A DNA stretch of 64,000 nucleotides from an uncultured Actinomycetota bacterium (lineage in GTDB: Bacteria; Actinomycetota; Actinomycetes; Mycobacteriales; Mycobacteriaceae): positions 741,580-805,579 of the forward strand of contig CAWJIX010000007.1 in assembly GCA_963843125.1 (NCBI GenBank). Reading direction: 5' to 3'. Position numbers and translations under genes: made by a program. This document shows, piece after piece, positions 1 to 64,000 of the stretch. Numbering within the stretch: position 1 is the stretch's first letter; each line of letters begins with the position of its first letter. The notes under the pieces were generated by a model. The model ran no database searches. It was given only the letters and a program-made list of their open reading frames with translations, and was not told the origin of the DNA.

Positions 1-2
1 CC

Positions 3-491
3 AACTGCACGCTGCCCACGATCGCGGCCGTCAACGGCGCGGCGGTCGGTGCCGGGCTCAATCTCGCGCTGGCCGCCGATGTCCGCATCGCGGGCCCCGC
101 GGCAATGTTCGACCCGCGCTTCCAGAAACTCGGCATCCATCCCGGCGGCGGTGCGACATGGATGCTGCAGCGCGCCGTCGGCGTGCAGGCGGCCAGGGCA
201 TCGCTGCTGTTCGGGATGCGCTTCGACGCCGAGGCGGCAGTGCGATACGGGCTGGCGCTCGAGATCGCCGACGACCCTGTCGCCGCGGCCAAGAAGCTGG
301 CCGCCGGGCCCGCCGCCGCACCGCGCGACGTCGTGCTCGCCACCAAGGCGTCCATGCGGGCCACCGCCAACCCCGGCACGATCGACTCCGACCAGCACCG
401 CATCGCCGTCGACACCGAGCTGAAACCGCAAGCGGCGTCGATTCTTTCGCCGGAATTCGGGCAACGGCTGGCCGCCGCCAAGCGTAAATAG
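3..491 (+). CDS. Enoyl-CoA hydratase/isomerase family protein (5' truncated by window edge)
   Basis: Frame open from base 3: [30 protein letters not shown]...KLGIHPGGG, crotonase signature. Confidence 0.9.
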
Positions 492-496
492 CGCAT

Positions 497-553
497 TGAG
501 ACTGCACTGGTGGCGAAGAAGTGCGAGTAGGCTCCGCCATCAGCGCAGTCTCA
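497..553. repeat. REP-like intergenic hairpin, probable bidirectional terminator
   Basis: 19-bp arms TGAGACTGCACTGGTGGCG (497-515) and CGCCATCAGCGCAGTCTCA (535-553) with 2 non-Watson-Crick pairs; 19-nt loop containing AAGTGCGAGT; lies between convergent genes. Confidence 0.75.
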
Positions 554-575
554 ACGAAGTTGACCCGGCGGCCCC

Positions 576-1781
576 CTAGCTTTCGAGCAGTGCCAGTTCC
601 GGCGCCTCGATGAGTCGTCTGAGTTCACCGAGGAACTCGGCGAGCTGCGCGCCGTCGGCGATGCGATGGTCGAATGCGCACGTCAACGTCATCGTCGGCC
701 GCGCCACGACGGCATCGTCGACCACGACCGCGCGCGGCTTCAACGACCCCATGCCGAGGATCGCGGCCTCGGGATAGTTGATGACGGGCACACCCTCGTC
801 CAGGCCGAGGGCCCCGAAGTTCGACACCGTGAACGTAGAGCCCTGCAGCTCAACGGGTTTGACGGTACCAGCGCGCGCCTCCTCGACGAGCCGCGACACC
901 GTCCCGGCCAGTTCCCGCGTCGTCTTGTCTTGCGCGTCTTTGACCACGGGCACCAGCAGTCCGCGCGGTGCCGCCACCCCGAATCCCAGGTGCACAGCGG
1001 AGTGGACGTGGATATGCGGTCCGCCAGCGGTGTCCACCCACGTCGAGTTGAACACCGGGTGATGTGTCAGCGCAATCGTCAGCAATCGAAGCGTCAACAC
1101 GAATGGCGTGATCGGCGGCCCTTCGTCACCGACCGCATCCCGCAGCCGGTCCCGAACCCGCAGCAGGGCCGAGCAATCGACCTGGACACTAGCGTGCGCA
1201 TCCGGAATCATGCTCCGCGACAACGTCATTCGCTCCGCCATGGTGGCCTGTACGCCGTGCACACCGATGCTGTCGGGGCCCTGGTCCGTCGCGCCCGCGG
1301 CACCGAGGACATCCTCGCGGGTGACGACGCCGTCCGGTCCCGAACCCGGCGCCAACGCCGCCAGGTCGACGTGCAGGTCGGCGGCCAGCTTGCGCACCGG
1401 GGGCTTGGCGCGCGGTCGCGTTCCGTCGGCGGCCGGTGCCCGTCGGCTGGTATCCATGTCGTCATCGGCGCCGTAGCCGACCAGCACAGGCTTGCGCGAC
1501 CCCTTGCCGTTCTGAGCGGCAGGTGCGGACGTATCGGCGCCGATGCGCACCAACACCGCACCGACGGCGAGCGTCTCCCCTTCTTCACCACCGAGTTCGA
1601 CGACCTGGCCTGCAAACGGACTCGGGATTTCGACCTCGGCCTTGTTGGTCTCGACCGTGCACAGCGTCTGATTCAAGGCGACGTCATCGCCCACCGCCAC
1701 ACACCAGCTGGTGATCGTCGCGTCCTCAAGGCCCTCGCCGAGATCGGGAACCAGGAAGTCGCGCACATCGTGGGGGCTCAT
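576..1781 (-). CDS. bkdC: Branched-chain alpha-keto acid dehydrogenase E2 (dihydrolipoamide acyltransferase)
   Basis: Lipoyl domain ([12 protein letters not shown]), E3-binding region (AKPPVRKLA), catalytic FDHRIADG; ATG at 1781 overlaps the bkdB stop. Confidence 0.93.
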
Positions 1782-2833
1782 GAGTTCATCGCCTTGTCGA
1801 CACAATCGATCAGGCGGTCGACGCCGGGTAGCCACAGCTTCTCGAGGCGGGCCGGCGGGTACGGAGTGTCGAAACCGGTGGCGCGCAACACCGGTGCCTC
1901 CAGGTCGTAGAACAACTCCTCCTGGATCCGGGCGGCCAACTCCGCACCGAAGCCGAGGGTGCGCGCACCCTCGTGGATGACCACGACCCGCCCGGTCTTG
2001 CGCACCGACTCCGCGATGGTGTCGAAGTCCAGCGGGTTGAGCGAGCGCAGATCGATGACTTCCAGGTGCCAGCCGTACTGGTCGGCCGCCAGATCCGCTG
2101 CCGCCAAGGCAGTCTGCACAAGCCCACCGTAGGTGAGCACTGTCACGTCGCCGCCCGTGCGGCGCACTGCTGCGCGGCCGATGGGCAGTCCGGGCGTGCT
2201 GGTATCGACATCCTCACGCGACCAGTAGCGCCGCTTCGGCTCCAGGTAGACGACCGGATCCCGGCTGGCGATGGAATGCCGCAGAAGCCAGTAGGCGTCC
2301 GACGGTGTCGACGGGATCACCACCTTCAGACCTGCGGTGTGCGCCCAGTAGGTCTCGGTGGACTCCGAATGGTGTTCGACCGCACCGATTCCGCCGAACG
2401 ACGGGATGCGGATCGTCACCGGCATGTTGACGTCGCCGTGGGTGCGCACGCGGTACTTCGCCAGGTGGCTGACCATCTGGTCGAACGCCGGATACGAGAA
2501 GCCGTCGAATTGGATCTCGGGAACCGGGACGAAGCCGCGAATGGCGAACCCGACCGCGATGCCGATGATCGCCGATTCGGCCAGCGGGGTGTCGAAACAT
2601 CTTCCATCGCCGAAGGTTTCGGTGAGGCCCTCGGTGACCCGGAACACACCGCCGAGCCTGGCCACGTCCTCCCCGAACACCAGGACCCGGTCGTCTGCGG
2701 CCATTGCGTCGTGCAGGGCCCTGTTGATCGCCTGCACCATGGTCAGGTTGGTGGCGACCGATACCGGGGTGAACAGCGGTGGCTCGTGGGCGTCGTCCCC
2801 GTAGCCCGCAGGCCGCTCAATAATTTGCGTCAT
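1778..2833 (-). CDS. bkdB: Branched-chain alpha-keto acid dehydrogenase E1 beta
   Basis: [36 protein letters not shown] motifs. Confidence 0.95.
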
Positions 2834-2834
2834 G

Positions 2835-3938
2835 TCAGGCCTCCTTCGCCAGCTCGGCCATCAGCTGGTCGCGCTGCGCCCGCAACGTCGGAGTCATCTC
2901 CGCAAAGACCGTGTCGAACAGGTCGCCGACGTCCATGTCGGGCGTGTTGATGATCGCGTCGCGCAGTTCCGCGCACAGCCGCGCCGCACGTGTGTCCACA
3001 CGGTGATCCAGTCGTTCGGTCCACGCGCCGACATTCTGTAAATAGCTGCGGTACCGCGGAATCGGGTCCAATGCGGTCCACCTGTCAACTTCCTCCTGCG
3101 CGCGGTAGCGGGTCGGATCGTCGGAAGTGGTGTGCGGCCCCAGCCGGTAGGTGACCGCCTCGATCAACGTCGGGCCGGCGCCGTCGCGGGCGCGTTGAGC
3201 GGCTTCGGCCATCACCGCGTAGCACGCGAGCACGTCGTTGCCGTCGACACGGATGCCGGGCATGCCGTACCCGATCGCCCGGTGCGCGATCGACGGGCCG
3301 GCGTGCTGACGGCTCACCGGAACCGAGATCGCCCACTGGTTGTTCTGGACGAAAAACACGCACGGCGCCTTGTACACCGCGGCGAGGTTGAGCGCTTCGT
3401 GCGCATCGCCCTCGCTCATCGCACCGTCGCCGAGGTATGCGACCGTCACCGAGTCTTCACCGAGGCGTTGCGCTGCCATCGCCGCCCCTACTGCGTGCAA
3501 TCCGTGCGTGCCGATCGGGATCGCGATCGGCGCGACGCACTTCTCGGTGAATCCGAGCCCGCCGTGCCACCGACCCCGCCAGACCGCGCCCATCTGCGCC
3601 GGTGTGATGCCGCGCAGCAGGAACGCGCCGATCTCGCGGTACTGCGGGAACAGCCAGTCGGTCTTGCGCAGGCAGGCAGCCGACCCGATCTGTGCGGCCT
3701 CCTGACCGCGGCACGGCGCGAACAGCGCGAGCTCGCCTTGGCGCTGCAGGTTGACGAACTCGGCGTCGAGCGCGCGGGTGACGGCCATCGACTCGTAAAG
3801 CCAGGCCAGCGTTTCGGGCGGGAGGTCTCTTCGGTAGCGGGTCTCGGCGGTCGGCGTCCCATCCGGAGCGACCAGTTGAATCGGCTCCAGCTCGACGTCG
3901 CCTATCGACGTCAGGGGTGCCTGGACGGACCCTGCCAT
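2835..3938 (-). CDS. bkdA: Branched-chain alpha-keto acid dehydrogenase E1 alpha
   Basis: TPP motif GDGAMSEG...NN, YRLGPHTTSDDP; AGGAGG RBS upstream of ATG 3938. Confidence 0.95.
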   Translation of the reverse strand: MAGSVQAPLTSIGDVELEPIQLVAPDGTPTAETRYRRDLPPETLAWLYESMAVTRALDAEFVNLQRQGELALFAPCRGQEAAQIGSAACLRKTDWLFPQYREIGAFLLRGITPAQMGAVWRGRWHGGLGFTEKCVAPIAIPIGTHGLHAVGAAMAAQRLGEDSVTVAYLGDGAMSEGDAHEALNLAAVYKAPCVFFVQNNQWAISVPVSRQHAGPSIAHRAIGYGMPGIRVDGNDVLACYAVMAEAAQRARDGAGPTLIEAVTYRLGPHTTSDDPTRYRAQEEVDRWTALDPIPRYRSYLQNVGAWTERLDHRVDTRAARLCAELRDAIINTPDMDVGDLFDTVFAEMTPTLRAQRDQLMAELAKEA

Positions 3939-3955
3939 ACCGCCTCCTAGGGTCA

Positions 3956-3978
3956 CTGACGGCGGATCGCGCCGTCAG
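3956..3978. other. Intra-operon hairpin upstream of the bkdA RBS
   Basis: Perfect 9-bp stem CTGACGGCG/CGCCGTCAG with 5-nt loop, between citE and bkdA. Confidence 0.5.
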
Positions 3979-4038
3979 GCGACTGAGGTGCTCAGCACGG
4001 AGGCGGTCAGAGCAAAACCCCTGGTAAGAGGCCGCCGG

Positions 4039-4857
4039 CTAGGTGCCAGGGTGAGGCGCTAGCTGGACGATGCGCTCTGCTCGCCGCAGCACTGGGGCAT
4101 CCACCATTATGCCCTCGAATTGGAAGACGCCGCGTTCTGCGCGGGCCGTGTCGAGCACCCGCCGAGCCCAATCCACCTGATCGTCGGTCGGGGCGTACGC
4201 GCCGCGCACGACGGCGACCTGCGTCGGATGGATCGCGACCTTGGCATCGAACCCGACCGCGACGGCGTCATCGGCCTCGGCGCGCAGACCGTCGAGGTTT
4301 CTGATGTCGAGGTACACAGAGTCCAGGGCCATCCGTCCGTACGCCTTGGCCGCCAGCAACGTCTGGGACCGGACGTGCTTGGCGACGTCGCGGTAGCTGC
4401 CGTCGGGCCACCGGTTGGCGGTGCCGCCCGTCACGGCGAACAGGTCTTCGGCGCCCCACATGAGGGCATAGGCGTTGTCGATGCGGGCCAACTCGTTGAC
4501 CATCACCGCGCCGAGCGGTGTTTCGATCAGCACCACGACGTCCAGCGGTGCCAGGTCGCGAATCTGCTGCGGATCCTCGGTTTTGGCCAGCATCACGGTG
4601 GTGTACTTCGTTTTGGCGAGCGCCTCGAGATCGGCTTGATGGTCGTCCGTGGTCGCCGGGTTGACTCGGACGACAGTGCGGTCCGGATCCAACGGCCTGT
4701 CGACGAGCGCAGTGCGCGCCCCTTCCCGATCTTTGGCCGCGACACCGTCTTCCAGATCGAGGATCACCACATCGGCAGCCGCGGCGGCCTTCTCGAACCG
4801 TTCCGGGCGGTCGGCGGGACAGAACAGCCAGCCGGGTCCGGCTCCGGTGATCGCCAC
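4039..4857 (-). CDS. citE: CitE-like CoA-ester lyase (HpcH/HpaI family)
   Basis: LFCPADRPER, DLEDGVA, LIETPLG, GAEDL, AIHPTQV; position in the leucine operon. Confidence 0.92.
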   Translation of the reverse strand: MAITGAGPGWLFCPADRPERFEKAAAAADVVILDLEDGVAAKDREGARTALVDRPLDPDRTVVRVNPATTDDHQADLEALAKTKYTTVMLAKTEDPQQIRDLAPLDVVVLIETPLGAVMVNELARIDNAYALMWGAEDLFAVTGGTANRWPDGSYRDVAKHVRSQTLLAAKAYGRMALDSVYLDIRNLDGLRAEADDAVAVGFDAKVAIHPTQVAVVRGAYAPTDDQVDWARRVLDTARAERGVFQFEGIMVDAPVLRRAERIVQLAPHPGT

Positions 4858-5345
4858 TATGCGTCTCCCTCGGGCCGCTTGCGCACCATCGTCTTTCGCG
4901 ACGCCGTCGCTACGATGTCGCCGCGCTGATTGCGGCCGGTGTGAGCGAAGGTGACGATGCCCTCCCCGGGCCGGCTCTTGGACTCGCGCTTGTCGGTCAC
5001 CTCGGTCTCGGCGTAGAGGGTGTCACCGTGGAACAGCGGCTTCGGGAAGGCGACCTCGCTGAAGCCCAGGTTGCCGACGATCGTGCCCTGGGTCAGCTGC
5101 GCTACCGACAGCCCGACGAGGGTCGACAGCGTGAACATGGAGTTGACCAGCCGCTGATGGAACGGCGGCAGCGCATCGGAGAAGGCCGCATCGAGATGCA
5201 GCGCCTGGGTGTTCATCGTCAGCGTGGTGAACAGCACGTTGTCGGCCTCGGTGATGGTGCGGCCGGGCCGGTGCTGGTAGAGCACACCCGGCTCGAACTC
5301 CTCGAACCAGAGCCCGCGCTGCACCACGATTTTCTTGTCGCTCAC
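4857..5345 (-). CDS. MaoC-family (R)-specific enoyl-CoA hydratase
   Basis: GLWFEEF..G...HRPGRTITEADN...NTQALHLD hot-dog motif; Rv2499c-like position. Confidence 0.9.
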   Translation of the reverse strand: MSDKKIVVQRGLWFEEFEPGVLYQHRPGRTITEADNVLFTTLTMNTQALHLDAAFSDALPPFHQRLVNSMFTLSTLVGLSVAQLTQGTIVGNLGFSEVAFPKPLFHGDTLYAETEVTDKRESKSRPGEGIVTFAHTGRNQRGDIVATASRKTMVRKRPEGDA

Positions 5346-6502
5346 AGGCCGGCTTCCCGCGCGATGAGCATCAGCTGCACTTCTGTTGTCCCTTCTCCGA
5401 TCTCGAGGATCTTGCTGTCGCGGTAGTGCCGTGCGACGGGGTATTCGTTCATGAAGCCGTACCCGCCGAACACCTGCGTGGCGTCGCGCGCGTTGTCCAT
5501 CGCGGCCTCGCTGGCGACCAGTTTGGCGATCGCGGCGGCCTTCTTGAAGGGCTTGCCCGACAACAGAAGAGCGGCCGCATCGTAGTAGGCGGTGCGGGCG
5601 GCGTGCGCTCGCGCCTCCATGCGGGCGATCTTGAAGGCGATGGCCTGATAGGTGCCGATGGCCGCGCCGAACGCCTCACGCTCTTTGGCGTAGCGAACGC
5701 ATTCGTCAACGCAACCCTGTGCGGCGCCGACCGACAACGCGGCGATCGCGATGCGGCCCTCGTCGAGGATCCGCAGGAAATTCGCATACCCGCGGCCGCG
5801 TTCGCCGAGCAGGTTCTCCGCGGGCACCCGCACGTCGTCGAAGCTCAGCGGGTGGGTGTCAGAGGCGTTCCAGCCGACCTTGTTGTACGCGGGTTCGGCG
5901 GTGAAGCCCTCGGTGGGCACCGGCACCAGGATCGACGAGATCTCCTTGCCGCCGCCGGCTTCACCGGTGACCGCGGTGACCGTCACCAACTTGGTGATGT
6001 CGGTGCCCGAGTTGGTGATGAATTGCTTTGACCCGTTGATAACCCAGTGATCACCGTCGAGCTTCGCCGTGGTTTTGGTGGCGCCCGCATCGGTACCACC
6101 GCCGGCCTCGGTCAACCCGAACGCGCCGAGCGCCTTGCCACTTGCCAACAGCGGCAACCACTCCTGCTTCTGGTCTTCGTTGCCGAAGCGATACACGGGC
6201 ATCGCGCCCAGCGACACACCTGCCTCCAGCGTGATGGCCACGCTCTGGTCGACCTTGCCGAGTTCTTCGAGCGCGAGGCACAACGCGAAGTAGTCGCCGC
6301 CCATGCCGCCGTACTCCTCGGGGAACGGCAGCCCGAACAGACCCATGTCGGCCATGCCGGAGACGACCTCGTAGGGGAACGAGTGCTCTTGGTCGTGTTT
6401 GGCGGCGACGGGTGCGACGACGCTCTGCGCGAAGTCGCGCACCGTCTTGGCAAGCTGCTCGTAGTGATCCGGCAGCGTGCCGGTCGCTAGAAAATCACTC
6501 AT
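5342..6502 (-). CDS. fadE19: Acyl-CoA dehydrogenase (probable isovaleryl-CoA dehydrogenase)
   Basis: [38 protein letters not shown]. Confidence 0.9.
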
Positions 6503-8514
6503 GACTGCTCTGCTTCCTGACTAGCTTCCGTTGAATTGCCGGCCCCGCCGGCGGTGATGCGGGCCAGCGGCTGGCCCACCTTGACCTGATCGCCGACCGC
6601 GACGAGTAGTTCGACCACGCCGTCGACGGGCGCGGTCAGCGCGTGCTCCATCTTCATGGCCTCGACAGCGACGACGACCGATCCGGCCGTCACCGTCGCG
6701 CCATCGTCAGTACCGACGGCCACCACCGATCCCGGCATCGGGCTGACCAGTTCGGCGTCGCCGCTGTGTTCGTCGTCGGGACGGACGGGCGCCTCGCGCA
6801 CCTCGTCGACGACCGCGGTGCGGCCGGCGCCGGCCAACCAGATCCGGCCGCCCGCTGCGGCGACGCGGTACTCGGTTCGCAACCCGTCGAGCGTGATAAC
6901 CAGTCGACCGTCATCGAAACCGACGGTAAGCCTGTGTGGTTCACCATTCTCGACAACGGCCGTCGCGGCGCGCGGTGTCCCGGTGAGGTAGACGTGGTCG
7001 GTGCGCTCGCCTGCGTGCAGGCGGACGGTGGTGGGCGCGTGCTGACCGATGCGCCAACCCGAGGGCACCTCCCACAGATTTCCTGCCGGAACCGGCCAGC
7101 TGCCCAACCACTTGTAGGCTGCAGCGGCGATCAGCTCGCCGTCCCCGGGTCGGGTAGCCGCGAAATCCGTTGTCCGGCGGTCCAACAGCCCGGTGTCGAG
7201 CCGGCCCGCGACCACGTCGGGATCGGCCAGCAGAAAGCGCAGGAACTCGATGTTGGTCGTCACCCCCAGCACGGCGGTGTCGGCGAGTGCCCGGTCGAGC
7301 GCACGCAGCGCCGCGGGCCGGTCGGCGGCGTGCGCGATGACCTTGGCCAGCATCGGGTCGTAATCGCTGCCGACGACGGTGCCGACCGCGAGCCCGGAGT
7401 CCACGCGGACACCGGGTCCGTGCGGCTCGACGAGGCCGAGCACGTCGCCGCCGGTCGGCAGGAATCCGACCGCGGGATCCTCGGCGTAGACACGTGCTTC
7501 GACGGCGTGCCCGGTCATGACGATGTCGTCCTGCGCAATGGGCAGTTTCTCGCCGGCGGCGATGCGCACCTGCTGCTCGACCAGATCGATGCCGGTGACC
7601 ATTTCGGTGACCGGATGCTCGACCTGAAGCCGGGTGTTCATCTCCATGAAGAAGAACTCGTCGGGCCGGTCCGCGGAGACGATGAACTCGACGGTGCCCG
7701 CGCCGGTGTAGTCGACGCTGCGGGCGGTGTCGCAGGCGGCGGTGCCGATGCGGGCCCGCGTCGGCTCGTCCAGCAGCGGGGACGGCGCCTCTTCGATCAC
7801 CTTCTGGTGACGCCGCTGCAGGCTGCATTCGCGTTCGCCGAGATGGATCACATTGCCGTAGCCGTCAGCGAGCACCTGCACCTCGATGTGGCGCGGGTTG
7901 CGCACAAATCGCTCGAGGAACAGGGTGTCGTCACCGAATGCCGCGCCCGCCTCACGCCGCGCACTGGTCAGCGCCGCCTGCAGTTCGGATGGCTCGCTGA
8001 CGACCCGCATGCCCTTGCCGCCACCGCCGGCCGACGGCTTCACCAGCACTGGATATCCGATGTCGCCCGCCGCCGCGACCAGGTCGTCGTCGGTCAGGGC
8101 CGGCCGCGCGATGCCCGGGACCACCGGAACCCCGAACGCCGACACCGTCGTCTTGGCGGCGATTTTGTCGCCCATGGTCTGGATCGCCTTGACCGGCGGC
8201 CCGATGAACACGATGCCCGCCGCCTCCAATGCGGCCGCGAATTCGGCGTTCTCCGAGAGGAACCCGTAGCCGGGATGAATCGCCTGCGCACCGGTGCGGC
8301 GTGCGGCACCGACGACCGCGTCGATGTTGAGGTAACTCTGCCGCGCCGGAGCGGGCCCGATGCCCACGGCGACGTCGGCCTCGGCGACGTGGCGGGCGTT
8401 GGCGTCGGCGTCGCTGAACACGGCGACCGAGCGGATGCCCATCTCGCGCAGTGTGCGGATGACGCGAACGGCGATCTCGCCGCGGTTGGCAACCAGGACG
8501 GTGTGGAGATTCAC
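6499..8514 (-). CDS. accA1: Acyl-CoA (methylcrotonyl-CoA) carboxylase alpha subunit, biotin carboxylase plus BCCP
   Basis: [41 protein letters not shown], biotinyl EAMKM; GTG start at 8514 just after the accD1 stop. Confidence 0.93.
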
Positions 8515-8518
8515 GTCA

Positions 8519-10090
<1,572 letters not shown>

Positions 10091-10094
10091 TTAA

Positions 10095-10110
10095 GTTAAT
10101 GACGACTAAC
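10095..10110. promoter_or_regulatory. BkaR operator 1
   Basis: GTTAAT-GACG-ACTAAC fits the palindrome GTTANT-N4-ANTAAC, in the accD1/TetR divergent gap. Confidence 0.85.
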
Positions 10111-10119
10111 TCGTGGTAT

Positions 10120-10135
10120 GTTAGTCACGATTAAC
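10120..10135. promoter_or_regulatory. BkaR operator 2
   Basis: GTTAGT-CACG-ATTAAC, second copy of the same palindrome. Confidence 0.85.
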
Positions 10136-10168
10136 CGAAATGTCCATCACCCGGATGGAGGTAGCGCG

Positions 10169-10810
10169 ATGTCCCTGCCGACCTCCGAGGCCACCGCGAC
10201 CAGCCGCAGCAAGGCCAAATCCGACCGTCGCGACAAGCTGATCGCCGCGGCCGAACGACTGGTCGCCGAGCGCGGCTTTCTCGCCGTCCGACTGGAGGAC
10301 ATCGGCGCGGCGGCCGGTGTCAGCGGGCCCGCGATCTACCGCCACTTCCCGAACAAGGAAGCGCTGCTGGTCGAGTTGCTCGTCGGGATCAGCACCCGGT
10401 TGCTCGCCGGGGCAAAGGCGGTCGTTGCACAGGCAACCGACGCCACGTCCGCGCTGGACGGGCTGATCGACTTCCACCTCGACTTCGCGCTCCACGAGTC
10501 CGACCTGATCCGCATCCAGGATCGTGATCTCGGATATCTGCCCGAGCCCGCGAAACGCCAAGTCCGTAAGGCGCAACGGCAGTACGTCGAAATCTGGGTC
10601 GACGTCCTTCGCCGGCTCGATCGCGCGGAGGACGAAGCCGAGGCGCGGCTCATGGCGCACGCGGTGTTCGGCCTGCTGAACTCGACGCCGCACAGCGTCC
10701 GGCCCGGCGCAGCCAAATCGGCCGGCCAAGGGACGGTTCCTGGGTCGCGCGCGATCTTGCGAGAGATGACGATCGCGGCCCTGTCCTTGGCCGGCCGAAG
10801 CGGCGCCTAG
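10169..10810 (+). CDS. bkaR: TetR-family repressor of the branched-chain keto-acid operon
   Basis: HTH LEDIGAAAGVSGPAIYRHFPNK; divergent from accD1; GGAGG RBS before ATG 10169. Confidence 0.88.
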   Translation: MSLPTSEATATSRSKAKSDRRDKLIAAAERLVAERGFLAVRLEDIGAAAGVSGPAIYRHFPNKEALLVELLVGISTRLLAGAKAVVAQATDATSALDGLIDFHLDFALHESDLIRIQDRDLGYLPEPAKRQVRKAQRQYVEIWVDVLRRLDRAEDEAEARLMAHAVFGLLNSTPHSVRPGAAKSAGQGTVPGSRAILREMTIAALSLAGRSGA

Positions 10811-10820
10811 GGCGTTGGTA

Positions 10821-10976
10821 CTAGTACCAGTATTTTCGGCCGCCGACCGCGCGGCCGGTTGCACCGAGGATCCAAAACACCGCGCCGATGACGATCAGCA
10901 CGACGCCGATGTAGGTCAGAATCGAGATACCGAAAAGTATCCCGAGGATGAGGAGGATCACTCCAAGGACGATCAT
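10821..10976 (-). CDS. Small hydrophobic two-helix membrane protein (51 aa; DUF6131-like)
   Basis: Hand-translated, absent from the ORF track: MIVLGVILLILGILFGISILTYIGVVLIVIGAVFWILGATGRAVGGRKYWY; GGAG RBS upstream. Confidence 0.8.
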   Translation of the reverse strand: MIVLGVILLILGILFGISILTYIGVVLIVIGAVFWILGATGRAVGGRKYWY

Positions 10977-11017
10977 TGCTCACTCCGTTCAATCAATGAA
11001 TTGATAGGGCCCGACGA

Positions 11018-11233
11018 TTACTGGCTGGGCTGGGGCAGTTTCACGTTGCAGTCCGCCACCTTCGGGTTGACCCCCGCGTAGTTCAACGGCCCGGCTACGA
11101 CCGTCAACGCGATGGTGCCCGCTGTGGCGCAGTTGTTTGCGTCGGTCTTGAAGTAGTCGCGCTGATAAGCCGCCACCACACCGATCAGCAACCAAATCAA
11201 CACAATTACGCCGAGAATTCCGCCACCACGCAT
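11018..11233 (-). CDS. Small membrane/exported protein (71 aa)
   Basis: MRGGGILGVIVLIWLLIGVVAAYQRDYF...; two Cys; AGGAGG RBS before ATG 11233. Confidence 0.78.
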   Translation of the reverse strand: MRGGGILGVIVLIWLLIGVVAAYQRDYFKTDANNCATAGTIALTVVAGPLNYAGVNPKVADCNVKLPQPSQ

Positions 11234-11325
11234 GCTGGCCTCCTCCTGTTGAGCGCCTACTTGGCGCAGGAGGGTTTTACCCCGCGGATAATTTGAGTAA
11301 ACGCTTGTAACTGATCTTGAATGGT

Positions 11326-20064: not shown

Positions 20065-21770
20065 CCTGAATCCGTGGATGGGCCGGCGATTTGATCGGCG
20101 TGTGAACAGCGAAAATGCCCTCTGGCCTGGGATAATACGAGTGCTGACGTCGCATTTGTCCACAGTCCGAGAAGGCACTTTCGATGCACTCATCGTATAC
20201 GTTGACCGCCGACTCGGCGGTGTTTGACGAGCAGAATTTGGTGTCGGCGGCCGGGTTGGTGCCAGTGCTGGAACTTGCTGAGCAGACCGGTCTTTCGCGC
20301 CTGATCGGCGAGCACGTGCAGCTGCCCTCGACGCGGGTGAAGTCCGGTGCGGTCAACCCGGCCGGCAAGCTGACCTCGATCATCGCCGGAATGATGTGCG
20401 GCGCGGACAGCATCGATGACGCGAACGTGCTGCGCGCCGGCGGCACGCCACGGGTGTTCGATGAGGTGTATGCGCCGTCGACGTTGGGGATCTTCTTGCG
20501 CGAGTTCACCTTCGGGCACAGTAAACAACTCGCCGCGGTAGCCCGGGCGCATCTGGTGGCGCTTGCGGCGCGCACCCCGCTGCTGGCCGGGGCAGAAGAG
20601 CGGTTGTTCTTGGACATCGACTCGCTGCTGCGCCCGGTCTACGGCCACCACAAGCAGGGCGCCTCGTTCGGGCACACCAAGATCGCCAGCCGTGCGCTGC
20701 TGCGCCTGGGCCTGTCCCCGCAGATCACCACCATCTCCACGGCCACCGCGCCGCCGGTGATCGCTGAGGCGCAGCTGCGCAGCGGGCGGGCTGCTTCCGG
20801 GCGCGGTGGCGCCCGCCAAGTCAAGCAGGCCATTACCACCGCGAAAGCGATCAACCCCGACGCGACGATCATGGTGCGCGGCGACTCGATGTTCGGCACG
20901 AAAAAGGTGATCACCACCTGCGTGGCCGACGGCGTGCACTTCTCCCTGTCGGTGAGCCGCAACAAGCGCATCAGCGCCGCGATCGCCGCCATCGACGAGG
21001 CCGCCTACACCCCGGTGCATTACCCGGGCGCGGTCGAAGACCCTGACACCGGGCAGTTGATCTCTGATGCCCAGGTCGCCGAAACGCCCTACCCCCTGCG
21101 GCTGGGCCGCGGTCGCACGCTGACCGCCCGCCTGGTGGTGCGCCGGGTCAAAGACGCCCGCTACCCCGATGCGTTGTTTCCGGTGTGGCGCTATCACCCG
21201 TTTGTCACCAACTCCGCACTGCCGGTCGCCGAGGCCGATATCACCCACCGTCGCCACGCCATCATCGAAACCACCTTCGCTGACTTGATCGACGGACCGC
21301 TGGCTCATATCCCCTCCGGGCTGTTCGCCGCCAACTGCGCCTGGCTGGCATGTGCGGTGATCGCCCATAACCTGCTGCGCGCCGCGGGCACCCTCGCCGG
21401 CGGTCGCCACGCCGTGGCCCGTGGCGCCACCCTGCGCCGCGCCCTGGTCAACGTGCCCGCCCGCTTCGCCGCCCCGGCCCGCAAACCCATGCTGCACCTG
21501 CCCGCTCACTGGCCCTGGCAAACCGGATGGAAAACGCTGTGGGACAACGTCATCGGCTACCACTACCCGAGCGCCCAACCCCGCGCCGCCTGACCCCACC
21601 GCCAAGCCCCTGTCCACCCCCGGCCACCCAGGCCCGACCCAAGGACCCCCGCAACAAGGAAAAGCTGGTGCAGGCCAGCAGATCACCCATGCCCACACCG
21701 CGCCATAACCGACCGCAGACCAGCGCAACCCGCCGACAGCAACACGAAATCACCCATCCACGGATTCAGG
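20065..21770 (+). mobile_element. IS1380-family insertion sequence, 1706 bp
   Basis: Perfect 18-bp terminal IRs CCTGAATCCGTGGATGGG (20065-20082, 21753-21770); 5-bp TSD CTAAG (20060-20064, 21771-21775). Confidence 0.95.
20184..21593 (+). CDS. IS1380-family DDE transposase
   Basis: 469 aa; LVSAAGLVPV, LDIDS, RGDSMFG, RRHAIIE, LFAANCAW; open frame inside the IRs. Confidence 0.93.
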   Translation: MHSSYTLTADSAVFDEQNLVSAAGLVPVLELAEQTGLSRLIGEHVQLPSTRVKSGAVNPAGKLTSIIAGMMCGADSIDDANVLRAGGTPRVFDEVYAPSTLGIFLREFTFGHSKQLAAVARAHLVALAARTPLLAGAEERLFLDIDSLLRPVYGHHKQGASFGHTKIASRALLRLGLSPQITTISTATAPPVIAEAQLRSGRAASGRGGARQVKQAITTAKAINPDATIMVRGDSMFGTKKVITTCVADGVHFSLSVSRNKRISAAIAAIDEAAYTPVHYPGAVEDPDTGQLISDAQVAETPYPLRLGRGRTLTARLVVRRVKDARYPDALFPVWRYHPFVTNSALPVAEADITHRRHAIIETTFADLIDGPLAHIPSGLFAANCAWLACAVIAHNLLRAAGTLAGGRHAVARGATLRRALVNVPARFAAPARKPMLHLPAHWPWQTGWKTLWDNVIGYHYPSAQPRAA

Positions 21771-21927
21771 CTAAGTGCTCTACGTGGAGCTCCTTGCATA
21801 TGTTTCGCTCACCCCAAGGAGGTCAGCTGGACGCCTTCGCTCTCGCAGCGATTTGCGGTTCGGCCTCGCCCGGTGGGCCATCGGCCTAGGCTTCGATCAA
21901 GATCGCCTTCGGTGCGAGGAGTACGCC

Positions 21928-23235
21928 ATGGAGGTCCACAGTCGACGCCGTGTCTCGACGATCGCCATCATCGCCTCCGCCACGGCCAGCGCTGCTGTCG
22001 TGATGGCTGGTTGCACGTCGACGCCCTCGACGACGACGGCGTCGGGCACCACGACCACGGCCGGCACGACGTCACCGTCGAGCGCCCTCAAGCCGATAGA
22101 TCAGGCCGCCCTGCAAAGCGTTGTCGAGAAGGCCGTCAAGGACATGCAGGTCCCGGGCGCGGTGGTCGCGATCCGCACACCGCAGGGCAGCTACACCGTG
22201 GCGGTCGGCACCACGGAACTGGACAAGAAGACGCCGCCGGCCCCGAACACGCACTTTCGCATCGCCTCGAACTCCAAGACGATGACCGCGGCGTTGGTCG
22301 TGCTGCTCGCGCAGGACGGCAAGCTCAAGTTCACCGACCCGGTCTCTGACTACGTCCTCGACGTACCCAACGGCGACCACATAACAGTCGCCGATCTGCT
22401 GACGATGCGCAGCGGGCTGTACAACTACACCAGCGCACCGGAATTAGCCGCGCAGCTCGACGCCGACCCCGCGAAAGTCTGGACACCGCAGGAGGTCCTG
22501 GCCATCGCGTTCGCACACCCACCCAACGCCGCACCGAACACCAAATACGAATACAACAACACCAACTACGCGCTGCTCGGCCTGATCGCCGAAAAGGCAG
22601 GTGGCCGGCCGCTGGCAGAGCAGCTGCAGAACAGGCTCTTCGGACCGCTGGGGCTGGCGCAGACCTCGCTACCGGCCGTCGACGACACCTCGATTCCGAG
22701 TCCGTACTCGCACGGCTACATGTACGGCGGCTCGGTGCACGCGATGGTCGACGATCCCTACCCAGCTGACCTCAAGGCAGCCGGCAAAGCCGGAACGCTG
22801 AAGCCCGTCGACTACACCCACCAGAATCCCTCCTACGCCCACGCCGCCGGTGGCGTCATCTCCACCGCCGATGACATGGCGACCTGGATGCGAGCGCTGG
22901 TGTCGGGCAAGGTGTTCGACGCCGACTACCAACGGCAGTGGCTGGGCAGCCCGCAAGCCGAGGATCCCGATAAGCCCGACTGGCAGAAGTACGGCTACGG
23001 CATCTCGTATCAGCGATTCGGCCCGACCGCGGCGATGTACTACCACGGCGGCGAGATGCCGGGCTTCAACTCGTTCATGGGCTACGACCCCGATAGCGAT
23101 GTGTCGCTGGTCATTTGGACCAACTTGACTCTTTCGCTCGACGACCAGACCACCGCGCAGGCACTGCTGTCGACCGTCCTCGACGAGATCTACAGCGGCC
23201 TGTCGCTGGCGTCGACGCCGACCACCACGCGATAA
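21928..23235 (+). CDS. Serine hydrolase (beta-lactamase/D-Ala-D-Ala peptidase fold) lipoprotein
   Basis: Lipobox MAGC, SxxK (ASNSK), YxN (YNNTNY), HGG; GAGGAG RBS before ATG 21928. Confidence 0.88.
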   Translation: MEVHSRRRVSTIAIIASATASAAVVMAGCTSTPSTTTASGTTTTAGTTSPSSALKPIDQAALQSVVEKAVKDMQVPGAVVAIRTPQGSYTVAVGTTELDKKTPPAPNTHFRIASNSKTMTAALVVLLAQDGKLKFTDPVSDYVLDVPNGDHITVADLLTMRSGLYNYTSAPELAAQLDADPAKVWTPQEVLAIAFAHPPNAAPNTKYEYNNTNYALLGLIAEKAGGRPLAEQLQNRLFGPLGLAQTSLPAVDDTSIPSPYSHGYMYGGSVHAMVDDPYPADLKAAGKAGTLKPVDYTHQNPSYAHAAGGVISTADDMATWMRALVSGKVFDADYQRQWLGSPQAEDPDKPDWQKYGYGISYQRFGPTAAMYYHGGEMPGFNSFMGYDPDSDVSLVIWTNLTLSLDDQTTAQALLSTVLDEIYSGLSLASTPTTTR

Positions 23236-23239
23236 ACGG

Positions 23240-24463
23240 TCAGATGTTGGCGTTACCGGCGCGCCACTGATCCCACGGGATGTTCCAGTCGCCGAGGCCG
23301 TCGGTGCCCGGCAGGATCGACCCCACCGTGTTCGAAATCTGCACGATGTCGCCGCGCTTGGTGTTGTTGAAGAACCATTGCGCGTTACTTGTACTGACGT
23401 TCAGGCAGCCGTGGCTGACGTTGCTGTAGCCCTGGCTGCCGACCGACCACGGCGCGGCATGAACATAAATCCCGCTGTAGGAGATCTGCGTGGCGTAGTC
23501 CACCTCGGTGCGATATCCGTTGGGCGAGTTCGACGGCACGCCGTACGTCGACGAGTCCATGACCAAGTGGCCGAATCGGTCGCCCACGATGTAGGTGCCG
23601 TTGTTGGTGGGAGTGCTGCTCTTGCCCATCGAGATCGGCATCGTCTTGATGACTTCGCCGTTGCGGCGGATCGTGAGTGTCTTGGTGTTGTCGTCCGCGG
23701 TCGCGATCACCTCGTCGCCGATGGTGAAGTGCGTGGTGACGTCCTCCTGGCCGAACAGGCCGTCGCCGAGATCGACGCCATAGGTATTCACCGCCACGTC
23801 CACCGTCGTACCCGGCTTCCAGTACTCCGCTGGGCGCCAACGCACTTCGCGGTTGCTGAGCCAGTAGAACGCACCCTCGACCGGCGGATTGGTGCTGACG
23901 GTAATCGCCCGCTGCGCCGCCAATCGGTTCGGGATGTTCTCGTCGAAGCGGACCGCGACGGGCTGACCGATGCCGACGACCTCGCCGTCGTTCGGCAACA
24001 CATAGGGCATGGTCAGGTTCTCGGGCGAATGCGTCTGGAACGTCATCTGCTGACTGGTTGCACCGCCCAGCCCCAACGACTGCGCGTTGAGCGTGTAGCG
24101 GGCGTTGTAACCGAGCGGTTCGGTGGTGTGCCAGGTCAGACCATCGGGACTGAGCTCACCGGCGACCGGGGTGCCCTCGTCGTCGTTGATCATCGTGACC
24201 GCGCCAAGCACGCCGTCCTCGGCAGCAACCGTGACGGGCTGATCCACGGTCACGCCGACGGCACCGTCCTTCACCGAAGCCGTGAGCTTCGGCACCAGCA
24301 GGTCACCGAAAGGCGTCCCTTTGTCTGTGATGACCTGAGGTTGCGCAGGAGCAGAGTTGCCGCCACAGGCGCTCAGGGCGAAGATCAGGGCCGGCACCAG
24401 GGCGAATGCCATCATCAGGGCGCGAAAACGACGCGGACGGGCCACCTCGTGGACCTGCCACAT
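23240..24463 (-). CDS. ldtB: L,D-transpeptidase 2 lipoprotein
   Basis: Lipobox LSAC, two Ig-like domains, catalytic HAAPW...SHGCLN, C-terminal WNIPWDQW. Confidence 0.95.
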
Positions 24464-24621
24464 AATTGCTCCAACTCTTAACGGGACACGCTCGTAGGGA
24501 TTCTTGGCAATAGTCTAAGGGCAACCTGGGAATGAGCGCGACTTCGCTGAGAGCCTCCCCAGGCGGGGGCCGGGAAAGGGATTTCACCCAGCAGTGCTGG
24601 GCCTGTTATTGTCGCCTACGC

Positions 24622-24694
<73 letters not shown>

Positions 24695-24738
24695 CTTCAA
24701 AGGCTATTTTAGGCTGCTGTATCCGCCCGACTGGACGT

Positions 24739-24995
24739 TTATTGGACGTTTATGGCGTCGTCGAGGGCGTCTGCGACCTGCGCGTGCAGTTTGCCGCGCG
24801 TCATGTAGACGTCTTGAGTCATCGACGGCCTGGCGTGACCCAGCTGATCAGCGCCTATGCGGGCCGAGAGGCCCCGGTCGTCGATCAGGGTGGCCACGCT
24901 CTTGCGGAAGCTGTGAGTTGTGACCACGGGAAGACCCAGCTGGCTCGCGCACTCTGCGCCAGTCCCGCGGCCATCACCGATCCGAAATTGGACGA
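24739..24995 (-). pseudogene. Tyrosine integrase C-terminal remnant with frameshifts
   Basis: TTHSFRKSVAT (HxxR), QLGHARPSMTQDVY (H, Y); upstream pieces WRRVRE and SNFG in other frames; ends 45 bp from tRNA-Lys. Confidence 0.85.
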
Positions 24996-25159
24996 ATTGC
25001 GTTCGGCTGCCAACTCTTTCAACAGCCAGTACGAAAGAACGGCCCTTATCAACGCTACGCCACGGCGACAACCTGACTCCAGCCCGCAGTGATGGTAGTG
25101 CTCTGTGTTTGCACCAATTGGCCGGCGGCGTCGATGTGGCAGATCGCCAGCAAGCGCCG

Positions 25160-25306
25160 GTGAGGGCGGCCTCGTACTCGGCTGGTGGAACGTAGCCGAG
25201 GGCTTCGTGCAGGCGTTCCTGGTTGTACCAGGCCACCCATACTGCGGTCGACAGTTCGATGTCGTCGATGCACCGCCACGGCTTGCCGCGGTGAATCAGC
25301 TCGGTC
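25160..25306 (-). pseudogene. IS3-family transposase C-terminal fragment
   Basis: TELIHRGKPWRCIDDIELSTAVWVAWYNQERLHEALGYVPPAEYEA; no terminal IR seen; boundaries approximate. Confidence 0.82.
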
Positions 25307-25466
25307 AGGACGCCGCGGGTGTCCCAGAAGACCTTTGGGACCTGCTTCCTGGGTACTCGACCTTCCGGTTCGTGTTTTGCGAGTCGGCCCCTTAGTGGAC
25401 CCGAACGCATCCCCACGGACGCGCCGGGGCCGCCGTCCCTGGATTTAAGGTTTCCGACGTCCTCGT

Positions 25467-26849
25467 CTACGGGCAGTTAGCGTTTTTCCCGCTGCCGCCC
25501 CACCAGAAGTACGAGCCCCAACTAGAGCCGCTCAACATGTGCGACTCGATTCCGTAGCAGGCAGGAAATTCCGACAGCGCGGTGCCATTGAAGTCAGACA
25601 TTGCGCCTTCCGTTGTTGATTGGTAGCGCAGGTTGCTCATGTAGGCGCAATGCTGCCACCCTTCATAAGGCCAATGGCCGTTTCCCATATCCGTGGAGGT
25701 CGTACCCGCGTGGCCGTCGGAATCGACGACTTCACCCCCCCAAAGGAGTTGATCAGCGTAGTCCCGAAGACCAGTGGTGTCATACAAGCTTGCAGGGTAG
25801 AACCCGATCCAGGTGCCGTTGACCTTCACCCACCAGTTGCCCTGCCACAGCTGGATTTTCAGAGCCATGATGTATTGCGTGCCGCCCGACTGACTTAGCG
25901 GCGTACACAGGCTGCCGGGGTGGATGGTGCTCGCGTACTGTTGCCACCCGCCCACCTCTGTGTTGTATCCACCAAGTTCCTTGCCAGTGTCCTTGTCCTT
26001 GCCAAACTTGGTGTACCCGTTGGTCGTGAAGAACGTGAAGAGGTGCGGTACCCAGTCGCCATATTTGTCGCGGTATTCCTGGCATCCAACCTCGAGTGTT
26101 TGCAGATTCGTGCCACTCCCTCGAACTAGCCACAGTTGGCCGAGTGAGAATTCATCGGACCAATTCGTATAGGGGTCCCAAGCGTTGATGTTGCCCTCAG
26201 TCCCATAGCAGGTAACGCTCTGGGTTGCGTAGACGTGCTTGTGAACGTCGGTACCTGGCACCTCGTAGCCAAATGCCTTGCCGGCGGGTGGCACGCGGTT
26301 TGCCCGGATACCCTTCGCTAGCCAATCGTTGAGGCTGGCCGTCGACGTGATTCGGTCGATTGGGGTGTGCAGCAATGGCACTGTTCCGCGCGGCCCTCGT
26401 TCTACGCTCTTTGTCTCGAGTTCGAACGTCACCAACTCGGCCCGCCGCTCGCCCTGCTGGAGCCTCGGCGGACTGTCCTCGTCCGGCGGATCGGCCGGAC
26501 GCCAACCACGTTGCGATTCGACAGGGACCCAGTCGATCTCGATGCCTCCGGGAGTCCGCGTTCGCATGATCACATCGCGGCGCGCGTACCTGTCAGCGAG
26601 GTATTGTCGGATCTCCTCGAGCCGCTCCGCGGACTGACGCTCCAGGATCTCCTCGGGGATCGAGGCGCCTTCACCCACGTCGTCGTCGCGCTCAGGATTG
26701 CGCTCGAATTTGCCCTTTGGCAAAGGTGTGTTCTGTGCCACGGACGTCTTCTTTGGTACCGACGTCTTCTTCGCGACCGACGTCTTCTTTGGTACCGCCA
26801 CCCTCTTCGTGGCCGTAGCCTTCTTCGCGGCTGATGTCTTTCTTGCCAT
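25467..26849 (-). CDS. Neprosin-family (DUF239) glutamic peptidase with pro-domain and Lys-rich N-terminal tail
   Basis: Pro-domain motifs IEIDWVPVESQ and PRGTVPL; catalytic domain SLGQLW, TLEVG, GNWW, IGFYPASLY, WGGEV, DMGNGH; AGGAGG RBS. Confidence 0.82.
   Translation of the reverse strand: MARKTSAAKKATATKRVAVPKKTSVAKKTSVPKKTSVAQNTPLPKGKFERNPERDDDVGEGASIPEEILERQSAERLEEIRQYLADRYARRDVIMRTRTPGGIEIDWVPVESQRGWRPADPPDEDSPPRLQQGERRAELVTFELETKSVERGPRGTVPLLHTPIDRITSTASLNDWLAKGIRANRVPPAGKAFGYEVPGTDVHKHVYATQSVTCYGTEGNINAWDPYTNWSDEFSLGQLWLVRGSGTNLQTLEVGCQEYRDKYGDWVPHLFTFFTTNGYTKFGKDKDTGKELGGYNTEVGGWQQYASTIHPGSLCTPLSQSGGTQYIMALKIQLWQGNWWVKVNGTWIGFYPASLYDTTGLRDYADQLLWGGEVVDSDGHAGTTSTDMGNGHWPYEGWQHCAYMSNLRYQSTTEGAMSDFNGTALSEFPACYGIESHMLSGSSWGSYFWWGGSGKNANCP
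26743..26796. repeat. 3 x 18-bp tandem repeat encoding V(P/A)KKTS
   Basis: GACGTCTTCTTTGGTACC / GACGTCTTCTTCGCGACC / GACGTCTTCTTTGGTACC. Confidence 0.9.
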
Positions 26850-26916
26850 CGGGGTTTCCTCCTAACGGTTTGTGAACCTCGCCGCCAAACTTAAAACCCC
26901 GGTCAGCTGAGACGAT

Positions 26917-26932
26917 GCGTAGTGCGGTACTT
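26917..26932 (-). promoter_or_regulatory. Putative activator box upstream of the neprosin gene
   Basis: AAGTAC-CGCA-CTACGC on the minus strand, 23 nt before TAAGTT (26893-26888). Confidence 0.55.
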
Positions 26933-27269
26933 CAGTTTTGGAAGATCGCCGCGCTGAGTACTGCAGTCCTTTTTCGCGTTCCGTCCTTGTCGTGGAAGAA
27001 AAGTTGCAACAAACATCTCCACGTTCAATGCATTCTCAGACGGCAAGCTCGACACGTGGGCTGATCGGAGCGTGACCGCCCAAGCGCGTTAGGAGGGCAA
27101 CGGCGATCCGGGATGATCGCGGGTCACGCGGCTGACTCGGGTTGGCGGCGAGCGCATTCGCCATCACCGCGAGCTGCAGGGCACCACGATGTCACACCTT
27201 CACGCTCCGCAACATGCAAGCCGGTGCCGGTGCGCGTTTGCCGACGATGTGTACACCGGCCGCAACCTT

Positions 27270-27450
27270 CTATCGGTGTTCGATCACCGACACCGTTCCG
27301 TCGTCCCGATTGGTTACCTAGACGGTGTGTGTGTGCTCGGGTCCACCGCCATCCGGCCGGGGCTCTTGCCGACGACACGGTGGAGGTGACGTACGCGTCG
27401 ACCCATCGATCACCGACACCGCCTTGTCGACCCGCTGACGACGTAGGGCC
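27270..27450 (-). pseudogene. Degraded YVTN beta-propeller repeat gene (3' remnant)
   Basis: 16-bp repeat at 27280 and 27406 (126 bp = 42 codons) encodes VSVI(D/E). Reconstructed DKAVSVIDGSTRT..GKSPGRMAVDPSTH TV*VTNRDDGTVSVIEHR-stop, with frameshifts and a nonsense codon at 27318-27320. Confidence 0.75.
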
Positions 27451-27477
27451 GAGGAGCTGCCCTGACAGCGTCCGTCT

Positions 27478-28626
27478 TCACGGCGACGTTGGATGATCCC
27501 TTTCGCGATCGGCCGCTCGGCGTGGGTCCTCGTGTTGTCCGGCCTCTGTGGTCGTAGTGCCGAAGCGTCGCTCCATTTGCGCGACCGTGACTACTTCGTC
27601 ACGGTCTAGCACCCGGTCAAGCCGGTCGCCGATGGTGAGCGCGACATATCGCCGGGGTTGCGAAACAATGCGAAACCGCTGATGTGGGGTCACTGGGCCG
27701 CTGGGTACCGATTGGATGTCGAGGTCTTCCTGCATCCACCGTCGGAGAGCGCTGCTGCTGACGAGGTCTGCCATGGATTGCTCGCCGTACTCACCGACCA
27801 CGGCGGGCCACCTGTCGATGATTGTCGCGATCGTGGCGGCGGCATCATCGGTGTCCGCTGCGGTGTCACGGCGGGCCCGTCGATAAGCCGACTCATAGTC
27901 GTCCGAGGAGAAGGCCCGCGCGAGTCGCTTGCGTACGTCGCGAGGCGACGCGATTCCTACGAAGATCTGTTCATCGCGCGACCGGACGAACACCAAAGCC
28001 TCGACGTCCGTGTAGTCCTGCGCCAGGGCAGCGACAAGGAAGAGCCTGGTCGACCACCAATAGTCGTCGTTTCGGAGATTGATTTGAAGAAGTTTCGACC
28101 TTCTCTGCACCACCTCCTCCATCGGACCCGACAGCCCGGATGCAGATGAGCCGACAACTGAAGTATCGATGGACGGTTGGCCCTGGCCCATGGCATCCGA
28201 CAGGTCGCCGGCCACGGCTTTGCTGTCACCCGCCATGGGCGCAGCCACTTCTGACAAGTTGAGTTCAACGCCGAAAGCCTTGATGCCGGTTACCCGCTCC
28301 CCGATCACGGCGACGACGACCGGCGCGACCGCCACTACGCCGACGACTACTGCGTGCGCGATCGGCATCCCTATCGCCCACGCCAGGCAACAGCCGAGGG
28401 CGAAGATCGCCATGACTGCGTAACCGGCTGCCGCGGTGCACATCCGCGGATAGAGCAGATACCAACGAAACCATCGAATGCGAACGTGTTCACCCAGCCC
28501 TGCGCCGAACCGCGCGCCGCCGGACGATCCGTGCCGCCGCCAAAGATGAAGCGCTGACGCCATACTCACCCACCCCCTCTGAGCACGACCGTGCGCAACC
28601 GTCGACTCAGATTGATCCGAGTCCAC
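27478..28626 (-). CDS. Hypothetical membrane protein (2 TM helices plus soluble domain; start uncertain)
   Basis: 382-aa ORF; hydrophobic segments near residues 65-107; INLRNDDYWWSTRLFLVAALAQDYT block; C-terminus weakly CBS-like. Confidence 0.65.
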   Translation of the reverse strand: MDSDQSESTVAHGRAQRGWVSMASALHLWRRHGSSGGARFGAGLGEHVRIRWFRWYLLYPRMCTAAAGYAVMAIFALGCCLAWAIGMPIAHAVVVGVVAVAPVVVAVIGERVTGIKAFGVELNLSEVAAPMAGDSKAVAGDLSDAMGQGQPSIDTSVVGSSASGLSGPMEEVVQRRSKLLQINLRNDDYWWSTRLFLVAALAQDYTDVEALVFVRSRDEQIFVGIASPRDVRKRLARAFSSDDYESAYRRARRDTAADTDDAAATIATIIDRWPAVVGEYGEQSMADLVSSSALRRWMQEDLDIQSVPSGPVTPHQRFRIVSQPRRYVALTIGDRLDRVLDRDEVVTVAQMERRFGTTTTEAGQHEDPRRAADRERDHPTSP

Positions 28627-28700
28627 GCGTACGGCGCCACGCGTCCGCTCCAGGTTGTCTCTGTATCGCTGACTATGACCTGTTGCCGAAGAGGCGGCCT

Positions 28701-28716
28701 GCGTAGTGCGCTACGC
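28701..28716 (-). promoter_or_regulatory. Putative activator box upstream of the membrane-protein gene
   Basis: GCGTAG-CGCA-CTACGC (near-palindrome), 23 nt before CATAGT (28677-28672). Confidence 0.55.
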
Positions 28717-28751
28717 CAAGCCGCTTCCCCGGCGCGCGCGACGCTCGCGTA

Positions 28752-29039
28752 TCACTGCTTCCGCAGCAGATCGACCTCGGTGGCCGTCGTGACCCGTTGA
28801 GCCGGGAAGCCGGCGCGGTCGCACGTTTGCACGACGGCGCTAGCCGAGTCGGCGGTGAAGACAGCGAAGAGCACCTCGTCGGTCGGCACGGCGAGCAGGT
28901 TGAGCAGCTTGACCGGAGATCCCTGTGCCGACATCAGCACCGCCGAGTCCGTCAGGCGCGTCACCGTGTCGTCGAGGGGTTCATCCATGACGGCGGAGTG
29001 ATACCACTCGACGAGATAGCAGGGCACCGGAACAGTCAT
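28752..29039 (-). CDS. Small DUF4242/SCO4226-like protein
   Basis: CYLVEWY...LAVPTDEVLFAVF.A.S...V...C.RAG.P.QR pattern; leaderless TAGCGT 7 nt before the ATG. Confidence 0.65.
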   Translation of the reverse strand: MTVPVPCYLVEWYHSAVMDEPLDDTVTRLTDSAVLMSAQGSPVKLLNLLAVPTDEVLFAVFTADSASAVVQTCDRAGFPAQRVTTATEVDLLRKQ

Positions 29040-29075
29040 CGCCTGAACGCTAACCCCGATAGGAACGCCGAAAAA

Positions 29076-29090
29076 TCGGGTGTTTCCCTA
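29076..29090 (-). promoter_or_regulatory. Putative LuxR-type operator
   Basis: TAGGG-AAACA-CCCGA, 23 nt upstream of -10 TAGCGT (29052-29047); overlaps the LAL gene stop codon. Confidence 0.5.
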
Positions 29091-31847
29091 TGCCTTGAGC
29101 TGGCCGACGTGTCGGCCGAGTTCCGCGCGCGAATGGATGCCGAGCTTGGCGTAGATCCGGGCGAGGTTGGATTCAACCGTCTTCGGGCTGATGTACATGG
29201 CGGCGGCGATGTTGCGGTTGGTCATGCCCGACGCGGCGAGTTCGGCCACCCGGCGTTCCGACGGACTGAGGGCCCCCTTGCAGCCGCCGCCGCGGCGGAC
29301 CCGGCCCACCTCGGTGCGGGCGCGGTCGGCCCACAACGGTGTGCCCAACCGCTCGAACGTCTCCAGCGCAGCGTGCAGGCTCTCCGCCGATGCGTCCTTC
29401 AGGCGCTGACGACGCTGGAGCTGGCCCAGCAGCAGCTGGGTGCGGGCCCGTTCGAACGGCATCGGCATGTGTTCGTGCGCCGTCATCGCTCGTTCGACCG
29501 CATCGACTGCCGCCGCGACATCGCCGCGGGCGGCCAGGATCATGCCGCGGCCCCGACCACCCATGGCCAGCATCCAGTCGCGCCGCAGCCGGGCGCCGTT
29601 GCGCTCGAAAGCGGACACCAGCTGCTCGGCGGGCTCCAGCTGATCGAGCGCGACCATCGCCTCCACTGCGTCAGGGATGAACGACGCCGCGATGATCTCC
29701 GTCACCTTCGGCTCCATCCCCACCTTGCGCAGCAGCGGCCCGACCGCATCGAGCGCGGCACGGTATTCACCCAGAGAGACCTCGAGGAAGCCCAGGGCGG
29801 TCGACGGCCATTCCCCCAGCCTGTCGGAGCCGCAGCGCAGATTGGCCGCGCGCGCTTCGGCGATGTCGGACCGCGCGTCCTCGACGCGACCCTGATAGGC
29901 CGCCAGCAGCGCGCGGCCGGTCAGCGCCGCCGAGAGCGGCAGATCGCCACCGAGTTGCTGGGCGAGCTGCATGGTGTCCTCGGCGATGAGGGCGGCTTCG
30001 GCGAATTGTCCCCGCCAGATGTCGACCAGGACGCCGTGGAACGCGACGAGCATCAGCTCGCCTTCCTGGCCGTGATCGATGCAGCGCTTCCGAAGAGCCG
30101 TCAACTCGTCATGAGCCCAGTCGAGCTCACCGGTGCAGGACCGAAGGATCGCGTTGTGAACGCTGGGGCGAAGCGCGAACGGGATATTCGCCTGCTGGTG
30201 CTCCAGCTCCAGCGCCCGCCTGATCCCCGCTTCGTCGAGACCGCTGCCCTGCAGGAGTCGCACCATGGCCCGCATCCCCAGCGCCTGGCTCAGTAGGTCC
30301 GATCGTCCGGCCCCCCGCGCCCGCGCGACGGCCTCGTCGACCCGCTGCGCCGAAGCGTCGAGGCGACCGGCATTGAACAACGCGAACGACAACGTGACCA
30401 ATGTCGGCACCAACACGGCGGGATCGTCGACGGCCTCGTCCAGCGCACCCTCCAGTAGAGCCACCGCTTCGGGAAAACTGTCGTCGAGCAGCCGCACGTA
30501 ACCGAGCAGGCCGGCCGCTTCCGCGCGCAACCGGCCGGGTTCGAGTTGCGCGATCGCCTCCTCGAGAAGGATGCGCGCCCGAGCGGAGTCACCGGCATTG
30601 AAATGGTGACCGGCCGAGCGGATGCGACGCAGCGGTGTATCGCCGCCGAGTCCGATCGCCAGATCGATCAGTTCGGCCGCCGCGGCCGGTGCGCCCCGGC
30701 TGCGTGCCGAATCGGCCGCCGCGTCGAGAGCCTCCAACGTCGCAGAATCGGCGCGCAGCGATCCCAACGCCAGGTGGCGCGCCCGCACTTCGGGTTCGTC
30801 GACGACGGTGGCCAGCCGTCTGTGCATCGCGCGCCGCCGCTCGGGTGCGGCCTCGTTGTAGACGCCGCGAGCGAATATCGGATGGCTGAACCGCAGCTGT
30901 TCGCCGCTGATCTCGACGACCCCGCGGCCCTCGGCGTCCTCGAGCTGCGCGGCGACGGTGTCCGGGTCGGATCGGAGCGCGCGGGCAACGACGCCCATGG
31001 TCGGTGTCGCCAGACAGGCCACGGCGAGCAATGCGTCGTCGACTCCGGCGTCCCGGCCATGGATCCGTGACCGGATCAACTCCGTCAAGCTGTCCGGAAG
31101 GGCGATATCGGCGCCCGGCTGACGCCCCACCATCGCCTTGGCGAGTTCCAGGGCATAGAACGGATTGCCGCGAGAAGCCTCCTCGATGCGCATCATTTCG
31201 GGCCGTGAGAACGTGCGTCCCAGGCGATTCGAGAGCACGACATGCAGTGCGCCGACACTCATGGCGGGCACGGTCATCCGCCGCATTGTGTCGGGCCTCG
31301 GCAGCTGCAACCACGAGCCGGCGCTCTCGCTGTCTCCGATGCGGACGGTGGCGAGCACGCCGACGGGTCCCACGAGCCGACGCGCCAGGAACGTGATCAC
31401 AAGCCGGGTCGAGGAGTCCAGCCACTGCAGATCATCTACTGCGACAAGCACCTTCGCCGTGTCCGCGAGGATGCCGACGACGGACAACAATCCCGCCGAC
31501 ACGGCACGCTGATCTACCGGAAGACGGTCCGCGTCGGCTCGATGAAGGACGCGATCGAGCGCAACCCGTTGCGGCGTGGGCAATTCCGCGAGTACGGATC
31601 GGTCGATGCCGCTCAGCATGTCGGCCAGGGATGCGTACGCGGGCACCGACTCTGCTGCGACGGCCCGAGCGGTCAGCACGCGGAAGCCGTCGGCTTCGGC
31701 TTGGTGTACCGCCTGCAACCACAAGGTGGTCTTGCCGATTCCCGGCTCTCCCTCCATCACCAGGCCGGACGGCGCAGCGACTATGGAGGCCAAGAACTCG
31801 GCAATCGCCGAGGCCTGCGGCTCACGGCTGACCACCTGCGCTGGCAT
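29088..31847 (-). CDS. LAL-family regulator (AAA ATPase, TPR-like region, LuxR HTH)
   Basis: Walker A GEPGIGKTT, Walker B VDDLQWLD, GNPFY, C-terminal LSPSERRVAELAASGMTNRNIA...SPKTVESNLARIYAKLG. Confidence 0.92.
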   Translation of the reverse strand: MPAQVVSREPQASAIAEFLASIVAAPSGLVMEGEPGIGKTTLWLQAVHQAEADGFRVLTARAVAAESVPAYASLADMLSGIDRSVLAELPTPQRVALDRVLHRADADRLPVDQRAVSAGLLSVVGILADTAKVLVAVDDLQWLDSSTRLVITFLARRLVGPVGVLATVRIGDSESAGSWLQLPRPDTMRRMTVPAMSVGALHVVLSNRLGRTFSRPEMMRIEEASRGNPFYALELAKAMVGRQPGADIALPDSLTELIRSRIHGRDAGVDDALLAVACLATPTMGVVARALRSDPDTVAAQLEDAEGRGVVEISGEQLRFSHPIFARGVYNEAAPERRRAMHRRLATVVDEPEVRARHLALGSLRADSATLEALDAAADSARSRGAPAAAAELIDLAIGLGGDTPLRRIRSAGHHFNAGDSARARILLEEAIAQLEPGRLRAEAAGLLGYVRLLDDSFPEAVALLEGALDEAVDDPAVLVPTLVTLSFALFNAGRLDASAQRVDEAVARARGAGRSDLLSQALGMRAMVRLLQGSGLDEAGIRRALELEHQQANIPFALRPSVHNAILRSCTGELDWAHDELTALRKRCIDHGQEGELMLVAFHGVLVDIWRGQFAEAALIAEDTMQLAQQLGGDLPLSAALTGRALLAAYQGRVEDARSDIAEARAANLRCGSDRLGEWPSTALGFLEVSLGEYRAALDAVGPLLRKVGMEPKVTEIIAASFIPDAVEAMVALDQLEPAEQLVSAFERNGARLRRDWMLAMGGRGRGMILAARGDVAAAVDAVERAMTAHEHMPMPFERARTQLLLGQLQRRQRLKDASAESLHAALETFERLGTPLWADRARTEVGRVRRGGGCKGALSPSERRVAELAASGMTNRNIAAAMYISPKTVESNLARIYAKLGIHSRAELGRHVGQLKA

Positions 31848-32663
31848 GAATTGATGCTGACAGGTGGCAACCGACCGGTCTATGCCTTAGCTGTTTCTCA
31901 CGGCGATTCGTTCGTATCGCCCTCGGCGCCCGTGTCCCTGTCGTCGTCAGGTCCAGTCATGGCCTTGACCGCGTCCCGGACACGGTCGCGGATTCCGTGG
32001 ATGCCGTCGCGAATACTGTTCCGCACAGCGGTCAGGCTCGGCGCGCCGGCGCTTCGTCCCGCGGGGTCGGCAACGAACAAGCGCGGACGGCGCCTGGGAA
32101 CAGGCTGGCAAACCTTGAATTCATGATTCCGTTGGTGTCATCTGCGAGCGGTGGGCAGGAGATTCGTCATCCCCGGGTCCACGAGGCGCTCTGACGATGC
32201 CATTGACCAATGGTTGCCACGTTTTCGGGCCGTGCCGACCTGGCAAGAAAATTGCGCATTACCGTCAATATGTGCTGCGCTTCACCGTTGCCAAGCTAAG
32301 CTATCCAGATCGCGAACCAGGGTTAGGTAACGGGCGGATATCGGCAGCCGACTATCCAACCTATCAAGCAGCACAAAAGCGGCGCGCTGTGTTAGTCTCG
32401 TGTTAGCTGGAGATCGTTGCGAGGGTAACAATTTTTGGCTCGACGGATGGAAGGGAGGCTTAGCTGATGCTAGCGTTCGACGCGACGCGTTCGTCAGATT
32501 CGTCAACCCAACCTGCTCCGGCCCAGGTTGCTGTCAAGATTCCAGATGCGCACGAGCCCACCGTCATTCGCAGCTGCAGCCGGCTCGGCCGCAGCGCCAA
32601 TCCACCGGGGTTTTCCTTCTCCGATTGGCTACGCGATTGGCGTTGTCGCTGAGAGCGGCGTGA

Positions 32664-32888
32664 TCAGCGTCTTGCCCTGCGGACGACGACCACAATCAGC
32701 ACCGCGCCCACTCCGGCCAGCGACATCGCCACCGCCGGTTTCTTGACGAAACGAACCACTCCCGCTTTCAGGTCGTCGGCGATTCGGCGCGGATTGGCGC
32801 GCTCGGCGAGGGTATCGACGGTGACGGCCAACTGGTCGCGGGCCTGATCGATCTCCTGCCGGATGGTGTCGGGATCGCGATCCGCCAC
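32664..32888 (-). CDS. DUF3618 small membrane protein (Rv2520c-like)
   Basis: ADRDPDTIRQEIDQARDQLAVTVDTLAERANP plus C-terminal TM helix. Confidence 0.85.
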   Translation of the reverse strand: MADRDPDTIRQEIDQARDQLAVTVDTLAERANPRRIADDLKAGVVRFVKKPAVAMSLAGVGAVLIVVVVRRARR

Positions 32889-33041
32889 TGTCGTCCTCCG
32901 TCGTCCGCATGGGCTCAACCTGCTGTGCATTACGCGTCCGCACGCACAACTGTGCCCTTCGCGTTCGCGCTGCCTTGCCGAACTACCCTAGATCAGCCGG
33001 CGATAACCCCGACGCGCCGGTGGAGAAGAAAGGGATCACCG

Positions 33042-33518
33042 GTGGCACAGACCCTCCGCCTGGAGGTGGGCGACAAAGCTCCCGCGTTCAGCCTGCCCGA
33101 CGCCGACGGCGACACGGTGTCACTCGCCGACTATCGCGGCCGCAAAGTCATCGTCTACTTCTATCCGGCGGCATCGACGCCCGGATGCACAAAGGAGGCG
33201 TGCGACTTCCGCGACAATTTGGGTGAGCTCAGCGACGCCGGCCTCGATGTCGTCGGCATCTCGCCGGACAAGCCGGAGAAACTCGCCAAGTTCCGCGACA
33301 ACGAGAAGCTCACCTTTCCGCTGCTGTCCGATCCCGACCGCAAGGTGTTGACGGCGTGGGGCGCCTACGGCGATAAGACGATGTACGGCAAGACCGTGCA
33401 GGGCGTCATCCGCTCGACGTTCGTCGTCGACGAGAAGGGCAAGATCGACGTCGCGCAATACAACATCAAGGCTGCACATACGACAACATTCATCAAAAAG
33501 CTGCTCGGTGCCTCGTAA
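33042..33518 (+). CDS. bcp: Thioredoxin-dependent peroxiredoxin Bcp with a substituted C-terminus
   Basis: YFYPAASTPGCTKEACDFRD, RSTFVVDE; last 14 codons come from inserted DNA. Confidence 0.93.
   Translation: MAQTLRLEVGDKAPAFSLPDADGDTVSLADYRGRKVIVYFYPAASTPGCTKEACDFRDNLGELSDAGLDVVGISPDKPEKLAKFRDNEKLTFPLLSDPDRKVLTAWGAYGDKTMYGKTVQGVIRSTFVVDEKGKIDVAQYNIKAAHTTTFIKKLLGAS
33452..33472 (+). repeat. 21-bp direct repeat, left copy (attL-like) in bcp
   Basis: CGCGCAATACAACATCAAGGC, identical to 34861-34881. Confidence 0.92.
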
Positions 33519-33788
33519 TCATGTGGACGGTGTGTCAGGTACGGCGGGAATCGTTGTCACGGATTGATTCTCGGCCGATCACATGTTCGGCTGTCGGTTA
33601 CAACACGACGCCCGCGCCCGCTCACTTAATTACCAGGACGTAGTCAGCTTGAGCCGTGCTTCCCCTGAGCTGACCTCCACAGCAGGCGGAAAAGGACCAT
33701 CGACTCTATAGAACTCCGAGATGTGAGCGCATTCTTTGTGCGAGACATTCGAGACTGATTTCCTTTCAGCCATTCCTTGGGAGCGATC

Positions 33789-34118
33789 ATGGCAGAAGGC
33801 ACCGAGAAGAAGATGGCGCCGGAACGAGCGTCAGACCTAACAGAACGAGTAGCAGGCCTGTCCGACGAAGTGCTCAAGTCGGTCGAATCCGGACAACGGA
33901 CCGCCATTGATGCCGTGCGCAAGTTCGTTGGCGCTGTCGATGAGTCTATGCCGGGGAATGCCGACGACCATTCGTCGAGACGCAATACCATCGTCGACGC
34001 CGCCCTCGATATGGCGGACAAGCTAGTCAAGACGCAGTACGAGTTCATACGGAGCGTCGTCGGCAGTGCGAGCGAGACGCTGAAAAAGCAGGGCGACGAG
34101 AAGCCAACTACTGAGTAA
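33789..34118 (+). CDS. Helical hypothetical protein (amphipathic, phasin/HBHA-like by composition)
   Basis: 109 aa, heptad-like pattern, GGAG RBS; family not securely identified. Confidence 0.7.
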   Translation: MAEGTEKKMAPERASDLTERVAGLSDEVLKSVESGQRTAIDAVRKFVGAVDESMPGNADDHSSRRNTIVDAALDMADKLVKTQYEFIRSVVGSASETLKKQGDEKPTTE

Positions 34119-34258
34119 GTCGCGCTGCTTGGCCCCTAAGGGTCCTCGCTGGGTGGTCCGACGCCCGGCTCTGTGGAGAGTCTCCGATCGGTTCAACGAG
34201 GTGGCTACACCGGTTTCTTACAGCGCGCTAGCCCAGGTCACCGGAGGACAAAACCACA

Positions 34259-34774
34259 ATGAGCCAACAGTCCGCTGTCACCTCCGTCGAATCTCTCGAC
34301 CTCAACCGCTACAGCGGCCTTTGGTATGAGCTGGGAAGGCTCCCGCTCAAATGGGAGCACGCCGATGCATCGGACATCACCGCCGAATACACGCTCGAGG
34401 ACGACGGAAGCGTGCGTGTCGACAACCGGTGTATCGACGAGGACGGCACACCGTCGCAGTCGATCGGTCGCGCGACCCCTGTGAACGGCCAGGCGGGACG
34501 GTTGCAGGTGTCGTTCCTTCCGCAGTTCCTGCAGTGGGTCCCTTTCACGAAAGGTGACTACTGGGTTCTGAAGATCGACGACGCCTACTCGGTTGCCCTT
34601 GTCGGTACACCCGACCACAAAAACCTGTGGCTTCTGGCCCGGGATCCTCGCATCGACCACGCCACGGAAGCGGCCTACCTCGCCGAAGCGACCGGGCAGG
34701 GGTTCGATCTCGGAAAGTGGATCACACCGAGGCAGTCGGGTGGGCGCGTCACCGACGATCGACTCGACCGCTGA
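34259..34774 (+). CDS. Blc-like lipocalin without signal peptide
   Basis: SCR1 RYSGLWYELGR, DYWVLKIDDAY..ALVG, LWLLARDP; GGAGG RBS. Confidence 0.9.
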   Translation: MSQQSAVTSVESLDLNRYSGLWYELGRLPLKWEHADASDITAEYTLEDDGSVRVDNRCIDEDGTPSQSIGRATPVNGQAGRLQVSFLPQFLQWVPFTKGDYWVLKIDDAYSVALVGTPDHKNLWLLARDPRIDHATEAAYLAEATGQGFDLGKWITPRQSGGRVTDDRLDR

Positions 34775-34860
34775 TCCGGAAACCGGCTCACCGCTACCAC
34801 GCGGCCTGGAACTCGCACTAGGGGGCCCACCCCATCCGGTGGTGGTCGGCCACACTCAGG

Positions 34861-34924
34861 CGCGCAATACAACATCAAGGCCACCGGGCACGTGGCCAAG
34901 CTGCGTCGCGACCTATCTGTCTGA
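34861..34924 (+). pseudogene. Right repeat copy plus displaced original bcp 3' end
   Basis: 34862-34924 encodes AQYNIKATGHVAKLRRDLSV-stop, the usual mycobacterial Bcp C-terminus as recalled; ends 14 bp from the convergent dipeptidase stop. Confidence 0.88.
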
Positions 34925-34938
34925 TTGCGCGCTGCCCC

Positions 34939-36273
34939 TCACGTCCGCGAAGCCAAATTCGCCAACAGCAGCGCCTCCGCGGTCGCGGCGCGTTCCAGCA
35001 CCCCGAGGTGCAGGCTCTCGTTGATGCTATGGGCCTGTGTCCCAGGGTCTTCCACGCCAGTGACCAAGATCTTCGCTGACGGGAAGGCGTCTGCGAACTC
35101 GGCGATGAACGGGATCGAGCCACCCATGCCCATGTCGACCGGTTCGGTCCCCCACGCCTGCCGGAACGCGGCGCGGGCCGCGTCGTAGACGGGTCCGCTC
35201 GCGTCGATCGCGTACGGCTGGCCGATATCGCCGGGCGTGACCGTGAGGCGTGCGCCCCACGGCACGTGCTTCTCCAGGTGGCGCGTCAGCGCGTCGAGGT
35301 GAGCCCGCGCCTTGCCGCCCGGCGCCACCCGCATGCTGACCTTCGCCCGCGCCCTCGGGATCAGCGTGTTCGACGACGACGCGATCGGCGTGGTGTCGAT
35401 CCCGATGACCGTGATCGCCGGCTTGGCCCAAAGACGTTGCGGCACTGAGCCGGAGCCGATCTCGGTGACACCGTCGAGCATGCCCGACTCTTCGCGGACC
35501 CGGTCCTTCGGATAGTCCACATCGGCGGCGGTCGCCTCGTGCAGGCCCTCGACGGCGACATTGCCGTCGTCGTCATGCAGTGATGCCAACAGCCGCACCA
35601 GCACGCTCAGCGCGTCGGGGACCACGCCGCCCCACAGGCCCGAGTGCAAGCCGTGGTCAAGCGTGGCCACCTCCACCACACAGTCCGCCAGTCCGCGCAG
35701 CGACACCGTCAGCGCCGGGGTCTCGGTGCTCCAGTTGTCGGAGTCGGCGATGACGATGACATCGGCGGCCAACGTGTCCTTGTGCGCGGCCAGCAGTCGG
35801 CGCAGCGACGGCGACCCGATCTCCTCTTCGCCTTCGACGAACACCGTCACACCGACGGGAGGCTGACCGTCGTGCGCCCGGAACGCGGCGAGATGCGTTG
35901 CGATGCCCGCCTTGTCGTCGGCGCTTCCGCGGCCGTATAGGCGCCCGTCGCGCTCGGTCGGCTCGAACGGCGCCGACACCCACTGGTCGGGATCGCCCTC
36001 GGGCTGGACATCATGGTGCGCGTACAGCAGAACCGTCGGCGCGCCCGCAGGCGCCGGGTGTCGGGCGATGACGGCAGGCGCGCCGCCCTCGCTGACGATC
36101 TGTACATCACCGAAACCGGCTTGCCGCAACACCTCTGCCACCGCGTCGGCGCTGCGCTGGACCTCGCCGCGCCGCGCTGGGTCCGCTCCGACCGACTGAA
36201 TGCGCACCAGGTCTTCCAGATCGCGCCGCACCGACGGCAGCACGTCACGCACCCGCTCAACGAGATCGCTCAT
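34939..36273 (-). CDS. M20/M25/M40 metallo-dipeptidase (Rv2522c-like)
   Basis: YAHHDVQP, GRGSADDK, EGEEE, DLHSG-like HSG, QAHSINE. Confidence 0.92.
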   Translation of the reverse strand: MSDLVERVRDVLPSVRRDLEDLVRIQSVGADPARRGEVQRSADAVAEVLRQAGFGDVQIVSEGGAPAVIARHPAPAGAPTVLLYAHHDVQPEGDPDQWVSAPFEPTERDGRLYGRGSADDKAGIATHLAAFRAHDGQPPVGVTVFVEGEEEIGSPSLRRLLAAHKDTLAADVIVIADSDNWSTETPALTVSLRGLADCVVEVATLDHGLHSGLWGGVVPDALSVLVRLLASLHDDDGNVAVEGLHEATAADVDYPKDRVREESGMLDGVTEIGSGSVPQRLWAKPAITVIGIDTTPIASSSNTLIPRARAKVSMRVAPGGKARAHLDALTRHLEKHVPWGARLTVTPGDIGQPYAIDASGPVYDAARAAFRQAWGTEPVDMGMGGSIPFIAEFADAFPSAKILVTGVEDPGTQAHSINESLHLGVLERAATAEALLLANLASRT

Positions 36274-36381
36274 GGTGTCGAGGTTAGCCTTCAGCGCACC
36301 CTCGACTGCGCGTGAGCGTGCGCAGGAGCTGCTTTTCGCGCGGCGTGTCGTGTGCAGGCACGCACGCTCGCGGTGGGAAGC

Positions 36382-36774
36382 TCAGCGCTCCTCGAGGACG
36401 GCGACGGCCGCGGCGGTGTCTGCCTCATGGGTCAGCGACAGGTGGATCGTCACATCCTTCAGGTGCTCGGCGATCGCACCGGTCAGCCGCACCCGCGGCC
36501 GGCCCCACATATCGGTGATCACCTCGATATCGCGATGGATACCCTCGGGCAGCACCGGCCGTTTGGAGAACCGCGACCCCGACCACGCCTTGATGACCGC
36601 CTCCTTGGCCGCCCAACGGGCCGCCAAGTGCCGCGCCGCCGACGAACTCTTGTCCGCGGCGTCGCGGCGCTCACCCGGTGTGAACGTCTCGGCGAACACC
36701 GTTCCCGGCCGGTCGACCTGCTCTGCGAAGTCGGGAATCGAGACCAGGTCAATGCCGACGCCGACGATGCTCAT
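36382..36774 (-). CDS. acpS: Holo-ACP synthase
   Basis: VGVGIDLV, AARWAAKEA, SLTHEAD; downstream of fas. Confidence 0.95.
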   Translation of the reverse strand: MSIVGVGIDLVSIPDFAEQVDRPGTVFAETFTPGERRDAADKSSSAARHLAARWAAKEAVIKAWSGSRFSKRPVLPEGIHRDIEVITDMWGRPRVRLTGAIAEHLKDVTIHLSLTHEADTAAAVAVLEER

Positions 36775-36817
36775 TCGAGGAACACTAGCTCCCGCTATCT
36801 GCTCTGCGCGCAAGCGC

Positions 36818-39800
36818 TCATCGCGTGTACACGCCGTCTTCGCCCAGCCTCGACGTCGGATCGAGCAGCATCTCGGCCTCCGCGCGGTTCTCCGGCGCCT
36901 CGTCATCAAGGCGACGGTTGCTTGCGGGCCGCTCGTATAAGGACTTGCCGCCCGCGATCGCCGACGCCAGCCTGCGCTGACCGGCGAACACCCGGGCGTG
37001 AGCCCTCTGCTGGTAGTCCGACCGCTGCTGCGCATCGAGCGCGGCGACGAACGCCTGCGGATGCACCAGCGCGATGACGCCCGAGACGTGACCGAAGCCG
37101 AGGCTGGTGACCAGGCCCGCCTTCAGGGGGTACTTCTCGCCCAGCCGCAGCGTCTCGCGCACCCACACGAAGTGCTCCGAGCCGGCCAACTCGTCGTCGA
37201 CACAGTCCAGGCTGCGGTTCGGCGGGATGACGCCGTCGCGCAGCATCTGGCACATGCCCATCATCTGGAACACCGCCGCGCCGCCCTTGGCGTGACCGGT
37301 CAGGCTCTTCTGCGACACGATGAACAACGGCGCGCCGTCCGACCGGCCCAGCGAGTCGGCGAGCCGCTCATGCAACTCCGTCTCGTTCGGGTCGTTGGCG
37401 AGCGTCGACGTGTCGTGCTTGGAGATGACCGCGATGTCGTCGGCGCCGACACCGAGCTTAGCCAGCGACCGTGCCAGCAGCGAGTCCTTGCCGCCGCGGC
37501 CTGCGCCCAGCGCGCCGAGCCCCGGCGCCGGGATCGAGGTGTGCACGCCGTCGGCGAACGACTGCGCGTACCCGACCACGGCCAGCACCGGCAGACCCAT
37601 CTTCAGCGCGAGGTCGCCGCGGGCCAGCAGGATCGTGCCGCCGCCCTGCGATTCGACGAACCCGAGCCGACGCCGGTCATTGGCCCGGGAGAACTTCGAA
37701 TCGCTGATGCCCCGTGCACGCATCATCTCGGTGTCGGCGGTGGCCGCCATGTCACCGAATCCGATGATCGCCTCCAGCGTCAGGTCGTCGAAGCCGCCCG
37801 TCACCACGAGTTCGGCCTTGCCGAGCCGGATCTTGTCGACGCCCTCTTCGACCGACACCGCCGCCGTCGCGCATGCGCCGACCGGGTGGATCATTGAGCC
37901 GTAGCTGCCGACATAGGACTGGATCACATGCGCCGCAACGACGTTCGGCAGGACCTCCTGCAGAATGTCGTTCGGCTTGTTCCGGCCCAGCAGGTTTCCG
38001 TGGTACATGGTCTGCATCGACGTCATGCCGCCCATGCCGGTGCCCTGTGTGCTGGCCACCATGGTGGGGTGCACCCAGCGCATCAGCTCGTTCGGGGTAA
38101 ATCCCGCGCCGAGGAACGCATCGACGGTCGCGACGATGTTCCACACCGCCACCCGGTCCAGCGACGTGTTCATGTCCGCGCTGATGCCGTACACCGTCGG
38201 GTCGAACCCGGTCGGGATCTGACCGCCGACGGTCCGCGACAGCTTCGTCTTGCGCGGAACCCGAATCTCGGTGCCCGCCTTGCGGGTCACCTGCCAGTCG
38301 CTGCTGTCGGGTACCGGCGTCGCGACGGTGTGCTCCGGGTCGAACTGCACGAACGCCCGCGCGTCGGCCTCCGACGACACCACGAACGTGAAGTCCTTGT
38401 CGAGGAACACCGACACCAGAAGCGGCGACGCGTGGTCGGGGTCGATCGCGCCGTCGTCGACAAACTCGCGGATGCCGGTCCGCTCCACGACGGCGTCGTG
38501 GTAGCGCTCCACCAACTCCGATTCGTCGACCAGATCGCCGGATTCGGTGTCATACCAGCCCGGCTTCGGATCGTCCTCCCACTTGATCAGGCCGGTCGTC
38601 CACGCCAGCTCGAGCACACCGGCGGCCGACAGCTCGTTGTCGACCTCCATCTCGAAGCGGGTGCGCGACGAGCCGTACGGGCCGAGCTCGGCGCCGCCGA
38701 CGATCACCACCATGTCGGCGGGGTCGATGTCGAGGTCCGCCCACTGCGGCGCCGGCGCAGCGGTGAAGCCACGCGGCGGCGACGGCAGCGCGGCGATCGT
38801 GCCGCCCTGCTCCTCGCTGTCCTCGGCACTTTCGGCGGCCATCTCCTCGCGGGCCTTGGCGGCCAGTTCGGACATGTCGATGTCGATATCGCCCAGCCCG
38901 CCGGTCAGGTCGACCTTCAGCGGTTGCTGCGCGGCGGCCACCTTCGACTCGATGCTGCACAGGTCGAGCAGCATCGCGGCCATCTGCTCGGTCGAGTAAG
39001 TGGTGACGCCCGCCTCCTCGACAGCGCTGACGATCGCGTCGTTGGCACCCATCAGGCCGGTGCCGCGGGTCCAGCCGATCAGCGCGTGCGCCAGGCTGAC
39101 GCGCTGCGCCCACGACGATTCGGCGTTCCACCGCGTCACCACCGCATCGAGCGCGGACTTGGATTCGCCGTAGGCGCCATCACCGCCGAACATGCCGCGG
39201 TTCGGAGAGCCGGGCAGCACCACGTGCAGCCGCGACGCGATATCGCGCTCGGCGCCGATGTGCGACAGGCCGCCGATCAGCCGCTGCACGGCCCACAGCA
39301 GCACCTTCATCTCCATCTCCGAGCGCGAGCCGGCCTCCGAGAGGTCACCGGCCACCCGCGGTGCCGCGAACGGGAACAGCAGCGTCGGCGTCTGCGCATC
39401 CTTGAGGTGAATGGACTGCGGCCCAAGGCTTTCGCTCTGCTCATTGCCGACCCAGGCCACCAGCGCGTCGATGTCGGAGTAGGACGCCATGTTGGCGGGC
39501 ACCACCCACAGCGCCGCGCCGAAGCGGGCGTTGTCGCGGTACAGGTCGCGGTAGAACTCGAGTCGGTTGTCGTCGAGCTTGGACGTGGTGGCGATGACGG
39601 TCGCGCCGCCGTCGAGCAGACCGGCGGCCACCGACGCCGCGATCGATCCCTTCGATGCGCCTGTCACCACGGCGATTTCATCGCTGTACCGACCCTTGCC
39701 CGGGTTCTCCGCACCGGCAGCGGCGCGGCCGAACAAGGACGCGTGGACGGTGCGGCCGGCGGCCAGCGCCTTGCCCTGCCACCAGGACGCCTGCTTGCCG

Positions 39801-42800
39801 ACGACGTGACCCGCGCCCTCGAAGCGCTGCGAAAGCTGCTGCCAATTGGCGTCGACCTCGCCTTCGTCCATCAGCCAGAGCTTGACGAGGTCCTCGCGCG
39901 CGCTGGCCCAGCGGTCGTCGAACAGCACCGCCTTACGACCGTCGAACACCGGAGCCACCAAACGTGGCCAGTCCGAACCGAGTTCGGCGGTGACGAGGTC
40001 GATCAGCTCGGCGTCGGTCGCTGCCTCCGGTGTCGAAACCGCGCCGTCCAGCCCCAGCTGGTTCAGGATCGTGCGCGCGGCCGACGCGAGCACGCCGTCG
40101 CGACCGGTGACCTTCTCGGCGAACTCAGTGAGCGCCGCGGAGTCCACCACGCCGCCACCGGCACCGCCGCCTGCCGACGGCAGGGCGACGGCGACACCGC
40201 GCCGGGCAGCGACGGCGGCGACCGCGCTGTCTACGACCTTGTCCACCGTCGCGGCGTCGGCCAGCGCACCGTCGTGCAGGCCACCGAGGCTGCCGCCGCG
40301 GACGCTGGAGCCTTCACGGGTGCCCAGAGCCACCTCGGCCGTCACGTGCTTGACCCAGCCGTCGCCGAGCATCCAGGTCTTCTTGACCCGTTCGGCGATC
40401 GCGGCCGGCCTCCTGCCGGACGGGCCGAGCACCGTGCGCAGCTGGTCGTTGATCGCGTCGGAAAGCACTGAGCCGAAAGGCTTGTACGTCCGCGCGAGCT
40501 TCGTCACCTGACCCTTCAGCCCGGCCAGATCGGCCTCAGCGGCACCGTCGATGGCGCCGAGGTCCAACTCCGAGCCGAGGTCGACCAGCAACTGATTGCG
40601 CCGAGACGACGCACCGTCGGTGATCGACTCGATGGAGTCCAGCGGTTCGATCTGGTCGATGCGCATCTTCGCCGACAGCGCGATCAGCGCCATGGTGGCG
40701 TCGGCGGCGTCGAACGGAATGTCGTCGGGCTGCGGCGTACCCGCAGGCGCGGTAGCCGGAGCGGGTGCCGGTGCGGCCGTCTCGGCGGCGGGCTCGGCCG
40801 CTGCCTCCTGCGCGGGTGTCGGCTCGTCGGCAATGTCGTCGGGCTCGGGATCGGTGTCCGTCGCGAACAACACCGCGGCGTCGCGCTCGGAGTTGAGCAC
40901 TTCCGTTGTGTTGTGCGAATACTCGGGCAGCTTCAGCGTGTTGGTGGCCAGCCCGGCGACGGTCGGTGCGGACTTCACCCCGATCTCGACGAACCGTTCG
41001 ACACCGAGGCCGCCCGCCGCCTCCTCGATGAAGAGCAGGTCCTGCGTCTCGATCCAGCGCACCGGGCTGGCGAACTGCCATGCCAGCAACTCGATGACGA
41101 TCTTGCGGCACAGTTCGGCCGGCTTCTCGTTGCGCCAAGTGTCGTAATCGGCGAGGATCTCGTCGAGCGGCTCGGCGGGCACCAGATCGCGGATCTCCTG
41201 AATGAAGTCGCGGTCGAGTGTGAACGGCCGCGGCACCAGGTTCGGGATGTACTTGCCGATCAGCAGATCCGGGTCCGCGTCGCGCGGCATGACGCGCTCC
41301 AGCGAGCGGCGGAAGTCGGCGACGCCGACCCGCAGCACCGAGGAGTGGAACGGCACGTCGATACCCGGCACCAGGATGAAGGACCGTTTGCCGCCGCTGA
41401 TCTCGCGGCGCTTCTCGACCTCTTCCTCCAGCACCTCGAGCCCGCGCACCGTGCCCGCGATGGCGTACTGCGAGCCGCGCAGGTTGAAGTTCACGATCTG
41501 CAGGAATTCGCCTGTATTCGCCGCGATATTCGCGACGAAGTCGACGACCTCGGAGTCATCGAGGTCGATTTGCGACGGACGGATCGCGGCGAGCCGGTAA
41601 TTGGACCGGCCGAACTCGTCGCGCGGCACGATGTCGTGCATCTTCGAACCGCGGTGGAACACCACCTCGAGCAGCGCCTCGAGCTCGTACACGCCGCTGA
41701 CGCAGGCCAGCGCGGTGTACTCGCCGACGGAGTGACCGCAGGCGATGGCGCCCTCGACGAACGCACCCTGCTCGCGCATCTCGGCGACCTGTGCGGCCGC
41801 CACCGTGGCCATCGCGACCTGGGTGAACTGCGTCAGGTACAGCACGCCCTCGGGGTGCTGATAGTGCACACCGCTGGCGATCAGGCTCGTCGGGTTGTCG
41901 CGCACCACGTGCAGGACCGAGAAGCCCAGCGTCTCGCGGGTGAACTTGTCGGCGGAGTCCCACACCTTGCGGGCGGCCTTGGAGCGGGCCCGCACCTCCA
42001 TGCCCATGCCCTTGTGCTGGATGCCCTGGCCCGGGAATGCATACACGGTCTTCGGCGCGGCCAGCTGTGCCGTCGCCGACATCACCAGGTTGGAGCCGAC
42101 GCGCGCGGCGATCTCGAGAATCTCTGCGCCACGGTCGATCCCGACACGGTCGACGCGGATGTCGACCTCGTCGCCGGGCAACACCATGCCCAGGAAGCGG
42201 GCGGTCCAGCCGACCAGCCTGGCAGGCGGAATGGCCTTGCCATCGGTGGCGGTGACCACCTGCTGGGCGGCGGCGGACAGCCACATGCCGTGCACGATGG
42301 GTGATTCCAGGCCCGCCAGCAGCGCGGCGGCGCGGTCGGTGTGGATCGGGTTGTGGTCCCCGGAGACCACCGCGAACGCGCTCATATCGGCCGGCGCGTT
42401 GACGGTGACATCGCGGCGACGACGCCTGGGCGTGTCGGTCGCGTTGTCGGTCATCGCGCCGCCGGCACGCATCGGATCGGTGAGTTCGACGGCGCCTGTG
42501 CGGCCGCGGATCGCGAACCGCTCCTCGAGCTTGGCCAGCTCCGCACCCTGGGCGTCGTTGATGACGACGGACACCGTCACCACGCGCCCGACCTCGGTGT
42601 CGATGGCGGCGGAAGCCGTTGCAGCGACGGTTAATTCGGTCCGTTGCTTCGGCAACGCGGCCAGCAGATGCGCAGCGTGATCGAGGTGGACCAGGCTCAG
42701 CAGACCCTCCACGACCGGGAAGCCCTCATCGGTAAGGGCCGAGCCGATGACCGAGAACACCGCGGGCCAGCAGAGGCCGACCAGCGCGTCGGGCACCACC

Positions 42801-45800
42801 GTGAGACCGGGCGCCAGCGGCGCGCCGAACGTCGCAGTCACCCCGGTGTGGTCGGCAACCTTCTCCGGATCCCAATCGACGGTGAGCTCAGCGGTGTTGT
42901 TCACGACCGCCGGCAACGCATCGGGGCCGTCGGCGCCCGCGGCGATCGCCAGCACCGAACGCATCGCGCTCGACGCGTCCTCGACGGTGACGACGGGCAT
43001 GCCGCCGTCGACGGTGCAGGCCGGCAACGTGAAGCGGATCGTGATCCAGGTGCCGGAAAGCGGAACGCTCAGCGTGACGGTGTCATCGTCGGACAGCTCG
43101 AGCCGTGCACCCGTGGACGGGTGTGTGGCGGAACGGTTTTGGTTGACCTGCCACTTGGCCGGCTCGCCGATGCGGTGCACCGGGTTGATGGCGGCGCGGC
43201 CCGCCCACAGCACATCGGGCGCATCGAGCACGACGGCCAAGGGGCCGGTCACGTCGCCGCGCGCCTGACGGCGGCTGACCACGGAGACGGGCTCGGCGGA
43301 TTCCGATGCGAGCACGTCGTCGATCGACGCCTTCTCGAACCGGTCGAGCAGGTTGCCGACAGGCTCGTCCATGATCGTGATGCCTGCGACGGCCTGGGTG
43401 CCGGGGATGATGCACACCTGGTCGGCGTCGTAGCGGGCGTCGTGCGCCTGCCACAGCGAGTCGCTGCGCCACCAGCGGCGCACGTCCTTGTCGATGACGG
43501 GCACGAAGTTGACCGGCTTGCCCAGCGTCTTGCACAGCTGGACGAAGAACGGCACATCGGCCGGGTGCAGCTTGATGGTGCCCGCGTCCGGGTAGCGGCC
43601 CAGCAGCGCGGTGATGGCCTGCTCGGGCTTCTCCAACAGCGCTTGGTCGTCGAACAGCGTGTCGATCGGCCCGAAGTCCTTCGGGTGCAAGCGGGCCTCG
43701 GCGCGCTTGAGCATCTCGGCGAACCGGTCACGCCAGGTGTCGGCCAGCCACGGGCTGCCGGGCGCCGCGGTGTCGGCGGTGCTGTCGCCGTCGCCGATCG
43801 CGAGCTCGACATAGCGCCGCAGCCATCCCAGGTACGTCATCTCACCGATGTCGCCGAAGTACGGCTTGCAGGTGTTGGCCATCGCGGCGATGATCTCGTC
43901 GCGGCGGGCGGCGACGGCCTCGGCGTCACCGGCCACCTCGTCGAGCAGCCGGCCGCAACGCGACGCCGTGTTGTCGATCTCGTGGATGTCGGCGCCGAGC
44001 TGGCTGCGGCTGGAAGCCATGCCGCCCTGAGCTTTTCCGGCGCTGATCCAGTGGTCGGTGCCACCGGTCTCAACGAGCATCCGCTTCACCGAGGGCGACG
44101 TCGTGGCCTCGAGAGTGGCCATCGCGGCGGTGCCGACCAGGATGCCGTCGACCGGCATCAGCGGGAAGCCGTATTCCCGGGCCCAGCGGCCGGAGAGGTA
44201 TTCGGCCGACCGCTCGGGTGTGCCGATACCGCCGCCGACGCACACGGTGATGTTCGATCGCGAGCGCAGTTCGGAGTAGGTGGCCAGCAGAAGGTCGTCG
44301 AGGTCCTCCCACGAGTGGTGGCCACCGGCGCGGCCGCCCTCGATGTGCATGATGACCGGCTTGGTCGGCACCTCGGCGGCGATCCGGATCACCGAGCGGA
44401 TCTGCTCGACGGTGCCCGGTTTGAACACGACGTGGCTGATGCCGACCTCGTTGAGCTCCTCGATCAGCGTGACAGCCTCTTCGAGCTCGGGGATGCCCGC
44501 GCTGACGACGACGCCGTCGATCGGGGCGCCGGACTGGCGCGCCTTCTGCACCAGCCGCTTGCCACCGACCTGGAGCTTCCACAGATACGGGTCGAGGAAC
44601 AGCGAGTTGAACTGCACGGCGCGGCCCGGCTCGAGCAGCCGCGTCAGCTCGGCGATGCGGTTGTCGAAGATCTCCTCGGTGACCTGTCCGCCGCCGGCGA
44701 GCTCGGACCAGTGGCCCGCGTTCGCCGCGGCCGCCACGATCTTGGCGTCGACCGTCGTCGGGGTCATGCCCGCGAGCAGGATCGGCGACCGGCCGGTCAG
44801 CCTGGTGAACTTCGTCGACAGCTTCACCGAGCCGTCGGGAAGGGTGACGAGGGTCGGGGCGTAGCTCGACCACGGCTTGGCCACCTCGGGCACCGCGCCG
44901 ACCGTGAACAGGTTGCGTTGTCCGCCACGGGTGGCGGCGGGCACAATTCCGACGCCGAGGCCGCGGATGACCGGCGCTGTCAGCCGGGTGAGGATGTCGC
45001 CGGGACCGAGGTCGAGGATCCAGCGGGCACCCGCCTCGTGCAGGTTGTTGATCTCGCCGACCCAGTCCACCGGGCGCACCAGAATGGCCTCGGCCATCTC
45101 GCGGGCCAGGTCGACATCCAAGCCGACGGCCGCGGCCCAGCCGCCGACCATGTCGACGGCGTCCGACAGCCGTGGCGTGTGGAAGCCGACCTCGACCTGA
45201 ACCGGATCGAATACGGGGCTGAATACCGCGCCGCCGCGAATCTTGTTCTTGCGCTCGGCTTCTTCCTTTTCGGCGATCTGCTCGCAGTAGAGCTCGAAGC
45301 GCGACAGCTGCTCGGGCGTGCCGGTGATGACGACGGAGCGCCTGCCGTTGCGGATGGACAGCACCGGTGGCAGCACGGTGCGGACGTCCTGCGCGAACTC
45401 CTCGAGGAGCTCGGCGATGCGCTCGGGGTCGGCGTTGGTGACCGAGACCATCGGCGGGCGGTCGCCGAGCACCGAGATGCCGCGACGACGGGCCACCAGC
45501 GTGCCCGCGGTTCCGATCAGCTGCGCCATCGCCAGCAGCTCGACGTCCTTGGCGCCCTTGGCCTCCAGCGCCTTGACGCCCAGCACGCCCTGGGAGTGCC
45601 CTGCAACGGCGACGGGTGGTGTCGCGGCGAGGTCCATGCCCTGGCGGCTCATCGCACGCACGGCGGCGATCTGGGTCAGCAACACGCCCGGCACCGACAC
45701 GGCCGCCGACGTCAGATGCTTGGCGCTCGGCACGGCCTCTTCGGCGGCGAGTGCGCGCACCCAGTGCATCGGCTGGAAGCCGATCGGACGCACCACGATC

Positions 45801-46072
45801 AGCTCGCGCGCGACCGGCCCCAGCCGTAGCTCGGCCTCTCCGACCAGCGTCGCCAATTCGGCCTCGATACCCGCCGAGGACACCAGTTCCTCCAGCGTCT
45901 CCAGCCAGGCGCTGCCCTGGCCGCCGAACGCGACGGCATACGGCTCGCCGGCACTCAGACGATCGACGAGGGCGTGGCTGGGCTGAGGCGCTCCCGATTC
46001 GTCATCGCGTCCGGTGGACACTTCCTCTGGCTCCGCCGGGGTACCCCAGTCGTGCTTCTCATTGATCGTCAC
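36818..46072 (-). CDS. fas: Type I fatty acid synthase
   Basis: AT GHSQG, ER GGHHS, DH SGDHNPIH, MPT GHSVGEY, ACP GASSRRNQ, KR TGASKGSI, KS GACATAA/KHDTST/GHAKGG; GAGGAG RBS before GTG 46072. Confidence 0.97.
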   Translation of the reverse strand: MTINEKHDWGTPAEPEEVSTGRDDESGAPQPSHALVDRLSAGEPYAVAFGGQGSAWLETLEELVSSAGIEAELATLVGEAELRLGPVARELIVVRPIGFQPMHWVRALAAEEAVPSAKHLTSAAVSVPGVLLTQIAAVRAMSRQGMDLAATPPVAVAGHSQGVLGVKALEAKGAKDVELLAMAQLIGTAGTLVARRRGISVLGDRPPMVSVTNADPERIAELLEEFAQDVRTVLPPVLSIRNGRRSVVITGTPEQLSRFELYCEQIAEKEEAERKNKIRGGAVFSPVFDPVQVEVGFHTPRLSDAVDMVGGWAAAVGLDVDLAREMAEAILVRPVDWVGEINNLHEAGARWILDLGPGDILTRLTAPVIRGLGVGIVPAATRGGQRNLFTVGAVPEVAKPWSSYAPTLVTLPDGSVKLSTKFTRLTGRSPILLAGMTPTTVDAKIVAAAANAGHWSELAGGGQVTEEIFDNRIAELTRLLEPGRAVQFNSLFLDPYLWKLQVGGKRLVQKARQSGAPIDGVVVSAGIPELEEAVTLIEELNEVGISHVVFKPGTVEQIRSVIRIAAEVPTKPVIMHIEGGRAGGHHSWEDLDDLLLATYSELRSRSNITVCVGGGIGTPERSAEYLSGRWAREYGFPLMPVDGILVGTAAMATLEATTSPSVKRMLVETGGTDHWISAGKAQGGMASSRSQLGADIHEIDNTASRCGRLLDEVAGDAEAVAARRDEIIAAMANTCKPYFGDIGEMTYLGWLRRYVELAIGDGDSTADTAAPGSPWLADTWRDRFAEMLKRAEARLHPKDFGPIDTLFDDQALLEKPEQAITALLGRYPDAGTIKLHPADVPFFVQLCKTLGKPVNFVPVIDKDVRRWWRSDSLWQAHDARYDADQVCIIPGTQAVAGITIMDEPVGNLLDRFEKASIDDVLASESAEPVSVVSRRQARGDVTGPLAVVLDAPDVLWAGRAAINPVHRIGEPAKWQVNQNRSATHPSTGARLELSDDDTVTLSVPLSGTWITIRFTLPACTVDGGMPVVTVEDASSAMRSVLAIAAGADGPDALPAVVNNTAELTVDWDPEKVADHTGVTATFGAPLAPGLTVVPDALVGLCWPAVFSVIGSALTDEGFPVVEGLLSLVHLDHAAHLLAALPKQRTELTVAATASAAIDTEVGRVVTVSVVINDAQGAELAKLEERFAIRGRTGAVELTDPMRAGGAMTDNATDTPRRRRRDVTVNAPADMSAFAVVSGDHNPIHTDRAAALLAGLESPIVHGMWLSAAAQQVVTATDGKAIPPARLVGWTARFLGMVLPGDEVDIRVDRVGIDRGAEILEIAARVGSNLVMSATAQLAAPKTVYAFPGQGIQHKGMGMEVRARSKAARKVWDSADKFTRETLGFSVLHVVRDNPTSLIASGVHYQHPEGVLYLTQFTQVAMATVAAAQVAEMREQGAFVEGAIACGHSVGEYTALACVSGVYELEALLEVVFHRGSKMHDIVPRDEFGRSNYRLAAIRPSQIDLDDSEVVDFVANIAANTGEFLQIVNFNLRGSQYAIAGTVRGLEVLEEEVEKRREISGGKRSFILVPGIDVPFHSSVLRVGVADFRRSLERVMPRDADPDLLIGKYIPNLVPRPFTLDRDFIQEIRDLVPAEPLDEILADYDTWRNEKPAELCRKIVIELLAWQFASPVRWIETQDLLFIEEAAGGLGVERFVEIGVKSAPTVAGLATNTLKLPEYSHNTTEVLNSERDAAVLFATDTDPEPDDIADEPTPAQEAAAEPAAETAAPAPAPATAPAGTPQPDDIPFDAADATMALIALSAKMRIDQIEPLDSIESITDGASSRRNQLLVDLGSELDLGAIDGAAEADLAGLKGQVTKLARTYKPFGSVLSDAINDQLRTVLGPSGRRPAAIAERVKKTWMLGDGWVKHVTAEVALGTREGSSVRGGSLGGLHDGALADAATVDKVVDSAVAAVAARRGVAVALPSAGGGAGGGVVDSAALTEFAEKVTGRDGVLASAARTILNQLGLDGAVSTPEAATDAELIDLVTAELGSDWPRLVAPVFDGRKAVLFDDRWASAREDLVKLWLMDEGEVDANWQQLSQRFEGAGHVVGKQASWWQGKALAAGRTVHASLFGRAAAGAENPGKGRYSDEIAVVTGASKGSIAASVAAGLLDGGATVIATTSKLDDNRLEFYRDLYRDNARFGAALWVVPANMASYSDIDALVAWVGNEQSESLGPQSIHLKDAQTPTLLFPFAAPRVAGDLSEAGSRSEMEMKVLLWAVQRLIGGLSHIGAERDIASRLHVVLPGSPNRGMFGGDGAYGESKSALDAVVTRWNAESSWAQRVSLAHALIGWTRGTGLMGANDAIVSAVEEAGVTTYSTEQMAAMLLDLCSIESKVAAAQQPLKVDLTGGLGDIDIDMSELAAKAREEMAAESAEDSEEQGGTIAALPSPPRGFTAAPAPQWADLDIDPADMVVIVGGAELGPYGSSRTRFEMEVDNELSAAGVLELAWTTGLIKWEDDPKPGWYDTESGDLVDESELVERYHDAVVERTGIREFVDDGAIDPDHASPLLVSVFLDKDFTFVVSSEADARAFVQFDPEHTVATPVPDSSDWQVTRKAGTEIRVPRKTKLSRTVGGQIPTGFDPTVYGISADMNTSLDRVAVWNIVATVDAFLGAGFTPNELMRWVHPTMVASTQGTGMGGMTSMQTMYHGNLLGRNKPNDILQEVLPNVVAAHVIQSYVGSYGSMIHPVGACATAAVSVEEGVDKIRLGKAELVVTGGFDDLTLEAIIGFGDMAATADTEMMRARGISDSKFSRANDRRRLGFVESQGGGTILLARGDLALKMGLPVLAVVGYAQSFADGVHTSIPAPGLGALGAGRGGKDSLLARSLAKLGVGADDIAVISKHDTSTLANDPNETELHERLADSLGRSDGAPLFIVSQKSLTGHAKGGAAVFQMMGMCQMLRDGVIPPNRSLDCVDDELAGSEHFVWVRETLRLGEKYPLKAGLVTSLGFGHVSGVIALVHPQAFVAALDAQQRSDYQQRAHARVFAGQRRLASAIAGGKSLYERPASNRRLDDEAPENRAEAEMLLDPTSRLGEDGVYTR

Positions 46073-46288
46073 GTCTCGTAATCTCCTCGGTCCTGCTTCT
46101 CGCACGTCTCGCGTCGCTTCGTGGCATCTGGGCTGTCGTCTTTGGACGGTGACCTCGCTCCCCTGCGAGACCTCCTACGATTCGGCGTCGAATCCGGGCT
46201 GGTTCTCGGCCCCGTTCGGGCCGTCCAGCGGACACTCCAGCCGTACTAAGAGTGTCATAAGAGCACAGAGGATTTTTCCGCCTGAAAT

Positions 46289-46319
46289 GGTTACTGGCGA
46301 GTTCTACGCTCGGGTAACC
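46289..46319. promoter_or_regulatory. Probable FasR operator in the fas promoter
   Basis: GGTTAC...GTAACC inverted ends around TGGCGAGTTCTACG; resembles the fas-promoter FasR site as recalled; further GGTAAC/GGTTAC half-sites at 46328 and 46387. Confidence 0.6.
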
Positions 46320-46576
46320 ACGCGTTCGGTAACACCGACCCGAGAACCGGCGGAAGTCTTCCAAGACAAACGTCCTGCATGGAAGTGGTTACGGTCGAGT
46401 AGGCGCAACAGCGCTGATCAAGGCATGACTGTTATCAAATCGTTATGTAAAAATTTCGCCTCGGCTCCGGCGCCGCGCCGACGGGTCGAAACGCGACAAT
46501 TCGACCGATTGTGTCTTGTCGGTAGCGCCAACGAACCAAAAAAGTTTGCTGGGGCATACTTACTGATCGGTAAGGT

Positions 46577-47290
46577 TTAGTCCCACTGGCCGAATCGCGG
46601 CTTCAAAACCTCGTTGATGTCGACGCCGACGCCGCCGACGCTTCGCTTGTCGATTTCCACCTGATGCAGGTGCGCGGCGGGATGGACGAACCCCTTCGGC
46701 GAACCCCAGTTGTGCTGCCAAAAGTACGAGCCCAGCCCGTCCTGCAGCGCCCAGTCGATGGTCTTGGAGTTGGCGTAAACGCCCACCCTCTGGTGGCCCA
46801 GCACCGTCTCCCAGCTGCGCAGGTACGGCGCCACTTGCCGCTTGTACTGGTCAAACGAGGGATCGTCGTCGATCGAGGCATAGATCGGCGCCCCGTACGA
46901 GCCGCCCGCGGCGACATGTAACTGCCAGCCCCGCTTGGCGTGCCGAATGCCGGCGTCCTGGCCGCCGAGCCAGTCGGCGGTGTCCTGCTTGCCGTACTGG
47001 TAGCAAGAGACGATCTTGAGGCCGTTCTGGTACAGGTCGCGGGCTTCGGGAAGCTGGATCGGCTTGCCGAGCATCCAGTCCCCTCCCGGCCTGCGGTCGG
47101 ACACATAGCGGATAGCTCCGTGCGCCCCTGCCGAGCGGATGTCAGCGGCGGGGATGACGCCCGCCGCATAGTCGAGCAGGATCCCGAGCGGGGCAGCCTT
47201 CGCCTGGGGTGCGGGCACCAGCGAGGCCGCGGCCAATGCCGCCGGGGCCGCCGCCGCGCACTTCAGCAGGGCCCGTCGCGACATGGACAC
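46577..47290 (-). CDS. Tat-exported DUF1906 putative peptidoglycan hydrolase (Rv2525c-like)
   Basis: Twin-Arg SRRALLK; [27 protein letters not shown]. Confidence 0.9.
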
Positions 47291-47380
47291 GTGCCACAGG
47301 GTACGACAGAAACCTCGATTTTCACTCCAACGCCACTGGTCACACTTACATCAAGATTCCCAGCCGCCATCGCCAGCACC

Positions 47381-47441
47381 CGCGAACGTTCCGTACCGGT
47401 CGACGCTCGGGCTGATTGTCGACGGGTAAGGAACGTTCGCG
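47381..47441. repeat. Long imperfect inverted repeat between divergent genes
   Basis: 24-bp arms (47381-47404, 47418-47441), 2 mismatches, 13-nt loop. Confidence 0.7.
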
Positions 47442-47464
47442 CGAAGGTGACGGATGATCGCGGG

Positions 47465-48625
47465 GTGACCGCGCAGCTGAACTTCGAGCCATTCCGCATC
47501 GACATCCCCCACACCGACCTGGCTGACCTGAAGGCCCGGCTGGCCGCGACGCGCTGGCCCGAGCAGTTGCCGGGCCCTCCCTGGCAGCGCGGCGTACCCG
47601 TCGACTACCTGCGGCAACTGGCCGACTACTGGGCCGACGGGTTCGACTGGCGCACGCAGGAGGCCGAGTTGAACTCATACCCGCAGTTCCGCACCCGGAT
47701 CGACGGGCAGACGGTGCATTTCTTGCACATCGAGTCACCGGAACGGGGCGCGCGGCCGCTGATCCTTCTGCACGGCTGGCCGGGATCGGTGGTGGAGTTC
47801 CTCGACGTGATCGGCCCGCTGAGCAATCCGCGCGCCCATGGGCTGGACCCCGCGCAGGCGTATCACCTCGTCATCCCGTCCCTCGTCGGATTCGGCTTCT
47901 CGACCCCGCTGTCCGGCGCCGGCTGGACCGCAACTCGCATCGCGGCGGCATTCACCGACCTGATGGCTGCGCTCGGCTACGACCGTTATTGCGTGCAGGG
48001 CGGCGACTACGGCTCGTTCATCGGCCCGGTGATGGGCGGCCTCGCCCCGGACCGCGTGATCGGTGTGCACGTCAACGCGGTCGCCTTCGGCTTCATGCCC
48101 GGCAAGGGCGTGACCGCCGAGGACCTCGCTTCGATGACCGAGCTCGAACGCGACCGGGTGGCACGAGCACAGGAGTGGGCCGCCGAGAAGGCCGGCTACT
48201 TCAAACTCCAGGGCACCCGGCCGCAGACTCTCAGCTACGGCCTGACCGACTCGCCCGCAGGACAGCTGGCGTGGATCGTGGAGAAGTTCAAGGAGTGGAC
48301 GGACGCCGCCAAGGAGTTGCCCGAGGACTCGGTCCCGCGCGATCGTCTGCTCGCCAACGTGTCGGTTTACTGGTTCACCGGCACCGCGGGCCCGTCGGCC
48401 AACCTCTACTACGAGACCACCCACAACCGGACACTGCCGGAGCCGTCGGGCGTACCCACCGGCGTCGCGGTGTTCGCCGAGGATCTGGGAATCCGAAGTG
48501 TCGGCGAGAAGTGGCACAACGTCACCCACTGGAGCGACTTCGACACCGGCGGCCACTTCGCTGCGATGGAGACGCCGCAGTTGCTCGTCGAGGACATCCG
48601 GACCTTCTTCGCGACGGTGACGTGA
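47465..48625 (+). CDS. Epoxide hydrolase (EHN plus alpha/beta hydrolase)
   Basis: [19 protein letters not shown] (nucleophile Asp), GGHFAAME. Confidence 0.92.
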
Positions 48626-48628
48626 ATT

Positions 48629-48681
48629 GCGATTTGGGCGTGGAAACGCGCGCTCAGCGCTGCCAATCACGCCGAAATCGC
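48629..48681. terminator. Imperfect hairpin after the epoxide hydrolase
   Basis: GCGATTTGGGCGTG / CACGCCGAAATCGC arms with one mismatch. Confidence 0.5.
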
Positions 48682-48724
48682 TGATGAGGCTGCGAGTAGA
48701 CCACGGAATTCGTACTATCTGCGA

Positions 48725-49822
48725 ATGCCCTCGGGGACGGCCAGCGCCCAGCAGCGCGCAGACCCCGCTGCCACCGTCGACGATCCACAGATCGAGCTGA
48801 TCGGCGTCCGCAAGGAGTTCGGCGAGAGCCGGGCGCAACGGGTGGTTGCCGTCGAGGGCGCCGACCTGGCCGTCGCCGACGGCGAACTGTTCGCGATCCT
48901 CGGCCCGTCCGGATCGGGCAAGACCACGGTGCTGCGCATGATCGCCGGGTTCGAGCAGCCGACGGCGGGCACGATCCGCCTCGGGGGCGTCGACGTGACC
49001 GCGCTGCCCGCGCGGCATCGCGACGTCAACACCGTCTTTCAGGAATACGCCCTCTTTCCCCACATGACCGTCGCCCAGAACGTCGAATACGGGCTCAAGG
49101 TCAAGGGCGTGCCGCGCGGCGATCGCCGCAAGCGCACCTCCGATGCGCTCGACATGGTCCGGCTGAGCGGCGAGGCGGCCCGTAAACCCGCACAATTGTC
49201 GGGCGGCCAGCGCCAGCGAGTTGCGTTGGCGCGCGCGCTCGTCGGACGGCCACGGGTACTGCTGCTCGACGAACCGCTCGGCGCACTGGATCTCAAACTC
49301 CGCGAGCAGATGCAGATCGAGCTCAAGGAGATTCAGCGCGAAGTCGGGATCACGTTCGTCATCGTCACCCACGACCAGGACGAGGCCCTGACCCTGTGCG
49401 ACCGGCTTGCGGTGTTCAACGACGGCCGCATCGAACAGATCGGCAAGGCCCGCGACGTCTACGAGAGCCCGGCGAACCGGTTCGTCGCCGACTTCGTCGG
49501 CACCTCCAACGTGCTCGACGGAGCGGCCGCCGAAAGGCTGGTCGGCAAGCCGGGCACATATGTGGTGCGCCCGGAACGCATCGCGGTGTTCGCACCGGGA
49601 ACCGATCCCGTGTCGGGCGTTCGGACGGTGGACGCGACGGTGCTCGAGGTCATCTACGCGGGAGCGACCACGAAGATCGCCGCCGCCACGGAGCAGGGGG
49701 TCACCCTGACCGCCACAGTGCTCACCGCCAGCACCTGGCTACCGCCAGACCTGCGACACGGCACGCCAATCACGTTGGCGTGGCCGGAGAAAGCCCTTCA
49801 CCAACTGTCAATCGAGGAGTAG
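48725..49822 (+). CDS. potA: Polyamine-type ABC transporter ATP-binding protein
   Basis: GPSGSGKT, VFQEYALFPH, LSGGQRQR, LLLDEP; leaderless TACTAT at 48713-48718. Confidence 0.88.
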   Translation: MPSGTASAQQRADPAATVDDPQIELIGVRKEFGESRAQRVVAVEGADLAVADGELFAILGPSGSGKTTVLRMIAGFEQPTAGTIRLGGVDVTALPARHRDVNTVFQEYALFPHMTVAQNVEYGLKVKGVPRGDRRKRTSDALDMVRLSGEAARKPAQLSGGQRQRVALARALVGRPRVLLLDEPLGALDLKLREQMQIELKEIQREVGITFVIVTHDQDEALTLCDRLAVFNDGRIEQIGKARDVYESPANRFVADFVGTSNVLDGAAAERLVGKPGTYVVRPERIAVFAPGTDPVSGVRTVDATVLEVIYAGATTKIAAATEQGVTLTATVLTASTWLPPDLRHGTPITLAWPEKALHQLSIEE

Positions 49823-49824
49823 CC

Positions 49825-51036
49825 ATGAAAGCAACCGCGGCGAGCCGCGCAAAGTCCACAGTCCGGATGGGTCTCGTCCTCGGCGCCTGCGCCGCCCTTA
49901 TCGTCGCGTGCTCGGGTTCGGAGCAATCCGGTGGCACGGGCGAGTCGCCGCCGAAGATGGAGCCGCTCAGCGCGGTGGGTGACGGCGAGGGTCAGCTCAA
50001 CCTCATCGCATGGGCCGGTTACGCCGAAGACGGCTCCAACGACAAGAGCGTCGACTGGGTGACGCCGTTCGAGAAGAAGACCGGCTGCCAGGTGAACGTC
50101 AAGCTGGGCAACACATCTGACGAGATGGTCCAGCTGATGCGCTCCGGACAGTACGACGGGGTGTCGGCCTCCGGCGACGCGACGCTGCGACTCATCTATG
50201 CCGGTGACGTCGCACCCGTGAACACCGATCTGGTGCCGAGCTACGCCACGATCTCCGACTTCCTCAAGGACAAATCGTGGAACTCCGTCGACGGCCAGAT
50301 GTACGGCATCCCGCACGGTTGGGGTGCCAACCTGCTCATGTACAACCTCGACGTCGTGCGCGATGCCCCCAACTCCTGGAGCGCAGTGTTCGACGGCGCC
50401 GACAAGTACAAGGGCAAGGTGACCGCCTACGACTCCCCCATCTACATCGCCGACGCGGCGCTGTATCTGATGAAATCGAAGCCGGAGTTGGGTATCAAGG
50501 ATCCGTATTCGCTGACCTCCGAACAACTCGATGCGGCAGCCGATCTGCTGAAGAAGCAGCGCGAAAACGTTAGCGAGTACTGGTCGGACTACACCAAAGA
50601 GGTACAGGCCTTCGAATCGGGCACGTCGGTGATCGGCACCACCTGGCAGGTCATCGCGAACCTGATCGGCACCGACAACAAGGTTCAGGTCAATACGGTG
50701 CTGCCGAAGGAGGGCGCCACGGGGTGGTCCGACACGTGGATGATCTCGTCGAAGGCCGCGCATCCCAACTGCATGTACAAGTGGATGGACTGGATCACGT
50801 CGCCGGAAGTCAACGCGCAGGTGGCCGAATACTTCGGCGAGGCGCCGGCGCAGACGAAAGCGTGTGAGCACACCAGCGAGAAGGACTTCTGCGACATCTT
50901 CCACGCGACCGACGCCGACTACGCCGGCCAGATTCACTATTGGACGACGCCACAGAAGCAGTGTGTCGACGGCAGCGGTGACAACTGCACGACCTACGAC
51001 GAGTGGGTCACCAAGTGGCAGCAGATCAAGGGGTAG
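49825..51036 (+). CDS. potD: Polyamine-type ABC substrate-binding lipoprotein
   Basis: Lipobox IVAC, LIAWAGY, EGATGWSDTW; the exact substrate is not determinable. Confidence 0.82.
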   Translation: MKATAASRAKSTVRMGLVLGACAALIVACSGSEQSGGTGESPPKMEPLSAVGDGEGQLNLIAWAGYAEDGSNDKSVDWVTPFEKKTGCQVNVKLGNTSDEMVQLMRSGQYDGVSASGDATLRLIYAGDVAPVNTDLVPSYATISDFLKDKSWNSVDGQMYGIPHGWGANLLMYNLDVVRDAPNSWSAVFDGADKYKGKVTAYDSPIYIADAALYLMKSKPELGIKDPYSLTSEQLDAAADLLKKQRENVSEYWSDYTKEVQAFESGTSVIGTTWQVIANLIGTDNKVQVNTVLPKEGATGWSDTWMISSKAAHPNCMYKWMDWITSPEVNAQVAEYFGEAPAQTKACEHTSEKDFCDIFHATDADYAGQIHYWTTPQKQCVDGSGDNCTTYDEWVTKWQQIKG

Positions 51037-51059
51037 CCGGCCAGCCGATCTCGGCGTCC

Positions 51060-51881
51060 ATGGGACGCCGGATCGCGCTGACCTTCCTCCTTGTCCCGCC
51101 GATGGCCTGGTTGGTGTTGGCCTACCTGGGATCGCTTGCGGTGCTATTGGTTTCGGCGTTCTGGAGCACCAACAGCTTCACCGGCAAGGTCGTCCACAAG
51201 TTCACCACCCACAACATCGTCGAGGCGTTCACCAGCACGGTGTTCCGGGTCACCACCCTGCGTACCGTCGGCGTGGCGGTGCTGGTCACCGTGATCTGCA
51301 TCGTGCTGGCCGTACCGTTGGCGCTGTACATGGCCAAGGTGGCCTCGCCGCATGTGCGGTTGCTGCTGGTGATCGCGGTGACCACACCGCTGTGGGCGAG
51401 TTATCTGGTCAAGGCATACGCGTGGCGGATGCTTCTGTCGCCGGAAGGCCCGTTGGCGTGGGTGGGCGGCTACACACCGGGGTACGGCCTTGCGGCCACC
51501 GTGATCACCCTGACCTATCTGTGGCTGCCGTACATGATCATTCCGGTGTTCGCCGCATTCGACCGGGTGCCCGATTCGTTGATCGACGCCAGCTCGGATC
51601 TCGGCGCCTCCGATGTCTCAACTCTACGGATGGTGATGGCGCCCTTGGTGTTTCCGGGCATCGCCGCGGGATCGATCTTCACCTTCTCGCTGTCACTCGG
51701 TGACTACATCGCGGTGACCATCGTCGGCGGCAAGACACAGCTGCTCGGCAACGTCATCTACGGCCAGCTGGTGACCGCAAACAATCAGCCGCTGGCCGCC
51801 GCGCTGTCGATCATTCCGCTGGCGGCGATCATCCTGTACCTGTTGGCGATGCGCCGCACCGGCGCCCTGGAGAACGTCTGA
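51060..51881 (+). CDS. potB: ABC permease (PotB-like)
   Basis: WASYLVKAYAW, EAA-like DASSDLGA, GDYI. Confidence 0.85.
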   Translation: MGRRIALTFLLVPPMAWLVLAYLGSLAVLLVSAFWSTNSFTGKVVHKFTTHNIVEAFTSTVFRVTTLRTVGVAVLVTVICIVLAVPLALYMAKVASPHVRLLLVIAVTTPLWASYLVKAYAWRMLLSPEGPLAWVGGYTPGYGLAATVITLTYLWLPYMIIPVFAAFDRVPDSLIDASSDLGASDVSTLRMVMAPLVFPGIAAGSIFTFSLSLGDYIAVTIVGGKTQLLGNVIYGQLVTANNQPLAAALSIIPLAAIILYLLAMRRTGALENV

Positions 51882-52681
51882 TGCTCTCGGTCGGCGCGCG
51901 GCGCGCAGTGCGGGCGTGGACGGTGTTGATCCTGCTGTTCCTCTACATCCCCCTGGCTCTGGTGCTTGTCAACGCTTTCAACTCGTCCCGGACGTTCGCG
52001 TTTCCGCCGAGCGGGTTCACGACGCGGTGGTGGGCGACCGCGTGGCACAGCGAAGGAATGTGGAAGTCGCTCGGCAACTCGGTAGTGGTCGGCATCGGCG
52101 CGACGGCAATCGCGCTGATGCTCGGCACCATGGCCGCATTCGCCGTGCAGCGGTACCGGTTCTTCGGCCGGGAAGCGGTGAGTTTCCTTGTGGTGCTGCC
52201 GATCACGTTGCCAGGCATCGTGACCGGCATCGCGCTCAACGCCACCTTCATCTCAGCGCTCGGCGTGACACTGGGATTGGCCACGGTAATCATCGGGCAT
52301 GCCACGTTCTGCATCGTCATCGTCTTCAACAACACCCAGGCGCGGCTGCGGAGGCTCGGCGCCAGCCTGGAGGACGCGTCGGCCGACCTCGGCGCCTCAC
52401 CGTGGCAGACGTTCCGCTACGTCACCTTCCCGATGATGCGCGGCGCACTCGTCGCGGGCGCGATACTGGCGTTCGCGCTCAGCTTCGACGAGATCGTGGT
52501 GACCACGTTCACCGCGGGACCGACGGTACAGACGCTGCCCATCTGGATTTTCGGCAACCTGTTCCGGCCGAACCAGGCACCGGTCATCAACGTCGTCGCG
52601 GCGGCGCTCACGCTCGTCGCGATCATTCCGGTATGGCTGGCCCAGCGGTTCGGCGGCGACCCGGCGACAACCCGCGTGTGA
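51881..52681 (+). CDS. potC: ABC permease (PotC-like)
   Basis: FLYIPL, LEDASADLGA, SFDEIVVT. Confidence 0.85.
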   Translation: MLSVGARRAVRAWTVLILLFLYIPLALVLVNAFNSSRTFAFPPSGFTTRWWATAWHSEGMWKSLGNSVVVGIGATAIALMLGTMAAFAVQRYRFFGREAVSFLVVLPITLPGIVTGIALNATFISALGVTLGLATVIIGHATFCIVIVFNNTQARLRRLGASLEDASADLGASPWQTFRYVTFPMMRGALVAGAILAFALSFDEIVVTTFTAGPTVQTLPIWIFGNLFRPNQAPVINVVAAALTLVAIIPVWLAQRFGGDPATTRV

Positions 52682-53420
52682 ACGACGTACCGGCCTGCTT
52701 CCAGTCTCCGCGGGCCACGATTTCCGTGATGTAGTCGGAGGCAGCCGCCACCATGTCGCGTTGCAGTGCCTTGTCGAGCAGGTGGGTCACGACCGCGACA
52801 CCGAGATCCCGGTAGTCCCGAATGAGCGCGGCCACGTCATCCATCTCGTCGGCCGTCGGCACATAGTCGGCTCCGTACCGGGCGGCGACGGACTCCTCGA
52901 GCGCGGCAACCAGCGTGGCTGCCAGGTCGTCGATGGTGCCACCCGTGGACTCGACGACCCGCAGAATCATCTGCACGTAAGACAGTTGGTCGCTCGAACG
53001 CGTGACGATCGCCGCCATCCCCGGGTGAAGCAGGGCGATCGAATCCCCGACATGCTCGGCGAGCCCGTGCGACACCAGCCGGTGGGCCTCATCACTGCCG
53101 GGATCGAGGTCGAGGGCGACGGGCGCCGACGGGGGCTCGTCGGTTCTTGTTCCGAGCACCGCCTGCTGGACGCCAAGGATCGCCGCGAGATCATGGCCCT
53201 CCCGCATGCGGGCGAAGAACTCGGCGATGTGCGCGGAGTTGTAGCCCTTGCGCAGCAGCTGGTTGATGGTGTTCAGCTGGGACAAGTGATAGTCGTCGTA
53301 GAACGCCGAGCGCCCCTGCCGACGCGGCGGGTCGAGCAGACCGCGTTCTCGGTAGGCGCGGATGTTGCGGGAGCTCACCCCCGAGATTCGCGCGAGGTCG
53401 TCCAGTCGGTATTCAGCCAA
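52623..53420 (-). CDS. MerR-family transcriptional regulator
   Basis: YRLDDLARISGVSSRNIRAYRERGLL; TTG start; 3' end overlaps potC convergently. Confidence 0.85.
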   Translation of the reverse strand: MAEYRLDDLARISGVSSRNIRAYRERGLLDPPRRQGRSAFYDDYHLSQLNTINQLLRKGYNSAHIAEFFARMREGHDLAAILGVQQAVLGTRTDEPPSAPVALDLDPGSDEAHRLVSHGLAEHVGDSIALLHPGMAAIVTRSSDQLSYVQMILRVVESTGGTIDDLAATLVAALEESVAARYGADYVPTADEMDDVAALIRDYRDLGVAVVTHLLDKALQRDMVAAASDYITEIVARGDWKQAGTSFTRGLSPGRRRTAGPAIPE

Positions 53421-53569
53421 ACCTGCGCACCCTCCGTCGACGGGGGCGGCCACCTCTCATGCCGACACTCTAATACCCGCGCGACCACTTTGAGCAAAGT
53501 CGTGACGGGAGCTGTCACAAGCCGAGCCTTGCCTAAGCTATGGCATCCGATCTTCACATATGTCCCGCA

Positions 53570-53585
53570 TGTGACATCTATCACC
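53570..53585. promoter_or_regulatory. CRP-type site
   Basis: TGTGA-CATCTA-TCACC (one mismatch to TGTGA-N6-TCACA). Confidence 0.55.
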
Positions 53586-53645
53586 ACATCGATCTGCAAT
53601 TTCAGCCAACTTCCGACCGAGGTCGCGAGCTATTCCCTGTGTGCG

Positions 53646-53661
53646 GGTGAGTGATCTCACC
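53646..53661. promoter_or_regulatory. CRP-type site
   Basis: GGTGA-GTGATC-TCACC, symmetric GTGA-N6-TCAC. Confidence 0.5.
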
Positions 53662-53747
53662 GGCGCCGGATTGGCGTGCGGGCATTCCGCTACGCGACCA
53701 TGTAGAGGCCGGTCATTAAGACAAAATCAGCTACGAGAGGTAGTCGC

Positions 53748-55025
53748 GTGCGTCCCTGGATCGTTTGGGCCACCGGACTCCTGGCGTACATCGTGGCAGT
53801 CCTCGACCGCACCACGCTCGGGGTTTCGGGGCTGGAGGCCGGCGACCGGTTCGCGGCCAGCCCCGGCGTGCTGTCGTCGTTCGTCGTCTTGCAGATCGTC
53901 GTGTATGCCGGTGCTCAGGTGCCCGCGGGCCTGCTGCTGGACCGGTTCGGCTCCAAGGCGCTGATCCTGGCCGGCGCGACCCTGATGGCCACGGGCCAGC
54001 TGACGCTGGCGTTCACCGAGTCGCTGCCCGCGGCGATCGCGGCGCGCGCGGTGGTCGGGCTCGGCGATGCGGTGACCTTCATCTCGGTGCTGCGTCTGGT
54101 GCCGCACTGGTTTGCACCGAAACAGATACCGCTGGTGACCCAGTTGACCGGCATCTGCGGCCAGCTCGGCCAGGTGCTCTCGGCGGTGCCGTTCCTCGCG
54201 CTGCTCGCGGGTAAAGGCTGGACGACGGCCTACCTGTCGGTGGTCGCGCTCGGCGTGGTGTCGATCGCGCTGACCGTGGCCGCGGTCAAGAACACACCCA
54301 ACGGAACGGTCGCCGACCCGCCGTCCAGTTCAGTGAGCGAGGTGTGGGCCGGCATCAAGACCGTCTGGTTGCGGCCCGGGACCCGGCTCGGCTTCTTCAC
54401 CCATATGGGCACCCAGTTCTCGGTGACCGTTTTCGCGCTCATGTGGGGCCTGCCCTACCTGACCGTCGGCCAAGGGTTGTCGATCCACGTCGCGGGCACG
54501 CTGCTGAGCCTGTCGGTGATCGCGGCCATCGTCGCGGGCATCATGATCGGCGTCTTCACCGGACGCCGCCCCCATCGACGGTCACGCCTGGTGCTCGCGA
54601 TCATCGCGAGCAATGCCACGATCTGGACGGTCGTGCTGGCACTGCCGTCGGCCGCCCCGCTCTGGCTGCTGACCGTGCTCGTCATCGTCATCTCGGTCGG
54701 CGGTCCCGGCTCGATGGTCGGCTTCGACTTCGCCCGCACCTTCAACCCGAGCGCCACGCTGGGCACCGCGCAGGGCATGGTCAATATGGGCGGCTTCGTG
54801 GCCTCACTGCTGGTGATGCAGACGATGGGTCTGATCATCGGTGCGGTGGGCGGTTACTCGTTCGATTCGTTCCGGCTGGCGTGGACGGTCCAGTACGCGA
54901 TCTGGGCACTGGCGACCGTCGGCATCCTGATCACCCGCAAAAAGGCCCGCAGGCAGATGCGCGAGCAGCCCAACCTGTTGGAGGGCTTCGAACCCCATCC
55001 GCCCGAGCCCGCGCCCGCGCGCTGA
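53748..55025 (+). CDS. MFS transporter
   Basis: Motif A GLLLDRFGSK; about 12 TM helices. Confidence 0.9.
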   Translation: MRPWIVWATGLLAYIVAVLDRTTLGVSGLEAGDRFAASPGVLSSFVVLQIVVYAGAQVPAGLLLDRFGSKALILAGATLMATGQLTLAFTESLPAAIAARAVVGLGDAVTFISVLRLVPHWFAPKQIPLVTQLTGICGQLGQVLSAVPFLALLAGKGWTTAYLSVVALGVVSIALTVAAVKNTPNGTVADPPSSSVSEVWAGIKTVWLRPGTRLGFFTHMGTQFSVTVFALMWGLPYLTVGQGLSIHVAGTLLSLSVIAAIVAGIMIGVFTGRRPHRRSRLVLAIIASNATIWTVVLALPSAAPLWLLTVLVIVISVGGPGSMVGFDFARTFNPSATLGTAQGMVNMGGFVASLLVMQTMGLIIGAVGGYSFDSFRLAWTVQYAIWALATVGILITRKKARRQMREQPNLLEGFEPHPPEPAPAR

Positions 55026-55192
55026 CCGAGCTACCTGTTGCGGCTGGAAGCCGCCGAAGTCGCGACGGTGGATGTGGACCGACCCCTAATGAAACGGCGG
55101 CCGCTGCTTGACCAGACCCCTCGGCTGCTCGCCATCGCGAGACTGTGGTGCCGCTCACAATCACCGCGCAACTTCGACGGCTGTCAAAGGGG

Positions 55193-56467
55193 TTAACCCG
55201 TGCCGCGGTCAGCTAAACGCTGCGCGATGGCCTCCTCGGCGTGCCGGTAGCCGAGCAACTCGTAGCCGACAACGGTCACCGCGGGAGCCAGCATGACGAT
55301 CAGCAGGGCATTGGCCATCGACATGCCCCGCCCGACGAAGACCACCGCCACGATCAGCACTGCGACGGTGAGAACGACGAGGAGCAAGTGGAACGGGTCC
55401 CGCGTCCGGAGCAGCCACATATAGAGCAGGTAGACCGCACCGATGAAGATCGCCACCGGTATCGCCACCGACAGCACGGTGCCCACCGCGTCCAGTTTCG
55501 AATGGTGCTCGACGTAGTAGGCGGCGGCGTGCAGACCGGCGCCGGTGCCCACGATCGCCCCGAACACCACCAGGTGCAGATAGCCGAACCGAAACGACAA
55601 ATCTCGACGGGCGTGCAGCAGTTGCGACTGGGGCACGATGAAATACACCCACCACATACCGAATGTCAGGCCGGTGCCGGCCACGGCGACCAGAACGGCT
55701 GACACGCTCCACCCCTGCGCGGAGACGACGGCCGACAGCGAGGCGACAGTGCCGACAACCCCTTCACCGAGCGCGATGATGGTGAGCAGCGAATAGCGTT
55801 CGGCGATGTGATGTGCGTGCCACGGGGTGCCGCCCATGCGCCGCTCGGCCAGCCATGGGCCGAACATCTCGAAAGCCACCAAGGCGGCGGCCCACGCAAA
55901 CGTCGTCAGGACGGACGTGCTGACCACGATCATGACGATCCAGCCGATTTGCGCGACGGTGACCACGGTGGCGTAAGTCAGGCACGCCGCCCGTCGCTGC
56001 GGATCCTGCTTGGCGGCCCGTAACCACTGCGCCATCAAGGCGATTCGCATCACCACATAGCCGGCCACCATCACCCGGTTGTCGACGTGGCGCCCTTCGG
56101 CGATGGACGAGTACATCGCGGGCAGGCCGAGCGACAAGATGATGACGCCGACCATCTGCACCATCGTCGTCACGCGGTAGATCCAATCGTCGGTGTCGTA
56201 GGCCGACGCGAACCAGCTGAAGTTGATCCATGCCCAGCAGATGGAGAACGTCGCGAAGACGAACGCGCCCAGTCCCGCGGCGATGTGGTCATCGGCGAGT
56301 TGATGGGCGAACTCCGAGGCGGCGATGCCGAAGCCGATGACGAAGGTGAGGTCGAACAGCAGCTCCAACGGCGTAGCCGCCCGATGTGCCTCATCAGGGT
56401 CGCGCCCGGACATCTTGCGGATGCGATGCACCTCGACGCGCTTGGCTGGATGCTCGACCTCACTCAT
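55193..56467 (-). CDS. ltrA: Low-temperature requirement protein A family membrane protein
   Basis: ATPLELLFDLTFV, WINFSWF, HHIAERYSLLTIIALGE. Confidence 0.88.
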   Translation of the reverse strand: MSEVEHPAKRVEVHRIRKMSGRDPDEAHRAATPLELLFDLTFVIGFGIAASEFAHQLADDHIAAGLGAFVFATFSICWAWINFSWFASAYDTDDWIYRVTTMVQMVGVIILSLGLPAMYSSIAEGRHVDNRVMVAGYVVMRIALMAQWLRAAKQDPQRRAACLTYATVVTVAQIGWIVMIVVSTSVLTTFAWAAALVAFEMFGPWLAERRMGGTPWHAHHIAERYSLLTIIALGEGVVGTVASLSAVVSAQGWSVSAVLVAVAGTGLTFGMWWVYFIVPQSQLLHARRDLSFRFGYLHLVVFGAIVGTGAGLHAAAYYVEHHSKLDAVGTVLSVAIPVAIFIGAVYLLYMWLLRTRDPFHLLLVVLTVAVLIVAVVFVGRGMSMANALLIVMLAPAVTVVGYELLGYRHAEEAIAQRLADRGTG

Positions 56468-56523
56468 GATCTGCAGAGTTTGCCCAGCCGCCGCGACACT
56501 GTCCAACGAGCCGACGCGGAAAG

Positions 56524-56539
56524 AAGTAGTCGACTACGC
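56524..56539 (+). promoter_or_regulatory. Putative activator box upstream of the SARP-like gene
   Basis: AAGTAG-TCGA-CTACGC, 23 nt before CATGAT (56563-56568). Confidence 0.55.
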
Positions 56540-56604
56540 ATGCCGTCGCGCCGCGTGCTTCGCATGATCGACCGCAGAGGCCGGACGAGATGGAGGCAGG
56601 CGTG

Positions 56605-57111
56605 ATGTCGGAACAGTTCACGATCACCATGCTGGGTGGGTTTGAGGTCTACCGCGACGGTCAGTTGCTCGACGTGCCGCCTTCATGCCAGCGGTTGATA
56701 GCGCTCGCCGCGCTGAAACGCCGGACAGTGCCCCGCAGCTGGGTATGCCGCACGCTGTGGCCGACGACGCGGCCCGATCGGGCGACGGCGCGCTTGCGCA
56801 CGACGCTGTGGCGGCTGCGCCCGATGGGGGCCGACACCATGCTGACGGTCACCCCGCAGTCGATCGCTATCGCGCCCGACGTGTCGGTGGACTGGTACGA
56901 CTCGGTGGATCTGATCGGTCAACTGCTGGGTCATCGCGAACCGGCCGGGCCGGATCGAGACGTCGCGGGCGAATTGCTTCCGCTGTTGCAAGCGGGCGCA
57001 CTGCTCGACGGGTGGGCCGACGACTGGACGGCATACGCCAGGGACACCTATCGGGAACTCAGGCTCGACGCGCTCGACAGGCTCATGGGCGCATGTGCAC
57101 AGAACGGGTAG
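56605..57111 (+). CDS. SARP/AfsR-like regulator, short (winged helix plus partial BTAD)
   Basis: ITMLGGFEV, LWP...A.ARLRTTLWRLR, LLDGWADDW...RELRLDAL; ends before the usual BTAD TPR helices. Confidence 0.75.
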   Translation: MSEQFTITMLGGFEVYRDGQLLDVPPSCQRLIALAALKRRTVPRSWVCRTLWPTTRPDRATARLRTTLWRLRPMGADTMLTVTPQSIAIAPDVSVDWYDSVDLIGQLLGHREPAGPDRDVAGELLPLLQAGALLDGWADDWTAYARDTYRELRLDALDRLMGACAQNG

Positions 57112-57121
57112 TGCGCTACGC
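57106..57121 (+). promoter_or_regulatory. Putative activator box upstream of the 38-aa gene
   Basis: GGGTAG-TGCG-CTACGC, 24 nt before TACGAT (57146-57151); contains the SARP stop codon. Confidence 0.55.
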
Positions 57122-57190
57122 GTGCGTGTCGCTGTGAACGATTCCTACGATTTCATCGTCAAATAGGTACACAGAGATTGGACCAGAGCT

Positions 57191-57307
57191 ATGAGCGCCC
57201 TATTCGTGACCTGCCTGAGCCTGGCGGTGACACTCGCCGCACTCGGCGTGCACGAATTGCAGGCGCGGCTCGAGCGCTGGGACTACGAACGGCACGCCGA
57301 AGACTAG
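57191..57307 (+). CDS. 38-aa single-TM small protein
   Basis: Hand-translated: MSALFVTCLSLAVTLAALGVHELQARLERWDYERHAED; not in the ORF track. Confidence 0.72.
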   Translation: MSALFVTCLSLAVTLAALGVHELQARLERWDYERHAED

Positions 57308-57378
57308 ATGCAATGGCCGGGCTCCTCATCGCGGCTCGTACCTCGCCGCTTGATCGTCACCCGACTACCGTCGGTCGA

Positions 57379-57801
57379 GTGGACGAACTCACCGGCGACG
57401 TCATCGCTTTTCTCTCCGAGGGCACGCGGACCGGAAAACTCGGATACACCGCATCCGACGGCCGCCCCTTGGTTGCACCCATCTGGTTCGTCGTGGACAA
57501 CGGCACGCTGGCGTTCAACACCGGCAAAGAAACCGCCAAAGGCCGTGCGTTGGCGCGCGACTCGCGGGCAGTGATTTGTGTCGACGATCAGCGGCCGCCC
57601 TATTCGTTCGTGCAGGTGCAGGGCACCGTATCGATCAGCGAGGACGCGCAGGATCTGCTCGACATCGCCACCAGGACGGGAGCGCGGTACATGGGTGCCG
57701 ACCGTGCGGAGGAATTCGGCCGCCGCAACGGCGTTCCCGGCGAGCTCGTTGTTCGGCTGCGACCGACGAAGGTCCTCAAGGTTTTCGATGTGGCCGAATA
57801 G
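57379..57801 (+). CDS. PPOX-class F420-dependent oxidoreductase
   Basis: RTGKLG...DGRP.VAPIWF, KGRAL.RD.R..ICVDD..PPYSFV; leaderless TACCGT 7 nt before GTG. Confidence 0.88.
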   Translation: MDELTGDVIAFLSEGTRTGKLGYTASDGRPLVAPIWFVVDNGTLAFNTGKETAKGRALARDSRAVICVDDQRPPYSFVQVQGTVSISEDAQDLLDIATRTGARYMGADRAEEFGRRNGVPGELVVRLRPTKVLKVFDVAE

Positions 57802-57860
57802 TCCGGAATCACGACGGTGGCTGGCGCCATGGTTTACACAATGAACTAGGTTTGTCAGTT

Positions 57861-58391
57861 ATGGACGGCTACGCCTACGACACCGCGCTGCTGATACTGC
57901 GCGTGTGCCTCGGCCTCACCATGGCGGCACACGGCTACAACAAATTCTTCGGCGGCGGCCGGATACCCGGCACCGCGGGCTGGTTCGAGAGCATCGGGAT
58001 GAAACCCGGCATGCTGCACGCCCGCATCGCCGCCACTACCGAGATGGCGGCGGGCCTCGGGTTGGCCGTTGGTCTGCTCACCCCGGTTCCTGCGGCCGGC
58101 TTCGTCGCCCTGATGCTGGTGGCGGCGTGGACCGTGCACCGCCCGAACGGTTTCTTCATCGTCAAAGAGGGCTGGGAGTACAACTTGGTGCTCGCGGTCG
58201 CCGCTGTGGCGATCGCCGGTCTCGGCGCAGGCCGGTTCAGCCTCGACCACGTCCTGTTCTCGGGCACCGGTTTCTACGACTTCTTGCACGGCTGGTGGGG
58301 ATTGCTGATCGCGGCCGGGCTCGGCCTCCTGGGCGGCATCGGCCAGTTGGTGTTGTTCTATCGTCCGCCGCAACCGGCCGAGGCTAACTGA
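57861..58391 (+). CDS. DoxX family membrane protein
   Basis: LRVCLGLTMAAHG..K, GWEY, GAGRFSLD. Confidence 0.9.
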   Translation: MDGYAYDTALLILRVCLGLTMAAHGYNKFFGGGRIPGTAGWFESIGMKPGMLHARIAATTEMAAGLGLAVGLLTPVPAAGFVALMLVAAWTVHRPNGFFIVKEGWEYNLVLAVAAVAIAGLGAGRFSLDHVLFSGTGFYDFLHGWWGLLIAAGLGLLGGIGQLVLFYRPPQPAEAN

Positions 58392-59667
58392 TCCGTCCGC
58401 CCACGATCGTGGTGGCGACCATGTCAGACGCCAGCGTCTCCACGACAGCGGTCGGAGTGAGCACCATCAGGTCGCCGGGTTGACCGACGTCGACGGTGCG
58501 GGGCACCGACGGGCGGTCTGCGTGCCCGAGAAACATCCGCAGCGCCTGTTCGGCGGAGACGCACTCGTCGGGGCCGAGAACCTCGTTCCCTCCGGTGGTT
58601 CGGTGAACCGCTGCGCGCATCGCCGCCCACGGGTCCATGCCGCCGAAGGGCGCATCGGTGCTCGCGGCCATCGGGATACCGGCGCGCAGCAGCGACGCCA
58701 CCCGCCACAGCTGTCGGTGCTCGTCGGCCGGCACGTCACGCAGGTAGTGCTCACCGCGTTCGGCCACGAAATTGGGCTGGGTGACGACGGTGACCCCGGC
58801 ATCGACGAGGTCGGCGACCATGTCCTCGGGCACGACGGCGGCGTGCTCGATGCGGTCGCGCGGGTGGCCGCCCGCGGCCCGCAGGGCTGCAAGCGCAACG
58901 ACGAGTTGCGGGTGGGTGACACAGTGCAACGCGACCGGGGTGTCGTTGTCGTGATGGTTACCCACCCAGCCGGTGAGTTCGTCGACATCGAGCCGGTCGT
59001 CGTGCAGGATCCGCTTGCCGGGTGCGAGGAAGTGCAGCCGCTGCGGAATCTCACCCCGCCGATGGGCCACCGACAACCTCGCCACATCGTCGGCGCTGAG
59101 ATCCGGTGTGGCGTCGGTGATTCCGGTGACACCGTAGCGCGCGAGGTGAGCGGTGATGTCGGCGAGCACGGTCACCCGGCGCGGCAACGCGGCGGCCCAT
59201 TCGTCGGCGCTGTGCAGCCGGCCGTCCGGATGGTCGGCGAGGCCGACGCGCGACAGTGCCGCCGAGTTGAGGATCCACATCGCTCCGCTGCGGTGCTGGA
59301 TCCGTACCGGTGTTACTGCGACGAGCGCGTCGAGTTGCACTCGGTCGAGCTCACCGGCGACCGACGCGTGATAGCCGATGCCACGGATCCAGCCGTCGGG
59401 TCCCGGCTCGGCCGTCCGCAGGGCCTGCGCCAGTTGCTCTTTCGTCCGGACCTGCGGCGGTCCGACGGCAAGGGAGTCGACGGCGGCGGCCATCGCATGC
59501 AGGTGCAGGTGATGATCGTGCAGTCCGGGTAGCACCGCCCCGCCGTCCGCGTCGACCACCTGTTCGGAGTCCACCGCGACGATGCTGTCGGCGATGTCGG
59601 TGATTCGCTCCTCCACCCGAATATCGGCCACCCGGCCGTCGGGCAACTTGGCGTGACGAATCAGCAT
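58384..59667 (-). CDS. Amidohydrolase family protein
   Basis: PGLHDHHLH, HCV, RIEHA, STDAP metal-ligand motifs. Confidence 0.88.
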   Translation of the reverse strand: MLIRHAKLPDGRVADIRVEERITDIADSIVAVDSEQVVDADGGAVLPGLHDHHLHLHAMAAAVDSLAVGPPQVRTKEQLAQALRTAEPGPDGWIRGIGYHASVAGELDRVQLDALVAVTPVRIQHRSGAMWILNSAALSRVGLADHPDGRLHSADEWAAALPRRVTVLADITAHLARYGVTGITDATPDLSADDVARLSVAHRRGEIPQRLHFLAPGKRILHDDRLDVDELTGWVGNHHDNDTPVALHCVTHPQLVVALAALRAAGGHPRDRIEHAAVVPEDMVADLVDAGVTVVTQPNFVAERGEHYLRDVPADEHRQLWRVASLLRAGIPMAASTDAPFGGMDPWAAMRAAVHRTTGGNEVLGPDECVSAEQALRMFLGHADRPSVPRTVDVGQPGDLMVLTPTAVVETLASDMVATTIVGGRIS

Positions 59668-60800
59668 GTGGCGAGCCGGCTTTCGACCATTTCGCGCACG
59701 CGCTGGTTGTCGGCTCCCAGCTCGGCCGCCGGCGTCGACGGCAGCACGGGAACCCTGGGCGGTGCAGTGCCGTTCGCGCCGACGGTGAGCGGCAGCGCGG
59801 CATAGTCGGCGGCCACCTCGGCGAGCGCGATGTCGACGATCTCACCGCCGCCTCGCCCGAGCGAGTCGAGCACGGCCTGCGTCGCGGCCAGGCCGGTCAG
59901 CGGGTCGGCGATCGCGTCTCCGACGAATACCACGCCCGCGCCGACGAGGCCGCCCGCCACCGCGGCGTCGTCGCCGAACGCGACACGGTCGGCGCACCGC
60001 CCCTCTGTGCCATATCCCGTGACGCGCAACCAAATCCGGCCCGGTCGTCCCCGAACATGGTGGGCGCCGAGGCCGCGGCGGTTCAGTGCGGCAGGCCGTG
60101 AACCTTCGATCACCACGTCTGCGGCCTCGAGGAGTGCGCGAAGTTCGTCGTCCCCGAAGTCGACGGAGTACGACAGCTTCGAGGCGTTCATCCAGTCGAA
60201 GAACCGCGGATCGCCGCGGCGGGTGCCGTCGGGCCTGCTGCCGCTTTCGACCTTCACGACTGTGGCACCCGCCGTGGCGAGCAGATGTCCGCACAGCGGG
60301 CCCGCCCACATCGACGACAGATCAGCGACCAACAACCCAGACAAGCTGCGCGGCACCCGCTGCCCTGCGGTCACGATCCGCGGTGGCGCAGGAGCGACTT
60401 CGCCGAGCACCGCGGCGGGCAGGTCGAGCAGCCGGGCCCGCGCGACGAAGTCGTCCGCAGCGCGCTCCCCGGCCGCGGTGGCCAGCGCCGCCCACGGGTC
60501 ATCGGGTTGTTCGGCCATCTCGAGCAGCGCCGGGACCGTCTCGACATCCTCGGCGCGCGACAGCGTCAGCGCACACCAGCCGTCCCTGGTCGACAGCAGC
60601 CGCGTCGAACCGCCCGCCGAGATCCGCCCGGCCGGCGCCAGCCCGAGCAGTCCGGCCCGGCCGGTGAGGATCTCGTCGGCGTCGACGGTGACGGCGCCGC
60701 CGAGGTCGGCCACGCCGCGTCCGATGTCGCGCGCTGTCCGCCGGGCGCGGGCGAGCACAGCATCGGGGATGCGCGTCGAACCCACCAGGACATTGTGCAT
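59661..60800 (-). CDS. CoA-transferase family III (CaiB/BaiF)
   Basis: VADLSSMWAGP, VVKVES..RPD, ADVVIEG, ADPLTG. Confidence 0.88.
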   Translation of the reverse strand: MHNVLVGSTRIPDAVLARARRTARDIGRGVADLGGAVTVDADEILTGRAGLLGLAPAGRISAGGSTRLLSTRDGWCALTLSRAEDVETVPALLEMAEQPDDPWAALATAAGERAADDFVARARLLDLPAAVLGEVAPAPPRIVTAGQRVPRSLSGLLVADLSSMWAGPLCGHLLATAGATVVKVESGSRPDGTRRGDPRFFDWMNASKLSYSVDFGDDELRALLEAADVVIEGSRPAALNRRGLGAHHVRGRPGRIWLRVTGYGTEGRCADRVAFGDDAAVAGGLVGAGVVFVGDAIADPLTGLAATQAVLDSLGRGGGEIVDIALAEVAADYAALPLTVGANGTAPPRVPVLPSTPAAELGADNQRVREMVESRLATC

Positions 60801-60804
60801 GGCG

Positions 60805-61755
60805 CTACGCCGCCTCAACCGCGTCGACCAGTCCCCAGCCGAGCGCGGTGGCCGCATCGATGGTGCGCCCGGACAGCACCAGATACGCCGTGCGCCATCG
60901 GCCGACGCGTCGCGTCACGCTCACCGTCCCGCCGGCGCCCGGGATCAGACCGAGGCTCAATTCCGGCAGGCCGAGCACCGAATCACTGTGGGCGGCAACC
61001 CATCCGCAGAATGCCGCCATCTCCAACCCGCTGCCCAACACCTGACCGTGCACCTGCGCGCGGCAGCGGCCGCCCAGGCGGGTGGTGAGCTCGTCGAGGA
61101 CCAGCGCGGGGCTGTGCCGTACGCGTGCGATGTGGGCGCTCGCCGGGTCGGCGAACGATCCGAATTCGGCGAGGTCGCCGCCGCTACAGAAAGAGGGGCC
61201 GTTGCCGGTCAGGATCACCTCGTCGACCGACGGGTCGTGGCGGGCGACATCGAGGGCTTCCAGAAGCGCGGCGCGGGCATCGTTGGAGAACGCGTTGTGC
61301 CGGGCGGCCCGGTTGAACCGGACGTACAACGTGTCGCCGTCACGGGCGGCCAGCACGGGATCGGGCAGGACCGGTGCGCTCGCCGGCCCCCGCTGCCGCA
61401 ACCAGGCGGCGAACTCGCCGCCGGACTGCAGGGTCGAGTACGCCAGCGACTCGGTGATCACCCCCGCCAGCGCGGGAGCCGCCGGATCGGCCGCGCGCAG
61501 TACGTCGTCGCACACCGTCGACGCCTGCGGCCACGCGGCATAGCGCTCGATCAGCTCGGTGAGCGCCGCCGCGCTCGACTCGACCGTGACCACGCGGGTG
61601 TCGGTGACGGCATCCTCGCTGAGAGTGAAGGTGGCCCGGTTCAGCCACGGTTGCGCAGGAGGTGACGCGATGTCGGCGGCGGATCCGACCGCCACGACCA
61701 CCCCGGTCGGGGCGGGCGAATCGGTCGGCGGGCAACCGAGGTCAACGACGCGCAC
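60805..61755 (-). CDS. Enoyl-CoA hydratase/isomerase family protein with N-terminal extension
   Basis: FNRAARHNAF, SFCSGGDL, GSGLEMAAFC, LPELSLGLIPGAGG; GTG start 61755. Confidence 0.85.
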   Translation of the reverse strand: MRVVDLGCPPTDSPAPTGVVVAVGSAADIASPPAQPWLNRATFTLSEDAVTDTRVVTVESSAAALTELIERYAAWPQASTVCDDVLRAADPAAPALAGVITESLAYSTLQSGGEFAAWLRQRGPASAPVLPDPVLAARDGDTLYVRFNRAARHNAFSNDARAALLEALDVARHDPSVDEVILTGNGPSFCSGGDLAEFGSFADPASAHIARVRHSPALVLDELTTRLGGRCRAQVHGQVLGSGLEMAAFCGWVAAHSDSVLGLPELSLGLIPGAGGTVSVTRRVGRWRTAYLVLSGRTIDAATALGWGLVDAVEAA

Positions 61756-61769
61756 GGCTCCGCACGGAG

Positions 61770-62405
61770 CTACACCGGGTCGAAGGAGGAGATGAGCCAG
61801 CCGCCGTTGACCTTCTGCAGGGTCACCCGCACGGCGCTGTTGATGAAGCTGGCGTCGGGCCGGTCCTTGCTTTGGGTGGTCTGATTGATGAACACGAGCA
61901 CCACCGCGGTGGTCGGGTGCATCTCCGACACGGCGGCCCGCACGACCGCCGCCTGGGTCTTGACGGCCTTCTGCTTGGCTGCCGGCGTGACGATCTGTTC
62001 GGTGAACTGCGTGTAGTAGGAGAGGAAGCTGCCGGTGAGCTTGCTCTTGGCCGCCGCGAAGTCCTTGTCGAGGCTCTCCGGCGAATACGACAGCAGGGCA
62101 ACCGTGCCGTCGGAGGCAGCCTTGACCGCGCCCTGCATGGCTTCGTCGTTGGTCTGCCGATCCGGCTGGTAGACGAAAAAGAACATCCACGACGCCAGGC
62201 CCGCGGCCACGACGAGCGTCACGGCCAGCGCCACGGCGACCCAATGCTTCTTGGCGCCCTGACCAACCCGGGCAAAGGGTCTGCGCTTGGGCTTCGGCGG
62301 GGCCTGCTCCTCGATGGCGTCGCTCTCGACAGCGGTCGAGGCCGGCTCGTCGCCCTCGGTCACATCGACATCATCGACATCGCGAGCGTCCTGCTCAGAG
62401 GTCAC
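61770..62405 (-). CDS. Mce-associated membrane protein (Rv1362c-like)
   Basis: Acidic N-terminus, one TM helix, ALLSYSPESLDKDF, VVLVFINQ, WLISSFDPV. Confidence 0.88.
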   Translation of the reverse strand: MTSEQDARDVDDVDVTEGDEPASTAVESDAIEEQAPPKPKRRPFARVGQGAKKHWVAVALAVTLVVAAGLASWMFFFVYQPDRQTNDEAMQGAVKAASDGTVALLSYSPESLDKDFAAAKSKLTGSFLSYYTQFTEQIVTPAAKQKAVKTQAAVVRAAVSEMHPTTAVVLVFINQTTQSKDRPDASFINSAVRVTLQKVNGGWLISSFDPV

Positions 62406-63310
62406 GGTACGAACTCCACTTTCGCCAGCTTCAACTGTCCGCCGTCGCGCTCCAGGTTGACGCTGAGCCGCCACGAACGGGGCTCCTGCTTGGCGCCTGC
62501 GGAGTTGGTGACGCGCGATGTCGCGGCGACGAGGACGGTTGCGGTGTCGTCACCGTTCATCGACTCGACGGCCGTCGCGGTCACGTTCGTCACGGTGACC
62601 GCCTTCGATTCGGTCGCCACCTTGACGAAATCGTCCGCGGTGTTCTGGAAGTCGGTCTTGAACTCTCCGGTCGAGCTGTCGATGATGTGCTGGACGTCTT
62701 CCTTGGCCTTGTTGTAGTCCAGCGACATCAGCGTCACGACGCCCTGACGGGCAGCGGCCTCGAACTCGGCCCTGCGATCGAGTTCGGCCTGCGACTTGCG
62801 GTGGTTCCAGAACATGAAGCCACAGCCGGTCAGCAGTGCGGCGATGAGGAGCACCGCGACAGTGGCCGCGATGCCCTTCCACGTCGGCAATGGGACCCGG
62901 ATCCGGACACCCGGCCGCTCTCGGGTCGGCTCGTCGTCGGAGGCGTCGGCGGGGCTACTTTCGGCCCGATCGACCGCGTCGGCCTCGGCCGACTCTTCCT
63001 TTTTCTCGTCCCGGGTGTCCTCTTCGACCGGGTCGTCCTGCGTGTCAGGCTCGGCTACCGTCTCGGCCGCCTTGGCCTCCTCGGCGGCCTTCGCCTCCTC
63101 GGCGGCCTTGGCCTCCTCGGCTTCCCGGCGCAGGCGGAGGGCACGCGCTCGGGCCCTCGCGGCGGCGGCCGCCGCTTCGGCCTCAGCGGCCTCGGCTTCT
63201 GCCTCCTCCGCCAGCGCGAGCGCGTCGACGCCGGCCACATCTGTCGCCTCGGCGGCCTCGTCGACGTGGTCGCCGTTCAGTTCCGGCGGAGTCTGCTTCC
63301 GGGACCGCAT
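62402..63310 (-). CDS. Mce-associated membrane protein (Rv1363c-like)
   Basis: AEAEAAEAEAAAAAARARA, TM helix, LDYNKAKEDV..IIDSSTGEF, PRSWRL, KVEFVP. Confidence 0.88.
   Translation of the reverse strand: MRSRKQTPPELNGDHVDEAAEATDVAGVDALALAEEAEAEAAEAEAAAAAARARARALRLRREAEEAKAAEEAKAAEEAKAAETVAEPDTQDDPVEEDTRDEKKEESAEADAVDRAESSPADASDDEPTRERPGVRIRVPLPTWKGIAATVAVLLIAALLTGCGFMFWNHRKSQAELDRRAEFEAAARQGVVTLMSLDYNKAKEDVQHIIDSSTGEFKTDFQNTADDFVKVATESKAVTVTNVTATAVESMNGDDTATVLVAATSRVTNSAGAKQEPRSWRLSVNLERDGGQLKLAKVEFVP
63071..63121. repeat. About 3 x 18-bp tandem repeat encoding (A)EEAKAA
   Basis: CTT(G/C)GCCTCCTCGGCGGC units. Confidence 0.85.
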
Positions 63311-63457
63311 GCAACCTCCTGTCCGGTAAGCACTGTGCTCAATGAGAATGGCATTTTCTATTTTTGGTATCGCCGCGACGATACAGGATGCACAGACCGA
63401 CTGAATTCAAGCATGTCCTGCGGAAATGCTATTTACGCGCTGTGCGGGCGCTTAGCG

Positions 63458-64000
63458 CTATCCGTTGATCAGCTGGTCCTTCATCACTTTGCCTGTCGCG
63501 TTCAGCGGCAGCTCGTCCAGAAACTCTACGTATCGCGGCACCTTGAAACCAGCCATTCGGTCCCGGCTCCACGCAGTGATGTCATCGGCGCTCAGCGCAT
63601 TCGCCTGCCCGCTCTTGAGCACGACGAACGCCTTGCCGACCTGCCCGAGGCGGTCATCGGGCACCCCGATCACCGCGGCCTGGGCGACGGCGGGATGCTC
63701 GAGCAGGAACCCCTCGATCTCGGCGGGGTAGGCGTTGAACCCGCCGACGATGAACATGTCCTTCTTGCGGCCGACGATCCGAAGACGGCCGGTGTCATCG
63801 ATTGTGCCGAGGTCGCCGGTGTGCAGCCAGCCGTCGGCGTCGATCGCCTCAGCGGTTGCCGCTGGATCGTCGAGGTAGCCCTGCATGACGGTGAAGCCGC
63901 GCATCAGCACCTCACCGTCCTCGGCGATACGCAGTTCCACACCACCCATCGGCAGGCCCGCGGTCGTCGCGATGTCCTCCGCTGAGTCGCCCCGTCGCGA
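63458..64000 (-). CDS. Acyl-CoA synthetase (FadD3-like), 5' truncated by window edge
   Basis: GWLHTGDLG, GRKKDMFIVGGFNAYPAEIE, LPLNATGKV. Confidence 0.9.
   Translation of the reverse strand, partial: SRRGDSAEDIATTAGLPMGGVELRIAEDGEVLMRGFTVMQGYLDDPAATAEAIDADGWLHTGDLGTIDDTGRLRIVGRKKDMFIVGGFNAYPAEIEGFLLEHPAVAQAAVIGVPDDRLGQVGKAFVVLKSGQANALSADDITAWSRDRMAGFKVPRYVEFLDELPLNATGKVMKDQLING

Follow-up and report, generated by a model that had tools for sequence, protein, structure and literature searches.

The neprosin-family gene and its genomic setting

The locus examined lies in a 64,000-nt stretch of DNA (the window) and includes, on the reverse strand, an intact 460-aa ORF of the neprosin family (PF03080) in which every catalytic residue is present. 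A perfect Shine-Dalgarno sequence, AGGAGG, is found 8 nt before the ATG start codon at 26849 (Table 1). An earlier reading, made from the sequence alone, had noted this ORF and had assigned its product to the neprosin-type glutamic peptidases with an intact Glu-Glu dyad. Both points held. The Pfam Neprosin profile was matched over residues 232–452 (E=1.1e-41; bit score 143, cutoff 22; profile positions 2–213 of 214), the PDB neprosin chains 7zu8, 7zvb and 9qr8 were retrieved by phmmer with E values of about 5e-29, and a profile search matched PDB neprosin with E=4e-40. The protein matched no family in NCBIfam. The host is an environmental mycobacterium (Mycobacteriaceae), as the earlier reading had supposed, and none of the findings has a bearing on virulence. 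The L,D-transpeptidase encoded in the flanking DNA is 87–95% identical to its best matches, and those with names are Mycobacterium or Mycolicibacterium proteins.

The protease gene is found in a segment with a GC content of 0.606, compared to 0.665 for the window. Blastn synteny breaks at 24695 (L085 and L086) and at 27446 (L089), and synteny was used to place the far end of the island. The near boundary corresponds exactly to the 3′ end of the tRNA-Lys gene at 24695, and when a second copy of this 3′ end (attR) was sought, allowing up to 3 mismatches, none was found in the window. The chimeric ORF of mobile-element origin has Pfam matches to rve_3 (E=4e-8, residues 44–78) and to Phage_integrase (E=6e-4, residues 163–205). 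The GC3 of the protease gene is 0.72, compared to 0.84–0.90 for core genes. The position of a low-GC segment at the tRNA-Lys 3′ end, beside integrase and transposase debris, indicates that it was acquired recently, and the horizontal acquisition proposed from the sequence alone is therefore supported. The donor was probably another member of the Actinomycetota.

In the 630 bp upstream of the gene, no Rfam family other than the tRNA was detected, and a scan covering only the E. coli-type consensus found no sigma-70-like promoter. A functional link to the 382-aa membrane protein encoded upstream was rejected, as homologues of this protein occur without a neprosin and the corresponding locus in L089 has no protease. 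Some homologues of this neighbour are fused to TIR. PADLOC assigned no defence family to the protease or its neighbours, one match to a LuxR-type regulator aside; the C-terminal region of this regulator (residues 858–905, overlapping GerE) matches the CARF3--CARF model. The neighbourhoods of the relatives are variable and island-like, with NERD, an SLFN-type helicase and PIN at one locus (L002), and ParA/ParB, Fic and Prim-Pol at another (L087).

Table 1. Features of the locus, with positions in the window
Feature	Position	Strand	Basis and remarks
tRNA-Lys(CTT)	24622..24695	+	ARAGORN; Rfam tRNA, 69 bits; 3′ end is the insertion boundary
2.75-kb low-GC segment	24696..27445		Absent from three related mycobacterial contigs; blastn synteny breaks; composition
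Chimeric mobile-element ORF	24739..25416	-	IS3-type integrase-core C-terminal fragment joined to tyrosine-recombinase C-terminal fragment
Glutamic peptidase precursor gene, neprosin family (MEROPS G3-type), 460 aa	25467..26849	-	Stop codon included; ORF, PF03080, AF2 and Foldseek
Predicted catalytic beta-sandwich domain, residues 200–460	25470..26252	-	Foldseek to mature neprosin 7zvc; residue mapping; conservation counts
E373 codon, predicted active-site Glu pair	25731..25733	-	Alignment to neprosin
E253 codon, predicted active-site Glu pair	26091..26093	-	Alignment to neprosin
Flexible linker, residues 183–199	26253..26303	-	pLDDT <50; likely activation-cleavage segment
Pro-region, residues 46–182	26304..26714	-	AF2 secondary structure; Foldseek to zymogen 7zu8_A
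K179 codon	26313..26315	-	Candidate latency plug; invariant in 66/66 sequences
ERNP motif, residues 49–52	26694..26705	-	Conserved at N-terminus of leaderless clade (alignments)
Lys-rich N-terminal tail, predicted disordered, residues 1–45	26715..26849	-	13 K+R, no D/E, charge +12.5, pI 12
Three tandem 18-bp units (VPKKTS, VAKKTS, VPKKTS; residues 19–36)	26742..26795	-	TRF; repeat search
Shine-Dalgarno AGGAGG	26858..26863	-	Read from sequence; also conserved in L084

Relatives, active site and pro-region

Sequence comparison places the protease gene in a large bacterial clade and argues against its being a plant import. The nearest relatives are bacterial and 76–84% identical, compared to about 30% for the neprosin of Nepenthes, the sole plant enzyme compared. 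The best non-mycobacterial relatives (76–80% identity) were found in Microbacteriaceae or unclassified Actinomycetes MAGs and in soil metagenomes. The description of the protein as plant-type, if taken to mean a plant origin, was thus not sustained, and NCBI already names the bacterial family "neprosin family prolyl endopeptidase". When clustered at 90% identity the relatives made up 414 clusters, with NCBI names from Streptomyces, Actinomadura and Antrihabitans. At 50% identity there were 2086, 1141 and 267 clusters at E value limits of 1e-3, 1e-10 and 1e-30, respectively, with plant members presumably included. The species-representative genomes contained 107 confirmed stretches, and the 80 loci kept span about ten phylum-level groups, as judged from the record titles. 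No relative of the protease was found in the phage collection and only three distant matches (26–28% identity) in plasmids, and no vehicle was identified. The literature searched contained no biochemistry on bacterial members of the family.

The AF2 model of the full protein (pLDDT 81.9, pTM 0.82) was matched by Foldseek to the neprosin zymogen 7zu8_A (E=5e-24, target-normalised TM 0.78, 385 columns) and to mature neprosin 7zvc_A (E=1.2e-21, TM 0.86, rmsd 2.2, 266 columns). The catalytic domain is thus predicted to have the beta-sandwich fold of neprosin, and the match of the modelled fold includes the pro-domain. Residues were mapped by alignments to neprosin H134, Y136, Q173, W175, T186, E188, Y214 and E297, for which the roles are taken from PMC9343461. 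Both Glu motifs picked out in the sequence-only reading were located, TLEVG at residues 251–255 with E253 corresponding to neprosin E188 and WGGEV at residues 370–374 with E373 corresponding to E297, as was the upstream Gln, Q238 in GQLW (residues 237–240), which aligned with Q173. The other predicted active-site residues are H203, H205, W240, T251 and Y279. In 66 homologues, E253, Q238 and H203 are invariant (66/66) and E373 is present in all but one (65/66). The dyad-supporting residues H203, Q238, W240, T251 and Y279, which in neprosin are hydrogen-bonding partners of the dyad, are kept, and five of six are identical to those of neprosin. Neprosin Y136 is replaced by H205, and at this position 7 of the 66 relatives have His and 59 have Tyr; the His could also donate a hydrogen bond. 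The residues F169, Q192 and Y194, which shape the cleft subsites of neprosin, are likewise kept, as F234, Q257 and Y259.

The pro-region consists, in the AF2 model, of an acidic stretch, a helix (residues 67–90), four beta-strands and a second helix (residues 173–177) followed by K179, while the linker sits at the position of the flexible maturation segment N122–N131 of neprosin. The pro-domain motifs claimed in the earlier reading found no confirmation in the sequence searches. The predicted fold does align with the neprosin zymogen, over more columns than with the mature form, but the activation-peptide profile Neprosin_AP (PF14365) was not matched at E≤10 by the whole protein or the isolated pro-region. 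The isolated pro-regions of four homologues likewise gave no match at E≤10, and an hhalign comparison with the neprosin pro-domain (residues 40–110) gave a weak collinear alignment (P=0.033). With a pI of 5.0 the pro-region is acidic, and that of neprosin (pI 9.5) is basic, so the charge-repulsion route to acid activation may not apply. N51 of the ERNP motif is at least 90% conserved, and RNP was found within the first 75 residues in 29/66 sequences, compared to 1.1% in shuffles. The sequence RYARRD in helix 67–90 was considered as a type VII secretion YxxxD/E motif and dropped, since the aligned relatives do not conserve this Tyr.

N-terminal tail, leaderless state and partner gene

The protein begins with MARKTSAAKKATATKRVA, which is followed by the units VPKKTS, VAKKTS and VPKKTS and then by the acidic stretch ERNPERDDDVGEGASIPEE, as had been described from the sequence. 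TRF reported the tandem array at 26743–26797 (period 18, 3.1 copies, score 89). The tail is real and its composition is like that of HupB and HBHA, and in the AF2 model the pLDDT is below 50 over most of residues 1–33, with block means of 43–54 for residues 1–40. When the tail is included, the pI of the acidic pro-region shifts from 5.0 to 9.8. The GC3 of the tail codons (0.71) is close to that of the rest of the gene (0.72). N-termini of relatives were read in 16 protein sequences as well as at about 80 genome and 26 metagenome loci, and among these the tail was limited to the window protein and one other (P0002, at locus L084). In L084, the sole other tailed mycobacterial orthologue, both the start codon and the sequence before it have been kept, which argues that the tail is translated. 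An alternative TTG start (Leu43), which aligns with Met1 of the tail-less relatives, is unlikely as it has no Shine-Dalgarno sequence, in contrast to the perfect one at the ATG. The two tailed genes have the Shine-Dalgarno sequence and ATG in common and differ in their repeat units, V(P/A)KKTS in the window and AKKAP in L084. Different repeats of the same Lys-rich character suggest selection for a basic tail, not drift. The dN/dS of the protease gene relative to the L084 orthologue is 0.18, a value which points to purifying selection since the two mycobacterial copies diverged.

No hydrophobic N-terminal segment was found (Kyte-Doolittle maximum mean 0.13, 11-residue window, first 70 residues), consistent with the reported absence of a signal peptide, and across the whole protein the maximum mean was only 0.47 (19-residue window). 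Neither the window protein nor its close relatives from Gram-positive and Gram-negative bacteria contained a signal peptide, Tat motif or transmembrane segment, and nearly all of the close bacterial relatives for which N-termini were read have no signal peptide. From these N-termini the leaderless state appears to be a trait of the clade, and the Lys-rich tail a mycobacterial addition that is separate from it. The proposal that the tail is present instead of a signal peptide fell away, as relatives down to about 37% identity and in several phyla have neither. The tail-less relatives, including one with 80% identity (L092), are equally leaderless, so a signal peptide was neither lost nor replaced in this lineage.

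The same observation bears on the idea that a plant neprosin gene moved into a mycobacterium, where the tail took over surface targeting from a lost signal peptide. HBHA and HupB are leaderless, Lys-rich mycobacterial proteins found at the surface, and they count in its favour together with the identity of about 30% between the catalytic domain and the Nepenthes enzyme. Set against the much closer bacterial relatives, the hundreds of bacterial clusters across many phyla and the equally leaderless state of the tail-less relatives, this origin is scarcely credible.

In most relatives, a small co-oriented gene of about 75–115 aa overlaps or abuts the stop codon of the protease gene. The product of this partner gene includes the motifs ECV, LCPxGYVPRRRR, GK and RNP, has no signal peptide and gave no match in Pfam, and the gene is translationally coupled to that of the protease. 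A local HMM detected the partner in about 48/80 genome loci and 16/26 metagenome loci, nearly all close relatives included, with E values between 1e-36 and 1e-9, the weakest being that of a copy cut off by the end of its contig. The HMM had no match in the window or in L084, and in the window mobile-element debris fills the usual place of the partner. As the partner is absent, regulation may differ from that in the rest of the clade. Like the plant activation domain, the partner has the two Cys and the motif CPxGxxPxRR, and one Lys is spaced as the K118 plug is; on these sequence features the partner resembles a free mini pro-domain. The possibility that the Lys tail replaced a basic partner by charge compensation was weakened, as the partner is acidic overall, at a median pI of 5.3, and basic only in one local cluster of Arg.

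The ERNP motif is common to the N-terminus of the protease and the C-terminus of the partner. It may be a candidate site at which the enzyme processes itself after proline, in which case the tail would be shed on activation. A wider scheme would have the leaderless neprosins controlled in trans by the downstream mini pro-domain, with mycobacteria having swapped the partner for the tail and so rewired the control or localisation of the zymogen, and ERNP serving for self-processing. We regard this scheme as doubtful. The rewired localisation may, by analogy, take the form of an HBHA-like retention on the envelope or nucleoid.

The loss of the partner, the survival of the adjoining integrase and transposase only as fragments, the simple tandem repeat and the lack of a sigma-70-like promoter upstream are also what might be seen if the gene had been left behind by a mobile element that has since decayed. 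The tail would then be a neutral, functionless low-complexity expansion produced by slippage, and the protease would be silent or turning into a pseudogene. We think this quite unlikely, as the ORF is full-length with all catalytic residues and a perfect ribosome-binding site, and the low dN/dS was obtained with a second mycobacterial copy that is likewise tailed and partnerless. The two copies have also kept the Lys-rich character and the start codon with different repeat units, and the search for a promoter was limited to the E. coli-type consensus.

Location, activation and comparison with known systems

C431 and C459 align with the positions of the neprosin C358–C379 disulfide. Five homologues have lost a Cys of this pair, and in four of the five the second Cys is also absent or falls in a gap, leaving one single loss. 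The positions of neprosin C52 and C98 are occupied by W107 and G152 in the window protein, and the C219–C224 loop is absent. By analogy with neprosin, the conserved pair would favour an eventual extracytoplasmic life, reached by a non-classical route. The missing export signals, as read from the sequences, argue for a cytoplasmic protein. The glutamic peptidases known from families G1 and G3 depend on acid pH (PMC9343461), and at neutral pH almost no activity would be expected of a Glu-Glu acid peptidase.

A less likely reading than the one proposed below is a regulated protease that stays strictly in the cytoplasm, with the tail binding DNA or RNA and placing the zymogen on the nucleoid or ribosomes. 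It would act at near-neutral pH on intracellular targets or on itself, perhaps as a stress, defence or toxin-like module. The lack of export signals in the window protein and nearly all close relatives from several phyla fits such a protein, as does a partner that is leaderless and translationally coupled, as in cytoplasmic enzyme-inhibitor pairs. Lys-rich repeats of actinobacterial TopA give high processivity on DNA, according to PMC7398561, with HupB as a further example of a Lys-rich tail, and the variable, island-like neighbourhoods of the relatives and the TIR fusions among homologues of the adjacent 382-aa protein also point this way. The requirement of known enzymes for acid pH, a covarying Cys pair that would be unexpected in a reducing cytoplasm, the absence of the protease from the PADLOC defence families and the lack of conserved linkage to the 382-aa neighbour all count against it.

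We consider it probable that the gene encodes a glutamic endopeptidase of the neprosin type (MEROPS G3) in the form of a latent precursor, belonging to a leaderless bacterial clade, for which we propose activation by cleavage and tethering by the tail. In this precursor the pro-region would block the cleft, as in neprosin, and the invariant K179 may act as neprosin K118 does. A cut in the linker would free the active enzyme. Acidification probably favours this cleavage, because every glutamic peptidase that has been studied is active at low pH. The active enzyme would then cleave peptide bonds, plausibly after proline. A use in gluten cleavage, as suggested in the earlier reading, is conjectural. 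The polycationic 45-residue tail most likely tethers the precursor to polyanions. For a released protein these would be the cell envelope or host glycosaminoglycans, and for one that stays intracellular, nucleic acids.

What appears to be new here is the Lys-rich tail, seen only in this mycobacterial lineage among the relatives read, the bacterial family itself having already been named. The tail represents a natural experiment in enzyme re-targeting. The window contains a well-conserved bacterial counterpart of neprosin under apparent purifying selection, and the clade to which it belongs, patchily distributed on variable or mobile DNA, combines the catalytic machinery of neprosin with a different biology (leaderless, with an acidic pro-region and usually a co-transcribed pro-domain-like partner). 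How a protease with a neprosin-type Cys pair works without a leader, or is exported without one, is a tractable question. The clade also offers a set of candidate proline-directed acid proteases for future characterisation. With bacteria a plausible source, it can now be examined where the plant family came from.

Neprosin of Nepenthes x ventrata, which we take to be the enzyme of MEROPS family G3, is to our knowledge the enzyme on which its peptidase family was founded and the sole member to have been characterised, and is under development as an oral enzyme against gluten peptides. It is listed as U74 in PMC9343461 (PDB 7ZU8, 7ZVA, 7ZVB, 7ZVC), and its orthologues are described there as restricted to plants. 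The window protein is like neprosin in its Glu dyad, in having equivalents of Q173, W175, T186, H134 and Y214, in the predicted order of an N-terminal pro-domain followed by a flexible linker, and in the retained positions of C358 and C379. It differs in being only about 26–31% identical, leaderless and from a bacterial host, in the Lys-rich tail, in the lack of a Neprosin_AP match and of the C52–C98 and C219–C224 disulfides, in the change of Y136 to His, and in a pro-region that has an extra long helix (residues 67–90) and is acidic.

The bacterial proteins named by NCBI, such as those from Streptomyces sp. TLI_185, Streptomyces scabichelini HC44, Actinomadura sp. 9N215 and Antrihabitans sp. 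YC2-6, have the same architecture from ERNP to a C-terminal CP, are 51–84% identical and are all leaderless. In contrast to the window protein, they are 410–430 aa long with no Lys-rich tail, and mostly have the partner gene and a Tyr at the position of H205. The eqolisins (MEROPS G1), for which scytalidoglutamic peptidase SCP-B (PDB 1S2B) was a distant Foldseek match (E=1.2e-3), are acid-active zymogens and resemble the predicted enzyme in this respect, in the beta-sandwich fold class and in one catalytic Glu, but they have a Gln-Glu dyad in place of Glu-Glu and no detectable sequence similarity. The tails of HupB (MDP1/Hlp), HBHA and actinobacterial TopA are, like that of the window protein, low-complexity short tandem repeats of K, A, T, P, V and S that are predicted to be disordered. 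Tails of the HupB and HBHA kind bind DNA or sulfated glycans such as heparin. These tails are C-terminal and made up of PAKKA-type units, whereas the V(P/A)KKTS units of the window protein form an N-terminal tail on a protease zymogen, and the resemblance is one of composition, not homology.

Family, fold and active site

The 460-residue product of the protease gene belongs to the neprosin family, as the sequence-only reading had proposed. It matched Pfam Neprosin at E=1.1e-41 and the PDB neprosin chains at E ~5e-29 (4e-40 with a 16-sequence profile). An AlphaFold2 model (66 homologues; pLDDT 81.9, pTM 0.82) was matched by Foldseek to mature neprosin with a TM of 0.86 and rmsd of 2.2, and to the zymogen over 385 columns, pro-domain included, with a TM of 0.78. 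Sequence and fold evidence agree and the assignment is secure.

Using the residue roles given in the neprosin structure paper (PMC9343461), both catalytic glutamates, E253 and E373 (neprosin E188 and E297), and the supporting Q238 (Q173) were found, as claimed. W240 (W175), T251 (T186), H203 (H134), Y279 (Y214) and the cleft residues F234, Q257 and Y259 (F169, Q192 and Y194) are also present. The sole mapped substitution is H205 for Y136, a position occupied by Tyr in 59 and His in seven of 66 relatives. The positions of the neprosin disulfide C358–C379 are held by C431 and C459, a pair that is complete in 61/66 homologues; the second Cys is absent or the column gapped in four of the others, and one has a single loss.

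The pro-domain, previously read from motifs, is supported by fold but not by sequence. The Neprosin_AP model did not match the whole protein or the isolated pro-region, and hhalign of the pro-region with neprosin residues 40–110 was collinear but weak (P=0.033); the pro-domain therefore rests on the fold match to the zymogen. Ahead of an intact G3-type catalytic domain, the protein has a folded pro-region followed by a flexible linker (residues 183–199, pLDDT <50). The pro-region would occlude the cleft, with the invariant K179 as candidate plug, until a cut within the linker, probably at low pH, released an enzyme predicted to cleave after proline.

The N-terminus and cellular location

The protease ATG lies 8 nt from an upstream AGGAGG, and this ribosome-binding site and the first codons are common to the window gene and L084, the locus of the sole other tailed orthologue, so the tail is translated. 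A TTG start at Leu43, aligned with Met1 of tail-less relatives, has no ribosome-binding site and was judged unlikely. The tail reads as described earlier, MARKTSAAKKATATKRVA then VPKKTS, VAKKTS and VPKKTS, with an acidic stretch C-terminal to it. The repeats come from an 18-bp tandem array (3.1 copies). Disorder is predicted for the tail, which contains 13 basic residues but not a single acidic one. With the tail the pro-region has a pI of 9.8, without it 5.0, and the catalytic domain has one of 4.9; in neprosin the pro-domain is basic (pI 9.5) and the catalytic domain acidic (pI 4.3) (PMC9343461).

Among 16 proteins, about 80 genome loci and 26 metagenome loci, a Lys-rich tail was found only in the window protein and P0002, the protein of L084 (84% identical). 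The P0002 contig encodes PE, PPE and DUF732 proteins and P0002 is therefore mycobacterial too. Its tail, MAKKAPAKKAPAKKAPAKGKFERNP, has a different repeat unit, and dN/dS between the two tailed genes is 0.18. The protein of L092, 80% identical to the window protein, has no tail. Judged by this distribution, the tail is apparently a mycobacterial addition. Its composition would lead us to expect polyanion binding, and the location of the protein would decide between nucleic acids and glycans of the envelope or host as ligand.

The window protein has no hydrophobic segment along its whole length, confirming that a signal peptide is lacking. When the N-termini of the same set were read, relatives down to about 37% identity were found to begin only a few residues ahead of an ERNP-like motif that is conserved, equally without a hydrophobic leader. 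The tail is therefore not a stand-in for a lost signal peptide, as had been supposed. A signal peptide or anchor was present in only five of the most distant genome loci (34–37% identity; Bacteroidota, Planctomycetota and one Pseudomonadota MAG), and a hydrophobic, lipoprotein-like leader in the metagenome locus L116 (34%). The leaderless state is a clade trait. Together with the leaderless product of a partner gene found in relatives (below), it argues for a cytoplasmic protease. An extracytoplasmic destination, which the protein would reach through lysis or non-classical export, is favoured by the Cys pair, which is conserved and covaries, and by the acid chemistry of glutamic peptidases.

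A small downstream partner gene

Clustering of flanking ORFs revealed that most leaderless bacterial neprosin genes have a conserved, unannotated small gene directly downstream on the same strand, its start codon overlapping or abutting the protease stop codon. A local HMM detected it in about 48/80 genome loci and 16/26 metagenome loci, at E-values from 1e-9 (one copy truncated by a contig end) down to 1e-36. These include L002, L004, L007, L010, L017, L022, L023, L025, L039, L040, L048, L087, L088 and about 35 more. Independent gene callers gave products of 91–117 residues belonging to no Pfam family, with the motifs VIPSxVDPDxECVRI, a proline-rich spacer, LCPxGYVPRRRR, Y.L.GK and an RNP-type motif near the C-terminus. 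Collinear but weak hhalign matches were obtained to the protease pro-region (E=5e-4) and to the neprosin pro-domain (P=0.019). The two partner Cys fall on C52 and C98, which form a disulfide in the plant enzyme, and CPdGYVPRRRR falls on neprosin CPKGSIPIRRQ. From these alignments we infer a likeness to a stand-alone mini pro-domain, which makes the partner a candidate inhibitor acting in trans.

The ERNP/RNP motif (residues 49–52 of the window protein) was found in 29/66 proteases versus 1% in shuffles, its Asn being at least 90% conserved at the protease N-terminus, and xNP occurs near the C-terminus in 16/19 partner proteins. The motif may serve for docking or for processing after proline.

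The local HMM found no partner in the window or L084; in the window, debris of mobile elements starts some 50 bp past the protease stop codon. Some tail-less relatives (L101, L105 and L106) also lack the partner, so it is a single lineage that ties the gain of the tail to the loss of the partner.

In a Streptomyces subclade (L026, L027, L029, L032, L035 and L053), the gene immediately preceding the neprosin gene encodes a conserved protein of ~415 aa that has no leader and carries a BNR-like SxDGGxTW motif, and several large conserved genes follow the neprosin gene, suggesting a larger operon there.

Insertion site, surroundings and bacterial relatives

The flanking L,D-transpeptidase is 87–95% identical to its best matches, the named ones from Mycobacterium sp. 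and Mycolicibacterium; the host is one of the environmental Mycobacteriaceae, in line with the earlier reading. Synteny with two related contigs stops exactly at 24695, the 3' end of tRNA-Lys(CTT), and with a third restarts at 27446. The 2.75-kb segment contains a C-terminal fragment of a tyrosine recombinase, an IS3-type integrase-core fragment and the protease gene with its upstream region. GC3 of the protease gene is 0.72 versus 0.84–0.90 in neighbouring core genes. A repeat of the tRNA end was not found on the far side. The tRNA boundary, recombinase and integrase fragments and low GC3 bear out horizontal acquisition, and the segment is probably a decayed, recently acquired integrative element. 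The nearest non-mycobacterial relatives (76–80% identity) were found in soil metagenomes and in MAGs of Microbacteriaceae or unclassified Actinomycetes, which makes another actinomycete the probable donor.

Coordinates of features (window positions unless a locus is named)
Feature	Position	Strand
tRNA-His	18658–18732	
Segment missing from related contigs	18776–21988	
IS1380-family transposase gene	20184–21593	
tRNA-Lys(CTT)	24622–24695	
Variable region beyond tRNA-Lys(CTT)	24696–28751	
Protease gene	25467–26849	-
ERNP/RNP motif	26694–26705	
382-aa protein	27478–28626	-
95-aa protein	28752–29039	-
919-aa LuxR-type regulator	29088–31847	-
21-nt direct repeats	33452 and 34861 (span 33452–34881)	
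1.39-kb segment	33473–34860	
3095-aa ORF (GC3 0.90)	36818–46105	-
Partner gene in L087	9242–9595	
Partner gene in L088	9257–9532	

The tRNA-Lys(CTT) is a variable hotspot at which three related mycobacterial contigs differ, with HtpG and nitroreductase genes beyond it in L086, TetR and NIPSNAP in L085 and others in L089. The 382-aa protein, with two predicted N-terminal membrane helices, matched no Pfam, NCBIfam or PADLOC family and showed no linkage to neprosin elsewhere. Its family is rare (46 clusters) and includes fusions to TIR_2 (P0277) and an AIG2-like gamma-glutamyl cyclotransferase (P0276), and the weakest match (P0287, E=2e-4) carries DUF4062; these domains lend it a defence-island flavour. 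The LuxR-type regulator (AAA_16, TPR and GerE), adjoined by the weakly SCO4226-like 95-aa protein, is a further variable element, present in L089, with a shorter gene taking its place in L085 and L086. The 1.39-kb segment, missing from L086 and L089, is bracketed by the exact repeat CGCGCAATACAACATCAAGGC and looks like an insertion with target duplication. The segment holding the IS1380-family transposase gene (NCBIfam E=7e-84) starts about 45 bp past tRNA-His.

A protein search returned 414 clusters, almost all of 410–430 aa with about 90% of the query covered, several (Streptomyces, Actinomadura, Antrihabitans) already named 'neprosin family prolyl endopeptidase' by NCBI. A scan of species-representative genomes confirmed 107 stretches, and the record titles of the 80 loci kept span Actinomycetota, Chloroflexia, Cyanobacteria, Verrucomicrobia, Acidobacteriota, Bacteroidota, Myxococcota, Pseudomonadota, Planctomycetota and others. 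Exhaustive HMMER against 1.84 billion representatives gave 2086 clusters at E<=1e-3 and 267 at E<=1e-30. As the bacterial family is already named in databases, the finding surprises less than the original framing of a mycobacterium with a plant protease, which we set aside. The literature is behind the databases: the structure paper (PMC9343461) described orthologues as plant-restricted, a preprint from 2022 put the number of bacterial sequences in Pfam at 50, and the literature searched contained no experimental description of a bacterial member. Compared with these relatives, the window protein has a new architecture, in which a Lys-rich tail is added at the N-terminus and the partner gene is absent, and it points to a bacterial clade that is uncharacterised and has unusual features.

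Follow-up and report, generated by a model that had tools for sequence, protein, structure and literature searches.

Four copies of a 16-base palindromic DNA element (general form RRGTAGYSSRCTACGC) lie in the 64,000-nucleotide stretch of mycobacterial DNA analyzed here (the window). The element, or box, is very probably the docking site of a transcription activator that controls its own regulator gene, the gene for a 38-aa membrane peptide and a changing set of accessory genes. Judged from sequence comparison, the box is in all likelihood the activator operator of a regulon. This small regulon is judged genuine and apparently undescribed; the box sequences have no text match in the literature searched, in keeping with an earlier reading made from the sequence only (the sequence-only reading), which had called the regulon undescribed.

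Sequence and architecture of the box

The box is a 7-2-7 inverted repeat with two 7-bp half-sites 2 bp apart (GCGTAGT-GC-ACTACGC). Its consensus is GCGTAGT-NN-ACTACGC, in which the distal half tolerates RRGTAGY and always fits less well than the promoter-proximal half; several sites contain a perfect 12-bp palindrome. The pattern RNGTASNNNNCTACGC gives 5 strand-hits in the window compared to 0.03 expected, and exact GTAG-N4-CTAC is present three times compared to 0.12 expected (300 Markov simulations). The four boxes, each with a NANNNT hexamer 23-24 nt downstream, thus compare with a chance expectation of approximately 0.03. CTACGC by itself is not enriched (31 occurrences versus 25.8 expected); thus, the signal resides in the whole box. 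A PWM built from all box instances detects no further window site scoring 12 or more.

On the plus strand, box 3 (AAGTAGTCGACTACGC, 56524-56539) is located upstream of a gene for a regulator resembling the SARP family, and its core, GTAGTCGACTAC, is a perfect 12-bp palindrome. In its promoter (P1), a weak -35-like hexamer (ATGCCG, 56540-56545) directly abuts the box and is separated by a 17-nt spacer from the -10 hexamer CATGAT (56563-56568), which lies 23 nt after the box, with a predicted start near 56575. Box 4 (GGGTAGTGCGCTACGC, 57106-57121, plus strand) overlaps the TAG stop codon of the SARP-like gene; its promoter (P2) has the -10 hexamer TACGAT (57146-57151) 24 nt after the box and a predicted start near 57158. 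Box 2 (GCGTAGCGCACTACGC, 28701-28716), a palindrome whose gene is on the minus strand, is found upstream of a membrane-protein gene and has two perfect outer halves; the -10 hexamer CATAGT of its promoter (P3, 28672-28677, minus strand) follows after 23 nt, with a predicted start near 28665. Box 1 (AAGTACCGCACTACGC, 26917-26932, minus strand), upstream of a neprosin gene, is the weakest of the four sites (PWM score 21.9), with GTAC in its distal half. The -10 hexamer of its promoter (P4), TAAGTT (26888-26893, minus strand), is 23 nt after the box and predicts a start near 26881. Both the positions of the four boxes and the spacings of 23, 23, 23 and 24 nt to TAAGTT, CATAGT, CATGAT and TACGAT are as the sequence-only reading had given them.

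None of the four window sites has a canonical -35/-10 promoter, which bears out the earlier statement that an obvious -35 is missing and makes these promoters candidates for activator dependence. The 17-nt spacer from a weak -35-like nnGCCG to the -10 hexamer is the general arrangement, and nnGCCG follows the box in most of the independent promoters. The box is centered at approximately -43.5 relative to the predicted start, itself placed by three leaderless orthologues. This agrees with promoter-proximal (class II-type) activator sites, which have a fixed position some 41-45 bp upstream of the start and abut or overlap the -35. The class II-like geometry proposed earlier, with a center near -44, is supported as to the center; however, the box abuts the -35 hexamer and does not overlap it.

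Genes behind the boxes

The SARP-like gene (56605-57111, plus strand) encodes 168 aa (MSEQF...) and begins at ATG 56605, not at 56590 as first read. The protein is truncated, consisting of an OmpR-type winged helix and the first helices of a BTAD domain. Its best Foldseek matches are EmbR (2ff4) and AfsR (8hvr, 8k60), and the DNA-binding domains of PhoB and ArlR are matched as well. By sequence, the match to AfsR has an E value of 0.06, and two SARPs with a Pfam BTAD domain at a related locus (L013) align with the full-length protein at 34-35% identity; homologues are named 'SARP family activator' in their sources. The structural model has a pLDDT of 75-94 over residues 11-90 (the winged-helix domain) and is of low confidence in the C-terminal half (pLDDT 43-61). 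The BTAD domain is incomplete: Pfam gives no BTAD match, and the alignment to full SARPs breaks off past the first BTAD helices, some 90 residues early. Conservation is high in the winged helix, where R70, R72 and P73 are invariant.

The 38-aa peptide gene (57191-57307, plus strand) encodes a single hydrophobic helix that ends in an invariant C-terminal tail, RLERWDYERHAED. Public annotations include it as a gene, and the peptide is kept, with synonymous changes, in every orthologous locus. A PNPOx-family gene (Pfam; approximately 57379-57801) lies downstream, and a MerR-family gene is kept near the SARP-like locus.

The membrane-protein gene (27478-28563, minus strand) encodes 361 aa and matches no Pfam family; its start, ATG 28563, follows the public call (P0121, 361 aa). 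The neprosin-family peptidase gene (25467-26849, minus strand; 460 aa; PF03080, E 1.1e-41) has an AGGAGG ribosome-binding site ahead of ATG 26849, and its product carries a lysine-rich repeat at the N-terminus. A LAL-type regulator gene (29088-31847, minus strand; AAA_16, TPR and GerE helix-turn-helix by Pfam) is followed by a 95-aa gene (28752-29039, minus strand), and both read towards box 2. The LAL protein is a candidate either for the binder or for a co-located member of the regulon.

All four genes behind the boxes had been described as accessory. This holds for the membrane protein and the neprosin peptidase, which are lineage specific, but not for the SARP-like and 38-aa genes, which are a conserved syntenic pair and form the core of the probable regulon rather than its cargo.

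Conservation of the box and its spacing

Box 3 is kept in 10/10 orthologous loci read (SARP-like protein identity 54-86%), while the upstream flank decays with indels. Across these P1 orthologues, the majority fraction is 0.94 for the box, 0.88 for the -35-like hexamer and 0.77 for the -10 hexamer compared to 0.51-0.57 in the flanks (0.51 for the 40 nt upstream of the box). In three orthologues (L011, L012 and L146), the -10 hexamer (GACGAT or CACGAT) is exactly 6 nt before the called ATG or GTG, which makes their predicted transcripts leaderless. The three leaderless orthologues fix the promoter geometry and support the -10 assignment, which had been proposed from the window alone. Box 4 is kept with 0-1 mismatch in seven loci (L001-L004, L009, L011 and L012), is weaker in L146 and is lost in L005; TANNNT is found 23-24 nt after it in L001-L004, L011, L012 and L146.

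In L016/L017, the orthologous membrane-protein promoter has ACGTAGCGGTCTACGC followed by CATATT at +23 nt, and the order LAL gene, 95-aa gene, box and membrane-protein gene is retained. Membrane-protein homologues in a different, mobile context (L018-L020) have CAGTAGCGCACTACGC followed by CAGAAT at +23 nt. Members of the same family adjoin two full-length SARP paralogues in L013-L015. The orthologous neprosin promoter of L027 keeps AGGTATCGCACTACTG with TACGTT at +23 nt; the box is absent upstream of more distant neprosin homologues. The box also precedes about 10 unrelated genes on mycobacterial metagenome contigs. Overall, NANNNT lies 23-24 nt after the box in 12/12 promoters that are non-orthologous or only distantly orthologous.

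Enrichment of the spacing had been set as a test beforehand. A metagenome scan collected 73 distinct matches to GTAGYGSRCTACGCNNGCCG with no selection for a -10 hexamer, and NANNNT peaks at offset 23 (10 matches versus approximately 2.3 per offset). Among the 24 matches with an RR left flank, NANNNT is present at 23/24 nt in 11/24, compared to approximately 2.4% per control offset. The regulon suggested by the sequence-only reading, which would link island genes to a distant locus, is therefore supported by a phylogenetically footprinted box and by a spacing shared among non-homologous promoters and across genomes.

Proposed mechanism

A dimeric activator would bind the 7-2-7 box just upstream of the weak -35 (nnGCCG) in otherwise housekeeping-type promoters. 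The bound dimer would recruit RNA polymerase through sigma region 4 and/or the alpha C-terminal domain in a class II-type manner. The core of the regulon would be the truncated SARP-like regulator gene and the 38-aa membrane peptide gene behind it, while the periphery would be lineage specific. The window would contribute the membrane protein and the neprosin peptidase to this periphery, and other genomes LAL regulators, a NarL-like orphan response regulator, an adenylate cyclase, hydrolases and a catalase-like protein. The preferred binder is the SARP-like protein, which may act as a symmetric dimer in positive autoregulation. Sequence comparison shows the element, how well it is conserved, its fixed geometry and which genes lie behind it; that the protein activates rather than represses, how it touches polymerase and which protein it is are inferred. 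The explanation as a whole (operator of a dimeric activator, regulon and autoregulating SARP-like binder) is put forward tentatively, at somewhat below even confidence.

Candidate binders of the box

The sequence-only reading had named both the SARP-like protein and a NarL/LuxR-type protein, and both are still viable candidates. The SARP-like protein is a possible binder and our provisional choice, on the basis of several features of the sequence. The box precedes its gene in every locus and recurs at the stop codon, the protein has a SARP/OmpR-type fold, and the invariance of R70, R72 and P73 parallels that of the box. The proximity of the membrane-protein family to full-length SARP paralogues in L013-L015 is also in its favor. 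Arguing against it, the half-sites are inverted and end 23 nt before the -10, unlike a canonical SARP site, and LAL genes are found beside box promoters in four independent contexts. The 9-bp distance between half-site centers is tight for two winged helices, which are usually paired 10-11 bp apart. Given the low pLDDT of the model's C-terminal half, dimerization of the SARP-like protein is a guess.

With the same operator and geometry, the binder could instead be a GerE/LuxR-type protein, such as a LAL (e.g., that at 29088-31847) or a NarL-like response regulator; this is a realistic possibility, although the less expected one. The SARP-like and 38-aa genes would then be conserved targets. 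A 16-bp 7-2-7 inverted repeat abutting the -35 and centered at approximately -43.5 is consistent with such a protein, and the promoter-proximal DevR/DosR box overlaps the -35 (PMC3029386). Additionally, box promoters of the window and of L016/L017 have a LAL gene beside them, one LAL subfamily (45-53% identity) is found in box-driven operons of L084, L080 and L075, which would be autoregulation, and the box is ahead of a NarL-like orphan regulator gene in three contigs. However, the GerE proteins are too different for a single regulator: the LAL proteins of the window and of L084 are 27% identical and their recognition helices appear to differ, whereas the box does not change from site to site. 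None of 10 genomes has a GerE gene within 10 kb of the SARP-like locus, and a Nocardia LAL orthologue (48% identity) has no box within 6 kb. The GerE-type genes near boxes have diverged from one another and are themselves preceded by boxes, so that they look like targets.

A binder that is neither SARP-like nor GerE-type but another conserved regulator encoded elsewhere in these genomes is improbable. The sequence read spans 64 kb of this genome and at most 20 kb around each related site, and 16-bp palindromes are bound by many helix-turn-helix families; however, no specific candidate is indicated. The MerR-family protein encoded near the locus would be expected to bind inside the -35/-10 spacer and not upstream of it.

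It is very unlikely that the box is a repressor operator at which the bound protein would keep polymerase from the promoter upstream of the -35. Many repressors have palindromic operators, and the sign of regulation is not given by sequence alone, but the distance from box to -10 is fixed within 1 nt in at least 12 unrelated promoters, all lacking a good -35. A repressor site does not require this registration and as a rule covers the -35, the -10 or the start site.

That the box is no protein site at all is most unlikely, even though GCGTAG-N4-CTACGC can fold as a 6-bp hairpin, box 4 lies at a stop codon and the P2 spacer of close relatives contains GTGAAC-N17-CGTC, which resembles the GGAAC-like -35 and CGT-like -10 of ECF-sigma promoters. 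A chance palindrome is excluded by the window counts (5 versus 0.03 and 3 versus 0.12 expected). A terminator or small RNA hairpin is disfavored by the lack of a T-run, terminator call or Rfam family at the sites, a mobile repeat by box flanks that share no extended repeat, a -35 role by a 23-nt spacer that is too long, and an ECF-sigma promoter by the absence of that motif from P1, P3, P4 and the P2 of L011, L012 and L146.

Comparison with known systems

The box apparently belongs to a known kind of control element. The NarL sites at simple NarL-activated promoters (Escherichia coli yeaR-yoaG and ogt) are likewise 16-bp 7+2+7 inverted repeats, and their half-site centers show the 9-bp separation that small GerE-type helix-turn-helix dimers typically have (PMC7419079). 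NarL promoters and the mycobacterial promoter-proximal DevR/DosR box have one dimer site just upstream of or abutting the -35, centered at approximately -44, and such promoters are activator dependent with a poor -35, as the box promoters also lack a good one (PMC7419079; PMC3029386). In contrast, the half-site GCGTAGT matches neither NarL TACYYMT (PMC7419079) nor the DosR half-site, the latter difference having been pointed out by the sequence-only reading. The box also differs in the consistently better match of its promoter-proximal half, has no evident two-component partner and is tied to no single conserved GerE protein.

SARP and LuxR/LAL regulators co-occur, for example in antibiotic clusters. 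The box-adjacent gene shares the OmpR-type winged helix and BTAD helices with SARPs (e.g., AfsR at afsS), and the box promoters are likewise of a promoter-proximal activator type without a good -35. Canonical SARP sites, however, consist of direct repeats ending 8 nt ahead of the -10 and replacing or overlapping the -35 (PMC11301090), whereas the box is an inverted repeat ending 23-24 nt upstream of the -10. No conserved direct repeat is present in the spacer. The SARP-like protein, with only 168 aa, is also distinguished from SARPs by the missing C-terminal half of the BTAD domain.

A precedent for a symmetric winged-helix dimer is HP1043/HsrA, an atypical OmpR-family protein of Helicobacter pylori that forms a phosphorylation-independent, two-fold symmetric dimer, modeled head-to-head on a site that overlaps promoter elements (PMC8345958). 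Its hexamers also allow a direct-repeat reading and lie 11 bp apart, compared to 9 bp for the box half-sites, and it dimerizes through a receiver-like domain (PMC8345958) where the SARP-like protein has BTAD helices; the sequence context is unrelated. A more far-reaching and rather unlikely proposal is that a symmetric dimer of the 168-aa SARP-like protein binds the 7-2-7 palindrome, farther upstream by one helical turn than any described SARP, and activates its own gene and the 38-aa peptide gene, with the peptide possibly feeding back on the regulator. It would then be a common output wiring horizontally acquired genes into the host, among them several LAL/STAND regulators, an adenylate cyclase and secreted hydrolases on islands and plasmid-like elements. 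If true, the SARP family would gain a new DNA-recognition mode and a new promoter geometry, and environmental mycobacteria would have a 'plug-in' regulon for mobile cargo.

Occurrence of the box in the window

The sequence-only reading had proposed that four accessory genes share an activator box set at a fixed distance from the promoter, and all four boxes are present in the window. They precede the genes for a neprosin (box 1, 26917-26932, - strand), a membrane protein (box 2, 28701-28716, gene on the - strand), a SARP-like regulator (box 3, 56524-56539, + strand) and a 38-aa peptide (box 4, 57106-57121, + strand). Chance origin of the boxes is rejected, as the originally proposed pattern gives 5 strand-hits in the window, where 0.03 would be expected, and the core GTAG-N4-CTAC alone is found 3 times (0.12 expected); CTACGC by itself is not enriched in the window. 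A position weight matrix built from all instances collected found no additional window site scoring at least 12. The hexamers TAAGTT, CATAGT, CATGAT and TACGAT lie 23, 23, 23 and 24 nt 3' of the respective boxes, as had been claimed. The four sites were also said to have no obvious -35, and a scan against the sigma-70 consensus yields no -35/-10 pair for any of them, which rejects a canonical sigma-70 promoter. An RNA element or terminator was rejected on the lack of an Rfam match or terminator-like call at the box sites, and an extended repeat or mobile-element end was rejected since the flanks of the boxes are unrelated to one another.

Box architecture and promoter geometry

The box is a 16-bp inverted repeat of the 7-2-7 type with the consensus GCGTAGT-NN-ACTACGC, in which the promoter-distal half is relaxed to RRGTAGY. 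The sequence nnGCCG follows directly 3' of the box, with a 17-nt spacer to the -10, and would act as a weak -35 hexamer. Across 12 or more unrelated promoters, none of which has a good -35, the registration of box to hexamer varies by no more than 1 nt, which argues for activation rather than repression as the role of the box. In three related loci (L011, L012 and L146), the hexamer GACGAT or CACGAT lies 23 nt after the box and exactly 6 nt 5' of the ATG or GTG chosen by the gene caller. This is the predicted layout of a leaderless mycobacterial transcript, and it lends independent support to the -10 assignment. Relative to the start predicted from this layout, the box would lie at about -51 to -36.

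The spacing of the hexamer was also tested without selecting for it. A metagenome collection was scanned for GTAGYGSRCTACGCNNGCCG with no -10 requirement, yielding 120 hits (73 distinct sequences), the majority of which are chance matches in many taxa. Across the 73 distinct sequences, NANNNT has its maximum at offset 23 (10 versus about 2.3 per offset), and in the subset with a purine-purine left flank (n=24), a flank not selected by the search, 11 of the 24 have NANNNT at 23 or 24 versus about 2.4% per control offset. The fixed spacing is thus borne out by a peak at 23/24 nt. The fitting sites are intergenic and directed into genes, which encode a NarL-like orphan response regulator (three contigs), a WD40 protein, a membrane transporter-like protein, a catalase-like protein, a phosphorylase-superfamily protein, an alpha/beta hydrolase, a 113-aa protein, an adenylate cyclase and another SARP-like protein. 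For two of these proteins, cluster members are named Mycobacterium sp. In L012, a third box (23 nt to TACGGT) precedes a 106-aa gene, and rescans with the matrix found second boxes, divergent or tandem and with the same spacing, in the contigs L059, L080 and L084.

LALs of one subfamily recur in box-driven cassettes (L084, 2287-5571; L080, 3247-6959; L075, 4852-7300), each with a different enzyme gene. The first carries an alpha/beta hydrolase gene; the second encodes a papain-like peptidase and a phosphorylase-like protein; and the third has a gene for a catalase-like protein beside a peroxidase-like gene (the peptidase and peroxidase-like assignments are by sequence reading, not Pfam). The LAL stop codon TAG in L084 lies inside a box, like the stop of the SARP-like gene in the window.

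The SARP-like gene and the 38-aa gene

The SARP-like gene (56605-57111, + strand) starts at ATG 56605 and encodes 168 aa, and the exact protein is present in public collections. All homologues begin MSEQF, and the alternative start at ATG 56590 is wrong: a look-up of the protein from there gave no exact match. Ten orthologous loci were read (SARP-like identity 54-86%; L001-L005, L009, L011, L012, L146). Mycolicibacterium moriokaense, M. agri, other Mycobacterium genomes and MAGs are the sources of related loci, and the window thus derives from an environmental mycobacterium. The SARP-like and 38-aa genes are paired in 10/10, in most cases next to LtrA and not far from the fatty-acid synthase gene; the window encodes LtrA, an L,D-transpeptidase and a type I fatty-acid synthase (36818-46105, - strand). 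The box 5' of the SARP-like gene is RGGTAGYSSRCTACGC in all ten loci, and the 40 nt preceding it have diverged, indels included. The majority fraction across the orthologous loci is 0.94 for this box, 0.88 for the six bases after it, 0.77 for the -10 hexamer and 0.51-0.57 for the flanks. In 195-aa variants of the SARP-like protein (among the public protein calls P0101-P0120; L011, 10500-10588), the frame reads through the next box, whose translation is the conserved peptide QVA(H/N)YAC; certain N-terminal extensions called in error (P0110, 'QVVDYAC') are boxes of the SARP-like promoter in translation.

Box 4 overlaps the TAG stop of the SARP-like gene. The 38-aa ORF (57191-57307) is a real gene: gene finders call it, and all related loci preserve the peptide, which has the invariant tail RLERWDYERHAED, despite synonymous changes. 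Seven loci retain its box, L146 has a weakened form (AGGTACCTAACTACTC, 24 nt to TACGCT) and L005 has lost it.

The spacer of this promoter, GCGTGTCGCTGTGAACGAT (window 57122-57165; L001-L005, L009), is invariant in seven genomes and conserved more than the adjoining coding sequence. With TCGTC-AATAG it reads GTGAAC-N17-CGTC, which is ECF-sigma-promoter-like, and L005 retains this motif, having lost both the box and the TACGAT hexamer. The motif may serve as a second promoter or as a leader element. As an ECF-type promoter for the box set it was rejected, since it is not common to the other promoters or to distant orthologues of the 38-aa promoter.

Peripheral targets and their genomic context

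The called start of the membrane-protein gene is ATG 28563. Its homologues in L016/L017 (86% identity, same synteny with the LAL and 95-aa genes) and in L018-L020 (61% identity) keep the box. The latter lie in surroundings resembling a mobile element, next to a ParB-like gene and DUF2637, and there a second box, 23 nt from TAGCTT, precedes an endonuclease/exonuclease/phosphatase-family gene. The two promoters of the plasmid-/ICE-like L018 (1-5080; also L019, L020) have 8 nt in common before the box and CTACGCTAGCCG after it (GCGCATTGCAGTAG....CTACGCTAGCCG), which suggests duplication of the whole promoter module. The symmetric box 2 has GACGCT 23 nt after it on the + strand as well (28701-28745), so a second promoter could fire antisense into the 95-aa/LAL operon.

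No full box precedes the membrane-protein homologue of L013-L015. In L013 (838-9372, 9663-9690), two full-length SARP genes are divergent from this homologue, and behind them come large genes containing an extracellular contractile injection system domain (eCIS_core). Between the divergent genes lies TCGACTAC-ATGCCG, which joins a proximal half-box to the -35-like hexamer but is 2 nt short, and CAGGCT follows after 17 nt. This sequence is possibly a half-site remnant, or may be a half-site for a SARP heterodimer. In a plasmid collection, the sole match to the membrane protein was a fragment carried by an M. avium plasmid, close to which no box lies, and homologues of the SARP-like protein were from Streptomyces only.

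Of the neprosin homologues, only the closest (L027, 84%) retains the box; those of 77% identity or less lack it, indicating a young site. Directly behind a tRNA-Lys (CTT) gene (24622-24695) comes an integrase remnant (24739-25416), then the low-G+C neprosin gene, and 24622-25416 bears the signature of a decayed genomic island carrying the neprosin gene. The locus L016 has the LAL, 95-aa and membrane-protein genes in common with the window but lacks the tRNA-Lys/integrase/neprosin segment, making the neprosin promoter the youngest and weakest of the set. A search for an att-like repeat of the tRNA end found none. Window G+C is 61-72%.

Several other features were observed in the window. The integrase ORF is fragmentary (rve_3 and Phage_integrase pieces), and G+C drops to 0.615 across 24-28 kb. 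Neprosin codons 22-45 (26715-26786) contain three 18-nt tandem repeats encoding a lysine-rich (A/P)KKTSV repeat at the N-terminus, a stretch missing from most homologues (413-420 aa). No convincing ORF lies in the ~545 nt (26933-27477) that separate the membrane-protein gene from the neprosin promoter, and a 29-nt direct repeat occurs there at 27280-27308 and 27406-27434. An Rfam match to the actinobacterial small RNA Ms_IGR-7 lies at 20066-20183 (- strand; 48.2 bits, gathering score 45).

Candidate binders

The SARP-like protein is tentatively favored as the binder. The box lies 5' of its gene everywhere, the conservation of the protein equals that of the box, and the membrane-protein family adjoins SARP paralogues in L013-L015. 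The protein aligns end to end with two full SARPs (34-35% identity), ending ~90 residues before their BTAD ends, and no BTAD domain was matched in it by Pfam. The best matches of its AlphaFold model (pLDDT 70.6 overall, 75-94 in the winged helix, 43-61 in the C-terminal helices) are EmbR and AfsR, then OmpR/PhoB DNA-binding domains. However, the 9-bp half-site spacing is tight for winged helices. The box also differs from described SARP sites, which are direct repeats ending 8 nt 5' of the -10 hexamer (PMC11301090); HP1043, an OmpR-type protein with symmetric binding, is a partial precedent (PMC8345958).

Binding by a GerE/LuxR-type protein is a somewhat less probable alternative. The window LAL (AAA_16, TPR and GerE domains; 29088-31847, - strand) reads towards box 2, an arrangement kept in L016/L017, LALs of another subfamily occur in the box-driven operons of L084, L080 and L075 (45-53% mutual identity, 27% to the window LAL), and the NarL-like regulator has a box 5' of its own gene. 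However, these proteins are too different for one common operator, no such gene lies near the core locus, and a Nocardia LAL orthologue from the plasmid collection (48% identity) has no box within 6 kb. That another regulator binds the box is unlikely.

Significance and comparison with known systems

To our knowledge, in mycobacteria other than M. tuberculosis and M. smegmatis the binding site is known for only a minority of transcription factors. Sequence comparison alone gives here a defined operator, a promoter geometry, a core target pair and a list of peripheral targets, in a system directly testable in the culturable carriers Mycolicibacterium agri and M. moriokaense. Most of the peripheral targets were acquired horizontally (the tRNA-Lys island, the ParB-bearing element and the LAL-containing cassettes), and the system thus clearly exemplifies the recruitment of a host regulator by foreign genes, via a short portable promoter module. 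Whether the truncated SARP reads the palindrome is a more interesting question than the element itself; if it does, the known repertoire of SARP-DNA recognition would widen.

Full-text literature searches found neither any of five box variants nor GTAGT/ACTAC in combination with mycobacteria, inverted repeat and LuxR, and they turned up no paper on a mycobacterial small SARP paired with a membrane peptide. The element represents a new operator and regulon whose mechanism is of a familiar kind, and it resembles the promoter-proximal DevR box of M. tuberculosis, which overlaps the -35 (PMC3029386).

Follow-up and report, generated by a model that had tools for sequence, protein, structure and literature searches.

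A two-gene cassette in a mycobacterial bcp gene, probably an integrase-less remnant of a serine-integrase element

The interrupted bcp gene and its insert

The window, by which we mean the whole 64-kb stretch of DNA that was analysed, carries a gene for a thioredoxin-dependent thiol peroxidase of the PrxQ/BCP type (bcp) whose last codons have been replaced and whose native last codons lie beyond a stretch of inserted DNA. The features of the locus are set out below; loci in other genomes are referred to by number (L001 and so on).

33042..33518, plus strand: chimeric bcp, thioredoxin-dependent thiol peroxidase, 158 aa (Pfam AhpC-TSA, 8.9e-43; NCBIfam PRK09437, 2e-48)
33452..33472, plus strand: left copy of a 21-bp exact direct repeat, attL core region
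33457..33467, plus strand: AATACAACATC, counterpart of the 11-bp attB-19 common core AGTACAACGTG (Table S2 of PMC10654092)
33463..33486, plus strand: P′ half-site of attP (ACATCAAGGCTGCACATACGACAA), matching the consensus of 67 distinct sites, TACAACGTcAaGGCtGCACATACGACAACA
33473..34860, plus strand: inserted DNA, 1,388 bp, G+C about 0.60, missing from the nearest genome, L001
33474..33518, plus strand: substitute tail codons AHTTTFIKKLLGAS and stop (the F-type tail); relatives have the same tail type
33789..34118, plus strand: cargo gene 1, a 109-aa protein of unknown function (alternative TTG start at 33777), no Pfam or NCBIfam match above cut-off
34259..34774, plus strand: cargo gene 2, a Blc-type bacterial lipocalin of 171 aa (Pfam Lipocalin_2, 6.3e-41)
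34775..34860, plus strand: cassette right end, without the distal P-arm motif TTGTC (GGCCA there) and without an integrase remnant
34861..34881, plus strand: right copy of the 21-bp exact direct repeat, attR core region
34882..34924, plus strand: displaced, untranslated native bcp tail TGHVAKLRRDLSV and stop (B′ arm), in frame after the right repeat copy
34939..36273, minus strand: convergent M20 dipeptidase, the flanking gene (Pfam Peptidase_M20)

Residues 1-144 of the chimeric Bcp are host-derived and residues 145-158 element-derived, the open reading frame ending ...VAQYNIKA-AHTTTFIKKLLGAS-stop and the insertion point falling directly after codon Ala144. Bcp homologues begin MAQTPRLEVGDKAPAF, and the peroxidatic cysteine motif TPGCT (T46-P47-G48-C49-T50) is invariant among them. 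An earlier note on this DNA had pointed to a 21-bp repeat; both copies of CGCGCAATACAACATCAAGGC are present and identical (33452-33472 and 34861-34881), with sharp edges at which the flanking bases differ on either side. No further copy occurs in the 64-kb window at up to 3 mismatches, and the chance expectation is likewise 0 (100 dinucleotide shuffles). The same note placed the native tail some 1.4 kb downstream, next to the convergent dipeptidase, and this is where it lies, its stop 14 bp from that of the dipeptidase and its sequence identical, 3 synonymous changes apart, to the native tail of L001.

The surroundings of the site are conserved in the order bcp-dipeptidase-acpS-fas, and in the window bcp is preceded by genes for a DUF3618 protein and a LuxR-type regulator. 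G+C content is 0.54-0.61 in the insert as against 0.64-0.73 in the flanks. Rfam and tRNA scans of the region found no RNA gene, so the site is not an attachment site of the tRNA type. Insertion of a transposon or insertion sequence was considered and rejected: no inverted repeat joins the ends of the insert, there is no transposase, and the 21-bp repeat is a fixed sequence common to all loci.

The coding content of the insert consists of the two cargo open reading frames only. The 109-aa protein has sub-threshold matches alone (kleA_kleC, Phasin_2, YtxH); those of its 217 homologues with a named source come from Mycobacterium, Mycolicibacterium or Nocardia, except one MAG labelled Candidatus Sericytochromatia, and the gene is kept in the homologous cassettes of L107, L090, L168 and L174. 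The lipocalin scores 6.1e-26 against the NCBIfam Blc subfamily, below the cut-off of that model. BLASTN of the insert gave no match in the phage collection and only weak lipocalin matches, in alpha-proteobacteria, among plasmids, and phage and IMG/VR searches yielded no parent element with both cargo genes. A 109-aa/lipocalin gene pair in M. gilvum was examined as a possible second integrase site, at groEL1, and set aside, groEL1 and its Bxb1-attB-like stretch being intact.

Native and substitute C-termini

The native tail, ending ATGHVAKLRRDLSV, is found in 68 of the 80 Mycobacteriales bcp loci and is near-universal from Mycobacteroides to Nocardia, Rhodococcus, Gordonia and Williamsia. In L001, the closest genome, the site is empty, with 49 bp between the bcp stop and the dipeptidase; the target is uninterrupted there and in 67 other loci, where an intact native bcp is followed directly by the dipeptidase or another neighbour. 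Judged from this distribution, the native tail is the ancestral one. The earlier note had named the opposite as what would tell against its reading, namely that relatives might show the AHTTTF ending to be ancestral, and the empty site and the tail counts contradict this. It is very improbable that AHTTTF is the original ending, with TGHVAKL a stray fragment downstream, or that the arrangement is an assembly artefact. Such an explanation would account for the alternative tails without a native remnant in L040 and SMC-2; against it, besides the near-universal native tail, the alternative tail goes together in every case with an insertion, a decayed one where the lineage is ameliorated, as in L168, and it forms the P′ arm of complete integrase elements. 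The same architecture is seen in at least four independent assemblies, and misassembly is unlikely because L168, L174 and L107, all assembled independently, show it.

The two tails, of 14 element-encoded residues and 13 native codons, have in common an early His, a hydrophobic position at +7, basic positions at +8/+9 and a Leu at +11, as can be read from their sequences. The substitute thus keeps a His, as the earlier note had observed, whereas its amphipathic look is not borne out, the helical hydrophobic moment being not significant for either the native tail or the window tail. Tails of the AHTTT type occur in 103 of the 120 nearest Bcp proteins, and the F-type tail heads cassettes in L090, L005, L083 and L003 and is found in many database Bcp proteins. 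In L168 and SMC-2 the P′ DNA has been altered (GCGCACACGTCAACC and GCGCACACAACATCG) while the peptide AHT(S/T)(T/S)F(V/I).K.L is kept, and L040 retains the alternative tail with no insert at all, which suggests that the tail is under constraint at the protein level. It is this conservation that makes the two tails appear functionally equivalent. In a PDB sequence search homologues align only as far as the junction, at residues 144-146; AlphaFold2 gave the chimeric Bcp (67-sequence alignment) a mean pLDDT of 61 and the native Bcp (6 sequences) one of 45, with the C-terminus below 50.

The bcp 3′ end as an attachment site

A clade of large serine integrases (LSRs) uses the 3′ end of bcp as its attachment site. 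That bcp might serve as attB had been proposed in the earlier note, and complete LSR elements do occupy the exact site, which is moreover listed for M. abscessus as attB-19 (core AGTACAACGTG, Int-S, Mab_1515c, "alkyl hydroperoxide reductase"; Table S2 of PMC10654092) and is used there by the serine-integrase prophage prophiGD150-1 (PMC10654092, PMC9934374). The text consulted from this literature makes no mention of a replacement C-terminus, of cassettes or of arrays. The two cases agree in gene (the bcp/AhpC-TSA family), in position and in common core (AGTACAACGTG as against AATACAACATC in the window); they differ in that prophiGD150-1 is a full prophage with its integrase, whereas the window, from a different Mycobacterium species, holds what is probably a two-gene remnant of 1.4 kb that has neither integrase nor P arm.

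Larger integrase-bearing elements, for which the earlier note had recommended a search, are present at the site, two of them complete. The Nocardia element L033 (9 kb) has an attL made of bcp plus AAHTTINIDRILGKRK and an attR carrying the displaced native tail, identity between the two being confined to CAGTACAACGTC; its integrase, of 510-525 aa, combines Resolvase, Recombinase and zinc-ribbon (Zn_ribbon_recom) domains. L138 and L170, from soil Mycobacterium, overlap at 99.97% over 10,022 bp and together give an element of about 12.3 kb, laid out as bcp plus AAHTTTNIQKILKQATA, then the integrase gene, catgTTGTC-N15-TACAAC and the native tail. The integrase lies beside the att site in both elements and in L163, L164, L166, L167 and L171. 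Six further integrase homologues examined, forming a clade at 52-60% identity, are all encoded 15-60 bp from a displaced bcp tail; the further homologues include those of M. virginiensis and M. abscessus prophages, Mycobacterium BMJ-28, L167 and L171, and in L164/L165, contigs of M. abscessus, the displaced tail ...SQYNVKATGHVAKLRRDISV has an LSR gene from this clade next to it. The nearest phage relatives of the clade are the Int-S of mycobacteriophages (Bxb1, cluster A), at 46-50% identity, and none of the deposited phages exceeds 60%. IMG/VR scans with the exact 21-mer, a degenerate attL/attP pattern, the 109-aa protein and integrase P0010 gave no match, and thus no free phage or attP form.

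Because the complete elements join bcp to an AHTTT-type tail on the left and TTGTC-N15-TACAAC to the native tail on the right, the substitute tail can be recognised as the P′ arm of attP; the arm found in the window recurs in L033 and L138/L170, in keeping with the earlier suggestion that the element supplied the new C-terminus. The reconstructed attP of 48 bp runs TTGTC-N15-TACA and then, beyond the dyad centre between TACA and ACGT, ACGTCAAGGCTGCACATACGACAA; its dyad symmetry, TTGTC...GACAA, covers 12 of 24 positions (shuffle p 0.004). The crossover centre would be the AA at 33462-33463. In the window the P′ half-site is intact except for a host-type A at 33465 and is read in frame as ...IKAAHTTT.

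The right end of the cassette is different, with GGCCA at the distal P-arm position (5/5 mismatches to TTGTC) and a final 7 nt (CGCGCAA) that match the B arm of bcp; a right end homologous to it is present in L090/L149. Among the loci compared, the attR P half-site TTGTC-N15-TACAAC is kept only in L033, L135 (as TTGTT-N15), L091/L154 and other integrase-bearing loci. ZD-motif spacing varies across families of cassette right ends, TTGTC being found at N10, N11, N15 and N18, and natural B/B′ arms lack the motif. As the earlier note held, the element in the window has no integrase: tblastn of the 64-kb window found no LSR homologue. No directionality factor was found there either.

Origin, mobility and meaning of the cassette

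The insert is most likely an integrase-less remnant of an element that an LSR integrated into bcp by attP x attB recombination, the target being the one listed for M. abscessus as attB-19. The strands would have been exchanged within (C)A(G/A)TACAAC(G/A)T(C/G), the AA where TACA meets AC being the likeliest point, and integration would have set the P′ arm of the element in frame after Ala144, giving Bcp 14 element-encoded residues and stranding 13 native codons at attR. The tail would then play a double role, its first 13 bases completing the P′ half-site while the whole was kept as a workable PrxQ C-terminus. The integrase, the remaining element and the distal P arm would have been lost later, leaving the attL-proximal cargo, the 109-aa protein and the Blc-type lipocalin. 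Since the right end in the window bears no trace of a P arm or an integrase, the integrase-bearing parent is deduced from relatives. Short-tract gene conversion between the junctions has probably stretched their shared sequence, once about 12 bp long, to 21 bp; the presence of the host-type variants CAA and ATC in both repeat copies would be accounted for in this way.

Relatives preserve stages of such a history. An integrase N-terminal fragment stands with TTGTT-N15 beside attR in L135, and catgTTGTC is fused to B-arm-like sequence in L096, L005 and L121; these four loci are decay intermediates. Gene conversion, too, is evident in relatives, in the native/alternative hybrid tail of L091, the restored native tail of L037 and the cores homogenised within arrays. 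What speaks against a remnant is that most loci with pristine att sites are small integrase-less cassettes, seemingly too many for slow random decay, although the metagenome scan selected on the exact P′ pattern, so that this count is biased and apparent site conservation inflated. Cargo differs by 13-20% between the window and homologous cassettes while the P′ arm and displaced tail of the window are pristine, which requires either a recent arrival or active maintenance of the site.

SMC-2 and L168 have this cassette in the position where the window has it, with a nucleotide identity of 79-87%, close to that of the flanks. This similarity, the high conservation of the bcp and dipeptidase flanks across species and the occurrence of the same CAA and ATC variants in both repeat copies would fit a history in which the cassette did not arise in situ and the whole bcp-dipeptidase interval was acquired from another Mycobacterium by homologous recombination (for example conjugal or transductional). 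We regard such a transfer as rather unlikely, though a serious alternative: the first insertion would still have required LSR integration, and a displaced tail equal to that of L001 but for 3 synonymous positions fits, with one genome to go by, an in-situ event or a close-relative donor alike.

The earlier note also envisaged a two-state allele, in which recombination between the repeats would restore the native enzyme. Serine integrases require Int and RDF for excision, and phage-type LSRs are strict for attP x attB. With neither an integrase nor a directionality factor in the window, and TTGTC absent from the right end, there is no sign of a regulated switch; lacking an integrase and the distal P arm, the cassette is probably immobile in cis. 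The native end could be restored only by gene conversion or by rare homology-driven deletion across the 21 bp, a precise deletion being expected to give the empty-site junction CGCGCAATACAACATCAAGGCCACCGGG directly after codon 141, and L037 and L091 are evidence of restoration over evolutionary time.

Whether an LSR, resident or incoming, might still move the cassette in trans, as an integrase-less mini-element (CIME- or pseudo-SCC-like) on a platform formed by the arrays at bcp, bears on what is seen in soil metagenomes. These hold at least 36 such cassettes, which range in size between 566 bp and 9 kb and form direct arrays with as many as four members (L005 has four alternative sites and the native tail), with cargo that includes SnoaL, SRPBCC, cupin, F420H2-dependent quinone reductase, lipocalin and bestrophin-like genes, some of it on the opposite strand (for instance the SRPBCC gene in L140). 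The arrays are more novel than the cassette of the window itself. The same cassettes recur core-to-core in different arrays and positions, as movement would have it: about 24 loci contain the SnoaL cassette, which may stand by itself or at the start, in the middle or at the end of an array, and the cassette of the window sits internally in the L107 array. All 194 detected sites are direct and none inverted, untranslated internal tails are intact in 16 of 20 cases, and in loci chosen by protein the P′ DNA mostly falls into two groups, near-pristine and heavily ameliorated. Trans mobility nonetheless seems doubtful to us. The small cassettes, including the one studied here, lack TTGTC at the position where every integrase-bearing element has it; phage-type LSRs are strict in their choice of sites; the right ends of homologous cassettes are unlike (window vs L107), as independent trimming would give; hybrid and duplicated native tails point to homologous recombination or gene conversion; and sampling by exact P′ inflates apparent site conservation. 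We would give equally little credence to the broader scheme, drawn by analogy, in which the bcp 3′ end of Mycobacteriales would be a platform like that of SCC at rlmH, where attB-19-clade integrases acting in trans would stack and reshuffle single-gene cassettes, each bringing a Bcp tail with it, a bona fide attB for the next insertion would be regenerated by gene conversion from the displaced native copy, and the cassette of the window would still be mobilisable.

The probable remnant invites comparison with several known systems. SCCmec, pseudo-SCC and SCC composite islands are inserted by large serine recombinases at the 3′ end of staphylococcal rlmH (orfX) with preservation of the reading frame; every junction is marked by direct repeats, units accrete in tandem and many of them have no recombinase. 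The bcp site would resemble them in its use of the 3′ end of a conserved gene and its direct repeats, with one unit in the window and tandem arrays of up to four in relatives, but the nearest relatives found for its LSR are mycobacteriophage Int-S, and the cargo comprises small enzymes and ligand-binding proteins rather than resistance genes. An integrase-less unit between att-derived direct repeats, arrayed with related elements, is also reminiscent of a CIME; CIMEs, however, keep both functional att sites, whereas the window cassette has an intact P′ arm and no distal P arm, so that its competence for mobilisation is doubtful. Integron cassettes are likewise compact, mostly single-gene units in one orientation, each headed by a conserved recombination-site sequence, but here the associated integrase is a serine integrase, the sites are not attC-like hairpins and some cargo lies on the opposite strand. 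An integron proper was rejected, as the flanks read contain no IntI-type tyrosine recombinase or attI, the window has no recombinase upstream of bcp, and no inverted site copies occur.

Closer to hand, the Int-S of Bxb1 and cluster A shares with the bcp clade the Resolvase, Recombinase and zinc-ribbon domains, a partly dyad-symmetric attP of about 48 bp and a target in a coding gene near its 3′ end. It belongs to a distinct clade with another target (groEL1 attB for Bxb1), and while Bxb1 is described, as quoted in PMC8092301, as disrupting groEL1, the bcp P′ arm rebuilds a working reading frame. At M. abscessus attB-8 (MAB_2979) a tyrosine-integrase prophage swaps the last 7 residues for 8 prophage-encoded ones (PMC8092301), again a 3′-end integration into an open reading frame with an element-supplied, presumably functional C-terminus; integrase family and gene are different there, and no cassette arrays are reported (PMC8092301).

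Overall, a mobile element appears to exploit an attB inside a coding sequence and yet spare the gene, its P′ half-site doubling as a substitute C-terminal segment of a peroxiredoxin. A site catalogued as one line in an M. abscessus table, attB-19, widens to a hotspot in Mycobacterium, Mycolicibacter, Mycobacteroides and Nocardia that is used by prophages, defence islands and mini-cassettes. Annotation pipelines should expect two classes of Bcp C-termini, and the integrase clade with its 48-bp attP could form the basis of a new vector that integrates at this site, which is conserved across mycobacteria. The substitute peptide has outlived the DNA site in L168, SMC-2 and L040, so that part of a housekeeping enzyme has become permanently element-derived in several mycobacterial lineages.

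The interrupted bcp gene and its two endings

The insert in bcp lies between two copies of a 21-bp direct repeat, CGCGCAATACAACATCAAGGC, and no further copy was found in the 64 kb at up to 3 mismatches, nor in dinucleotide shuffles. The gene encodes a PrxQ/BCP-type peroxiredoxin (AhpC-TSA, 8.9e-43; PRK09437, 2e-48) and stands in the Mycobacterium arrangement of DUF3618 gene, bcp, dipeptidase, acpS and fas-I. Its product ends ...VAQYNIKA followed by AHTTTFIKKLLGAS and a stop, while the native ending lies in the same frame beyond the right repeat, 14 bp short of the stop codon of the convergent M20 dipeptidase gene. The repeat and the displaced tail described in the earlier note were thus recovered as described.

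Features of the locus (window coordinates)
33042-33518, bcp, containing the left repeat
33452-33472, left copy of the repeat, identical to the right
33789-34118, plus strand, gene for a 109-aa protein not assigned to any family
34259-34774, plus strand, Blc-type lipocalin gene (Lipocalin_2, 6.3e-41)
34861-34881, right copy of the repeat
34882-34924, displaced native tail, TGHVAKLRRDLSV and stop

The insert measures 1,388 bp, has a G+C content of 0.54-0.61 against 0.64-0.73 in its flanks, and contains no transposase, integrase, terminal inverted repeat, tRNA or Rfam family. The displaced tail holds an inverted repeat, GGCCACCGGGCACGTGGCC (34879-34897, minus strand), which is followed on that strand by a T-rich run and scores as terminator-like downstream of the convergent dipeptidase gene; it may just as well belong to the integrase B′ arm or have arisen by chance. 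On the other side of bcp, a low-G+C stretch (32005-32660; 0.55 at 32100-32500) separates the DUF3618 gene from a LuxR-type STAND regulator gene (29088-31847, minus strand). It holds no convincing ORF and no Rfam match, and the related contig L168 has at its counterpart a 340-aa gene that the window lacks.

A scan limited to one genome for each species recovered 80 bcp loci, of which 68, including those of Nocardia, Rhodococcus, Gordonia, Williamsia and Mycobacteroides, encode the native ending ...YN(V/I)(K/R)ATGHVAKLRRDLSV; the remaining 12 have an AAHTTT-like tail. In L001, the nearest genome, whose Bcp is 92% identical, the tail is native and just 49 bp separate it from the dipeptidase gene, and four loci (L003, L004, L005 and L033) have an alternative tail with the native one displaced by 0.76 to about 9 kb downstream. 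The survey and these displaced tails show that the native tail, and not AHTTTF, is ancestral, and that the AHTTT tail comes in with inserted DNA.

Integrases at the site and the substitute tail

The larger, integrase-bearing elements that the earlier note proposed to seek at this site were found. In Nocardia (L033), a 9-kb element has bcp followed by AAHTTINIDRILGKRK at its left junction. Besides HTH regulators and Prim-Pol it encodes a large serine recombinase of 510-525 aa (Resolvase, Recombinase and Zn_ribbon_recom domains), whose start is 22 bp away from the displaced native tail; identity between its attL and attR is limited to CAGTACAACGTC. A second complete element, of about 12.3 kb, spans two metagenome contigs that overlap at 99.97% over 10,022 bp: L138 has bcp joined to AAHTTTNIQKILKQATA, and the element ends by running from the integrase through catgTTGTCaagagtaccgcccag and TACAAC into the native tail. 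Both elements have the same kind of tail at the left junction, in keeping with the earlier claim that the replacement 3′ end is supplied by the element. Mycolicibacter arupensis DSM 44942 (L008:4240-13938) has an alternative-tail Bcp followed by an element with DUF2971, Prim-Pol and IS3-type transposase genes up to the contig end; a clade integrase recorded for that species (P0029) could not be located, and assembly has probably broken up what would be a third intact element.

Homologues of the L033 integrase form a clade of 52-60% identity in Mycobacterium, Mycolicibacter, Mycolicibacterium and Mycobacteroides, the nearest phage enzymes being the serine integrases of cluster A mycobacteriophages (46-50%). 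Every clade member with readable context directly adjoins a displaced bcp tail, as expected if bcp is the attB that the earlier note took it for: these are prophages of M. virginiensis (L163) and M. abscessus (L164/L165), an element of Mycobacterium BMJ-28 with SocA_Panacea and PemK-like genes (L166, 11635-21638), one with a type I restriction-modification system and a small resolvase (L167, 11793-21647), and L171. Given the defence-type cargo of L166 and L167, the bcp site is therefore also host to defence islands.

All five share a P arm, TTGTC-N15-TACAAC. Joined to the P′ arm, it makes a 48-bp site, TTGTC-N38-GACAA, in which 12 of 24 positions are dyad-symmetric (shuffle p 0.004) around TACA|ACGT, a centre that lies within the minimal attL/attR identity. 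Such geometry is expected for the attP of a serine integrase.

The substitute Bcp tail is the P′ arm itself. The consensus over 67 distinct sites is TACAACGTcAaGGCtGCACATACGACAACAaa.ATccagaagat, which the window matches except for a host-type A at 33465, and the tail codons GCA CAT ACG ACA ACA, which we class as A/T-ending and unusual for this G+C-rich genome, fall on the outer portion of the P′ half-site. In old insertions the DNA of the tail has drifted and the peptide has been retained: in L168 (GCGCACACGTCAACC, AHTSTFVKKLLGAS) the attR remnant is decayed, in Mycobacterium sp. SMC-2 (GCGCACACAACATCG, AHTTSFIQKVLSAS) the native tail is deleted, and L040 has the alternative tail without any insert. 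Among the 120 database proteins most closely related to the window Bcp, 103 have alternative-type tails, in more than 55 variants, with the common pattern A-H-T-(T/S/A)-T-x-(I/L/V)-x-(K/R/Q)-x-(I/L). Read directly, the native and window tails agree at position +7 (hydrophobic), at +8/+9 (basic) and at +11 (Leu). The alternative tail is thus under selection at the protein level and is probably functional as a Bcp C-terminus. Structure prediction was of too poor a quality to judge tail function, and the amphipathic character attributed to the substitute was not confirmed, its hydrophobic moment not being significant.

Neither the site nor the enzyme family is new: the site is catalogued as M. 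abscessus attB-19 (PMC10654092, Table S2) and, according to PMC9934374, is used by prophiGD150-1, for which that paper points to a description elsewhere. The text read of PMC10654092, PMC9934374 and PMC8092301 makes no mention of bcp, a replacement C-terminus or cassettes. No description appears to exist, in the literature searched, of how widely the site is used, of a P′ arm that doubles as a protein tail and outlasts its element, or of the cassette arrays.

Cassette arrays and the probable source of the cargo

Screening metagenomes with the attL/attP pattern yielded 82 contigs from soil and sediment. On these, a first, strict site search delimited 36 complete cassettes, between 566 bp and 9 kb long; a profile search over the same loci added internal sites and split some of the 36 units in two. 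Up to four cassettes stand in direct arrays, and no inverted sites were found in these loci. Cargo includes SnoaL_2, SRPBCC, cupin, two F420H2-dependent quinone reductases, a bestrophin-like protein and several unknowns, with BBE oxidase, nitrilase, amidohydrolase, P-type ATPase, PE lipase and STAND/LuxR regulators in larger units. A 5.3-kb cassette (L156:1536-6875, oriented coordinates) combines a PE-domain lipase/esterase with a 1,094-aa adenylate-cyclase/NB-ARC/LuxR regulator, which shows that PE-family genes travel at the bcp site. About 24 loci contain the SnoaL cassette, which turns up at every array position, and these arrays resemble SCC composite islands or CIME accretion. That recurrence would suit movement of small integrase-less units in trans, but the small cassettes lack P arms, right ends differ between homologous cassettes and the metagenome scan is selection-biased, and we consider such movement unlikely.

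In two arrays (L090:7740-7900 and L083:828-2800) a native tail, decayed or intact, and a conserved spacer precede a partial, 87-nt duplicate of the 3′ end of bcp (GVIRSTFVVDEKGKIAVA and stop), after which come core, F-type tail and cassette; part of bcp is duplicated within them.

One counterpart of the window cassette, internal to an array (L107; 83% identity over 1,177 bp), has alternative-type sites on both sides and a right end unlike the window's. An 811-bp version (L090/L149) has the F-type tail, the 109-aa gene and the window's right end, without the lipocalin. In L168 and SMC-2 (CP079863.1), Bcp, the 109-aa gene, the lipocalin and the dipeptidase follow one another as in the window and are 79-87% identical, but the att sites have decayed. 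In M. gilvum (L175/L176:6001-7248) the 109-aa and lipocalin genes lie directly downstream of intact groES-groEL1 and are followed by an Rv1352-like gene. Insertion into groEL1 was ruled out there, its Bxb1-attB-like stretch being uninterrupted. The M. gilvum pair looks like an ordinary resident chromosomal locus and may be the source, which makes capture of the cargo from a mycobacterial chromosome probable. For the 109-aa protein 217 homologues were found, and those with a named source come from Mycobacterium, Mycolicibacterium or Nocardia, save one MAG labelled Candidatus Sericytochromatia.

Decay, gene conversion and the state of the window copy

There is no integrase in the window, as the earlier note had supposed, and GGCCA occupies the position of the P-arm TTGTC (5/5 mismatches); the cassette is probably a remnant. 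Intermediate stages of decay are seen in L135 (a 30-residue integrase fragment and TTGTT-N15 adjoining attR), in L091/L154 (catgTTGTT-N15 retained) and in L096, L005 and L121 (catgTTGTC or catgTTGGA, then 18 nt resembling the bcp B arm). The window att sequences are pristine, the displaced tail differing from the L001 tail by three synonymous changes only, yet the cargo is 13-20% divergent from all relatives. We read this as fairly recent arrival from a diverse pool; att sites kept up by maintenance are a possible alternative.

Gene conversion between junctions appears to be visible in relatives. One tail is a hybrid of a native 5′ half and an alternative 3′ half (L091:8248-8330); in L037:10418-10989 the SnoaL cassette has a restored native tail in front and another core with native tail behind, the host ATCAGG being present in each core; and the two native tails of L003:13193-13930 are paralogous, their match reaching 9 nt beyond the stop. 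These tails suggest short-tract conversion able to regenerate a true attB. Conversion between the window junctions would have lengthened their identity to 21 bp, compared with 11-12 bp in intact elements, and would also account for the host-type CAA and ATC in both repeat copies; we infer it as the source of the 21-bp identity.

The earlier note was right in its main inference, that bcp is an attB for an element which brought its own replacement 3′ end and has lost its integrase. The two-state allele it envisaged is not supported as a mechanism, nothing in the window being able to catalyse switching. Precise loss or re-conversion of the tail is nevertheless possible, and has occurred in relatives over evolutionary time.
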